From the NCBI GenBank assembly GCA_964016885.1, contig OZ024742.1, forward strand, positions 207,018,001 to 207,082,000: 64,000 bases of DNA, read 5' to 3'. The number at the start of each line of letters is the position of its first letter. Position 1 is the stretch's first letter. The position numbers and the translations under genes were made by a program. A model generated the notes under the pieces. The model was not told where the DNA came from and did no database searches. It worked only from the letters and a program-made list of their open reading frames with translations. Shown here one piece after another: positions 1 through 64,000 of this stretch. The DNA comes from Eledone cirrhosa. Its lineage: Eukaryota.

Positions 1-738
1 TATATACTCATACACATGATGTACTTGTTCATAGATAAATACATACATATACATACACATAGATATGTGCACATGTACATACCTGCATACACATATATAC
101 ATGCACACATAGAGGCATATAAATATGAAAACTATGTAAGGTGTGGTTATCTACTTTCTGTATTATTATTCCCCAAATATAAACAGCTAATTGTGTTTAT
201 TGCCGTTGGTCAAAACTGAGAATGAAATGGTGAGAAAAAATCAAATTACAAATAGTATTGTATTAGATTAGCATCATTATCAAGATATTTGAATTGCAAT
301 AGAAATTTCCAATCCAAATATCCTCCTTAATTTTCTAATTTAAATTTCAGTAGGCAGGAAAGGCTGTGGCTCATGAAACTCTCTTGCCATTGGTCAATAG
401 TATTTCCATTTTAGAATTACCTCGGTTGATTGATTTAAAGTTAATGTTGACTTGTATTAATCTTTAAGACAATAAATAAATAAATGAATAAAATAGTAAT
501 AATAAAAAAACAATTGAAAGAGAAACCCCCCAAAAAGAGAAAAGAAAAGTAAGAGTTAGTGATAGAACCTCATATTTTGGCATCTGTTTATAAAAGGGGT
601 TATGAAATCAAAATGTCCACTGAAATATGTCGTAATTACTGTTCTGTAAAACAGCTTCTAAAAATAATACAAAAAGAGAAATTGAATTGAAATATTTTTT
701 ATTTAATAAAAAAAATGGAAATCATAATACACACACAG

Positions 739-783
<45 letters not shown>

Positions 784-787
<4 letters not shown>

Positions 788-1390
788 TAAGAGAGGTGTA
801 TATGAAGACACAAGCATATATAGTACGTTTATATTCAATAAACATAGGTAACCTCACTGCTGATGAAAAATCTTATTTTGTAATGTAACAACAACAAAAT
901 AAAAAAAAATATTTTCTCTATTTTCCAGTATTTTCTGAGAATATCAGACATTGCTGTTTCAAGATTTGTTAAGCTTTCATCAGTGACACTCTCTCAGAAC
1001 AAACTGGCATGGAATAAACTATAGCCTATATAGAGTTTTGCTTCATGATCACTTGCTGGAGATGCTCATTTGCATATAACAAATAGACAACATCAGTTGG
1101 AAGTGGTCATTTGCATATATCTAATATGGCAGTAGCACTAAGATAGAGTTTAAACATATGATATATAGAAACATATATGATAGGTTCATATACTTCTTGA
1201 TCGTTTCTTTGACACTACTCTCATCATTACTATACGCCAACCGCACTCTGCCCAGGATAACTCTACCTCTTCCAGCTCTCTTGTCACCCTGTCAAACTCC
1301 ACTGCATATGACTTACTTTCTCACCACTCCCCAACATCAAACTTTCTACACTCCCTCGCCTCTATTGCTTGAATCCCACCCTCACACATG
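784..1390 (-). mobile_element. Penelope-like element (PLE) 3'-terminal remnant
   Basis: Abuts (TA)n at 743-783 and contains a canonical hammerhead on the minus strand. This matches the layout of the ORF-bearing PLEs in the window. No ORF is left. Confidence 0.45.
933..999 (-). ncRNA. Type I hammerhead ribozyme
   Basis: Minus strand reads TTCTGAGA-GA-GTGTCA CTGATGA AAG..CTT GAAA CA-GCAA-TG TC TGATAT-TCTCAGAA. It has an intact CUGAUGA/GAAA core, a GUC triplet, ~14-bp stem I with G-U wobbles, and stem III capped by a GNRA loop. Confidence 0.8.
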
Positions 1391-2036
1391 ATAGAGTAGA
1401 AAGGGCTCTTCAACCAGGTCTGTTAACTCTATAAAGTGGTTGGTGTTGGGACATAGAAGCCATGCTAAAAGGATTTGTGAGAACTTTCCACTTAGAATAT
1501 AACAACCTTTCTAGTGCTGATGCCAAGAAAATGACACTTTGTAAAGTGATTGGTGATAGGAAAGTTTATCTTGCAGTAGAAACCATGCCAAAAAGAGGAC
1601 TAGGATGACTTTGGTTGTGTCAAGGATACAACACCTCTCTAGTGCTGGTGATCAGCATGATAAAAACATCCAGTACACAATATTGTTTTTCATATTTTAG
1701 CATCTAGCCATAAATACGTGAGTGCTGATGAAGAATAATGACTGTAAAATAGATGCATCTACTTCTCTTACTCTGATGCTAAGGTGGCTGTCTCATCACC
1801 ACAGCTTGAAATATATGCAGCTAGACTAATTGTATGTTCAATGTTATTGTATAGGCATTCATATATGACTTTATATTATGTATAATTACATCAAAGCTGA
1901 AATGTTTCACAAATTGTTACTCTGAGTTTCATGCTGATGAAATATGGACAAGATGTGAATCTAATTGGAACCAAGCAGAGCTATTTATGGGGTTGATCAA
2001 GAGAAACAAGCAAACAAACAAAAAAATCCATCGTAC

Positions 2037-2118
2037 CCTGATTGGATGATGAATGCCAACGGCTTCAAGATCAATGAATACTGTGGAATAATTGAATGAT
2101 CGTTGAGTAAAATTAAGA
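2037..2118 (-). CDS. Candidate host-gene exon (LNFTQRSFNYSTVFIDLEAVGIHHPIR), product unknown
   Basis: T-rich tract plus TTATAG acceptor, open frame, CAGG|GTACGA donor, two N-x-S/T sequons. Confidence 0.4.
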
Positions 2119-2224
2119 CTATAATCGATAAATATATAAAAAAATAAAATATTTGAAAAATATGTTATTTTCATACTCACATAGAAAAAGGAGATTCACA
2201 ATATTCAAAACATATACACACGCA

Positions 2225-2269
<45 letters not shown>

Positions 2270-2270
<1 letters not shown>

Positions 2271-2632
2271 TTTCTTCTTCTTTTTCTTCTTCTTCTACTT
2301 TTTCCTCCTTTTCCTGAGAGGATCGTGGTGGAAGAGGTCTGCAAATGCTCCTTCCAACAGGTCCTGTCATAAGCAACCATTTCCAACCGAACCAGCTGGA
2401 TCCCCAAACTCATGGATGTTATCCAATCACCTTGCTCAGGGTCTACCCCTGGGTCTCTAGCTAGTTGGTTTTGCCTGCAAAATCTGTCCAATGATTCTTT
2501 CCTATGTCATACCCATAGCTGTAATCTTTCAATTCAGAGAAGCAGCAGCTCTTCCTGGAGTGACTCACTGATCTATGCACTCTATCGAATAATATTACTC
2601 CAAAGACCCTTAAAATAAACTCAATGTCACCA
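2270..2632 (-). mobile_element. RTE-clade LINE 3' end with (GAA)n tail
   Basis: Decayed RTE C-terminal motifs (IEFILRVFGV.LFDRVHRS, LLL.IERLQLW, RPRGRP, DRTCWK) followed by a GAA-rich tail. Confidence 0.75.
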
Positions 2633-4066
2633 CATGGTGTGACAGCGGATGGCATGAGGACGCCTTGGTTCAATTAAAGTGTCAAAGCTGCAATCTGAGT
2701 AAAGAAGGAGGCTTACAAAACCTGGCTTGGAAATAAGTACTGCTTCTTGCACTTAAGGTACAAGCAGGCATGAAGAATCACAGCAAAGACAGTAAAGGCA
2801 TCCAAAGTTAACACATGGGATGACTTTGTGATCAAGCTGGATTCTGATTTCAGATCAGCAAATAAAATGCTCTGGCAGACCAACTGCTAAATTCGTATTA
2901 AGAAGTCCTCCTCCACACCTTTTATCCTCACTTCAGAGAGGTGCATTCTCGTGAAGTTGAGAGAATACTTGGCTGATCTCCTAAACCCGATCATAACAGC
3001 ATCTTCTGATGTACACGAGATGCATCTAGGTGCAATGACTAATCTCTCATAGGCTGAAGTCACAAAAGCAATTAAATGTGGCAAGGCAGCTGGGGAGTTG
3101 TTAAAAGCCTTCAATGGCAAAGGTATTCTCTGGCTGACTTGTGTGTGCTAGGTGGCCTGGATCTCTGCAAAGGCACCTAAGCAATTTCAATCAGGGTTGA
3201 TAGTCCCAATTTTCAAAAAGAGAGACGAGAAATTTCTCCAATTATAGAGGGAGTTCCTTCTTAAGCCTCCCTGGTAAAGTCTATGCTAAGTGTCTGGCAA
3301 AGAGATGTAGGAAGAATGTCAACTGTGTGGTTTTTACTCTAGACACAGCTCAGATGACCAAATATTCACACTGCAGCAGGTCTTTGGAGAAATCATGGAA
3401 GTATTGCCAAGAGGTATATTCTTGTTTTATAGAACTCGAAAAGGCATATGATTGTGTTCCACGGGACCTGCTCTGGGAGGTTCTGCAGGAGTATGGGATT
3501 GATATTCAGCTTGTTGTTGCCTTGATGTCTCTGTATGGATGCCTAAGTATTTGTGTTCAGATAAATGGTGCTAAATCGAAACCATTCAATGTGGGTGTCA
3601 GACTCTACCAAGGGTGCATATTGTCTCCTCTCCTGTTCAGTCTTTTCACGAACAGGATTGATTTGTGCAGCCAGGCTGGAAGTAGAAGTAGTATCATGAC
3701 TGGAAGATGTGGAATCAGTTGGCTGGAGTTTTCATACGACATGGTATTACTTAACTCGACAGAAGGTGTTCTCCAGCTTGTGCTTGTTAGATTTGATACT
3801 GACTGTTGCATGGCTGGAATTAAAATCAGTGCTGTGAAAACTGAGACTCATCCTTTCAAGTACGTCTGTACAGTGCACTCTACATGTAAATGGAGTTCCA
3901 CTGATGCAGTGTTCACGAGTGATGGAAGGCAGGAGACTGAATTAAGTACAAGAATTGCAGGAGGTGGTGCAGTATTGTGCAAGCTTCAACATTCGGTATT
4001 CAGAAGAAGAGAGATAGGTGTAAAAGCCAAACTCGCTATCTTCAATTCAGTATTCATGCGAACCTT

Positions 4067-4073
<7 letters not shown>
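2633..4073 (+). mobile_element. RTE-clade LINE ORF fragment (decayed RT)
   Basis: RTPWFN..VKAAI..KKEAYKTWL, CFIELEKAYDCVPR, GVRLYQGCILSPLLF, FSYDM (YADD-like); contains stops and frameshifts. Confidence 0.85.
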
Positions 4074-4159
<86 letters not shown>

Positions 4160-4839
4160 TATATATAAACAATTTCACTTAACTCAGCACTACCAGTGGT
4201 TTAAAGACAAAAACACATAAAATCATCAGGTGCATCTAATAAAAGTAAAACAAGATGGAGAATGTAGTTTATGGCCATGCTGCTAAGGACCTTTATTGGT
4301 TGGTTCAGGTCATGTAATAGTGCTGGCAAATAAGTGACAGAATGCAGAAGATTACATCTGTAAGTAGAACCCAGCAATTTTGGGTGTGTGATATGTCTGG
4401 TAGTTCTTGTTCTGTGTATCTGGTGTTCAATAATGTATGTGTTAACCTTTGATGTGTGTAGTGTTGATGCCATCTAATATGTGATTACTAATTTTCGTCT
4501 ATTTCACTCTTAGAGGGGTCAATCTGCCTGCATTTCAAATGTAAGAAAAAATTTGGTTTGTGGTCCTTAAGGGTGACAAAAGAGAGTGGTGAGAGTTAAG
4601 GCAAATCAACACTGTTAATATAAATACTCAACTTCCACTATTTTTTCATTGCTCTTTTCTCTTGTTTGTATACATATCTAATTATTTACAGAGACAGACA
4701 GCCATATAAAGAAATAAGTAGTCAGTGATAGACAGACAATGAAAATATTTTTGTATATGCTCTCATGCTATACAATAACTATGAACTAAAAATATTAATT
4801 ATGTTCTAAATAATTGCTTTAGATATAAAAAATTCAAAC

Positions 4840-4920
4840 ATATATTGCAAGATAGGCAATGTGATCAAAGGCAAAGTAGATGAAACCCAGAATATAAAAG
4901 GCTTCAGATATTTTCTTGAA
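4840..4920 (-). CDS. Candidate host-gene exon (SRKYLKPFIFWVSSTLPLITLPILQY)
   Basis: 81 nt, AG...GTTTGA boundaries, ends in phase 2 and joins the 2037-2118 exon in frame. The acceptor pyrimidine tract is weak. Confidence 0.3.
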
Positions 4921-5230
4921 CTTAAATTTTATGACTTTACTATTACAACGAAATGACTCACAGAAGTTAAATAATCTTTTGTTATTTTTGCTATCATTTA
5001 GCCCCAGGTCAACCGTAATCATATAGACATATGATCAGAGGAATATTAGCTGTGACCCACTGACGTTTTAATGGCATTTGTAGTTTTCCTTCGTTTCTGG
5101 GAGATTTTGCTATTGTTTCTACCATGGCTTTTCATCTCATTGTATTATATATGAGAGGAGGAAATTAATTTTTTTTCTTCTTTTTCTGATTTTAATTCCA
5201 ATAAGTCTATTAGAGAAACAAAGTAAATAA

Positions 5231-5410
5231 TCGTTTCTACTTTAGGCACAAGACCAGCAATTCGAAAGAGAGGGGAAAGTCGATTAAATCGATCCCAGTG
5301 CATTACTGGTGCATTATTTTATCGACTCCGGGATTTGAACCCAGAACGTAAAGGGCCGTAAGTCTATGCTGTGAAGCATAGTGTCCAATGCTCTACCGAT
5401 ACTGCCAACC
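5231..5410 (-). mobile_element. tRNA-derived SINE (family 1)
   Basis: A-box TGGCAGTATCGGTAGAG, B-box GGTTCAAATCCC, 3' end CCTAAAGTAGAAAC-ATT; homologous to the 42704 and 57118 copies. Confidence 0.8.
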
Positions 5411-5753
5411 ACCACCACCACCACCCTGAAGCAAAGTAAATAGTAAACACTGATAGTTGAATAGCCCCAGAACTGCAATTCAAGAAATTTAAATATATAT
5501 ACAGCCAAGAGGTCATCCAATCTTATGATCTTTTTTTGATTATGTGATTATAACATCAAGTAAATTTAAAGGGAAAAGAAGAGAATTGTTTTCCATTTGT
5601 TTTGTATTTGTTGTCATTTTTATGTATGTGTTTTTTAAGGCAACAACAGTTTTCATACATTTTAAGAATGTCTTGATGAACATGCAGACTGCTGTAATTA
5701 TGATGGCATTTTTTGTTGCCTCTATTTATTTTCTTTCATTTTTCTTTTATTTT

Positions 5754-5945
5754 ATGTATCTATGTATGTATGTATGTATGTATGTATGTATGTATGTATG
5801 TATGTATGTATGTATGTATGTATGCGTGTATGCATGTATGTATGTATGTATGTATGTATGTATGTATGTATGTATGTATGTATGTATGTATGTATGTATG
5901 TATGTGTGTATGTGTGTGAGTGTGTGCGTGCGTGTGTGTGTGTGT
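5754..5945. repeat. (TATG)n/(TG)n microsatellite
   Basis: Seen directly. A similar tract is at 46676-46825. (TA)n tracts at 743, 2228, 4073, 9467, 39808, 43946, 50060, 59700 and 61571; (CA)n at 7585; (GA)n at 9507 and 53396. Confidence 0.97.
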
Positions 5946-6169
5946 GGCATTTACTTTGAACCAAGTAATATAATTTGACATTGTAACCTAGAAGAAAATG
6001 AATATAATTTAATTCCTGTTATTTACGAAATAAAGTAAAGCAAAAAAAAAAACAGTGCAATATGATTGTAGAAAATTGTATGAATTATGTGAATGTAATA
6101 GAATATATATGTACGCATTACCTCATACATATGTATATGCACATAAATTTCTGCATATGCATATACATA

Positions 6170-6300
6170 TGGTGGTAAACTGGAAGAGTCATTAGAATCT
6201 TGAGTTAAATACCTCAGTATTTGTTCCAGTTCAATTCTCACCGATATCAACTTTGCCTTTTATCCATTTAGGGCTGATAAATTAAGCAGCAATCCAGTAG
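6170..6300 (+). mobile_element. Decayed SINE (family 1)
   Basis: GTTCAATTCTC B-box remnant followed by the AACTTTGCCTTTTATCC...GATAAATTAAG body motif. Confidence 0.55.
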
Positions 6301-6450
6301 CAGTGGATTATAGGAATTAATAAAAAGTCAAGCAGGATGCTTTGCAGTATCTAATTTGGCACTGTACATTCTGAGCTCAAATCTCACTTCTTTCTACTGA
6401 AAAATGTGACTGACAGATGGTATCAATAACGGAATAACCAATGGGAGCAT

Positions 6451-6540
6451 ACTATATATACTCAAATATAAGCCAACCACTATTTTATGTCTGAGAAATG
6501 GGCAAAAATCCAAACCTTGTTTATAAGCTGAATATTTTCT
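6451..6540 (+). mobile_element. Possible pogo/Tc2-type DNA transposon TIR fragment
   Basis: TACTATATATACTCAAATATAAGCC resembles TACCGTATATACTCGAGTATAAGCC-type TIRs. No partner TIR was found. Confidence 0.3.
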
Positions 6541-7582
6541 TAAATTAAAAGAATGTAATATCTGAATATCCAAAACATAACATTATAATAGAACAAGTTG
6601 ATCAAACATTTAAATGAGGGTATGAAATCTCAGCTAATACTTGATTGGAGCTCTTATGGCTGCAACAAGTGGCTGCATATACAGAGTAAGCAGCGAGTGA
6701 TACTCATATATGATGGAAGCCAGGGTGGTCCCATAGCAGCTTTCATTTCTGCCTGATTCCTGAGGCATGAGTCAACCATCTCCATTGGCTAAAGAAGCAC
6801 ACTATTTTGGCCTCATGAAACTGGCTAATGAAGGTATGGCCTGTTTTAAGATCTCTTGTATTGACTGTGGGCCACAAGAAACGGAGAGTGGTCCTGCACC
6901 TGCATATCGTATAGTACACAAAACTATCACTTACTACAGGAAATTGATACTGGTACTGCAGGATTAGAAATAAGGCTTGACAATGATGAGAAGTTGGCTT
7001 CAGTGATGGTGGTAATGATGACAGTGATGATGATGAGGATGAATACTGCTCTCTAGTATCAGGTGTCGAAAACATTCTTTTAACTTCAGAAAATAATAAG
7101 TAGGGTTTCTTTTTTTAAAAAAAAAGCAAATATTTTTGTTTAATTCTATTTCATTTTCAGTCCTGGGATGGTTTGTGATTTACTCACTGATTATTGGTAG
7201 TGCTGATCATACTTTACAGATCATACAGATCAGGAAGTTTTTACTTCAAAACCGTGTTGTTTAAAAAAAAAAAAAAAAAAAAATGCAAGAAGAATTCTGT
7301 GAGATAAAAAAGAAATAGAAAGAAATAGGAATATTTCAGTAGAAACGTTTTGTGAATATTGAATTACTTTTACTTTGGAACTGAAGTAACATATGTTAGG
7401 TTGAAGTTTCTACACTATTGGATTATATATACACTACATAATATATGTATATAATCATAGTGTGTCGTTCAAAGAAGACAATGGAATATGAAAAGTGGCA
7501 AGATGTAGCACTGCAGAGTATTCATCCAGCCTGTTAGAAAAATGGATGCAGAAATGATTATATAAATATACACTCATATATA

Positions 7583-7698
<116 letters not shown>

Positions 7699-7699
7699 G

Positions 7700-9300
7700 T
7701 TGAAAAAAGAAAACAAATGTCGAAGTTTAGTGCTTAATCAGTTCATTGTTTTACAACTGTTTCAGAAGGTTAGTTAGTCATGATAAATGAATATAGTGAC
7801 TAAACAATAGTAGTTATGTAACTCCGTAATATATATAGAGTCCCACATCATAACACAACCTGAGATCAGTTTGACAATCGCCACCAACGAATGTTCTCCA
7901 GGAAAGTTAACCAGGAATCTCCCCACGCAAGTTAACAAAGAACTTACTAGATCTACAAAAATTGTAAAATTATAATATTATAAAAGTATATTGTTTAGAA
8001 CTACAAGTGAAGTCATTCTTTTACCTTTTTCAAATAAACCTAACAGTACTAAGCATTTCACACATTTTAATATATATATATTAATAAAAACAATGAAATA
8101 AAAACAAAGAACAAGTTCCTTATATTAAAAAATTCATCATTTTTATCGTTTCTAGGATGTATATGTGTGTTGGTATGTATATCATATAGATCTATGTAAA
8201 AATATTACAAATTATCAGAGGAAATATACATACCTTCACATATACATGCTGTCTTCAGAAATGATGAGATTTGTTTATTAAAAAACAACAACAAAGATTT
8301 AATATAAAAGGTCTGTTTGGGAACAGGTTTTGAATTGATTAATAGAAAAGTAATTAGAGGTCAAGTTGATAGAATAGTGGTAGTAGAAATTTAATTTAGC
8401 GGTAGAGGAGTGCAGACTTATGTTTTGAATGAAAAGAATACTTTGAATGAAAAGAATACTTTGGGGATGAAAAGAGGTCAAGCCAGTGAAGGGTACACGA
8501 AAATTTGATGTTATTAAAGAATAATGTTAAAAACGAAGGAAAATAAAATTTTAGGGTAAGGGTATTAGTGAGAAATACCAATCTTATTTAAACCACAAGG
8601 AATCTAGATCTATAACAAGAAATTAAATTACTTGATAGGTATAGTTATAGGGATAAATTTATATTAATGTGATAAATAAGAATTAGATGTTATTAAAGAG
8701 TGTTGTTAAAAACGAAGGAAAGTAAAATTTTGGGATAAGGGTAGTAGTGAGAAATACCAATCATATATAAACTACAAGGAATCTAGATTCATAACGGGAA
8801 ATTGACGCTCTACTGATACTGATAAATATAGTTATTTAGATCATCTCTATTTATTTTATTATATATATTTCTAAGATGCAAGTTTTATGTATAACATAAT
8901 TAAATATAATTGTTGAAAAGATAAATTAGTTCACAGTAATTGCGTCTCTTCTTTTGAACTAAATAATTTATCTCATAGCATTATAACTATATCGGTTATA
9001 TAAAAAGGCCATACCAATTGTTCAATATCTTTCCACTCATATAATACCAATTTATCTTGTACATAAACATAGATAATTTACGTTTGAATTTTGTAAATCT
9101 AATTATTATTCTTTATTATTTAGTTACAATATGATTCTTGCATCCTGGAAATTTTTTTGTTTGGTATAACATATACATATTTTTAGTATAGTATCTATTT
9201 TAAGCTAATATAAGTAACATATAAACTGTCTAAGGGTCTATATATTTTTGTTCTACCAATCTAATTACATCATATTTTAAATTTCAAAAAAGGTTAAGTT
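7700..9300 (-). mobile_element. Highly decayed Penelope-like remnant
   Basis: Abuts (TA)n at 7681-7698, has a hammerhead 3'-half motif GAAAC-AGTT-GTA (~7751-7763, minus), and faint GIY-YIG-like residues near 9100-9250. Confidence 0.3.
8507..8803. repeat. Diverged ~120-bp direct repeat (period ~180)
   Basis: GATGTTATTAAAGA...GTGAGAAATACCAATC...CAAGGAATCTAGAT at ~8507-8626 and ~8687-8803. Confidence 0.85.
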
Positions 9301-9465
9301 CAACTGTATTTTTCTCCCGCTCATGTGACATCTCCTGTGTCGGGTTTTTTTCTAATCATATGGTTGGCTGTCACTGATCTGTCCAGCTCGCTTGACTGCC
9401 AGTATATTAAAAGAAACGTGCATCTCCTATGCATGTTGTCTGACGAGAACATGATTTGAATTATG

Positions 9466-9559
<94 letters not shown>

Positions 9560-10261
9560 GTGGGAAGAATTATATGGAGCCCCACACATCATTGTGACAT
9601 TCCCGTCAACATGTGGGGGGGGGGTCCTTAAATTTCTATTCTTATTTTCTTTTTTTTAGGTAAGTACTAGTATGGAACTAAGTTGAAGAATTTTGTAAAT
9701 GCACCTGTTTGCATACTGGTTCCTTGCCAAAATGAAATAAAAAAAAAAAAATGACAAAACAACACCTCTCAACCCAAAAAATCCCTACATCCCTAGTGAA
9801 CATTTGTTAGTATTCAGGGATCCCATACCAATAGTTTTCTCTCTCAAATGCATCAGTGGAATGTGGAGCAGATGGTGATACTGGAAGGCAAGTAATAGGA
9901 TGATCTTCTCATTCATTTGGTGTGTTACTGATAACTATCAGTGACAGACTGAACATTTATTTCTTCTATGTTGTTTGTTTCTTCTTCTAAAATCTCCTCC
10001 TTCTCCGAAATCCTACATAATACTTTCTTTTTGATGATAAGACTGGGAGAGTTTTAAATCAACTTGTCTCCCACTACTTACCCTGGTAATATTAGAAAAC
10101 AGAGAAGCTAGGGATTTAGGAAACAATAAACATCTAAAATTAGCCTGATTTATTATGGTTTCATTTTCACTCCCCATTCACCTAAGGTTTCCTGCCTAAA
10201 CAAGTTAAATGTTCAAATAAATCTGGCATCAGATTAACAGCAAAAAAAAACGGCAACAACA

Positions 10262-10456
10262 ACAATTATTTCTATCTAGGCACAAGGTCAGAAATTTGAA
10301 GTGAGCAAAAAATCGACTATATCGACACCAATAGTTAACTGGTATTTAGTTTATCAACCCAAAAAGAGGTGATTTGATCTCGGAATGTAGAAAGATGTCA
10401 CTTAATAGAATAAAGCATTTAGCCTCGTGCTCTACTAATTCAGCTATCCACTCTTC
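10262..10456 (-). mobile_element. Decayed SINE (family 1), left flank of the LINE array
   Basis: TTTCTA..TAGGCACAAGG..AGAAATTTG 3' motif and CTGGTA..TTTATC body shared with the other copies. Confidence 0.65.
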
Positions 10457-10507
10457 AATACTACTACTATTACTACTACGAATAATAATAATAAAAATAA
10501 TAATAAT

Positions 10508-13500
10508 GATTTCTTTATTGGCCACGAGGACTAACACGAAGAAAAACATTAGAGACGGCACAGAACAGTACAGGATGATACAAAGTGGATTTTGGTCGTG
10601 TAAACAGGTTATAACAAAATCGGGCTAGAAATCAAAAAGGGGGAAACCTCCGAGGGTCACTCATGGCGAAAACCACACACAAGAGCACGGCCACCCTGTC
10701 CACCAGGGCAAGCGCCCTCTCTCAGTTTTCCCACTACCCAGTCTACAGGCGCATACTCAGAGCGGGCCCGTTCACTCGGACCAGACTCGCCACTTTCATC
10801 CACCTTTCAACAAGCTTACTAGAAGTCAGGACTTGCCTCTTCACCCTGATTTTCCTCTTCAAGTGAAACTTGAAAAAGTTAATCAGAGATTGGCCGGAGA
10901 GGAAAGTGTCCATCTTCAACCCTTTCATAATTGTCCACCACACAATGTCTTTCACCATTACCACCAGGCAGATGAAAACTGCCTGCCCTTTCTCCTCTTT
11001 AAAGGAGGATGGCAGGGCTGTCTGCACAATGGACTCAGTCGATAACCGGATTCGTCCTACACGCGACAGCAACTGTTCGACATAGCTTCACAAGTCAGCA
11101 ATCCTCTGGCACTGAACGAGTGCATATAGGACGGTTTCGTCGCCCTGCGCATATCTCGGACAGGCTCGGCTAATAGCACCTCCGTGCCTGTAGAGCTTAT
11201 CCCGAACTGGCAACGCTCCCCGGTAGCACTGCCACACCAGGCATTTCTGGAAGTTGTCCATAGGCCCCGGGCTGAAAGTTCTCTTGGAGAGAGCGAACAG
11301 CTGATCGTCTTTGGCACCCAGGGTCTCTACGAGAACGTCGTCGCCCTTCCCCTCCACTACCCCTCTATAGAACACCGAGGTGGATGTTCCACCGATATCA
11401 GTGCCCAGCTGGTAAAGGATGGTGAGCGCTTGGAGACATTCCAGCTTCCAAGCGTTATCCCTCAGACTTTTCCGGATCCGGGATTGTAGCTCTGTCAGGG
11501 AAACGAGCTGGGGAAAAGCGCGTCTGGCAAACGGTCACAACACCGGTTCACCGTCAAGGAAGCACCAGAGATGTCGCAGCCTCAGCGCATGTTTGTGCAT
11601 CATCGGCACAGAATGCCCAGTCCTCCACGCAACGGTGCTGACAGCAGATGGATCGTCTGACCATGGGAGCACGTGCCTTCCACAAAAAGCAGAAGAGAAG
11701 GCGCTCCATTTTGGTGAGAGTTGGATGGGGGCAAGGTTCGACGGTCAGGCGGTAGCAGATGACAGACGCGATGTACGCATTCGCGACCTCCGCCCTACCT
11801 TTCAGAGACAGGATCCTCTCAGCCCATTTCTGGGTGAGAGAAGCCACCCTATTCGTCACCTTGTTCCAGTTTTTCTCCATCTGGAGGTCTGGATCAAATC
11901 AGACCCCGAGCAATTTAACCGGTCCTTCCGTCTAGCGCCCCACGACGCTGTCGGATGGCATAGACTTGCCTCTCCAGGTGCCGAATTACAAGCCCACTGA
12001 CCTTTCTTGGTTTATCTTTGATCCTGTCACTGCTTCGTATTCCTTGAGAGTGGTGCCTAGCATTTGGACGCGTTTGGTGGTCGACACAACAACGGTGACG
12101 TTGTCGGCGTAAGCCGACACGGTACTCCCGCATCCCAGTTCGCGAGGGACCCTCCTCATTGTCTCCAATGTTTGCAGTAATGGCTCGAGGGCCAGTACGT
12201 ACAAGAGGGACGAGAGGGGACAACCCTGGCGGACCGAGCGCATGATGCTGAACGGCTGCGACAGGTGACCATTCACACTCACAATCGAGCAGATGTCGCT
12301 GTGCATTGCAGCGATCCAGCCCCTAAAAACGGGCCCAAAGCCGGCCGCCTCGAGGACCGCAGCCAGGAACCGATGGTTGACTCTATCAAATGCATTAGAT
12401 TGATCCAAGTTGATCAGAGTCCCATCTGTGCCAGGTTCCTTAACCACCCTCTCTCTGATGGAGGTTGTCGTGGATGGATCTGTCCGGAATGAGGCATGTC
12501 TGCGCCTCTCCCACCAGATCACCGATGACAAGCACCAATCTCTTTGCTAATACCTTGCCAAAATTTTGAACTCTGCGTTTAGCACAGTTATGGGCCTGAA
12601 GTTGTCTATAATGTCCCCCTGTTCGGGTCTTTTCTCAACAGCGCCACCGCACTTCGGCTCACAAAACTGGGAATGCTCCCGTTCTTCTGCCAGTTGCAGT
12701 AGAGGTCTGCCAAGAAGATTAGCATGTATGCATAAAGTTCGCAGGGCAGACGATCCAAACCTCGCGATTTGCCCCTCATGCAGTCAGACATCGATCGCTT
12801 CCCGTATTTCACCTGCTGTTATCGTTTTTGCAGCATGACGCTGCAGTCATCAGGAGCCACCGTCGAGAGCCCCGGCTTTCTGTCGAGGTATGCCCCGAAG
12901 TCCATACTCCGATCTGGCTCGCCGCCACTCCCGAACAATTGACAAATTACTGTTGAAAACCCGCACACATCTGCTCGGGTTCGAGCAAAATGTGCTTGTT
13001 TTGATCAGGAAAAGACCGAATTGTGGATCTGTTGCCACGTCGCGCCCCCACCACCTTGATGGTGCTGTTGCTGTTGCTACTGCTACAAACGGTGTTGTCG
13101 ATGTTCTTGATGTTATCACCGTTGCAGTCGTTGTATATTTGGTGCCGCCGTTGTTGTTCTTGGTGGAGGTTGTATTGTTGCTGTTGGTGTTGTCGCTATT
13201 TATTTTCTTGTTAGTGGTGTTAATATCGTTGTTTGTGGTGGTGTTTGTTGTATCAATTTCTGTGTTCGCCGTAACCCTCCTCTCAATGTTTACGCCCTTG
13301 TCACGTGACAGCAGACATATCACGGCGGGGGATTAGGAGGGGGGCTCAGACATGTTTTTAAAAATAATTTTTGAATGTAAAAAGTTCAAATATTTGGGCC
13401 AAAAGGCCCAAATACTATACTTTCCCCTTTACAGGGCAAAGTCCAAGGGCTTATGTCCCTTACACGACAACAAATATTTACAATAAATGATTTATGACAA

Positions 13501-13548
13501 GTGAATAAAGAGACTTACGGGAGCGAGCAAAAAGACGTCCAATCACAT
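10508..13548 (-). mobile_element. Tx1-clade LINE copy A (both termini, large internal deletion)
   Basis: RT and CCHC fragments homologous to copy B (QGCPLS, AYADN, GRAEVANAYI, CPRYAQGDETVL, VNGPALSMRL). ORF2 is fused at ~13047 to a Thr/Asn-rich ORF1 start. AATAAA plus (ATT)n tail; 5'UTR hairpin at 13391-13414. Confidence 0.9.
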
Positions 13549-13817
13549 CAATAATGATTTCTTTATTAACCACAAGGGTTTACATAAAGTAGACATTAAG
13601 GACAGTGCAGGACAATGCAGGACGGTACAAATGGGCATTTCTGCGTGTAAAAAAACAAAAACAGAGGATGTAACAAAAATAACAATGAAAATAACAATGA
13701 AAAATTCCCCAATAGGGGGGAGACTTCGGAGGGACATTTGTGGAGAAAGCCCAGTAAAAAGCCACAATGACCCTGACCACCAAGGCAAGTGCCCTCTCCC
13801 AGTTTTCCACCTTTAGT

Positions 13818-16800
13818 TTACAGATATATACTCAGAGTCGGCCCATTCACTCGGGCCATTCTTGCTTCTCTCACCCATCTTTCAACAAAATGCTGGGAAG
13901 AGAGCACTTCCCTCTCTACTCTGATTTTCCTTTTCAAATGAAATTTGAAAAAGTCAATCAGAGCATCACCGAAGAGGTAAGTGCTCGTCTTCAGCCCTTT
14001 CAAACGTGTCCACCATACTATCTCTTTCGCCATGGCCACCAGACAGATAAAAACTGCCTGCCCTTCCCGGCTAAAGGAGGAGGGCGGGGCAATCCTCACG
14101 ATAGACTCAGATGATAGCTGGATCCGTCCTAAACGCGACAGCAGGTGTTCGACATAAACCCACAAGTCAGCAATTTTCGGACACTGGACGAGTGCGTGCA
14201 GGACGGTTTCGTCGCCCTGCGCGCATCTCGGACATGCCCGGCTGACGGCACCTCCATGCCTGTAGAGTTTATCCCGAACTGGCAAGGCTCCTCGGTAGCA
14301 CTGCCAGGCCAGAGATTTCTGGAAGTTGTCCATAGGCCCTGGCCCGAAAGTTCTTCCGAAGAGATTGGCTAGTTGATTTTCGTCGACGCCTAGAGTTTCC
14401 CCAAGTACGTCGTCGCTCTTCCCCTCCACTAATCCTCTATAGAACGCCGAGGTGGAGTTTCCACCGATCACATTGCCCGATTGGTCGAGGGCTGTGAGCG
14501 CCTGAAGACATTCCAGTCTCCAGGCGCTCCCTCTCGGTCTTCGCTTGACCCAGGACTGCAGCTCCGTCAAGGAAACGAGCTGGGGAAAAACGCGTCTAGC
14601 AAACGGCGACCACACCTGATCACCGTCGAGGAAGAGGTGGAGATGTCGTAGCCTGAGCGCGTGCCTGCGCATCATCAGCCACGGCATGCCCAGCCCTCCA
14701 CGTAGCGGGTGTTGACAACAGATGGACCGCCTGACCATCGGAGCGCGTCCCTTCCACAAAAAGCGAAAGAGCAAACGCTCCAGCACAGTCAGGCGAGGCT
14801 TAGGACAAGGTACGACGGTCAGGCGGTAGCAGATGACGGACGCGATGTACGCGTTAGCCACCTCCGCTCGACCTTTCAGGGATAGCTTCCTCTCGGCCCA
14901 TTTCTGGGTGAGAGAAGCCACCCTGCTCGTCACCTCGTCCCAGTTTTTGTCCGTCTGGAGGTCCGGACCGAACCAGACCCCTAGCAATTTAACCGGTCCG
15001 TCCGTCCAGCGTCCGACGACGCTGTTGGACGGCATGGACCTGCCTCTCCAGGTGCCGAGCTGCAGGCCCACTGACTTTTCCTGGTTGATCATTGCTCCTG
15101 TCACCGCTTCGTATTCTCTTAGTGTAGTGCCGATCGCCTCGATGTGTTTGGCGTTCGACACCACTACGGTGACATCGTCCGCATATGCTGATACGGATCT
15201 TCCGCATCCTAGTTCGCGCGGGACCCCCCTCAACGTCTCCAGTTTGTGCAGTAATGGCTCGAGAGTCAATACGTACAAGAGGGACGAGAGGGGACATCCT
15301 TGGCGGACCGAGCGCATGATGTTGAACGGTTCCGACAGGTGACCGTTCACTCTCACCACAGAGCAGATGTCGCTGTGCATGGCAGCGATCCAGCCTCTGA
15401 AGACGGGCCCAAAGCCAGCCGCCCTCAGGACTGCCGCTAGGTAACGATGGTCGACCCTATCGAAAGCTTTCGACTGATCTAAATTGATCAAGGACCCACC
15501 CGTGCCAGGTTCCCTAGCTACCCTCTCTACGATGTATCGCATGAGGTGGAGGTTGTCGTGGATGGATCTGTCGGGAATGGCGCATGTCTGCGCCTCTCCC
15601 ACCAGACCACCAACGACAAGCGCCAACCTCTTTGCTAGCACCTTGGCCAAAATCTTAAACTCTGTGTTTAGCAGAGTTATGGGCCGGAAATTGTCTATGT
15701 TATCCTCCTTGTTCGGATCCTTTCTCAGCAGTGCCACCGCTCCTCGGCTCACAGAACTGGGAATTCTCCCGTTCTGTTGCCAGTTGCAGTAGACGTCCGC
15801 CAAGAGGCCTCCGAACAAGTCTGGCATCTGTACGTAAAGTTCATAGGGCAGACCATCCAAACCAGGCGATTTACCCCTTGTGCAGCCAGTCATTGCCTCC
15901 CTTACTTCAGCGGCTGTTATCGGCTTTTCGCAACACTTCGCCTCAGTGGCCGAGAGCCGCGGCAGTCCGTCGAGGTAGACACTAAAGTCCATCCCTCTAC
16001 CCGGCCCACCGCTGCCCCCGAACAGCTGAGCGAAGTGTCGCTGAAAAGCTTCACACATTTGCCCGGGATCGAGTAGCATGCGCCCGTCGTGGTCCACCAA
16101 AGACCGGATCGTGGCTTTGTTGCCACGACGCGCCTCCGCCACTCGGGCCCATTGAACGGCTTTCGTCCCCTCGTGTCTGAGAGCACGCACCCTTGCTCTG
16201 ACAACGCAGCCTTCGTGCTTTGCATTGAAGAATTGGTCAAGGGCCAATTTCGCCGCAAGCACGTCGGTCGCAATGCCTTTGCTAAGCGCCTCGTCTAATT
16301 TTCTAACTAGTTCTCCCTCTGCTCTATTTTTCTCTATTGCTAAAGCCTTACTAAATCTAATCGATTCTATTTTAATCGCTCTTTTCAGAGCAAACCACCA
16401 CTTGTTGTTGACGATGGCCCCCGTCAACGCCCGCTTAACTAGTTCGCTAATCCGGTCTCTGTAGGCCTTGCGCGCTGGTAAGGACGCGTTTAGCTTCCAG
16501 TAGCCGGGTCCTCGTCTATGAAGCCTATCTAAGTCAAGCACACAGATCACGAATTTGTGGTCCGTGTAGCTGACTATCTTGAATTGTGGACAGCCTATGC
16601 TAGACCTATCTATTTCCCTACAAAATACTCTATCTAGTTATGATCTGGATGACCCTATGCGGTTTGTCCAAGTCCACATTGGCACATTCGGGAAATCCAA
16701 TCGGTACCTGTCAGACAGTTCAAAACGCCTGAGCAGGTTGGTGAGGCTCTTGCACCCTCCACCCCTATCCGCTAATCCCACACAGTCCCAGCGTGCATCT

Positions 16801-17237
16801 AAGATCCCGTTCCAGTCGCCCACTAACACTAAAGAGCGCGACGTTCCAAGAAAGGTCTCCAGACGCCGGAAGAAATCAGGCCGCCCTGCTCCTGTCGGGG
16901 CATAGACGGCCACTAGCCTGAAAGCTTGCCCGTCTCCGCTGGTCACGTCCAGCACCACCAGCTTACCCTCTGGGTCCAGGAAGATGGCCCGTATGGCGAG
17001 ATCCAAACCTCTCCGAAAAAGTACAGCAACTCCTCCACCGGATCCAGGACGGCTGGGAGATGCGTACACATCGTAGCCGCCGAAGATCGGTGCGAAGGCC
17101 CGTGCTTCGGAGATTCTGGTCTCGCTGATGGCCACTACATCTATGTTTAGTGACCTGAGGTCGTTGAGCAGGTGACCCTGCTTCCATGACGACCCCAAGC
17201 CACGTGCATTTATGCTGCCTATTCTGAGTGAGGTCAT
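13818..17237 (-). pseudogene. Tx1 ORF2 (APE endonuclease, reverse transcriptase, C-terminal CCHC), ~1139 codons, one in-frame TAA at 16638-16640
   Basis: The 199-aa and 910-aa ORFs are in the same frame. APE motifs: SINARG, ISET, VYAP, GDWN, S*LDR, TDH. RT motifs: SPGLDG, RPITLLN, DQSKAFD, RQGCPLS, YADD. C-terminal CPRC...H...C. Confidence 0.93.
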
Positions 17238-17272
17238 GTTTAAAATAGAGTGGAAAAGATGGGAAAGACCAC

Positions 17273-19369
17273 TTACCGTACTTTTGGTAGAGGAGGGATG
17301 GTTTTTACATCCCTTTTCACTTGATCGTCTGGTGAAGGGACCGTTGAATCGTCCCTTCGGCTGGTCGTCGGCTCTTCTAAGAGAATGTCTGAGTATACTC
17401 TTCGATTGATGGTTCCTCCTAGGTCCCTGAAATCACCAACTGCGTTGGGGAATTTCGTTTTAATATTTGTGTATTGTTTCTGTGCTATCTTTAGCAGTCT
17501 TATGTTAGTTGGCGTTTTGATTGGTGCTGGTATTATGTAGTCCTGTTGTGAAATGTCTGTGTGTTCAATTATGTAAGTCATTAGTTTCTTGTTGTGTGTA
17601 TTTATTGCCGTGCATTTGTTTTTCTGGGGGTGGGGTGTGGTTCTGCTATTTTCTTGTCGTTGTTGCTGGGTGTGTGTGTTTTGTTGTTGTGTTTGCGATG
17701 TTGGTGCTTGTGGTGGTGGTGTTGAAGGTGTTGTTGGCGGTGGGGTTGTCGCCGGTGGTGATGGTGGCGCTAGTGTGGGTGGTGATGGTGTTGGTGTTGT
17801 TGCTGCTGTGGGTCTCTTTGCAGTAGACTTTACCCTTTTCTCATTTCTTTCCTCCCTTTTCAAAGGCGACGATGCGCTGCTTCTGCGTTTGTGCCTTCTT
17901 ACGACCTTTTGCCATCTCTCTCCCACCTCACACTCCATGTCTGATTCTGTGAGGTCGGGGAGGGGTACCAACTCCACTCTTTCACTTGTTGTTGTTGGTG
18001 ATGTTTGCACTGGAGTCTCTGTTGCAGCTGCATTTGGTATTGCTGTTGTTGTTGTTAGTATTTCCACTGCTGCTGCTGTTTTTGATTTCCGTGGAGTGGG
18101 TATGGGTGCCACGGGCCTATCGTTCCTGGTTGCCGCTTGTCCTGTTGCTGGTAGCCGTGGAGCCGGATTCGGAAGGAGGGGGGTTTTCTCCTTTCTCAGG
18201 GTCTTCTCGTTGCAGAAGGCCCTGAGGTGAGTCTTCGATCCACAGCGAAAGCATTTCGGGCGTTTGCCCTCAACACTTATGGGCAGTTGAGTGCCGTTAT
18301 CGAAGTCTATCACATCCGGGATAGCTTCGATGCACTCCTGGTTGGTTTGGATTAGCATCTCAATGGAGGAGCCGACCCAATATTCTCTTACTTTTTTCTG
18401 TACTTGCAGTACAGTTGTTTTGTCCTCGATTCCGACGAGGACAGACGCGGCCAGCCAAGAAGGAGTCATTCCGGGGGGGACGTGGGTTAGTTTGACCCTC
18501 ACAATTTTTTGCCCACAGTAGGAGGGCACCAACACCATTTCCTCGCTCCTTAGGGTCACTACTGATTGGGCCTTTGCCTCCTGGGGTGTGGCAAAAAGTA
18601 CGTCTACGGTGGCATATTTTTTGCCTCGGGTGATGTGCGTTTTCCGCTGCCACACAGACCCCAAGGCTTTTTGTATTTGGGCCTCTGTGGCTCTTTCCAC
18701 CCTACGGGATTTTGTACTTACTGTACGGTACGTGACCGTACAGTGCTCTTGGGTTTCGAAAAATTTTTTCGCTGCCTTGCAGATTGCTCGGTGTCCGTTC
18801 TTTGTCACCATCTTCTTCGCTTCCTCTAATTCCTCATTTGTTATGAGGATTGTTTCCAAGTTTTTCGCAATACCTGCAAATGAGATTGGTTTTTCTCTGC
18901 TGTTGTTGTTGTCGTCAGAGCTGCTGGTACTTTTGTTGTTGCTGCAGGTACTACGACTACTGCCTCCGCCGCTGTTGCTGTGGTTGTTGTTGGTGTTGCT
19001 GCTGCTAATGCTGTTGTTGTTTATGCTGCTGGTGATGCTGTTGCGGCTGCTACTGTTGTTTTCATTGTCACTGTTGCTGTTGTTATTACGGCTGCTACTG
19101 CTATTATTCCTGACGTCAGACGAATGAACTGGGTTTTCGTATTTCCCGCACACCTGTTTCGTCGCTGTCGTCGTCGTCGTGGAGAAACTTTGCACGCTTT
19201 GCACGAGACTTTTCTTTTCTTTCGTCACTTGCGAAAGAGAAGGGAGGGAGAGAGACACATTTAAAGAAGGGAGGGAGAGAGACAATCTTCTCTCTGCTGT
19301 AGTGATGATTGAGGAAGAAGAAGACGGAATGAGTGGGAGTGACGTATGAAATTTCTTTTTCGTAGCCAT
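17273..19369 (-). CDS. Tx1 ORF1p, 698 aa
   Basis: Open frame with a Ser/Asn-rich N-terminus, RRM-like middle region, zinc knuckle CFRCGSKTHLRAFC (CX2CX4HX4C) and a Pro/Thr-rich region. Confidence 0.9.
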   Translation of the reverse strand: MATKKKFHTSLPLIPSSSSSIITTAERRLSLSLPSLNVSLSLPSLSQVTKEKKSLVQSVQSFSTTTTTATKQVCGKYENPVHSSDVRNNSSSSRNNNSNSDNENNSSSRNSITSSINNNSISSSNTNNNHSNSGGGSSRSTCSNNKSTSSSDDNNNSREKPISFAGIAKNLETILITNEELEEAKKMVTKNGHRAICKAAKKFFETQEHCTVTYRTVSTKSRRVERATEAQIQKALGSVWQRKTHITRGKKYATVDVLFATPQEAKAQSVVTLRSEEMVLVPSYCGQKIVRVKLTHVPPGMTPSWLAASVLVGIEDKTTVLQVQKKVREYWVGSSIEMLIQTNQECIEAIPDVIDFDNGTQLPISVEGKRPKCFRCGSKTHLRAFCNEKTLRKEKTPLLPNPAPRLPATGQAATRNDRPVAPIPTPRKSKTAAAVEILTTTTAIPNAAATETPVQTSPTTTSERVELVPLPDLTESDMECEVGERWQKVVRRHKRRSSASSPLKREERNEKRVKSTAKRPTAATTPTPSPPTLAPPSPPATTPPPTTPSTPPPQAPTSQTQQQNTHTQQQRQENSRTTPHPQKNKCTAINTHNKKLMTYIIEHTDISQQDYIIPAPIKTPTNIRLLKIAQKQYTNIKTKFPNAVGDFRDLGGTINRRVYSDILLEEPTTSRRDDSTVPSPDDQVKRDVKTIPPLPKVR

Positions 19370-19604
19370 GTTGTTTTTTGTTTAAAATGAATATTGGGTA
19401 CAAAACCCCAATAACTGGTTATTTAGCCCCGAAGGGCCAAATAACGGACAGAAAGACCCCTCTCACGAGGAGGAGGGTGTCTTTATCAACAATTTGGTTC
19501 AAGTTTTAAACAATTTACAATTGTTTTAACTGTTAAAAATTACTATACCTTACAGAGCCGAGCCTCCGTCAACCATGGCATTCAATAATAATAATAATAA
19601 TAAT

Positions 19605-20128
19605 ATGCAAAGTAAACAATTTACCACATTCTGAGAAGTGGTATGAGCATAAGCCAGAGGCGGTGATAGAAAACGATCAGGTGAAGGTGCTGTGGGATTT
19701 TAGGATACAGACGGATAAGAAACTGGAACACAATAGACCTGACCTGGTGGTTTTGGACAAAGAAAAAAGATCGTGCCTGATTGTGGATGTGGCCTGCCCA
19801 TTCGACACGAGAGTGCAAGAGAAGGAGAGGAAGAAAATTAACCGATACCAGGACTTAAAGTGGGAGGTAAAAAGGATTTGGAACTGCCATGAAGTCAAAG
19901 TGATCCAGATTGTCATAGGCGCACTAGGGACTATCTCAAAAAGTCTCCAGGGATGGTTAAAGAAAATTGGCCCCTTCACGCTTTTTGGAACGCTTCAAAA
20001 GGCATGCTTGCTGGGAACAGCAAGAACCCTCCGATACGTCCTGAATATGTGAGGCTGCAGGTAGTGGCTTGATATTCATTTCAACAAACTTTCCAGTTAA
20101 CTAACATCAATGACTGAGACTCAAAGAG
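19605..20128 (+). mobile_element. R4/Dong-type RLE retrotransposon 3' fragment
   Basis: Restriction-like endonuclease motifs LWDF.IQTD..HNRPD...IVDVACP...KINRYQDL; near-identical to 21915-22436; ends in (TAA)n. Confidence 0.9.
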
Positions 20129-20135
20129 TAATAAC

Positions 20136-20186
<51 letters not shown>

Positions 20187-22434
20187 TGAAACTCTTAAGG
20201 GGCAAGCCAAAAAACTAACCAACTGGAAATCACCAGGCCCAGATGGTGTGCAGGGGTATTGGATTAAACATTTAACATCCCTCCACCCGAAGCTGACGGC
20301 CATGTTCAATGACTGCTTGGTGTCGGGTGAGGTGCCAGAGTGGTTGACAAAAGGTACCACAGTTCTGATAATGAAAGACCGAATCAAGGGTAATGATGTT
20401 ACCAACTATAGACCTATCACATGTCTGCCCGTAATGTGGAAACTGTTGACGAGCATTGTGTCTGAGGAAATCTACCATCACCTCCACACAAACAACTTGT
20501 TACCGGACGAACAGAAAGGATGCCGAAAGAAGTCACGTGGTACAAAGGACCAGTTGCTTATTGATAAGATGGTAATGGGGAATTGCAGGAGGAGACACAC
20601 TGATCTTGCCATGGGATGGATAGACTACAGAAAGGCATTTGACATGGTGCCTCATTCCTGGATCACCAAAAGCCTGGAGATCTTCAGGGTGGCAGATAAC
20701 ATCAGACAGTTGCTGGGCAGGAGTATGGGGTCCTGGGAGACAGAGTTGACATCAACTGGAGTATCCTTGGGAAGCGTGAAGATCAAGAGAGGTATCTTCC
20801 AGGGAGATAGCCTGTCCCCTCTGTTGTTTGTCCTTGCCCTGATGCCCTTGACCATTATGCTGCGAAAAGTGAGAGCAGGATACAAGTTGGGAAGGGGAGA
20901 GCTTACCATCAATCACCTCCTCTTCATGGACGATCTTAAGCTCTTCGGGAAAAGTGAGAAGGAGTTGGATGTGCTTGTTGACACTGTCCGTATTTTCAGC
21001 AGTGATATATGTATGCAGTTTGGTATTGGTAAATGTGGAGTCATTGTGATGAGGAGGGGTAGGTTGAGCAGAAGTAACGGGATCCAGATACGAACAGGTG
21101 AGATGATAAAGGAAATTGACTCTGAGGAAGGATACAAGTATTTGGGCGTTCTGGAGGCTGATGGCATAAAGAACAAAAAAATGAAGGAATTGTTAAGAAC
21201 TGAATACATTCGGAGAGTAAGGAGCGTATTGAAGTCACATCTGAACAGCAGAAATGCCATAAGCGCAGTAAATTCCCGAGCTGTGTCTATTATTAGGTAC
21301 AGTGCGGGAATTCTGAGATGGAATGTTGCTGAACAAAAAGAAATGGATAGGAAGACTAGGAAGCTATTGACTATCTACAACATGTTCCACAAGAGGAGTG
21401 ATGTCGATAGACTCTACCTAAGGAGATCTGAGGGTGGAAGAGGTCTTATCAGCATAGAGGACTGTGTTCAGATGGAGAAAAACAACCTATACAAATACGT
21501 GACCTATAGTAAGGAGCCAATGCTCAGAGCTGTACTGAAGGAGGGGACAGTAGGCCAGGGGATACCCAAGGAGGAAATAACATCAAGGAGGAAGAGCAGC
21601 CTTAAGGGAAAATCCCTTCATAGTACCTTCTTTGAGAAAACTGAATTTAGAGATCCACAGACATGGAACTGGTTGAGAAGAGGAGACCTCAAAAAGGCTA
21701 CAGAAGGAATGCTAATGGCTGCGCAGGAGCAGGCCCTCAAAACGAAGTGGTTGAAGCACCATATCTACAAGGAGGAGGCTAGCCCACTGTGCAGGATCTG
21801 TGGAGAGAGAGAGGAGACTGTGGCTCACATTGTGTCCGAGTGTAAACACCTAGCCCAGACCCACTATAAGGGCTGGAGACACGATGTGATGGGCAGGGTG
21901 ATCCACTGGCACCTGTGCAAAGTAAACAATCTACCACATTCTGAGAAATGGTATGAGCATAGGCCAGAGGCGGTGATGGAGAACAGTCAGGTGAAGGTGC
22001 TGTGGGATTTTAGGATACAGACGGACAAAAAACTGGAACACAATAGACCTGACCTGGTGGTTGTGGACAAAGAAAAAAGATCGTGCCTGATTGTGGATGT
22101 GGCCTGCCCGTTCGACACGAGAGTGCAAGAGAAGGAGAGGGAGAAAATTAACCGATACCAGGACCTAAAGTGGGAGGTGAAAAGGATTTGGAACTGCCAT
22201 GAAGTCAAAGTGATCCCGATTGTCATAGGCGCACTGGGGACTATCTCCAAAGGTTTCCAGGGATGGTTAAAGAAAATCGGCCCCTTCACGCTTTTTGGAA
22301 CGCTTCAAAGGCATGCTTGCTTGGAACGGCAAGAACCCTCCGATACGTCCTGAATATCTGAGGCTGCAGGTAGTGGCTTGATATTCAATCCAACGGACTT
22401 TCCAGTTAACCAACATCAATGACTGAGATTCAAG

Positions 22435-22436
<2 letters not shown>
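20187..22436 (+). mobile_element. R4/Dong-type RLE retrotransposon, 5'-truncated (RT, CCHC, REL)
   Basis: NWKSPGPDG, YRPITCL, QKGC, DYRKAFDMVPH, GIFQGDSLSP, FMDD, CRIC..H..C, RHD and PD-(D/E)xK motifs. Open except a 1-nt deletion near 22307. Flanked by (AAT)n. Confidence 0.92.
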
Positions 22437-22471
<35 letters not shown>

Positions 22472-22488
22472 TATAATAATAATAATAA

Positions 22489-22730
22489 TCGTGCCTGATT
22501 GTGGATGTGGCCTGCCCATTCGACACGAGAGTGCAAGAGAAGGAGAGGGAGAAAATTAACCGATACCAGGACTTAAAGTGGGAGGTAAAAAGGATTTGGA
22601 ACTGCCATGCTTGCTGGGAACAGCAAGAACCCTCCGATACGTCCTGAATATCTGAGGCTGCAGGTAGTGGCTTGATATTCATTTCAACAAACTTTCCAGT
22701 TAAATAACATCAATGTCTGAGACTCAAAGA
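22489..22730 (+). mobile_element. Third short 3' fragment of the same R4/Dong family, internally deleted
   Basis: Matches 22081-22200, then jumps at a CATG microhomology to the terminal segment; AAT tail. Confidence 0.88.
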
Positions 22731-22752
22731 ACAATAATAATAATAATAATAA

Positions 22753-23839
22753 AACTGCAACAATTGGATTATCTACATATCTAAGGGAATCACATGATTG
22801 GATGATCAAACTCGTTTTGAAACACGAAAGCATCAAAAGATCATACTCCATTACACAAGATGCACAAAGATACAGTGATGGACTACACATTTCAGAAGTC
22901 CCATTTACTGCTGAAATGGAAAACACAGAAAAGGCAAAGCAGGTAAAAGTAACTGCAAAGAAAGAACTGCTACAGAAACTGGCTAAGAAATGGCAAGAAA
23001 AGCCTCTGTATGAGGCTAACAATCCTGATGTTGACAAAACTTTAACCCATCAGTGGTTGGCATCCTCTGGACTGAAATCGGAGACTGAAGGACTGATTAT
23101 ATCAGCACAAGATCAGTGTCTGCCAACAAAAAATTACCAAGCCAACATAATAAAAAATGAATGCAGCCCATTATGCCGTGTATGTAAAAAACAACCAGAG
23201 ACGATTGATCATATAATTTCAATGTGCAGTCCTATAGCTCCAACCGAATACCTAAACAGACATGACAGAGCTGCACAATACATACATTGGATAATGTGTA
23301 AGCATTTTGACCTGCCCCATCAAAAGAATTGGTGGGAGCATCAACCACCTCCCATACTTGAAAAAGATCACATCTCAAATAGACCTGATATAATACTGAA
23401 GGACTTTAAAAAGAGGGTATGTGTGCTAATTGATATGTCCGTTTCAATAGACAAGAATGTATCTATAAAAACATTTGAAAAATTGAGCAAGTATAAGGAC
23501 CTGGAGATAGAAATTGAAAAAATGTGGAAATTGAGAACTAAAACAATACCAGTGGTTTTAGGCGCTCTAGGAATGATACCTAAGGAGTCTAATGATTACT
23601 TATCGGAAATCCCAGGAAACCCGCGTATAGGAGAAATACAAAAGATAGTACTAATGGGAACTGCCCATATACTAAGGAAGATTCTGTCAATATAAGTACA
23701 TCACAAGTCTAAACAGCTAAAGATGCATGTGTGTGTATGTATGTTCTTTCTTGAACAAGGCGGACCTTGTTGTCTCTTGAGGTCACTGGTTGTGACTTGG
23801 TGATAACTCGTATGAACATAAAGCAAGATAAATGCAGCT

Positions 23840-23842
<3 letters not shown>
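22753..23842 (+). mobile_element. Second R4/Dong-type family, 3' fragment
   Basis: ORF 22802-23695: ETEGLIISAQDQ, CRVC..HIISMC, RHD, NRPDI..LIDMS..KLSKYKDL; ends in (TAA)n. Confidence 0.88.
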
Positions 23843-23889
<47 letters not shown>

Positions 23890-26275
23890 TTCATTTATTG
23901 GCTACAAGGGTCGACGTGTAGGGGACAATACAAAGACAGGGACAATGGGGTTTATAATAAGGTCGAGTAAAAGTGCACAATGGCAAGACTAATTTAACAA
24001 TGAAGATATAAAAAAATATAAAATAAACTATGCATAAATATAACAAAATAAATTCCCCTATAGGGGGAGGACAACCCAGGGATGACTCAGGTACTCCACC
24101 AATCCTCAACCAACCTGCGCTTCTAGGGCATCCAGGGAGAGCACCCCTCTCCTCAAGTTAGCTAGCCTGAAGGCGCATGGCCATTCACGCCACATTCATC
24201 CACCTTTCAGCAAATGTACTGGGGAGCAGCACTTCTCTCTCCAGCCTCACCTTCTTTTCTAGGTGAAACTTGAAGAAGCTGATGAGGGATTGGCCGAAGA
24301 GAAATGTATCTGTCTTCAGTCCTTTCAATGTGGTCCACCATATAACCTCTTTCGCAACGGCTACCAGACAGAGGAAAATTGCCTGCTCTTCCTGTCCAAA
24401 GGAAGGCGCGGGGTCGATGTTCACTATAGACTCGGCCGATAGCCGGATCCATCCTACATGCGACAGTAGCTGTTCGACATAACTCCACAAGTTAGCAATA
24501 CATGGACATTGGACAAGTGCGGAACGGTTTCGTTGTTCTGTGCGCATCTTGGGCAGGTCCGTCTGACAGCACTTCCATGCCTGTATAGTTTCTCCCAATC
24601 CGGCAGTGTCCCCCGGTAGCACTGCCAAGCAAGGGATTTCTGGAAATTGTCCATCGTCCCCAGCTCGAAAGTCCTCCGGTACAGACTGGTCAGTTCGACT
24701 TCGTCGAGGCCCAAAGCTTCTCCGAGTGCGTCATCGCACTTGCCCACCACTAATCCTCTATAGAACTCGAGAGTGGAAGTTCCAGTGATCGCATTGCCCG
24801 CTTGGTAGAGGGCAGTGAGTGCCTGGAAACATTCCAGGTGCTAGTCACCCAGTCTCGGTCACTTCTTGACCCAGGACTGCAGCTCAGTCAAATAAATGAG
24901 CTGCGGAAAGGCCCGTCTGATAAATGGCGACCACACCTGTTCACCGTTTAGGCGGAATATCTGGAGATGTCGCAGCCTCAGCGTATGTCTGCGCATCATT
25001 AACCACGGCATGCCCAGCCCTCCGCGTAGAGGGTGCTGGAATCAGATGGACTGCCTCAGCAACGGAACTTGTCCTTTTCACAAGAATTTGAAGAGGAGCC
25101 GTTCCAACTTGATGAGGCGTGGATGGGGGAAAGGCACGACGGTCAGGTGGTAGTAGATGACGGACGCGATGTACGCATTCGCCACCTCCGTGCAACCTTT
25201 CAGTCTTCTCCCTCTGTCCTTTTGATAACCAGAAGGGTAGTGTCTGTCCCTTCCTCGATTACGCATCCCAGGAGCCACCATATGTTCATTCCTGGTGGGA
25301 TCCTGGGAATGCGGACCTTTACTGTCCTTTTGCCCATGTAGGACGGGGGCATGATAATGCGTTCCATTCTGCAAGGGGTTACCGAGTGCTTAATAGCAAG
25401 GGCCTCGGTTTTGAACAGTACCGAGATGGTACCGAACTGCTTGGCCCTTGCTTTGTAATCGATGTCACTTCTGATGCACTGTAAAGTAGCCTTAACCTCT
25501 GCTTGGCTGGCGAGTTCCAATTTGCGTGTCTGCACTGAAATGCATCGAAAGTACACAGTCCTCCTTTGCATGGCCGCTATTGCCCCGTCCAGGATGGTCA
25601 AGTTTGCCCAGGACTTCTCCCGTTTAATTAAACTCCACGCCTGGGCTACCGGTTGCTCCTTATCGCTAATATCAACATTGAATAAGCGCTTTGTTTTCGC
25701 TGCTGCCGCTGCAAAGGTGGCGCCTCTGTTGCTCTTGTCTTTCTTGCTGTTGTTGTTGGTATTGTTGTTTTGTTTTGTTTGTTGTTGCTGTTGCCACCGC
25801 CATCAGTGTTTACATTGAGGCTGTCGGTGTTATTGTCGTTGTTGCTCTGAGTTGTTGTTGTGGTCGTGGCGGCGGTTGTGGTGGTGGTGATGTCGTTTTG
25901 AGATGGTACTGCTACTATCACAAAAGGGAGCGGATGTGATGGTAACTTTTGTGTTTTGCCTCCACATTCAGTGGAATGGACGACAGGCATGTCTGTAGTA
26001 GTAGTAATAGTTGTGATGAGATCTACAGTGGCTGTTTTTGAACTTTTGACCTGTACGTTGTTTCCCGTTTCAAAGTTTTTTCATGGGGGAGCGATTTTTT
26101 CGAAGTTTTTAAAATTAAATCTGAATAATATTGAGAGATCTCCCTTCCATGGAACCAAGGTGGGTACCTTTATGCTTCGTTAACGACAAGGAAATACAAA
26201 AAATAATACTTTAAAACAGCTTAAACTTACGAACCTTTTACGCCGCAGACTTGTACGTCTTCATACATGTGCGTC
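23890..26275 (-). mobile_element. Tx1 copy C (5'UTR and ORF1 N-half fused to the last ~1 kb of ORF2 and 3'UTR)
   Basis: ORF1 segment (RRTVYFRCISVQT...) joins ORF2 (LKG..EVANAYI) at ~25200 through a CTG microhomology. UTRs are homologous to copy E. Confidence 0.88.
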
Positions 26276-26299
26276 ATAATGATGATAATAATAATAATG

Positions 26300-29200
26300 C
26301 TTACTTTATTAACCACAAGGATTGACACAAAGTATAACATTAAGAATAACACAGGACAATACAAGACGGTACAAATAGGCATTTCTGCGTGTAAAAAAAA
26401 ACAAAAACATAGGATGTAATAAAAAGAGAAACAATGAAAAGTTCCCAACAGGGGGAGGGTGGATGGGTGGGTAGAAAGCACGTGGAGAAAGCCCCCAAAA
26501 AGCCACGGTTACCCTGACTGCTAGGGCAAGTGCCCTATTCCAGTTTTCCTCCTACAATGCTACAGGCACACTCTAAGGGCAGGCCCATTCACACAGGTCA
26601 TTCTTGCCTCTCTCACCCACCTTTCAACAAATTGGCTGGAAGGTAGCACTTCCCTCTCCACCCTGATTTTTTCAGGTGAAACCTGAAAAAGTTAATGAAG
26701 GAGTCACCGAAAAGGAAAGTACCCGTCTTCAACCCGTCAGATGCGCCCACCATGCGATCTCTTTTACCATGGCCACCAGGCAGATAAAAAATTCCTGCCC
26801 TTCCCGGCTAAAGGAAGGCGACAGGGCAATCCTCACGATGGACTAAGCTGATAGCCGGATACGTCCTACAAGCGACAGCAGGTGTTCGAAATAAACATAC
26901 AAGTCAGCAATTCTCAGACACTGGACGATTGCATGCCCTGCACGCATCTCGGACATGCCCGACTGTCGGCACTTCCATGCCTGTAGAGTTTATCCCGAAC
27001 TGGCAAACCTCCTCGGTAGCACTGCCAGGCCAGGGATTTCTGGAAGTTGTTCATGGGCCCCGGCCCGAAATTTCTCCCGAAGAGATTGGCTAGTTGATTT
27101 TTGTCGACGCCCAGAGTCTCCCCATAAACGTAGTCGCTCTTCCCCTCCATTAACCCTCTATAGAACGCCATGGTGGAGTTTCCACTGATATCATGGCCCA
27201 ACTGGTCGAGGGCTGTAAGCGCCTGTAGGCATTCCAGTTTACAAGCGCTCCCTCTCGGTCTTCGCTTGACCCAGGACTGCAGCTCCGTCAAGGAGACGAG
27301 CTGGGGAAACACGTGTCTAGCAAACGGCGACAACACCTGATCACCGTCGAGGAAGCGGTGGAGATGCCGTAGCAATTTAACCTGTCTCTCCAGGTGCCGA
27401 GCTGCAGGCCTACCGACCGACTTTTCCTGGTTGATCATTGCTAACGTCACTGCCTCGTATTCTCTTAGTTTGGTGCCGATCGCCTCGAGGTGTTTGGTGT
27501 TCGACATCACTACGGTGACGTCGTCTATATATCCTGACACGGTTCTTCAACATCCCAATTTTCTCAGGATCCCCTCGACCTCTCCTTTTTTTTGCAGTAA
27601 TGGCTTGAGAGTCAATACATACAGCAGGGACGAGAGGGGACATCCCTGGCGGGCCGAACGCATGATGTTGAACGGTTCCGAAAGGTAACAGTTCACTCTC
27701 ACCACAGAGAAGATGTCGCTGTGCATGACAGTGATCCAGCATCTGAAGACGGGCCCAAAACCAGTCGCCCTCAGGACTGCCGCCAGATAACGATGGTCGA
27801 GCCTATCGAAAGCTTTAGACTAATCTAAATTGATCCCTGGTACCCCACACTTACCAGGTTCCCTAGCTACCCTCTCCACGATGTATCGCATGAGGTGGAG
27901 GCTGTCGTGGATGGATCTATCTGGAATGGCACATGTCTGCGATTCTCTCACCAGACCACTGACGACAAGCGCCAAGTTCTTTGCTAGCACCTTGGCTAAA
28001 ATCTTGAATTCTGGGGCCTAAAAAGAATGGGCCTAAAATTATCTATGTCATCCCCTTTGTTCGGATCCTTTCTCAGCAGCGCCACAACTCCTCGGCTCAC
28101 AGAGCTGGGAATTCTCCCATTCTGCTGCCAGTTGCAGTAGACGTCTGCCAAGAGGTCGCCGAACAAGTCTGGTATGTAGGCATAAATCTCGTAGAGCAGA
28201 CCATCCAAACCTGATAATTTACACATTGTGCAGCCAGTCATTGCCTCCCGTACTTCAGAACTGGAAATTCTCCCATTCTGCTGCCAGTTGCAGTAGACAT
28301 CTGCCAAGAGGTACGCATAAAGCTCGTAGGGCAGACCATCCAAACCAGGCAATTTACACATTGTGCAGCCAGTCATTGCCTCCCGTACTTCAGTGGCTGT
28401 TATCGGCTTTTCGCAACACTCCGCCTCAGTGGCCGAAAGCCGTGGAAATCCGCCGAGGTAGGCACTAAAGTCCATCCCGTGATCCGGCACTCTACCGCCC
28501 CCGAACAGCTGGGCGAAGTCTCGCTGAAAAGACTCACACATTTTCCCGGGATCGAGTAAGATGTGGTCCGTTGTGGTCCACCAAGACTGGATCGTGGCTT
28601 TGTTGCCACGACGCGCCTCCGCCATTCGGGCCCATGGAACGGCTTTCATTCCCTCATGTCTGAGAGCACGCACCCTAGCTCTGACAACACAACCTTCGTG
28701 CTTTGCGTTGAAGAATTGGTCGAGGGCTAAGTTCGCCGCAAGCACGTCGGTCGCGATGCTTTTATTAAGCGCCTCGTCTAATTTGCTAACTAGTTCTCCC
28801 TCTGCTCTATTTTTCTCTTTACTAACGCCTTACTAAACCTAATGGTGTCTATTCTAATCGCTCTTTTCAGGGCAAACCACCATTTGTTGTTGACAAACGC
28901 CCCCGTCAACGCCCGCATAACTAGTTCGCTAATCCGGTCTCTGTAGGCTTTGCATGCTGTCAACGACGTGTGTAGCTTCCAGTAGCCGGGTCCCTGTCTA
29001 TGAAACCTATCTAAATCAACCACACAGATCACGAATTTGTGGTCCGGGTAGTCGACTATCTTGAATTGTGGACAACTTATGCTAGACCTATCTATTTCTC
29101 TACAAAATACGCTATCTAGATATGATATTGACGACCCGATGCGGTTTGTCCATGTCGACATTGGCACATTCCGAAAATCCAATCGGTACCTGTTAGACAG

Positions 29201-31010
29201 TTGAAATGGTCTGAGCAGCTTTGCGAGGCTTTTACACCTTCCTCCTCTATCCGCTAATCCCACACAGTCCCAGCGTGCATCTAAGATCCCGTTCCATTTC
29301 TCACTAACACTAAAGAGCGGGACGTTCCAAGAAAGGTCTCCAGACGTCGGAAGAAGTCAGGCCGTCCTGCTCCTGTCGGGGCATAGAGAGCCACTAGCCC
29401 GAAAGCTTGTCCTTCTCCGCTGCTCACGTCCAGCGCCATCAACTTACCTTCTGGGTCCAAGAAGACCGTATCTCGAGATCCAGACTTCTCCGAAACAACG
29501 CAGCCACTTCTCCTCCGATCCGGGACGGCTTGGAGATGTGTACACCTCCTAGCCGCCGAAAATGGGTGCGAATGCCCGTGCCTCGGAGATTCTGAACTCG
29601 CTGATGGGCACCACATCTATGTTTAGCGACCTGAGATCGTTGAGGAGATGACCCTGCTTCTAAGACAACCCCTCGCCATGAGCATTTATGCTGCCTATCC
29701 TGAGAGAAGCTATGTTGGCTAGGATAGGAGGAAAACAAGTAAGAAGGGAAAAGTAAAAAATAACTTTACCTGTGGCTCCTTTTTAGGAAGAGGGTGGGTA
29801 ATCCATCCCTCCGACCAGTGGCGGGTTTCACCACGAGAATGTCTGAGTATATTCTTTTAGTGATGTTCCCTAAGTTCCAATTGATGTGGGGGAATATTTT
29901 TTTCAATGCTATGCAATTTTTTGGGGTGACCGCCATCAGCCACGCGATCTCCACTGACGGCGGAATCTGTGTTACTCGGACCCTCACAACTCTCTGGCCG
30001 CAGTATGTGGACATTATTATTATTTCGTCACTGCGGAGTAGCGCAATGGAGTGTGCTCTGGCTTCTTCCGGTGTAGCGAAGAGCACATCCACATTGCCAT
30101 ACTTCGATCCTCGGGCTATGTCTATTTTCTGTGCCGAGACGGCACCCATAGCCCTTTGGACCTGCGACTCCGTTTCCCGTTCGACTCGGCGAGATTTTAG
30201 TCCAATTGTGCGATAACTGACCGAACACAAAAGCTTGTTTTTCATTATATTAGCTGAGTGGGTGAGACTTACCCTGTGTCCGCTCTTTTTTACCAAGATC
30301 TTGGCTTGCCTCATCTCCGTGTCGCTAACGTGTACATGTTCGACATTTTCTGTCGCTTTTGCGAATGATGTGGCTTCTGTTTGCTGTGTTGGTTCATCGT
30401 TACTCTTGCTTTTGTTGTTGTTGTTGTTGTTGGTGGTGGTGGTCTTGTTAGTTTTTTCTTCTGTTTTGCTGCTGTTACAGTTGTTGTTCTTTGCGTTCTT
30501 TGTGGATGTTGCTGTTGTTATTGTTGCTAAGATGGTGGTGATGCTGGCGTTTGGATTTTTCTTGCAAATGGGAACATTTTTTCGTAATAATTTGGCGCTG
30601 TGCTGCTGCTGATAATTTTAAAGTCTTTGTTGTTGGTGCTGCTGCTGTTGTCACTGCTACTGCCACTGTTACTGCTGTTGTGATCATTGCTAATGCTACT
30701 GTGGCTGCTGCTGTTTCTGTTGTTGTTACTTCTGTCTTGCGATTGGATGGAATCGGCTGTTCCACTTTCTGAATAATTCTGTTCTTCCCTGTGGACAATT
30801 TCTTTCGTTCGTCATGCTTTTTTTAAACAAAAAATTGAAGGGTATGATTGTAAATAAACACGAATTCAGCCCTTAAGGGTGCGAGATATAGTTTAAAAAC
30901 CACCTCCTTTGAAAGAGGGGTATAATATACTATAAAACAGTTTCAATGAACACCTGCAAAATCAACTGACTTACTCCGTCATAGTTACACACGAATTGAG
31001 AGATTCAGCA
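26300..31010 (-). mobile_element. Tx1 copy D (both termini, decayed, internal deletions and one duplication)
   Basis: ORF2 is highly similar to copy B with frameshifts. ORF1 (ATG 30815) lacks the knuckle region. AATAAA plus ATT tail. Confidence 0.92.
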
Positions 31011-31026
31011 CAATAATAATAATAAT

Positions 31027-33385
31027 GGTTTCATTTATTGGCCTCAAGGGCCAACATATAAGGAACAATACAAGGACACAGACAGTAGGAGTTTACAATA
31101 AGATTGAGTAAAAATGCACAAAAACAAAATCAATTTAACAATGAAGAAAAGATAAATATAAACTATGTATACAAATAACAAAATAAATTCCCCAATGGGG
31201 AGGGGGTGAACCACCCAGGGCCGACTTCGGTACTCCACCAATCCTGAACCACCCGAGCTTCTTGGGCACCCGAAGAGGGCACCCCTCTCCTCAAATTAAC
31301 CAGCCTTTAGGCGCATGGTCAGAGTAGGTCCACTCACACAACACCAACCTTTCTTTTGGGAACCTTTTCAAAAGTCTCGACGTAGGTTTCACGTTCGGGG
31401 TTCCCGCATCCTCTCGAATTCATTTGTAGGAATCGAGTGACATTTGCACCAGAAACAAATCTTCTGGCACGTGAAATGTGTTCGATTAAAAAATCTCCCC
31501 CTCTGTTTGAATTTCTTCACTTCGTGCTACGAGGGCCATCAATTTGTCGTTGGTCTTCTGTATGTTTTGTTGGTTTTGTATGTTTTGTTGGTGCGGCTTT
31601 ATTTATTTGTGTGACGTTGGTGGTGATGGTTTGGTTGGTATTGTTTCGGTTGTGCCTGGGTTTGTTGTGGGTGCGGTGCCTGCAATTTCAGGTGTTTGTG
31701 TGTTTATTTGTCCTTGTCTCTGTTTAGGATGTTTGCGTTTGGGGAATTGTGGGGATGGTAGTGCTTTGTGGAAGCTTTTTCTTTGTGTTTTCCTTTTTGA
31801 CGGATTTGGGTTTTCCCTCATCTTCACTACTGGAGGATGAGGGTCTTTGGCTGTAAGTGTATCTGTGTCTGTGTGTGCGTTTATGTTTTTGTCCATGTGT
31901 ATATTTTGAGTGGGGTGGGTGGTAGAGCTACCCCCGTTTTCCCCCTGGGTTGGTTTTGGTGTTGGTGGTGGTTCGACTGTTTTTGCTGTTGGTGGAACTT
32001 TCTGTCCCGGCACTGGCATTTGCAGCAAAGGAGGTTTGTTCCCCTCTGCATTTTTGAGCTGAGGGCAAAAGACTCGCAGATGCGTTTCTTCACCGCAGAC
32101 GAAGCAGTGCAGCCTTCTTCCCTCAGTAATTAACTGAATCGCTGTCCCGTCCTGCAGGCAGATAAAGTCAGGAATGTTATTTAACTCTTCTGGTTTTATT
32201 TGGAGAAGAATCTCCAAATACATCCAGGACCAGTCCTCTCTGTCAGTCTTTTTTTTAATATCTACGAGGATAGTGTCGGTACCCTCCTCGGTTACGCATC
32301 CCAGGATCCGCCATAGGTCCATTCCTGGTGGGATCTTAGGTATGTGGACCTTCACTGTTCTTTTGCCCATGTAAGATGGAGGCATAATGATGCGTTCCAT
32401 TCTGCAGGGTGCCATGAAGTGCTTCATAGCAAGGGCCTCGGTTTTGAACAGCACAGAGATGGTGCCAAACTCTCTGGCCCTTGCTTTGTATTGAAAGTCA
32501 TCGTTAATGCATTCCAAAGCAGCCTCGACTTCTGCCTGGCTGGCGAGTTCCGCCTTATGAGTTTGCACTGAAATACATCGAAAATGTAAAGTCCTCCTCT
32601 GCATAGCCGTTCTTGCTTAATCCGGGATGTTTAGGTTGGCTCAGGATTTCTCACGTTTAATTAATTTCCACTCCTAAGCAAACTATTGCTCCTTGTCTGT
32701 GATATCAACGTTAAAAACACGTTTTGTTTCAGCAGCCGCCGTCGCTGTGGATGTGCTGTTTTTGTTTAGTTTGTTGCTGCTCTCACTGTTGCTCTTGTTG
32801 TTAGTGTTGTCGTTCTTGCTGTTGTTTTCATTATTGCAGTTTTCAAATTATTGTTATTGTTGTTTTGTTTGTTGTTACTGCTGCTATCGTTATTAATGTT
32901 TTTATTGGGGCAGTTGATGTTGTTGTTTTTCTTATTTCTTGTTGTGGTACTAGCGGCAGTGGTGGTGACGGTGGTTGGTGGTGGTAAAGTAGAACGTTTA
33001 ATGTGTGATATGACTGTGGTCAGTGGTGCTGGATGTGAGAGAATTGTACATGTCTGTGGTGGTGGTGGTGGTGGTGGAGGTAATAGTAGTAGTAGTAGTG
33101 GTGGTGGTGGTGGTTCTTTTTGACCTTTTAAACTGCAAGTTGTTTACAGATTCAGGGTGAAATTCTTTCATGTTATTCTTTTTGAGAAAAAGTTTTTAAA
33201 AATATATCTGCATATTCGGGCCTAAAGCCCAAATATTGAAAGGTTTCCCTTCCTTGTGGCCAAGGTGGGTACCTTATGCTCCGTTATCACCCTCCCACAC
33301 AAAATAACACTTTAAAACAACTTAAAATTACGAACCTTTTCTCTTGCAGACTTGTAATGTCTTATCCTTTTAATACCAGCAGACT
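31027..33385 (-). mobile_element. Tx1 copy E: ORF1-only derivative lacking ORF2
   Basis: 5'UTR, ORF1 (ATG 33171), only ~15 terminal ORF2 codons (VSGPTLTMRLKAG*), then a 3'UTR homologous to copy C. Confidence 0.85.
31603..32604 (-). pseudogene. Tx1 ORF1 core of copy E (333-aa open segment)
   Basis: Aligns to the ORF1 of copies B and C; knuckle CFVCGEETHLRVFC. Flanking ORF1 parts contain stops. Confidence 0.85.
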
Positions 33386-33414
33386 AATTATACTACTACT
33401 ACTAATAATAATAA

Positions 33415-33620
33415 TTGTTTCTACTTTAGGCTCAAGGCCAGCAATTTGAGGGGGAAGGGAAAGTCGATTAAATCTACCCCAGTGCATTACTGGTAATTTA
33501 TTTTGTCAACCACGTAATGATGAAAGGCAAAGCTAAGCTCAGCGGGATTCTAACTCAGAACGCAAAGGGCCATAACTCTATGCTACAAAGCTTGGTGTCC
33601 AATGTTCTAACAATACTGCC
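33415..33620 (-). mobile_element. tRNA-derived SINE (family 1) whose (ATT)/(AGT) tail bounds the LINE array
   Basis: GGCAGTATTGTTAGA head, GAGTTAGAATCCC, CTTTGCCTTTCATC body, CCTAAAGTAGAAACAATTATT end. Confidence 0.82.
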
Positions 33621-33799
33621 TTATTATTCCAAAGTATAACAATAACAATTAATGTTATAGGAACAGTTAATTAAATTAGCAGGTTTTGAATTGAAATCAT
33701 CATTTTACATCTGCTCTCTATTTAGAAGGGAATTTTTGAGGCAGTATTTTGTGGCTGGATGGCCTTCCTAATGTCCACATTTTTAATTCTAAAAACTGT

Positions 33800-34090
33800 A
33801 TAGTCATGTGGCTTAGATGTTAGAACAGTGGTCTCATGATCTTATTGCCATGAGTTTGATTCACAGACCAGATGGCACCTTGTGTCTTTGAGAAAGACAT
33901 ATATCACATTGCTCCACTCCACTCAGCTCGAAAAATTGAGTTGTGGTGACACAACTGCCAAATTATACCGGCCATTGCCTTTTACTTGGACAACATTGGT
34001 GACATGGATAGGGGTGACAGCCAGTCTTTCACAAAATAACTTGTTTATATTTGCGAGCACATTTTGTGAGAATAATGTATAATGAAAGAC
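33800..34090 (+). mobile_element. Decayed CORE-like tRNA-derived SINE (family 2)
   Basis: GTGGCTTAGATGTTAGA A-box-like, GAGTTTGATTC B-box-like, and TGTGTCTTTGAG.AAG.CA...TTGCTCCA.TCCACTCAGCT core-like segment. Confidence 0.55.
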
Positions 34091-34974
34091 TGCTATGTTA
34101 TATCATGATAATATTTTTAAATGGTGGGCAATGGATTGACAGAATTGGTGAAGCAACATATATTATTATCACAAAATTATAATAATAACAGAAAAGTGAA
34201 CATAACAATGAATGTTGTATGAGTAGTAATGTTTACAAAGACTCTATCTAACCTTAATACCATTGTTTTAGATCCAGCACAAACAGAGAGAGATAGAGAG
34301 AAAAGGAAAGAAAGAAAGAGAGAGAGAGAGAGAAATGTACACATACACAAGCGCATGCCCATATACACAAAAAGGGGGAACAGACACACACACATAACCA
34401 CATATCAAACTACTTGCCAAACAAGTGCAACTGAGAAATGTAAATTCTATTTTACTGTTTCCCATCGATCTTTCCAACAAACACTGGGAGGAGTGGCGTA
34501 TTGTTGTTTACTTCGTTGCAAAACTGTGGAAATTTACACATTTTTAAAAGCAAAAACATTGTTTTTTTCCCTGCTGGATGCTCTTACTATTGCTAACCAT
34601 TCATCTGTGAACTGAGACTAGTATTAACTGTATCAGTTAGACAGATTGGTGAACGGAGAGGAACATGATTTTTTGCATAGGGATATAGTTTTGGGTAGAA
34701 CACATTACAATGTAATAACTTTAGCATTGTTTCAACTCTCTTAGACATAAGGTCAGTTGTCCATATGTGAGGAAAATTGAAATTAATGGATGTTTTATTA
34801 TATTTTTATGTACGTATGGTCCTTTAACTCCTGAGGGAGTTGCATGGGTGCTGTAGTGGCATACTGTGTTTCTTGGGTATTTAAAGCCTAGCAGAACCTA
34901 TTCATCTTCAGGTCTGAACAGAGCAGATTTCTTCCAGAGAACATTAGAGAGAGAGAGGAGGTTAAAAAGAGATA

Positions 34975-35112
34975 TGGAGGAAGAATCGACCCCAGTACAA
35001 GACTGGTACTTTTTCGAAAGGATGAAAGGGAAAGTTGGCAGTGGCAAGATTTGAACTCAAAGAGCCAGAACAAATACCGCAAAATTCTAACAACTTTGCC
35101 AATTCGCTGCCT
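34975..35112 (-). mobile_element. Partial SINE (family 1)
   Basis: GGCAGCGAATTGGC head, GAGTTCAAATC, CCTTTCATCCTTTCG..GTACCAG body. Confidence 0.7.
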
Positions 35113-35829
35113 TAATATATCTCAATAACCAATGTTAAAAAAGTCCTAAACTCATCACCCGTCTAACCCATGCTAGTGCGGAAAATGGACGTTAAATGAT
35201 GATGATGATGATGTAGGGGATTTTTTATTTCTTATTTTATTTTTCCCACTTAATTTTTCCATTTCTCGTTTCTGTTTTATCTTCTTTTTACTTTGTTCCT
35301 TTCTATCCAGCTTCCTATTTTCCCATTATTTTCCTTCCTTTATCTTTTATTCACTTCTTTCATTATGTCTCTCTACTTGTCTATCTCTCTGTTTGTCTAT
35401 CTGGCAGCAGTTGTCCATTAATTGTTTCTTATAAAAATATATAAAAATATAAATAAATAAATAAATAAAAAGATTTGATGGTGAATTATTAGTTATGCTA
35501 TTGTTAATCTAATTTGTTTATTGTGGAGCAGTTTATATTGGATATTGCTAGCAGAATAGACTGACTAACCTGAATGAATTCAGTGAAGTCATAACTAACA
35601 AGATATTTCTCAGTAAGCTGCAACTATATATCATCATGATGAGTTGTGGGGTGAATAAGTACAAAACTGTTATTATATTGTATGGTCCATTTTAACAACA
35701 TAACTATCTTTCTATGAAATTCAGTTAAATAATAAGTAGCAAGCTGAAATGATATCTAATTTGAATGAAGAAGATTTAATTGCAGTGTGTATGTAAGCAA
35801 TAAGCTCTGTATGTGTATACATATGTAGT

Positions 35830-36330
35830 GACCTACATTCCGAGGGCCCATGGATACATTCTCCGTACGTTGTTTGGCTCAGTTCAGCGAATCACTATCA
35901 GCGTAGGAGAATGTATCTCGACTTCCACCCACAGGGAAAAATTCCAGCGGCGATTCAAAAACCACTCTCTTGCTGCTTTGGACTCTGAAAGGTGAACACG
36001 CAATAATGTAACGGTGAGATTTTCACTTTGGCCTGTCGGCTGCCTCTGACCCGGCACAGCGCCTTTTCTTGACTTCTTAGAACTCTTAATTTTGTTTGGT
36101 CTTCTTTGACTTGTCAACTCAGCTTAACATTTGTGGTCAGTTGTAAATAAAGCTTGTAAAATATTATAAAGTCTCATAATATTATTTTCTACAAAGCCTA
36201 CAATGAACTACAACCTTTTCAACAAACATTCACTTTATGGTTAACTTTGCCTCTCTCTCACTTAACAAACATTACATTTCTCACTATAACAACCATGTTA
36301 ATCCCATCTAACTATTTCTTAAAAATACTT
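35830..36330 (-). mobile_element. Possible internally deleted Tc1/mariner remnant
   Basis: CpG-richer island with a frameshifted LN.PL(E/D)FF.LW motif resembling SPDLNPLDFFLWG. No TIRs recognised. Confidence 0.3.
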
Positions 36331-37239
36331 TTCGTTAAACATACATTCAAACATACATGCATACACAATCATGCATATATACACACACACATACATCCTA
36401 TGATGGAATTTATAATAAATATGTAACAAGCGAATATAACATCCAAATAGGAAAAATATGGTCTTCTGAATTCTCTGCACAGAATAAATCAGTAGCCCAC
36501 AATGTGTTTGCTGTGCTTGTCTTGACAACAACATTTGGACTAGTTGATTGGATGCTAGATGAGATTGGAGCCATTGATGTTAAACCATGCTACATTCTTT
36601 TTGGGGGGATATATTATGCAATGCATTATCTGTTTTTTGATAGTTTGTCTAATATAGGAGAGAATTTGACAGCGATTTCTATAAGGTGGAGTATTGTTAT
36701 TTTACAAGTGAAAAGTAGCGGGAAGAAGTGTGTAGGTGGATTTGTGGGTGATTGTTGCTATATACGGATATATATATACTTCATCATCATCATCATCATC
36801 ATCATCGTTTAATGTCCATTTTTCCACGCTAGCATGGGTTAGATTGGTTGTTCTTTTTGAGCCACGTTGGGTCAAATGGATATATCTTGCTCACACAGAA
36901 CTGTTTCTGGCTTGGTCTTTACAGCTGGATGCCTTTCCTAACACCAACCACATTTACAGTGTGGGCTGGGAGCTTTTACAGTATATATAAGATCATCAAA
37001 CAACATGTCTGATGATCTTGTTAGTGCACAGGTGATACTCCAGAGTAACAAAGCTCACCATTTAGCCATAATAAAGAATATATATATATACAAATAAAAG
37101 GCAGAGTTCACACGATTTGCTGTGTTTATTATTACATATATTATTATTTTATATATATATAAAACCAACTTCATATTTTATATATATATAAAACCAACGA
37201 CATCGAAACCAACTTCTGTCGGACAGCGTATCAACTGAA

Positions 37240-39803
37240 ATGGCTAACCGCCATCCAAAACAACACCGAGATCGATTACAACCCCACAACCCACCCCACA
37301 CTCCCCACGTACCACCTCGACAACCCACTCCACCCCCCACCCACCAACCACGAACTTGACACTAAACTACTCAGGTTGAAACATTCTATCTCTAACATCC
37401 TTTCCCAACACACACACACAATAAACGCAACCTCACCAATGCACAATTTAATACTCTCACCAACCTAAGATCCAGGAACCTTGTTTACCTTCCCTTTGAC
37501 AAGGGGAAAGAATTCTGTGTCATCTCGAGAGAGACCTACAACAACTTAGCTCTCCAACATCTTAATGACGACAGCCTCTACTCGAAAGTCACAGGGACCT
37601 CCTCGACTCTAATCGAGGAAGGCATTAACACCATATGGACTAACATCTGTGTCCAACGAAAACTGCCAAAGAAGGTAAAAAACAACATAATGACTCGAAA
37701 CAGCAAACTACCCACCTTCTACCACCTGGTGAAAACCCATAAACAAGGACCCGATTTGAAAATCAGGCCCATTGTCTCTAGCGTGGAGGGCCCACTTTAC
37801 AAAATATCGTGGCTGCTCTCCACACTACTGAAACCCATTCTACACACACTACCAGCCCACGTCTGCAGAGCTCAAAGGAGGTCTTGGAGCGACTACACCA
37901 TCTGGCGCCCAACACCAGAAAGGACAACGGATATGCCTTCAGTCTTGATGTGGTCGCCCTTTATACCTCCGTACCAGCATCCCCAGCCGTCGACCCGTTG
38001 ACCGAACGAGTCCGAGCATCTAACTTACACTGCTTCGGACTCACACACACGGACATCCACCAACTCCTCTCCTTCGTTGTGGATAATGCATTCTTCAATT
38101 TCCTCGGCCACACGTACAAACAGATCTCTGGGCTACCTATGGGCTCTAGTCTGTCCGGCATACTTGCAATCTCGTACATGGACCACCTGGAACGCAAAAG
38201 GCACTCAACACCTGCCAACCCAACGCCGTCGCCTTCTACTCCAGATACGTTGATGACATACTGATACTCACTTCTTCCCGGGAGATGGCGAATGAAATTC
38301 ACCAAATCTTGAACGACACTGACAATCACGTCGATTTCACCATCGAACACCCTGAAGAAGACGGGTCACTCGCCCTCCTCGACTTCCGTATCAACATCTC
38401 GGAAGAAGGAGACATAAACACCACCTTCTACCGCAAGGCAGCGTGCAAGGACTTATTTGTGCATTACAACTCAGCCCTCCCCAACAACGCTAAGAGAGGC
38501 TATGTCCTAAATGAACTTACACGGATCACTAATAGATGCAGCGACCCGATGGGTGGTCTCACCCATACCACGCAATTCCGTAATCTACTCAAGTCTAATG
38601 GATATCCCAAGCGACTGATTAACGGAATTAGAGACCCCAGACCCAATAGACAGACACCCACTAGAAACTTAGATAAAAGCAGGTGCTTCTTTAAAATCCC
38701 CCACCTGAGTGAATATACCACGAACGCCATCCGCAGGGCCATACGGAGGGAGGGACTTGACATACATTTGGCACACACAGAACCTTCGCTCCGAAGATGC
38801 CTCTCCAACAAACCCGACGAGTCAGATGGGACGTGTTCCCTCAGCAACTGCCCGATACGGGGGGCAGATTGCCTACGCACCTATGTCGTATATAAGATTC
38901 AATGCGATAAATGTAACAAGTTTTACATAGGTAGCACCATCCGACCCCTACATGTTCGTATCAAGGAACATGTCAACACCAACGCATCTTCCTTCCGTAA
39001 ACACATCCTTAAATGCGGAAACCCACAGGGCAGACCCTTGGTCACAGTCCTAGCGACTGAACTCAGCATCGGATCCTTAAGGATAAAGGAAGCACTTGTT
39101 ATTAAGAACCTCAGACCCCCACTTAACAACCGGGCTGAGAGAAATGAGCTGACATGGCTAATTTAACCATAGTGACCAGTAACAACCCCTACAGCCTACT
39201 ATATTTCACACACACGCACTTATATGTATACCCATACACATACATCTATATTTATACACGCACACATATTTATACAACCTACCACCTTTCACACCCTTTG
39301 ATTTCCAGCTTCTACGGCCCACTATCTTTCACACACACACACTCACATACATACATATACACACACAGTTACACACACATATATATTTACACACACATAT
39401 TTTACGCCTTTCACACGCTAGCGCACCCTATTGATTTAACCCAATTGGTCAGTAGCTTTTGCCACAGCCTATCACGCGCACGCGCATTCTTTCCCTCGTT
39501 TGAATTTTCCCCATAACGGCATTCCTATGTTTTAACGACAATACAACTTTCTCCGGCTTAGCCTGTTCCCCCCCTTTTGGAATTTTCCCCCGTTGATGGG
39601 CGTGAGCCCGAAATATTGGGATTAAATCTCCACTACGGTAACCCTTCTACCTTTGTTTTGTTTTCATTTTCGTTTCTCTCAATTTTCACTTTTCTCCTAT
39701 TTCTCACTCACTTCCTACCTCGAGATTTCCCATCTGCATTGTTGTGGCTTTCTAAACTACATATTTTACACATTTCACAATGCTTTAAGCAAACTTTAAC
39801 ACC

Positions 39804-39807
<4 letters not shown>
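37240..39807 (+). mobile_element. Penelope-like element, near full length (RT and GIY-YIG endonuclease), frameshifted
   Basis: FYHLVKTHK, IRPIVSS, SLDVVALYTSVP, QISGLPMGSSLS, YSRYVDD, LLDF, FYRK, VVYKIQC..C..FYIGST...RIKEH. CA-rich 3'UTR ending at (TA)n. Confidence 0.92.
39581..39623 (+). ncRNA. Degenerate minimal hammerhead in the PLE 3'UTR
   Basis: TCCC CCGTTGA T GGGC-GTGA-GCCC GAAA TATT GGGA. Two core substitutions, perfect stem II with GNRA loop, palindromic stem III. Confidence 0.5.
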
Positions 39808-39876
<69 letters not shown>

Positions 39877-40051
39877 TTCAAGAGCAACCAATCTTAAAGA
39901 GAGAGATGGAGATAGGAGAGGAGATATGAGAGGAGAGATTGGTGAATTAGTTAGAAGCCAAAGCATAAAGGCATGTGCTCAATGTGCAATATGCAGTAGA
40001 AAGCAGCTAGGTGGCTGGGTTCATGCAGAAGTTAGGTGCGCAGAGCTGGAA

Positions 40052-40570
40052 ATATTCATTAGTTAATCAAAACAAGACCACAAATTTCACAAAGAAGACA
40101 TTATTAAAAGATTGTCAACATATTTTAGTTTGATGTAAGGAATGTAGAGAATAATAATAATAATAATATTAATAATAATAATGTCCGTTTACAATTGTTT
40201 CGCTACTCCATATAATATTTCTGGATCAGATGACTATATATCATAATTGATCTGGTTCAGTTGAAAATAATTAACATATTATATTTATTATGTAACATTC
40301 TCTCATTATTTTAATTTATATTCCTTTGAAGTTCCGATGAGTCTTTTAAATGTGTTAATTATTTTCAATTGAACCAGATCAATTATGATATATAGTCATC
40401 TGATCCAGAAATATTATATGGAGTAGCGAAACAATTGTAAACGGACATTATTATTATTAATATTATTATTATTATTATTCTCTACATTCCTTACATCAAA
40501 CTAAAATATGTTGACAATCTTTTAATAATGTCTTCCTTGTGAAATTTGTGGTCTTGTTTTGCTTAACTAA

Positions 40571-40577
<7 letters not shown>
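40052..40577. repeat. Long inverted repeat (~229-bp arms, ~68-bp spacer), probable PLE inverted terminus
   Basis: 40052-40280 is the reverse complement of 40349-40577 with few mismatches. The right arm ends in (TA)n and overlaps a CCGATGAG...CGAAACAATTGTA motif. Confidence 0.9.
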
Positions 40578-40613
<36 letters not shown>

Positions 40614-40789
40614 ACAATAATAATATTTATACTTATATATATATATATAATCTATATACAATTATAAATAAGAAACTGTAATATTTTGTATTACCCAATT
40701 ACCAGTAAGAAAATTAGCTCAATGTAAAATATCAGATATATTACAGAGCAAAAATACAACATATAAAACAATCAAATTTTTGTTTCCTG

Positions 40790-41446
40790 CATTTAATTGT
40801 TGACGATCGTTTCATTCAGACAAATGTTTGGTATGATCGCTTTCTTAAAGTTTCGTACAAGCTGTTGTTTTGACTTTAACTGTAATCTTAATCAATGTAC
40901 TACATTGAGGAATGTCAAATACGATATTATTCAAACACAGATTATGACACGAGAACAGAAACATCGAATTGAGGTAGAAATACCTTATAAAGAAACATTA
41001 AGGAAGAATTACAATATAACCAATACCGTTGGATTAAATGTTTGTTTTTGAACTTTACCAATCTATGCTTATTGCTTACACACGCCACAACTATAAATAT
41101 TAACATTTCCTACATAAACCTTTTATATTTACCTCCAACATAAATATCTTTGCCTGCAACTAATTCATCATATAATGTTTGCATAACACATATATGCATC
41201 CTATCATTATGCATCTGTCTTACCTTAATGTATGCTATTATTAACATTCTTTGTGTAATATGCTTGATATATTGAATTTAAGTAATACTCTGTTTATAAC
41301 ACCTTTCAATATTTTACTATCTTTTCACTGTAATATTATTTTGTTCTTATTGCTCTTCAATAGATGTCACTGACACTGTTAATTATAATATACTATATGT
41401 ACATTCACACACACACATTGCTATTTCAGAGCACCAATAACCAATA

Positions 41447-41448
<2 letters not shown>
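40790..41448 (+). mobile_element. Possible decayed PLE 3' end
   Basis: Frame ends R.EVE...L....GLN like GIY-YIG C-termini, followed by an AT-rich UTR and (TA)n. Confidence 0.35.
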
Positions 41449-41493
<45 letters not shown>

Positions 41494-42703
41494 ACACATG
41501 GAAGAGAAAGACAGAGGAAAATGTAGGTCCTTGTTTGCTTCCTACTTCCACCCAATTCCTCCAATCACCTTCCCTACCTTAATGCCTCGCTTTACTATCT
41601 AAGCTTCCATTCTTTTGTCTCCTGCATTCAAATTCTTCATCTCCTCCTTTCCTTTCTAACCCATGCAAATATGTAAAGCTAGGCACACTCCACAATATAT
41701 TGCTAGAAACAACTCACTCTCTTCAAGGCCATCTCCATGATTCAAAGCTTCCTCCCTTGGTGGGATTATCCCCTCCCTTGACAAGCAGCATGTAGACTGC
41801 CTTTCTTTCATCTAACACTCCCAGCCTCCATCACTGTCTTCCCATCCTGGCCAATTACACATCATGCACCCTAGTGTTGTAATGAAGTAGTGCGACTGCC
41901 ACAATGAAATGAAACCTAGCCTACCCTTAAATGTGCTATGATAAACATCAACAAGTCCACTCTGTAATGTGATAGTTCTGAAGGCCCAAATTAGTCTCTT
42001 GGTCATCACTGTAAAGCAGTTGATTTTATGATAGGCATCCAGCTGTACAAACCAAACCCAAATAGAACATATAAGCAAGACGTAGTCACCTGACTGGTCT
42101 AGCCTCAGGCCATTACAATAGATCTAATTCATGCAAGCATCGAAAATAGTCATTAAAGAATGATGATGATATATATATATTTATTTAAGTATAGCACGGA
42201 GCGTATGTGCATAAACACACACACACCGTACTGTATTATGGCAGTATTGTGTTAGCTCAATGTACAGGAACAATATATATATAATATATGTAGAAATAAA
42301 CACAGTAAATTCCGTGTCTAAAATTACGATCGTAAAGAATGTCACAAATGTTTTATATATTTAACCTGCAACATACAGTAGGATATACAGACCGTATCAA
42401 TAACCATTTCATCTCTCGGATAGATTAGAGATCTAATCTGTTTCGCCCTGAAAATTGTGTTTGTAACAGATAATCCGTAGGCTTTCCTCAGCAAGAGATT
42501 AGATCAAATGAAACAAAACACATCTAACAACAACTCACAGAAGTAAATAATATACCTCGTGGGTTGCACGCTATATGTGGTATGAGTGGATATGCTAGAA
42601 ATAATAGCCTTATCACACTCAACTTATAAGCTCACCTGGTTAGGGAGCCGAAATACAAATTAACAAGCTCAAAGTATAAATACTGAGCATTATAATATAA
42701 AAA

Positions 42704-42896
42704 GGCGGTGAGTTGGCAGTATCGGTAGAGTGTCGGACACGGACATGCTTTCCAGCATAGTTATGTCCCTTTACGATCTGAGTTCAAATCCCGCCGAGGT
42801 TAACTTTGCCTTTCATCCTTACGGGGTCGATAAAATAAAGTACCAGTAATATACTGGAATAATTGCTGTCCTTGTGCCAAAAGTAGAAACAATTAT
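42704..42896 (+). mobile_element. tRNA-derived SINE (family 1)
   Basis: GGCGGTGAGTTGGCAGTATCGGTAGAG A-box, GAGTTCAAATCCC B-box, GCCTTTCATCCTTACGGGGTCGATAAAATAAAGTACCAG body, GTAGAAACAATTAT end. Confidence 0.88.
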
Positions 42897-43079
42897 ATAA
42901 TAATATATGTAGAAATAAACACAGTACATTCCGTGTCTAAAATTACGAGGGTAATGCTCAGTATTTATACTTTCAGCTTGTTAATTGCAGGGTATCAATA
43001 TGAGTTAATAACTCTGTATTTTATTTGTATATATATATATATAATTGGATATATGAGAGGGATGAACACATATATAATT

Positions 43080-43943
43080 ATACATGTGTTCCAATTGCAA
43101 ATGACCAAGTTAGCTAGGATATCCGCAGAAGAGCACAGGAATTCTGGCTTTCACTTAATAATTCTTGCGTAACAGATTTATGACTGTCCGAGTATCAAAG
43201 GCTGTTGCCCGATATAGGTTTGTTATTTTTATTGATTTATTACTTTAAATCGAGTCAGGCAAACCATATTGTTTTAAATTAGTATTTTTACAACCTAGCT
43301 AACTTGGTCATTTGCAATTGGAACACATGTATACTTGTATCTGTGTTCAGCTCTCTCATATATTCAATTATATTACACAGCTCGGAAAGATTCCCTTCTT
43401 TGAGCTATTTAATTGTAAAAGACTATTTTGAGTTTCTAACTCAATCTATGATATTCTCAGCTCCTTATGTAGCGCTATCTTTAGTCTCATAAACCCGGCT
43501 GCTATTTTTAGTGGCATGTGTATGAGACGCGCTAGGCGCTGCGACATGTGCTTTTATATCAGCATATCGTTCAGTCTTCTTAGATCCTTAGAAGTGAAAG
43601 GTACGAATTTCCTGGATACCCGCAGAAGAGCACAGGAATTCTGGCTTTCACTTAATAATTCCTGCAAAACAGATTTATGTCTGTCCGGGTATCAAAAGCT
43701 GTTGACCGATATAGGTTTGTTATTTTTATTGATTTATTACTTTAAATCGAGTCAGGCAAACCATACTGTTTTAAATTAGTATTTTTTCAACCTAGCTAAC
43801 TTGGTCATTCGTAATTGCAACACGTGTATACTTATATGTGTCCATCTCTCTCATATATCCAATTATATTACACGGCTCAGAAAGATTCCCTTCTTTGAGC
43901 TATTTAATTGTAAAAGACTATTTTGAGTTTCAAACTCAATCTA

Positions 43944-43948
<5 letters not shown>
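43080..43948. repeat. ~335-bp direct duplication plus ~40-bp inverted copy
   Basis: 43117-43453 matches 43614-43948; 43080-43118 is the reverse complement of 43294-43332. Confidence 0.88.
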
Positions 43949-44027
<79 letters not shown>

Positions 44028-44239
44028 GTATATATATATATGTGTGTGTGTGTGTGATAAATGATTAATAAATACTTGAGAAAGCCAGTACAATGTGGTA
44101 GAAATATATAAAGTTCAAAGGATGATAAATAACACAAAATACCCAGTATATTTCAACATAATATTTCTGGTTTAATACACCCCACCCCACTGTAAACACT
44201 GCAAAACTAAAACAGATGATCTGTTCTTCCTTAACTGGT

Positions 44240-44788
44240 CCAAGTGTCTATATTGCGTTGGTATGAACATGTGGTGCGTATGAAGGATGACAGCTGCATA
44301 AAAAGGTGCAGAGCACTAGAAGTCAATGGAAACCGCGGAGTGGGGAGATCCAAGAAGACCTGGGATGAGGTGATAAAAGCCGACCATACCCAATTACACC
44401 TCTCAAAGGCGATGACACACGACCGTGACCTCTGGCGTCATGCAGTAATACAGAGTACTCGACCTCCCATGGGTACAAGCTGAAGCATATAGACAATATA
44501 ACCCCAACACCTTCCCACTGGAAAGTGGTCGTGGAGGTGCCACAGCAAATAAGCAACCAGCCCACACTGTAAAGTGGACGTGTAGGCGCCACGGAAAAAA
44601 GCACCCAGCACTCACTATAAATGAGGTTGGTGTTAGGAAGGGCATCCAGCTGTAGAAATCAAGCCAAAATCAGTTCTTGTATGAGCAAGGCATGGTCAGC
44701 CGACCAGACACTGCCCACAACAAGACAACCCGTCTAACCCATGCTAGCATGGAAGAACGGACGTAAAACGGTGATGATGATGATGATG
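44240..44788 (+). mobile_element. RTE-clade LINE 3' end with UTR and (GAT)n tail
   Basis: LRWYEHVVRM..GNRGVGRSKKTW..DRDLWR. The terminal palindrome CCATGCTAGCATGG plus (GAT)n recurs in short copies near 35165, 36800(-), 42130, 53980, 59280(-) and 61670(-). Confidence 0.88.
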
Positions 44789-46712
44789 TTAAATGAAAAT
44801 AGGTGGACTGTAACAGATAGGGAGATTACACTAGAGTTGAAAATGCAAGAAAATGGATAATGAAATGGCAACAAAGTTATATGTTCAAAGTAAATATTGT
44901 ACCAAGAAAACTGTTGCACTATTTTGGTAGTAGTAGTGGTAGTGGTTGTGGTGATGATAAAATTGACATTGATAATGATGCTGCCAACACTGATGATTAT
45001 AATAATTAAGGGTGAAGAGGGGAAGTGGTGGAAGAGAATTATTCTAATGAAAATGATGAACACTTTAGATAATGTTGATGATATTAATGATGATAATGAT
45101 GATGATGATGACGTCATCAATGATTGTGATGGTGATAACTTTCATAAGATCATATATATATACACTCAAGCCATGAGGAACAAAAACATACTTGGAATAA
45201 ATATAGGTATTTGTTGCTAACAAGTAACACGTACAGATATATAGCAACAATACCAAAGTCAATGGTGGTGGTGATGATACTGATGATGATGATGATGGGA
45301 ATAGTATTGTTAAGTGTTGGTGAGGGTTGAGTTGGTGATGATGGTTGTAGGTAGCATTCAGTAAGTAATGAGGTAGCTTAGATGTAAGCTTGGAAATAAT
45401 AAGATAGTTTTCAGAATTGCACACAATCAGTACATGCAAATATAGAAACAAAATCCCATTAGGTAAACTGACTGAAACAGCACTGGGAAATTATAGCTAA
45501 GGCATGAAATGAAGGGGTTTTTAATAAGAGGGATTCCAATAACAGTGGGGGGAAGGAAAATAGATGGAATGCCTGCAAAAGGAATGTTTGGAATGTGAAG
45601 GGATAATGTTTTTCACCCCTGCGCTTTATAAATTTTTGTAGTTAATTTCCGTTATCTTCATTAAACAATATTGTCACTTGTAGAGATGGAATTTTCCCTC
45701 AATAAGCAATTTTTGTCTGCAACAAGAAACTCTTCAGCGATCTGAAGATGTCTCTCTGTTTCACTTTGGCAATGATAAACCTTCCCTCAAGGGTTTGGTG
45801 GATGGAAGGGGAGAAGGATGTTTAAGGTTTGGGATTTTTAGGTTTCGAGAGAGAGAGAGAGGTGAAGGGAGTGGGAAAATGGATGGTTGGATAGCTTGAT
45901 GGGAGCAAGGAATGATAGGGAGATTGAAACAAAGAGTGGAAGTGGTGAAATGGAGTGGAAATGGTGAGGTAAGGGTTTACATTGCTTTCAGCCATTGCTA
46001 TTTGTGAATAGTATGAGAGTTCTTCTTCAGCTCACAAGAAATACACAGAAAGAACTCCTCCTCTTTTAGACACAAACATTTGCACACAATCTCTTTCATT
46101 CACTCACACTCAAACACCCTCACAACCGCATTTATTTGTATACACATTAAACACACACACATTTACACACTCACCAGCTCCCATCCCTCTACAGAAAACA
46201 TATTTACTCCCAAATACATGCACTTGTTCATATCACATATATACTATCTCTTTTGCCTCTCCTACCACTACACAAATTTCTTTAGTTTTTATTTAGTTCT
46301 GATTCTTACTATTACTGTCAACAACAGTGACAACATCATTGATATCACCATGCAAGCAAATATCACCATATTATATTGACAACAACCACAACTATTGTCA
46401 TCATCATTGTGTTGTCAATTATTTCTTATCCCCCACTTTAACAAAACAGAAATATTTGCTCTTACCCTCATCATTAAAAATTCATTTATAGCAAATAACC
46501 AGACACTGGATACTAAGTTCCCTTTAAAATTTAGAATTTCTTCTTTCTCATGCTATTTACATTATTTCTTCATCTAATGTCTCCTACGAAACAATATCAA
46601 ACTAGGATCTCTTAGAAACCTTCAAAGTGGAACATTGATTTGGTAGAATTTCAACAACACCTCATTAGAATTAGTATGTGTGTGTGTGCGCATGTGTATG
46701 TATATATGTATG

Positions 46713-46746
<34 letters not shown>

Positions 46747-47082
46747 TGTATGTATGTATGTATGTATGTATGTATGTATGTATGTATGTATGTATGTATG
46801 CGTGTATGTATATATATATGTGTGTATCTCTCATCCATGATTTCACCAAGCTTAAGCTTACAGATATCATGTACTTGTCTCTTCCTATCTTTCCGTTGCC
46901 ATACCATCGTTGTTTGTTTACATGTCTCGCTCGTTTCACCCTATTTTACTTGTCCCAATAACTTTATTTAGTTATTGCTCGCACCAACCAGAGGTATATG
47001 ATTTTTAAAGCGATGAATTACCACTGAAGGTTAGAAGATCACTGATGAAGGACTAATTTTATTCATATGTAACCCATCTGCA

Positions 47083-50156
<3,074 letters not shown>

Positions 50157-50289
50157 ATATATATATACAATATATATATATACCTGTTCGAGCCATCCGA
50201 CTAAGTCCATGCTGGGGCACTGCCCTTGTGTGTGTATATATATATAGTGAAATAATATATATATAGTGTGTATATATATATATAGTGAA

Positions 50290-51000
50290 ATAAAATAAGA
50301 CGGACGATTGGTTACTCCTTCATTACGTTTATTGGTTGGTGATGCGCGTTTCACTACTGATCAGCTCAAGGTTCGATCTGTATTGATCTATCCCGACTCT
50401 GTAATCCACGGCTCATCAGACCCCTTATAATTGTAATGGAAAAATGAATATACATGCTGTATGAGAAAGTCTGATGTTCCTATGGTGGTCAGTGAAGTTT
50501 GTTTTGATTGGTGGGTTAATTTATGGATGTTTTTGCCTGTAGTGTATTTGGGTTGGTGTGGTGATAAGTTGGTGGTGTGGGCCTAGGTTGAAGTGGGTGG
50601 CAGTGTAGGAGTGCTGGTTGTCGCTAGACAATTTGGCAGGTAGATGTGGCTGATTTATGTGTGTGGTGTGTGTGTGGTGGTGTTTCGGTTTATGATACTG
50701 GATGAAAGGTGTTTAGGGTGAGGGGATATGTGTGGTAGTGGATTGTTAAGGGGGCTCATGATATAAGGAGTTAATGTTCTGAGTGTCTGTAAAAGCATAC
50801 AGATACGTATATACACGCAGCCAGACAAACATGTCATATACATACACATGTGTATATATATATGTAGCCTGTGGGGAGGGCGATTGCACAAACATGCATA
50901 CACACAGACACACACACATGCGTTGTTTAGGGTGGGATGTTAGGTGTGGTATGTGTTGTTAAACATCGAGTGCTCACCCGGATGAACCTACAGTAACTCT
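50290..51000 (-). mobile_element. PLE 3'UTR remnant
   Basis: Bounded by (TA)-rich tracts, CA-rich on the minus strand, hammerhead-like CTGATGAG...GAAACGCGCA at 50338-50424. Confidence 0.5.
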
Positions 51001-51051
<51 letters not shown>

Positions 51052-51649
51052 TTTACATTAGTTTACATCTGTTTTCTATTCTGGCATGGGTTGAACCAGT
51101 TGTTACAGCGGGAATCTAAACATATATTATGATAAGGTTTATATGACTGGATGCCCTTCCTCCGATATCAACCATCCATTTTACAGAGTCTACTGGGCAT
51201 GTAGTACCAGCACTATCAATCTACTGGACGGACTGAGTGTTGCCAATATTAGATGGTTATGTCCTCAATAGGAATAAAGAGGACCTCAACCCTACAAGGT
51301 CTCAGTTTGGTTGCTACCATGTTTAAGAGTGGTGAGTCAGGAAAATAAGAAGAAAGGAGAGAGGTAGTGTATGATGGGGAGGAGAGAGTGATATTTATCA
51401 ATAATAAGTTGTTTTGAGGAGAGGGTGTGATTGCTGGCATCATCGAGAGGGAGATGTTGTTATATATGGGCATAAAAGGATCTGGTGCTCCCATATAACT
51501 GATGAGGGAGTAGACTGATAATGTTGGTGGAATTTGAAGTTTGAATATATATATAATAAGAGGCTATAGTTTGCTTGAAACATTGTATATAATATATAAC
51601 ATTGAAAGAGATAGAAGGCTAAACAATGCAAAATGGACTGTAAGATGAG

Positions 51650-52910
51650 CTAACGAAAAGTAAAAGTAAGTTACCTAGTAATCTTTGTTTTGTTTTGTTA
51701 TTGTTGTTGTTATTCTTTTATCTGTCCAATATTTCAGGTCCTAAAATTCCCTTCATCAGGGTTTAAGGAACCTTCAGTTCCAATTTCCTCTTTTTGGGAT
51801 AAAATTTCTATTTTGATTAACATTTTTTCTAAGTCGTTTTCAAGCGCGTTTCGATGTTTATTTCGCTTTCCACGTGAATGACGTCAATTGCCAATAAAGT
51901 ATTTCGCGAAATCAATTTTCTTTTTTGTATGAGATGTTTAGTTTGTGTAACTGTGGGTGTGTCTTTTTATGTCAAGTACTGTGTGCTGAGTTCTAATTGA
52001 TTATTTATTTGCGAGTAAAGTCTATGTATGAGCAAGGCTTCCTTAATTCTTAAGTTGCCCAAATTTATATCATTGGCTTCAATAGTAATGGTAATATGTT
52101 GGTTGATGTTTCTACATTTGTCAATGTGTTTTTTGAATGAGGATGCGTGTGTGTTGAGGTGTTCGTTAATGTGAGTGTGGAGTTCTCGTGTCGTGCTACC
52201 AATGTAGAACTCCTTACATTTGTTGCATTCAATCCAGTATACCTCATATGTCTGCTGGCACATACCTGTATCGCGGATAGAGCAGTTATTCAGTGAGCTT
52301 TGAATGGTGTTGTCTCTGGATTGCTTTTGAGACAGGTATCCATGCAGTGAAGAGCCGAAGTGTGCTAACCGTATGTCCAGTCCTTCTTTGCGGACAGCTC
52401 TCCAGATAGCTGTGGTTATGCTTTCGCACAAATGTGGTAATTTCATGAAGCAGGTGTTACAGGAGGTCTTATGCCTGCGGCTACTTTGATTCTTAAGTCG
52501 ATTCCCTGTGGATGTTGGGTATCTGTTCGTCTTCAGTACATCTTTGAAGTGTGCAGTGTGGGTTATCAGGTCCTCTGTTTTGCTACATTTATTCCGGATA
52601 TGCGTAAGTTAATTTCTTATGTATCCTGTTTTAGCACCAAGGGGAAGGGCTGATTTATAATGCACAAATAGGTCTCTGCTGACAGCTTTCCTATAGAAGT
52701 TGGTTTATATAGTACCTTCTTCTCTTACTCTAAGTTGGAAGTCCAGCAGAGACAAGGAACCGTTTTTATCGGGGTGTTCTGTGGTAAATCCTATTTTGTT
52801 ATCTGTGTTTTAAAATATAAATATTATGTCGGCTTCTTCACGGTAGTAGAAAGTGAAATATGCATTTTCTATGATGATGGATAGAAGCTCTTGTATGTCT
52901 TGTGGAGCAC
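51650..52910 (-). mobile_element. Penelope-like element 3' portion (RT end and GIY-YIG), related to 37240-39807
   Basis: ORF 51967-52446: KLPHL..AVRKEGLDIRLAH, VYWIECNKCKEFYIGSTTR..EH, LRIKEALLI; upstream EHPD..GSLSLLDF, FYRK. Confidence 0.9.
51726..51761 (-). ncRNA. Minimal hammerhead in the PLE 3'UTR
   Basis: CC CTGATGA AGG..CCT GAAA TATT GG. Intact core, palindromic stem III, very short stem I. Confidence 0.6.
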
Positions 52911-53395
52911 CTAATGTATTTTAGTACCTAATAAATATGTTTTATGTATGGGTTACATATAAATATATGTACAGGTAATGTACATGTTGTTCTTATAAGT
53001 AACAGAATGATATAAAACAACTAGAAATTAAGGCAAGCAGGCATCCTTAGAATAGTAGATTCATGCCATCTGAGCTATCTGACTTACCCAATGCCTGGTC
53101 TGGAATTATTTGAGTCCCAAGATAGTAAAACATCCAAATTCTTTTCCAGTGTCTTGTGGGTGTGTGTGTTGGAAGTCAGTAATGAGTGGCCTAGGGAATA
53201 TGGAGTGATGGTTGGCAGGACAGAAATGGCTGATAGTAGGCTGTATGAGATATAAATAAATCTGATGCAATCGCTCCACTCCCTCCACATGCAGGTCAGT
53301 GTGTGTGTGAGGGGTGGTGGTGGGATTGAGTGATTGCATTAGATTTGTTTATATCTGATACATGCATGTGTGTGTGTATGTATGAGCAGGAGAAG

Positions 53396-53522
<127 letters not shown>

Positions 53523-53930
53523 TGTGTATGTATCAACATTAAAAGACTACTCTTGTTCTTCATGTTGAAAACGTATTTACTCTATTTCTAAACAATTTGC
53601 TGACACTCCAGAGAGCAGAAACCTAACTCCACTATTGAATATTGTTCTTATCCTTCCCCTATACCATTTTATTTATTTATGGCTTATAGTTACATTTATT
53701 TTATTCTGTAAGGATTCTTTGTTGTAAAAAAATGAAGGGAGTTTATAATTTACCATCAGTAGGATTTATTTGCATTCTGTGAGAAAAATATGTTGGTAAC
53801 TTGGTCTGGAAAAAAAAATGAAAGGATAAAAGAGAATCAGATTTGAATTTAAAGTTAAAACTAGGATTTAAATACTGCATTGACAGTAATCACAGCAACA
53901 AAACAACAATGGTAACTCTAATAAGAAGCC

Positions 53931-54437
53931 AGGAAGGGCACTCAGGTATAGAGATATTACCTCAATACATCTTAACTATCCCATGCCAGCATGGAAAAAC
54001 AGATGCAAAAATGACCATGATGATATCACCATCAGACACACCCTAATTTAAATATCTGCATTATCTTTTTTAAAAGAACATACCGAATAATGTGGTGTGA
54101 AATATATGTTATGTCTGAAAAGATTGGATGTTCATGGCTAGAAAACTTTTGATCATAGTCTATTCAAATATGACTGATCTGTGATTAAACAACAACTACA
54201 ACAATGGAGCTGTGCTATTCAACTTTTCTTAGAAGATTAGATAATCTTTTCAGACATAACATATATTTCACACCACATTATTTGGTATGTTCTTTTAAAA
54301 AAGATAATGCAGATATTTAAATTAGGGTGTGTCTGATGGTGATATCATCATGGTCATTTTTGCATCTGTTTTTCGATGCTGGCATGGGATAGTTGAGATT
54401 TATTGAGGTAATATCTCTATACCTGAGTGCCCTTTCT
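53931..54437. repeat. Long inverted repeat (~195-bp arms, ~117-bp spacer)
   Basis: 53931-54125 is the reverse complement of 54243-54437 with few mismatches. The arms include an RTE 3'-tail remnant. Confidence 0.92.
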
Positions 54438-55169
54438 GATACTACCCGTCACTTAATTATTAAAACTTGGGAACTTTCAGAAGTGTCCACTGTGTTGCAA
54501 ACATTCAAACTGGGTCTCCAGTTTGAGGACACCTTCTGCTGTCCCTCCCAACTGTTTTGGCGGTCCTGAAAAAGTTATAAGCATTGTTCTTCCTTTCCCT
54601 GGCCCTTTAACTAAATAGTGAAAAAAAAATCATTTTTTATTTGTCCTGCATAAAGGTAAAGTTTGACCTAAACATTGACTGGTATATAAATATAAGTTAT
54701 TATTGGTATATACACCAGCTTCTATATAGGTTAGAGTTACTGCATACACTAGCTTCTATATAATTTAGTGTTGGTCCATACACTAGTTTCTATATTACTT
54801 AGTCTTGGTGTATTCATGTAAGACTTAGTGTACACTCCAGTCCAGATGATCTGGCTTCTAGTCTCCATTGTGAACTGATACACACAAATCCTTCTAACTG
54901 TAGGCTAGCTTTTCGGTTATGATCATACGATCATATGCATGGAACAGAGTACTTAGAATACATAAAATAAAACACTGACAATATAAAAATGTCAGTTGAG
55001 TTACTTGCACTTGGAAAAAATGAACTTGTACCAATAAGGGAGCCTCTATGAAATTGCTGTGTATATTGTTATTGTTGTAGTTGTTAGGAAAACAAGATGA
55101 AGTAAACAAAATAAAACCTGAAAGAAGAGGAAGCACAGAGGAAAACAAATAGTCATTGATAATACCATA

Positions 55170-55710
55170 GAATGTGTATCAAAAGAACTTTGACAATTAC
55201 ATAATACGATGAGCTTAATAATAACACCGAAGTGAAAATTAATAAGTGCATGGGTTTTTATTGGCAACATGACCCTCCCCAAATATAACAATATTTGTTT
55301 CAGCACAGGATTTCACACCAAGAATCTTGCAAAACATATCAATATGAATGCTTTTTAACAAAAATACATTTATGGTATTTGTATCATCACAGATGCTTCC
55401 TTGCCACTCTTGCCATAGTAAATATACCCAACCATTGGAAACATGTGAGCAATTGTTCAAAAATAAAATATAAATAAAAACAAATAAATACTGTTGTTTT
55501 TATAGTTGTTGTAGGTGATTCTCTCATGGATATTGTTGGTGTCAATATAGTTATTGTTGATATAATGAATATTGTTGTTAGTGACAGTATAGTTATTATT
55601 GATAATATTACACTGAATATTGTTGTTGTTGTTATTGTTGTTTTTGTTGAGGGTGTTGTTATGGATATTGTTGTTGGTATTGATACTATTGTTGCTGATA
55701 TTCCTTTTGC
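55170..55710 (-). pseudogene. Candidate SRCR (scavenger receptor cysteine-rich)-like remnant preceded by a Thr-rich exon-like segment
   Basis: NGWVYLLWQEWQGSICDD...MFCKILG...FGEG matches the SRCR pattern G.V..W.G.(V/I)CDD..C..LG..FG.G. The frame breaks afterwards. Thr-rich segment ~55492-55710 is bounded by TTCCAG|...|GTATTT. Confidence 0.42.
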
Positions 55711-57117
55711 CTGGAAGAGCACAGCAGAAAAAGATCTGAAATCAAGACCATTCAATTGCTAAACCAATATGTTATCTATATATCTTCTGGGTTTACTTTC
55801 CAACTGAAATATATTGAAATAAGTAGTATTACTTTTGCTGTTGTTTAGTTGTAAGTCTTCTCTAATTAAGCAAACATATGTTCAAAACTGTACATCATTG
55901 ATCATCAATCTTTTCCCATAGATCCTTTTGTATATTAGGGTCTATGTACATAGTCCAATGGATTCTTCTTTATTTAAAATGACAGGGTGTAGTTTGAAAG
56001 AGATTTGGCTGCTATTTCTAGCAGATTGAACGACTATGTAAAAGTTCCCTTGTTGGCTTGAAATAAGTGATGAAGAATGAGCTATAATACAACTTGCATG
56101 TCTGTGTGTGTATGTATGAGAGAGAGAGGGAGAGAAAGACCACAGGTGGGAATTTGATTAGCTAAACCTTCATCATGAATTTAATTTCTCGGAGTTGGCA
56201 ACAACAATAACAATACAAAATAGTAATAATGATAACATTAGCATCCTCCTACTTTTCATTAAGTCAGCTGGATGATGGATGTCACAGTTTATGGAATTAT
56301 TATACCAACAAAACTTGGAAATATTTATTTTCTGATGGTATGTAACAAATTAAAGCAAAAATGATATATAACCCACCGATGTTGTTATCCCTATGAACAA
56401 TTTTTTTAATTTCCTACAATTCATGACCCCTCAATAGCCATGTTTTTGATATAACAGTTATGAATCACAGTTGGTGACCCCAGAGCTTTCAAATAAACAG
56501 GCAGAAGAATTGATTAACTTTTTCCAGCTTTTGCCAACATTTCAATTTTCATTTCCAGAGTTAATTTTGTTGTAGTTTTCGATATTGTATTTGTTATACT
56601 TATTGAAGATGTTCTTTTGTTGTTGTTATTGTTATTGGCATTGTTGTTATTTTTGTTGATACTGTTGCATTCTAGATATCATAAAAAACTGGATATTGTT
56701 ACTGTTACTTAATACCAGTTTGTGAAATAGATGTAAGCAAAAGGCCAGCCCCTGTCTGGCTCATTGGAGCAATCCATAGAGTATGGGAATCTATGTGAGA
56801 TACAGGTACCCAGCCCATCTGAGAGGTTGATATCTGCTTGCATACTGACTTGGTTTGTGATGACATGTCCAATGATGATGATGATGATGAGTTCAACCCT
56901 AACTGGGAAGCCTCTGATCAAAGATATTCCAGTTATGAGGAACCCATCTATCTAGGACTTTCTAAGACTATATTACCTACTGTATCCTTTTCATTATTAA
57001 GATGGGTGTGACTTAAGGGAGATTTTGTCGCTATTTCTGACAGGCTGAGCTACAACATAAACACAACTTTTTTTATTTATACTGTGGTCTTCATACTGTT
57101 ACTATTCTTAGTAGGTA

Positions 57118-57299
57118 TTGGCAGTATCGGTAGAGGGTCGGACGCCATGCTTTCCAGCATAGTTACGTCCCTTTACGATCTGAGTTCAAATCCCGCCGAG
57201 GTTGACTTTGCCTTTCATCCTTACGGGGTCGATGAAATAAAGTACCAGTAACGCACTGGGATAATTGCTGGCCTTGAGCCTAAAGTAGAAACAATTATT
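57118..57299 (+). mobile_element. tRNA-derived SINE (family 1)
   Basis: Close match to 42704-42896. Confidence 0.88.
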
Positions 57300-58089
57300 G
57301 TTATTGTTAATATTATTTTTATCATTGTTATCTCTCTAGACTTAAATAAGGTACACTGCAAATACTAAAATATAACTGAGCTATAATGTTTGTTATTTGA
57401 ATTAGTAGGTCAGCAATGGTCTGCATCTGCATGAATTAGAAATATATGATGATATGTTACAAGGAGGTGAATGACACACATTGTTTTCTACTATAGTTCT
57501 CTACTGAATTGAGAACTGAGGAAGATGGAGAAGGACATGGGAAGCAGTGGTGATACTGATCTCAAGAGGCTGAAGATCACAAATGAAGAATTACAGTAAA
57601 TGGTGAGACACTGTGTTGGAGAAGACTTATCTGACCTAAGTAGGAATGGAAACATAGAATTAAAAATGATGATGGCATTGATGTTGTACATGTATATAAT
57701 GATGGTGATGATGATGGATATGGATATAACTATGCATTGTCCTCTTTGTCATATTTACCATCATTGTCACCATTATCTGAGTCATCATCATCATCCGCAA
57801 CAACAGAAGCAGCAGCAGCATTAATTGCAAAGAAAGCAGTGAATAAAAAATAACTGAAGAAGGGAACTCCAGTCGAAGTGTTTATCAAATAAGTAATATG
57901 ACAATTTAGGGCTGAAACAATGTAAATTCCTGATTTGTATTAAAATATTATTTTATGATAACTAAGGTTTATGGAAACCAGTGATCATAAGTATTGCCAA
58001 GATGACTTTTATAAAATATCAAATATTTCTTCTTCCCAAGGTATAGCAATATATCTCAAAGTATATCAGTAGCAACTTTCGATATGTTT

Positions 58090-58780
58090 TGGTCGTCTTA
58101 GATTTCCTCAGAGAGGAACAAAAAACCTTTTTATTTCCAGCATAAGTACTAGTTCCTTGAATTTTCTCCAATCCCTTTCTCTAGTTACTATTCTTTCAGA
58201 ACAACCATCTTCACTGTTAGCTGGGTCACTTAGGTAACAACAGTTATCAAATACTGCCACAGTTTTTTGTCCAAGCATTTGAGAGAATCTATTTCTGATA
58301 TGCTCTTAGTGCTTAGTGTTCCTGTAAATCTGCTGCATACCAAGTGTACCTTCTATGAAAGTCTGTCTGGGATTCCACTACTTCTCTTGTGTACCTTTAG
58401 TTTACACTGAGTGCACCATGTAGATTTACTGTGTACTCTTTTTTATTGGGTGGGGTGGGGTGGGGGTTTCAGTACAGTCCTTTCCGTGATGGTAACAAGG
58501 TCAGATCTTCTTATCTACTTGCAAAAACTTTAGTCTTTGTTAAGTTTACTTTGAGCTTTTTTTAATTCCAGGCTTTGATTCTATATTTCTTTTCTAAATC
58601 TATTACAGATTCATTTAAAAGAAGTGGTTTACTGCATATAGGAGCTTCCATGGAGCTGGTCTTAAATGCTTGTATTATGGCCCAGAAGATTATGATAACT
58701 AGAAGGTTGACTGAAAACTGAGCTATGGTAGATCTACCTGCATGCTAAAATCATAACTGTTTTCATTACTTACTCTGATG
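58090..58780 (-). mobile_element. Decayed RTE-clade RT fragment
   Basis: CCYLSD....DGCSERIVTR...WRKFKEL matches the RTE pattern FCYLGD..GGC..R..W.KF.EL. Confidence 0.6.
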
Positions 58781-58906
58781 TTACTGATTGCACTTCTATA
58801 CATGGTTAGCATGGACCTAACAAGCTATTCATCTACCACTAATTTCCTGTGTAAGGCCTTCTCTAGGTTGATGAATGCTATAAGCAATTGTTGACCTATA
58901 TATAAT

Positions 58907-59121
58907 GTTTTCTAGTATAGGCACAAGGCCAGTAATTTTGGGGAGGGAAAAGTCGATTAAATCGAACCCAGTACGTGACTGGTACTTTATTTTATTGACC
59001 CCGTAAGGATGAAAGGCAAAGTTAACCTTGGTGGGATTTGAACTCAGATCATAAATGGCCATAACTCTATGCTGCAAAGCACGGCGTCTGACCCTCTACT
59101 GATACTGCCAATCCACGGCCC
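58907..59121 (-). mobile_element. tRNA-derived SINE (family 1) with 16-bp target-site duplication
   Basis: Full SINE flanked by TTGACCTATATATAAT at 58891-58906 and 59122-59137. Confidence 0.92.
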
Positions 59122-59690
59122 TTGACCTATATATAATAAAAAGTATTACTATTATTCACTCTACTGAATGAATGTGGTACATTTTCCTTGTTTTAAGTAT
59201 AAAGATACACACACATGCACCCGGGCTTGCAAGCACACACACACACGCACACACATATTTTCATAATTGTTTAACATCCATTTTCATTGCTAGCATGGGT
59301 TATAACAGAAACACAAACCCTCCAACTCAATTTTACTTTTGAAATGCATAAGAGGATGGGGCTGCGTGTGTAGGGTGGGGTGTATATTGGGTTAGGAGGT
59401 GCGTACTGGCTGTAGGTTTGTATGCAAGGGAAGGCGGGTCTTCTGTACAACTGCATAGCGCCAAAGATCTCAATCCAGTGACATTGTCTTAGAGAGGTGT
59501 AAGTGAACAAGGTCAGTTTTTATCCACTCGTCCCAGGTTTTTCTTGAACTACCCACTCTTTAGCTTCCATCAATTTTGATTGCTCTGCACTTTTTTTATA
59601 CAGCTGTCGTCCTTCATACGCATCACATGGCCAGAACACAACATTTGATACCTCTTATGCTTAGTCCCTCTTTCAATTCGTTTATTTATG

Positions 59691-59772
<82 letters not shown>

Positions 59773-59776
<4 letters not shown>

Positions 59777-60600
59777 AAAGGGACACAGAAACACCTGCAG
59801 GAGTCAATGGTACATAGTGTTATTAGCTTCACGCTTGGTGAGAGTGGGGGAGGTTATGATGTTTTGGACATAAGTCCTTCATCAGGAAAGTAGGGAGGAA
59901 CTCCGAGAGGGAGTGAGGAAGGGAGTAGGGTGGGCAGTTAACAGGAAGAACACGAAAGGACGAGAAAAATAGAAATAAAATTAAACATGAAAATTAAAAT
60001 AAATAAAAACAGAATTAAAAAAAATATATAAAAACAGAATTTTAAAAATGCGAAAATCAAGGTGGTGGGAGGGATGTACAGATCCGGAATGGCAAAGGTG
60101 TGGCAGTGTTTAAGAGGTAGGTGGAGGTGGAGAGAGAAGAGGGAAGGGGTGAGGGAAAGCAAGAAAATTAGAGTCTGAGTGGGGATGGTGGAAGGTAAGG
60201 TGTGTGTGTATGTGTGAATGTAAGTGTGAGAGTCTGGAAGCAAGTGTATGTGAATGTGGGTTTTGAAAAACTATTGTGTGTGTGTTGGGGTGGAGTGTAT
60301 GTCATGTCTGTGCGTGTATAGTCCCTGTATTGTTGTAGATGTGTGTCTGTGTGTGTGTTTGTGGATGGAGGAGGACAGATGGGATAAGATCAGATTGCGT
60401 TAAATCTGGAGTCAGTGTGCGGTGAAGTGTGGGCGCATGTGTAAATGTGCAAGTGTGTATGTGTGTTTGTGTGGTTAAAAGAAGGGGATGTGTGGTATGT
60501 CTGTAGGTGATGTGGGTTTGTGCAAGGTGTGTATTTGCATGTGTACGGAAATGGTGCAAGTGTCTGTGTGTGTGTGCACATTTATACATATATATATACA
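59773..60600 (-). mobile_element. PLE 3'UTR remnant
   Basis: Abuts (TA)n, CA-rich, decayed hammerhead CTGATGA A GGAC-TTAT-GTCC AAAAC ATC at 59858-59885. Confidence 0.5.
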
Positions 60601-61567
60601 CATGTACACTCATACACTTACAAACATGATGAAAAGAAAGATAAGAAGATACAAACCAATGGCAGATAGCAATAATGCGTGAGGTTAAACATTAGCAACA
60701 GATTTGATGATGCACTTCACATGCAACAATGATAGAGTAGGAGAAAAGGGTGGAGGAGAAGGAGGGAGTAAAAAAAGGGACAAGGAGGAAATTATTTTAA
60801 AAAAATAAATATATACGAATTCCTTTAGCATAAATGTCATCTGAATCTTCAGTGTAAAACAATAGCAGACCAGTAGTGACCTCTAACCTCCAGTACATAT
60901 TGCTATGTCATCTAGCTATTCACTCTCCTCTTCTCATTCTCCTTCTCACTTTCTATTCTTCCCTCTCTCTTTCTCTTTCCATAGCAACAGGGATGTAGAA
61001 GTTGGTATATATGTGGAACATATGTTGATGCACACAACAAGATGGTGAAAGTGGCATTGCTGCTACTGCTGAAATTGTTTCGAAACATACAACAGAATTC
61101 TTTCTCATGCTGTATCTTTTGCATGCATTCCTTTTGTCACTCCACCCACATCTGCCATGAACCAATGTTCCCTATTCTTCACTTAGACCTTCTTACCAAA
61201 CAAACACATACCATACACTGAATCTCTCTTACTCCTTTCCAATCCTTTTGTCTGTTTGTCTCTCTATATCACTCACCTATTTCTTCTCACGCTTTCATCA
61301 CATATCGTTATCAATCTGTAGTTATCTTTCCTTTCTATATATCAGTCTTTGATATGCAGCCTCTCACTATTACCCCAGAAAATATTTCTTTCTAGAAGCA
61401 TTTCATCCGAAAAAAAAAATGCATAAGCATGCATGAGCAAATAAATCTATTGTTATAAGTGTGCACATGAATGTGATGTATGTATGTTGTGAATATGTGT
61501 GGTTCGAGTGAGAATATCAGTTTTGTGATATTTATTTGTTTATGCATTCATAAATATATGTATGTAC

Positions 61568-61653
<86 letters not shown>

Positions 61654-61695
61654 TCATCTACGTTTAACGTCCATCTTCCATGCTAGCAGGGGTTA

Positions 61696-61740
<45 letters not shown>

Positions 61741-61743
<3 letters not shown>

Positions 61744-62155
61744 GTTTGAAGTTAGAAGGCCAGAACAATGCAGGTATGGATATAGAATATAAATACAAAT
61801 GCAAAAGCTATTGCTGACAATTAGTCTTTTACCTTAAATTTATTTGTATATCCTGATATTTCGAGATAATATCTCTTCTTCTGAGGAAAGTAAAGTGTTC
61901 AGTAAAGTAGTACAGTGTTCTAATTAGCTTGTCAAGTCATGCTGACAGGAAATATTTCCTGTCAGCATGACTTGACAAGCTAATTAGAACACTGTAGTAA
62001 CCCCTTTACTTTCCTCAGAAGAGATATTATCTCGAAATATCAGGATATACAAATAAATTTAAGGTAAAAGACTAATTGTCAGCAATAGCTTTTGCATTTG
62101 TATTTATATTCTATATCTATACCTGCATTGTTCTGGCCTTCTAACTCCAAACATT
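61741..62155. repeat. ~415-bp spacer-less palindrome, probable PLE inverted terminus
   Basis: Centre CAGGAAAT|ATTTCCTG at 61953/61954. Starts right after (TA)n. Arms carry TCCT CAGAAGA A GAGAT-ATT-ATCTC GAAA TATC AGGA. Confidence 0.92.
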
Positions 62156-62309
62156 TTTACGCAATGCTTCAAGTAAACTACAATTTCCCTCACATATATA
62201 GAGAGAGTTTGTCTTACTGGACTCAGGGGCCCTCTATACCCCTCCATTTTACAGCATGGACTAGGTGCTTTTATTCGTGCCACTAGCACTAGAGAGGTTG
62301 TCTATCCCA

Positions 62310-62495
62310 GTAGAACGAAGATGCAGTAGAAGAAGACCATGAAAAACATGGGCGGGGGTGGTGAGAGCAGACCTCAGATCCCTGAAGCACATGGAGGAGA
62401 TGGCGAAAGACCATGACAAGTGGAGAGATGCTGTGCTTAATAGGACTCATCCCACCCTTGCAAGCAGGGAAAAGCGGACGTAAAATTATGATGAT
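62310..62495 (+). mobile_element. RTE 3' end remnant
   Basis: RRRP.KTW..VVRADL...DHDKWR followed by a CCTTGCAAGCAGGG hairpin and a GAT tail. Confidence 0.7.
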
Positions 62496-62630
62496 ATATA
62501 TATATACACATATATACATATTTATATATGTGTGTGTGTGTATAAAATAAAGGATGGTTTTCTGAAGATCAGTAAGAAAAGGTACTCAGTTAAATAAGGT
62601 ACTCAATACAGTAGTAAGGAAGAAGTATAT

Positions 62631-62668
<38 letters not shown>

Positions 62669-63239
62669 TATTCATGAGTGAACAATTATAATATTATAAT
62701 ATTAGTAATATTTGGTTCCTTTGCAAGCAAACAACCTCATAGCCCCATATGTGTTTCTATATGACTGACGTCAGTAGCAGAGAGAAAATAGTTGACAATT
62801 GTTTCACAATTATTGCCCCTTCTCTCGTCACTGCTACTCACTGGAGCTGTTAAGAATATATAGTATTCTCAAAGGTATACATTGGCACATTAGCCTAATT
62901 TGCATACCAAGTGATGTTACGGCTGGCTTTGCAGAAAATTGAAAACAAAATTTGTTTTTGCTCTAACATGTGGATATAAAATGCATTTGTTAGAGTCAAA
63001 ACAAATTTTGTTTATATATAAATATATACTAAAGCCTTCCCTGGGAAAGAATGGACTGCCCAGAACAAGTTAGTTATTAGTGACATCACAATATAAACAA
63101 AAGACAGAATAAGACATGCAGGGAAATATGGAGACGGAATGTGTGGAAGCTAAAGAACCTGTCGGTTAAATATACGTTTCAAAAGGCCCTACATGATGCA
63201 CTTGATGATAGGGGATGACACGTTAGATACATATAATGT

Positions 63240-64000
63240 AGAGGACAACCGAACATTCTTACGTGACGAACTATTGTGAACTACTAGCAAGACATGTGGA
63301 TGGAGCTTTACTTTAGACAGACAGATCTAATGGTGGAACAGCATAATAGATACAGCCATTAAACTCAAGAGACAAGCATGACAAGACTGGAAAAATGGGG
63401 GTAGCAGAGACCAGTACCAAGTTGCTAAGAAAGAAGCTAGGCAACAGGTATACTCAGCTCAAAGAGCGGTTGAAAAAAGTAAATTTGCTAATGTCTTGAG
63501 ACATGGGGATCAGAGATGTGAAGTGTTCTGTATTGCAAGGCAGTGTGTTAGAGGGAATTGAGATGTTGTTGGGGGAACATGTGTTAGAAATGATGCTGGT
63601 GCACTTAGCACCACAGATGCCCAAAAGAAAGAGGCCTGTAAATGTTATTATGAGAGATTGATGAATGTAGAGAATGAATGGGAGGAAAGAAAACTACACC
63701 CAACTTACCCAACAGAAGGAACAGCTACTGAAATTGATAGTTTTGGGGTCAAAGACATAATCAAAGAGATGAAGAATGGTAAAGCTGCAAGACCATCAGA
63801 AATATTTGCTAAGATGCTAACAGCATCAGGAGAGGTAGGAGTCAAACTAGTAACCCACATAGTAAATCAAGTAATACAGGACGGAGTCATACCCAATGAT
63901 TGGCGCAGCAGTACAATCATAAATTGCTACAAGGGCAAATGTTGTGCCCTAGAAAGCAGCAACTATAGAGGAATAAAACTAATGGACCAATTATGAAAGT
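63240..64000 (+). mobile_element. RTE-clade LINE ORF fragment, runs off the window
   Basis: YYERLMNVENEW, MKNGKAARPSEI, IPNDWRSSTIINCYKGK, NYRGIKLMDQ; upstream stops. Confidence 0.85.

Follow-up and report, generated by a model that had tools for sequence, protein, structure and literature searches.

A block of about 23 kb in the genome of the octopod Eledone cirrhosa is composed of nine LINE copies from two lineages, which very probably accumulated by independent TPRT insertion of both lineages into pre-existing (AAT)n, each in a fixed orientation opposite to that of the other. The block lies in a window of 64,000 nucleotides (assembly GCA_964016885.1, contig OZ024742.1, positions 207,018,001 to 207,082,000), to which all coordinates refer. 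Flank specificity, the orientation rule, co-clustering of the two lineages, and the mixed ages of the copies were all observed, and so were tracts already present in SINE tails and in a foldback element. Two observations limit this model: most copies that lack a 5' terminus end off-tract, and some neighbours look duplicated. The features of the block are as follows; names beginning with L denote genomic loci.

10459..10507, no strand: left edge, (TAC)n then imperfect (AAT)9; 3' flank of copy A
10508..13549, minus: Tx1-like copy A, both termini, internal deletion of ~2.7 kb, old (best identity 86%)
13550..13555, no strand: two AAT units, joining the 5' end of A to the 3' end of B
13556..19583, minus: Tx1-like copy B, full length, young, 99.2% identical to L103
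13818-17240, minus: ORF2 of copy B, APE-RT-zf, with a single stop at codon 201
17273-19381, minus: ORF1 of copy B, open, 702 aa, CCHC knuckle
19584..19605, no strand: (AAT)7, head-to-head between the 5' end of B and a truncated Dong-like 5' end; tail of neither
19606..20127, plus: R4/Dong-like 3' piece, matching the final 522 nt of a 4846-nt reference
20128..20186, no strand: imperfect (AAT)19 tail or tract
20187..22435, plus: R4/Dong-like, 5'-truncated, youngest (99.7-99.8%), open RT-CCHC-RLE frame
22436..22489, no strand: (AAT)18 with one interruption
22490..22730, plus: short R4/Dong-like piece, internal deletion of ~110 nt
22733..22752, no strand: (AAT)6
22753..23841, plus: 3' piece from a second family of R4/Dong-like elements, with CCHC and RLE-like motifs
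23842..23889, no strand: (AAT)16, tail-to-tail junction
23890..26275, minus: Tx1-like copy C, old (82-90%), with both termini and a large internal deletion
26276..26298, no strand: AAT tract with a GAT-GAT interruption
26299..31011, minus: degenerate Tx1-like copy D with an ORF1/5' region of its own, an internal deletion, and a short duplication
31012..31026, no strand: (AAT)5
31027..33363, minus: Tx1-like copy E, the oldest (74-82%), with most of ORF2 deleted
33364..33390, no strand: unexplained 27 nt adjoining the 5' end of E
33391..33415, no strand: right edge, (TAC)4(AAT)4, SINE tail, candidate second copy of the TSD
33417..33625, minus: SINE with an (ATT)n tail; candidate array seed

The initial annotation had described nine LINE insertions, with five Tx1-like copies all on the minus strand and four R4/Dong-like pieces all on the plus strand, and all nine were located and assigned coordinates. 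Its statement that AAT tracts alone separate them holds at the eight inner junctions, all of which read AAT and never ATT on the forward strand; at the right edge, 27 nt lie between E and the tract, and the junction at 13550 is here corrected to two AAT units only. Chance is excluded as the source of these tracts, as (AAT)3 occurs within 30 nt after a random position in only 1009 of 398,800 cases (0.25%). The further statement that no element body is interrupted agrees with the absence of any detected foreign insertion, but for about 1.2 kb of the ORF1/5' region of D (29718-30626 and 30716-31008) the fetched loci contain no close relative. Internal deletions are found in A, C, D, E, and the piece at 22490, RT is still recognised in A, and E is without about 14 nt of the 5' terminus of its relative L192. 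Identity of the window copies to their own best relatives ranges from about 80% to 99.8%, so that copies of mixed ages stand side by side.

An assembly artefact, in which repeats were chained through their AAT tracts, is scarcely credible as the source of the block. No piece listed in three contig sets (one sample) or in two RAD-seq runs (other samples) bridges a junction, and these sets and runs likewise hold no usable empty allele; the public data appear to be short-read contigs, possibly from the assembled sample. However, coverage of the sequence unique to D and E shows zero mismatches and a depth of 7-12, against 9-13 in the single-copy flanks, a mis-join would not follow a clade-specific strand rule, and the same junction types are found in more than 100 loci. 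A joint that seemed to skip copy D was rejected, its short side being 19-20 letters of simple repeat throughout. Public runs of other organisms contained 0.04 of the query words and give no evidence either way.

The ORF2 of the Tx1-like elements encodes an N-terminal APE, an RT, and a C-terminal zinc finger (Exo_endo_phos, RVT_1, and zf-RVT), with an open frame of 1204 codons in L103. The best solved relative of its RT is L1 ORF2p (E 2e-52, compared with 4e-21 for R2), and its APE matches L1 endonuclease chains. Members of the Tx1 clade have a separate ORF1 with a gag-like CCHC knuckle; the 702-aa ORF1 carries a Cx2Cx4Hx4C motif and has no Pfam match. The Tx1 label is thus one of architecture rather than of a tree, since no homolog hit carried the Tx1 name. 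In L152, an R4/Dong-like copy, a single frame of 1141 aa contains an RT, a CCHC finger, and a C-terminal endonuclease of PD-(D/E)xK type, and no APE, these motifs being read by eye. R2 proteins are the best solved relatives (E 1e-29), and full-length copies have a uniform 5' end. The R4/Dong label is likewise provisional, as the homologs bear no clade names and HERO, NeSL, and R2 are alternatives; microsatellite targets are also possible for HERO families (PMC4640811). Neither L152 nor L103 gave a match to a self-cleaving ribozyme family of Rfam at E values up to 1.

The initial annotation had made its reading depend on flank composition and orientation, and genomic copies were therefore scored for AAT or ATT at the 5' junction and for orientation. 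In four Tx1-like groups, copies that retain an intact 5' terminus carry AAT there in a fixed orientation, so the reading was not refuted. In the young family B, whose copies were chosen on APE identity, AAT is present at the 5' junction in 39 of 40 copies and ATT in none; these copies are 97.6-99.4% identical and abut the repeat with base precision. Family A has AAT in 25 of 29 5' flanks and ATT in one (L230), and relatives of C and E with a detectable terminus have AAT in 18 of 23. After pooling and de-duplication, 131 of 142 Tx1-like 5' ends adjoin AAT and one adjoins ATT, far above the criterion for specificity given in PMC4494074, which is a common target in more than 20% of flanks. The R4/Dong-like elements show the TAA-repeat insertion expected of Dong, with AAT at the 5' flank in 19 of 20 focal copies and 29 of 32 pooled. 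The proposal that both lineages share one target on opposite strands is supported: the R4/Dong-like family occupies the same tracts as the Tx1-like lineage, in the other orientation.

The alternative that insertion is unspecific, and that copies merely survive and accumulate in tolerant AAT-rich regions, was weighed with a sample by position of 42 copies from the list of Tx1-like 3' ends. All 23 copies with a 5' terminus end at AAT. Among the 19 without it, five end at AAT and two more do so weakly (read by eye), and the other 12 end in other sequence, in other microsatellites, in direct contact with a Dong-like element, or unresolved; it is these 12 that would fit unspecific insertion. Retention cannot, however, yield base-precise abutment in 39 of 40 closely similar copies or a strand asymmetry of 131 to 1, and a control LINE family stays at background, with any tract at 4 of 30 loci and at 6 of 60 random pieces. 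The alternative is thus very improbable overall, and for intact copies it is already contradicted.

It is also conceivable, if unlikely, that the 5' tracts are self-made, either because the element RNA was read through from a tract upstream or because of a template jump to the tail, and that the target is only a few AAT units or A+T-rich DNA. The 5' tracts of older families often have only 2-5 units (medians 4 and 5, compared with 8.5 and 16 in young families), in unselected loci the SINE tails mostly have 1-3 units, and in L088 the 5' side is one unit longer than the 3' side, all of which would agree with such an origin. Against it, the foldback element has its AAT tract even when empty, and neighbours in fixed orientation across common tracts require reuse of the site. 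Even the short targets are AAT in one orientation; therefore this alternative bears on how large the target is and leaves untouched that there is one. TSD length does not agree between copies, being 21-30 nt in L081, about 7 nt in L199, and no more than about 6 nt in window copy B, and the 5' tract of family B has a floor near 18 nt. A single fixed TSD length was ruled out by short 3' tracts and by the junctions of L081 and L199.

The two outer edges of the block had been noted as alike, and 28 of 33 aligned columns, including 21 of the last 22, are indeed equal, in sequence of low complexity. The right edge had been taken for a SINE tail, and it does belong to a minus-strand SINE, as its 3' tail; this SINE has a presumably tRNA-like head and three further copies in the window. 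The edges may plausibly represent a target-site duplication. The right TAC/AAT tract does not adjoin E because of the intervening 27 nt. Among older Tx1-like families, 14 of 34 copies sit on SINE tails. In unselected loci the SINE itself is not AAT-specific, with AAT at 2 of 12 5' ends. When its 3' end was compared with those of the LINEs, copy E alone exceeded all 500 shuffles; likeness to A-D did not rise above the shuffles (34-210 of 500), nor did that to the Dong-like ends. The SINE as a possible partner of the Tx1-like LINE is therefore a lead. The AAT tract of the foldback element hosts copies in L103, L114, and L199, and an uninterrupted foldback copy lies in the window.

Matches to 3'-end motifs number about 10,000 per clade in the genome (about 11,000 for the Dong-like elements), and both clades include copies with open ORFs. 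In the first 43.65 Mb of contig C1, a Dong-like 3' end lies within 15 kb of 56 of 100 Tx1-like 3' ends, compared with 4.2 expected, and 53 of these 56 pairs have the relative orientation seen in the window. All 23 tail-to-tail pairs no more than 200 nt apart are consistent in orientation, and 32 of 142 Tx1-like 5' ends stand head to head with a Dong-like piece across a tract that is the tail of neither. The block is estimated to be one of a few thousand such clusters and no special locus. The pattern likely recurs because both kinds of element cut AAT repeats and their insertions leave fresh repeats. That each new tail regenerates the target, as had been suggested, is supported by imperfect tails common to unlinked copies, found at 32 of 116 Dong-like and 3 of 164 Tx1-like 3' ends; the GAT-GAT interruption of the tract at 26276..26298 is common to two such copies, L004 and L007. 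SINEs interrupt element bodies at L290 and L293.

Arrays could also be enlarged when units are duplicated in tandem, when crossing-over is unequal, or when multimeric read-through RNA is inserted. Some growth by duplication does occur, since in 4 of 12 adjacent family-B pairs each member is closer to the other than to any of the remaining copies among 39 (one pair is identical over 1.4 kb), and L296 contains an exact-looking duplicated unit. As the main route it is nevertheless decidedly improbable: 7 of the 12 pairs rank 6th or lower among the 39, the five Tx1-like copies of the window are only 68-87% alike, and the Dong-like pieces are truncated at different points.

Under independent insertion into pre-existing tracts, and following the standard TPRT model, the Tx1-like APE would nick the AAT-reading strand and the RLE the ATT-reading strand, and the repeat tail of each RNA could pair with the primer. 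Every insertion would leave a tract on both sides, consisting of the split target, any duplication, and the RNA-borne tail; the number of targets would therefore grow and the site could be reused. Element bodies would be spared because they are without such tracts. At this locus, the old copy E may have come first, at the SINE tail, later copies would have filled the tracts to the left of E, and B and the piece at 20187 would have arrived last.

Every ingredient of this model has a precedent, and a specialist would probably regard it as a sound further example but not as a surprise. R1 (APE) and R2 (RLE) exploit one multicopy target, the 28S rDNA, at distinct sites in the gene, and insertion destroys the site; the present elements are likewise an APE and an RLE lineage on one multicopy target, but here the site would be multiplied instead. 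Already published are Tx1 elements that target microsatellites, Dong elements that target TAA, TRAS and SART facing opposite ways, and SaTar arrays without nesting. Kibi at (TC)n, Koshi at (TTC)n, and crocodilian families at (TTCC)n/(TTTC)n, as described in the available text of PMC4494074, are APE-type LINEs of the L1 group with microsatellite specificity; (ATT)n on the element strand is not among the targets in that text, and here the host is an octopod and the target is common to an RLE element. Dong, DongAg, and DongBg insert in TAA repeats, according to PMC3812793; they share with the present elements the single RT-CCHC-RLE ORF, the (TAA/AAT)n flanks on the sense strand, and thus a known target, but here there are many thousand 3'-end matches, and the copies are stacked both among themselves and with copies of an APE lineage. 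TRAS and SART of Bombyx are two LINE families that form arrays on one short repeat in opposite orientations; according to PMC10088271, both are R1-clade APE elements confined to telomeres, whereas here unrelated endonucleases use a dispersed microsatellite, which seems to become longer through the elements.

The window has the layout of the SaTar MULE arrays of guayule and rice, in which microsatellite targeting gives non-nested rows of mixed families and tracts are reported to be longer after insertion (PMC5907723): unrelated elements stand in a row, with microsatellite between them and none interrupting another. Its members are LINEs, not MULEs with terminal inverted repeats, so the block works like a SaTar array yet is not one. 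SaTar elements are small non-autonomous DNA transposons in plant (TA)n, whereas here autonomous LINEs of 5-6 kb form arrays of tens of kb under a clade-specific strand rule. The non-nested architecture would thereby be extended from plant DNA transposons to autonomous animal LINEs. No ATT-targeting Tx1-like lineage with an RLE element on the same target was found in the literature searched.

Octopus annotations report expansion of both L1-Tx1 and Dong-R4, TE hotspots, and, in O. vulgaris, recent activity with 1129 Dong-R4 and 421 L1-Tx1 insertions; in the available main texts no target preference, orientation rule, or array structure was found (PMC13282606, PMC8967140, and PMC9115989). The hotspots have so far been reported without a mechanism for TE clustering in cephalopod genomes, and the present arrays offer a possible one. 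It may be speculated, though it is rather doubtful, that octopods hold a self-feeding niche in which the Tx1-like lineage, having evolved (AAT)n specificity, also mobilises the abundant SINE, the short ATT tails of that SINE seed new sites, and, together with the Dong-like lineage on the opposite strand, thousands of arrays of 10-50 kb are expanded that make up a large part of these hotspots. Two unrelated endonucleases would then have converged on one target, each multiplying it for the other. At sites of this kind, faulty results are to be expected from AAT markers and from insertion callers that use short reads. A natural pair of APE and RLE elements, each with many open-frame copies, appears to read one trinucleotide repeat from opposite strands, and therefore microsatellite targeting and RNA-tail pairing can be assayed side by side. 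The repair of the stop in copy B that had been proposed for an APE assay is unnecessary, because there are genomic copies that share its APE sequence and have an open ORF2.

The nine-copy block reported by the initial annotation was examined in the window (G000:C3:207,018,001-207,082,000; genome size 3.0 Gb) by reading the sequence, self-alignment, Pfam, and alignment to long genomic copies. Together these confirmed five APE-RT elements on the minus strand and four RT-RLE pieces on the plus strand, separated by AAT tracts, within 10508-33363.

about 10459-10507: left outer edge
10508-13549, minus: copy A, Tx1-like (APE-type)
13556-19583, minus: copy B, Tx1-like
19606-20127, plus: R4/Dong-like (RLE-type) piece
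20187-22435, plus: R4/Dong-like, the 20187 piece
22490-22730, plus: R4/Dong-like piece
22753-23841, plus: R4/Dong-like piece
23890-26275, minus: copy C, Tx1-like
26299-31011, minus: copy D, Tx1-like
31027-33363, minus: copy E, Tx1-like
33391-33415: right outer edge
33417-33625, minus: SINE with (ATT)n tail
40052-40577: foldback element

The inner junctions (8/8) each hold a tract of between 2 and 19 units, always in the AAT sense with respect to the plus strand. Both termini are present in A-D; about 14 nt are missing from the 5' terminus of E, next to which lie 27 nt of unexplained sequence. Copies A, C, D, and E are old, with internal deletions and best identities of 80-90%, and for 1.2 kb of D the loci extracted contain nothing closely related. 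The young members are B (99.6%), in which ORF1 is open and ORF2 is interrupted by a single stop at codon 201, and the 20187 piece (99.8%). Alignment with long genomic copies revealed no foreign insert in the LINE bodies of the block, in agreement with the earlier view that the elements are not nested in each other. SINEs are inserted within Tx1-like bodies at two other loci (L290, L293); therefore, non-nesting is true of both LINE lineages, not of the SINE. The outer edges are indeed alike (28/33 alignment columns match) and the right one is a SINE tail, as first described; that they form a target-site duplication (TSD) is plausible, but each edge is simple repeat and the right one is set apart from E. 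One sample, possibly the one assembled, has contigs that cover the unique parts of D and E and both flanks with no mismatch at single-copy depth; no junction-bridging piece was found among the contig pieces listed for that sample. Three further elements lie outside the array (3204-4071, 37396-39166, and 51967-52608): an old LINE piece that bears an RT and is interrupted by a (TA)n run, and two Penelope-like pieces that match GIY-YIG weakly.

Homolog searches for both lineages gave no match that bears the name Tx1, Dong, or HERO; the labels 'Tx1-like' and 'R4/Dong-like' are therefore based on architecture and target. For the APE-type element, named homologs come only from Argonauta hians and Octopus sinensis, which points to an octopod host. 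Among solved structures, the APE-type ORF2 is closest to L1 ORF2p and the RLE-type ORF to R2 proteins; the APE-type ORF1 has a CCHC knuckle. A degenerate motif of the Tx1-like 3' end (from A, B, and D) has 9,847 genomic matches and a 17-mer of the Dong-like 3' UTR has 10,993, with 0 for each control. All 150 APE matches listed show 100% identity with copy B across 200 aa and most have open frames of about 1,160-1,200 codons, while many Dong-like matches lie within 1141-codon frames. Judged by copy numbers, identity to B, and open frames, both lineages appear to have been recently active. A second young subfamily, B2 (L061, L070, L073, L074, L076, L077, L079, L080, and others), has an ORF2 94-96% identical to that of copy B and a different ORF1 and 5' UTR; its 5' ends are at AAT in 26/26. 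L078 and L284 resemble between-family chimeras. Full-length Dong-like elements carry, in the 5' UTR, one to three copies of a tandemly repeated unit of about 330 nt (in L152, about locus positions 2430-3080).

For family B, the genomic relatives of copy B, 40 of the 150 listed matches were picked by long frame and spacing, irrespective of flanks. AAT repeats lie no more than 5 nt from the 5' end in 39/40 and ATT in 0/40; the lone exception abuts a piece of another copy. In family A, 30/40 matches yielded loci, one being the window itself; of the remaining 29, 25 have at least (AAT)3 inside 30 nt, 1 has ATT, and 3 have neither. A terminus was detectable at 23/29 loci of C/E relatives, with AAT at 18/23. 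By the initial annotation, mostly non-AAT 5' flanks or random orientation would refute a shared target; the pooled, de-duplicated APE-type 5' ends (n=142) comprise 131 with AAT, 1 with ATT, and 10 with neither, in a set that takes in neighbouring copies and is therefore biased towards arrays. Among 20 long-frame RLE copies out of 150 listed, the AAT tract is upstream in 19/20 and downstream in 20/20. In twenty background 10-kb stretches at round coordinates, 0.25% of positions satisfy the AAT-flank criterion. An old RT family elsewhere in the window, which we take to be RTE-like, has any tract nearby at 4/30 loci vs 6/60 random pieces, and is a rough control only, being older than the test families. 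At four loci (L164 upstream junction, L230, L207, L249) AAT gives way to ATT within the tract where it meets a junction, which may stem from fold-back or template switching at insertion.

Copies were also sampled from the 3'-end list (first 53 by position, 42 resolved). Those with a 5' terminus end at AAT in 23/23; for the 19 without one, junctions read by eye gave a tract end in 5, a weak tract in 2, and none or unresolved in 12. Later deletions could account for the missing tracts. The whole sample has AAT in 28/42, well above the 20% of flanks used as a criterion for target preference in Tx1 families in PMC4494074. The proposal of ATT-specific Tx1-like families with a target common to an opposite-strand RLE clade is supported with qualifications: copies with a 5' terminus have AAT flanks in a fixed orientation, and most copies lacking one end elsewhere. 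Some of the latter (L292, L294, L298, L287, L061) end at (GAA)n, (AT)n, (TG)n, or TAG-rich microsatellites, which suggests deletion at repeats or relaxed joining.

In the first 43.65 Mb of contig C1, 43/99 gaps between APE-type 3' ends are at most 15 kb (3.3 expected), 40 of them same-strand. A Dong-like 3' end lies within 15 kb of 56/100 APE-type 3' ends, against a mean of 4.2 and a maximum of 14 in 1,000 circular shifts; relative orientation is as in the window for 53 of the 56, and for 23/23 pairs at most 200 nt apart. Both 3'-end lists together give 45 multi-member clusters (31 mixed, 39 single-orientation; the largest 54 kb), which extrapolates from this one region to roughly 3,000 genome-wide. 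One of the 20 background stretches (L181) landed in such an array. Among 12 adjacent family-B pairs, ranked by identity among 39, 4 are closest, 1 is second, and 7 are 6th to 36th, suggesting mostly independent insertions with some duplication.

In the literature, Tx1 families target (TC)n, (TTC)n, (TTCC)n, and (TTTC)n (PMC4494074), TAA is the target of Dong (PMC3812793), target-specific clades are described (PMC4640811), TRAS and SART insert facing opposite ways (PMC10088271), SaTar arrays are non-nested (PMC5907723), and L1-Tx1 and Dong-R4 are reported from coleoids, where both activity and hotspots are described for O. vulgaris (PMC13282606, PMC8967140, PMC9115989). PMC1950540, PMC5786205, PMC4700185, and PMC3124438 leave the reading unaffected. 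Full-text searches of article main texts, in a collection with few subscription journals and no Repbase, gave no account of a Tx1 family specific for ATT/AAT or of arrays that mix Tx1 and Dong.

The same imperfect tail start recurs in 32 of the 116 Dong-like 3' ends, and copy D has a GAT-GAT interruption in common with two unlinked copies; tails are thus probably carried on RNA. At L081 an interruption is present twice, implying a TSD of 21-30 nt, vs 6-7 nt at most in window copy B and L199. Under the TPRT model, the strand nicked first is the complement of the RNA. The APE would thus first cut the AAT strand, and the RLE would first cut the ATT strand, the tail of each element's RNA pairing with the primer. 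Each insertion would split the tract and add repeats, so that targets would multiply between elements and element bodies would be spared. The self-extending landing pad first envisaged gains from tails common to unlinked copies and loses from neighbours that look duplicated; its extension step we infer.

Targets also pre-exist. At 32/142 APE-type 5' ends, a Dong-like piece is opposed over a tract that neither element has as its tail, and window junction 19584 is of this type. The foldback element has arms of 229 nt that are 98% complementary; in the uninterrupted state both arms carry an AAT/ATT tract, and a (TA)n run follows the element; at L103, L114, and L199 a Tx1-like copy sits in its AAT tract. 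The 5' tract runs directly into a SINE 3' end in 14/34 ends of family A, 3/24 of C, 1/1 of E, 2/56 of B, and 1/26 of B2; SINE tails were thus frequent landing sites of old families, as at the right edge in the window. The median 5'-end tract rises from old to young families (4, 5, 8.5, and 16 units); the shorter tracts may reflect decay, changed preference, or progressive lengthening. The SINE 3' end (33417-33456) resembles that of E (31027-31066), a score reached by 0/500 shuffles, with A-D less alike, and a SINE-LINE partnership is possible.
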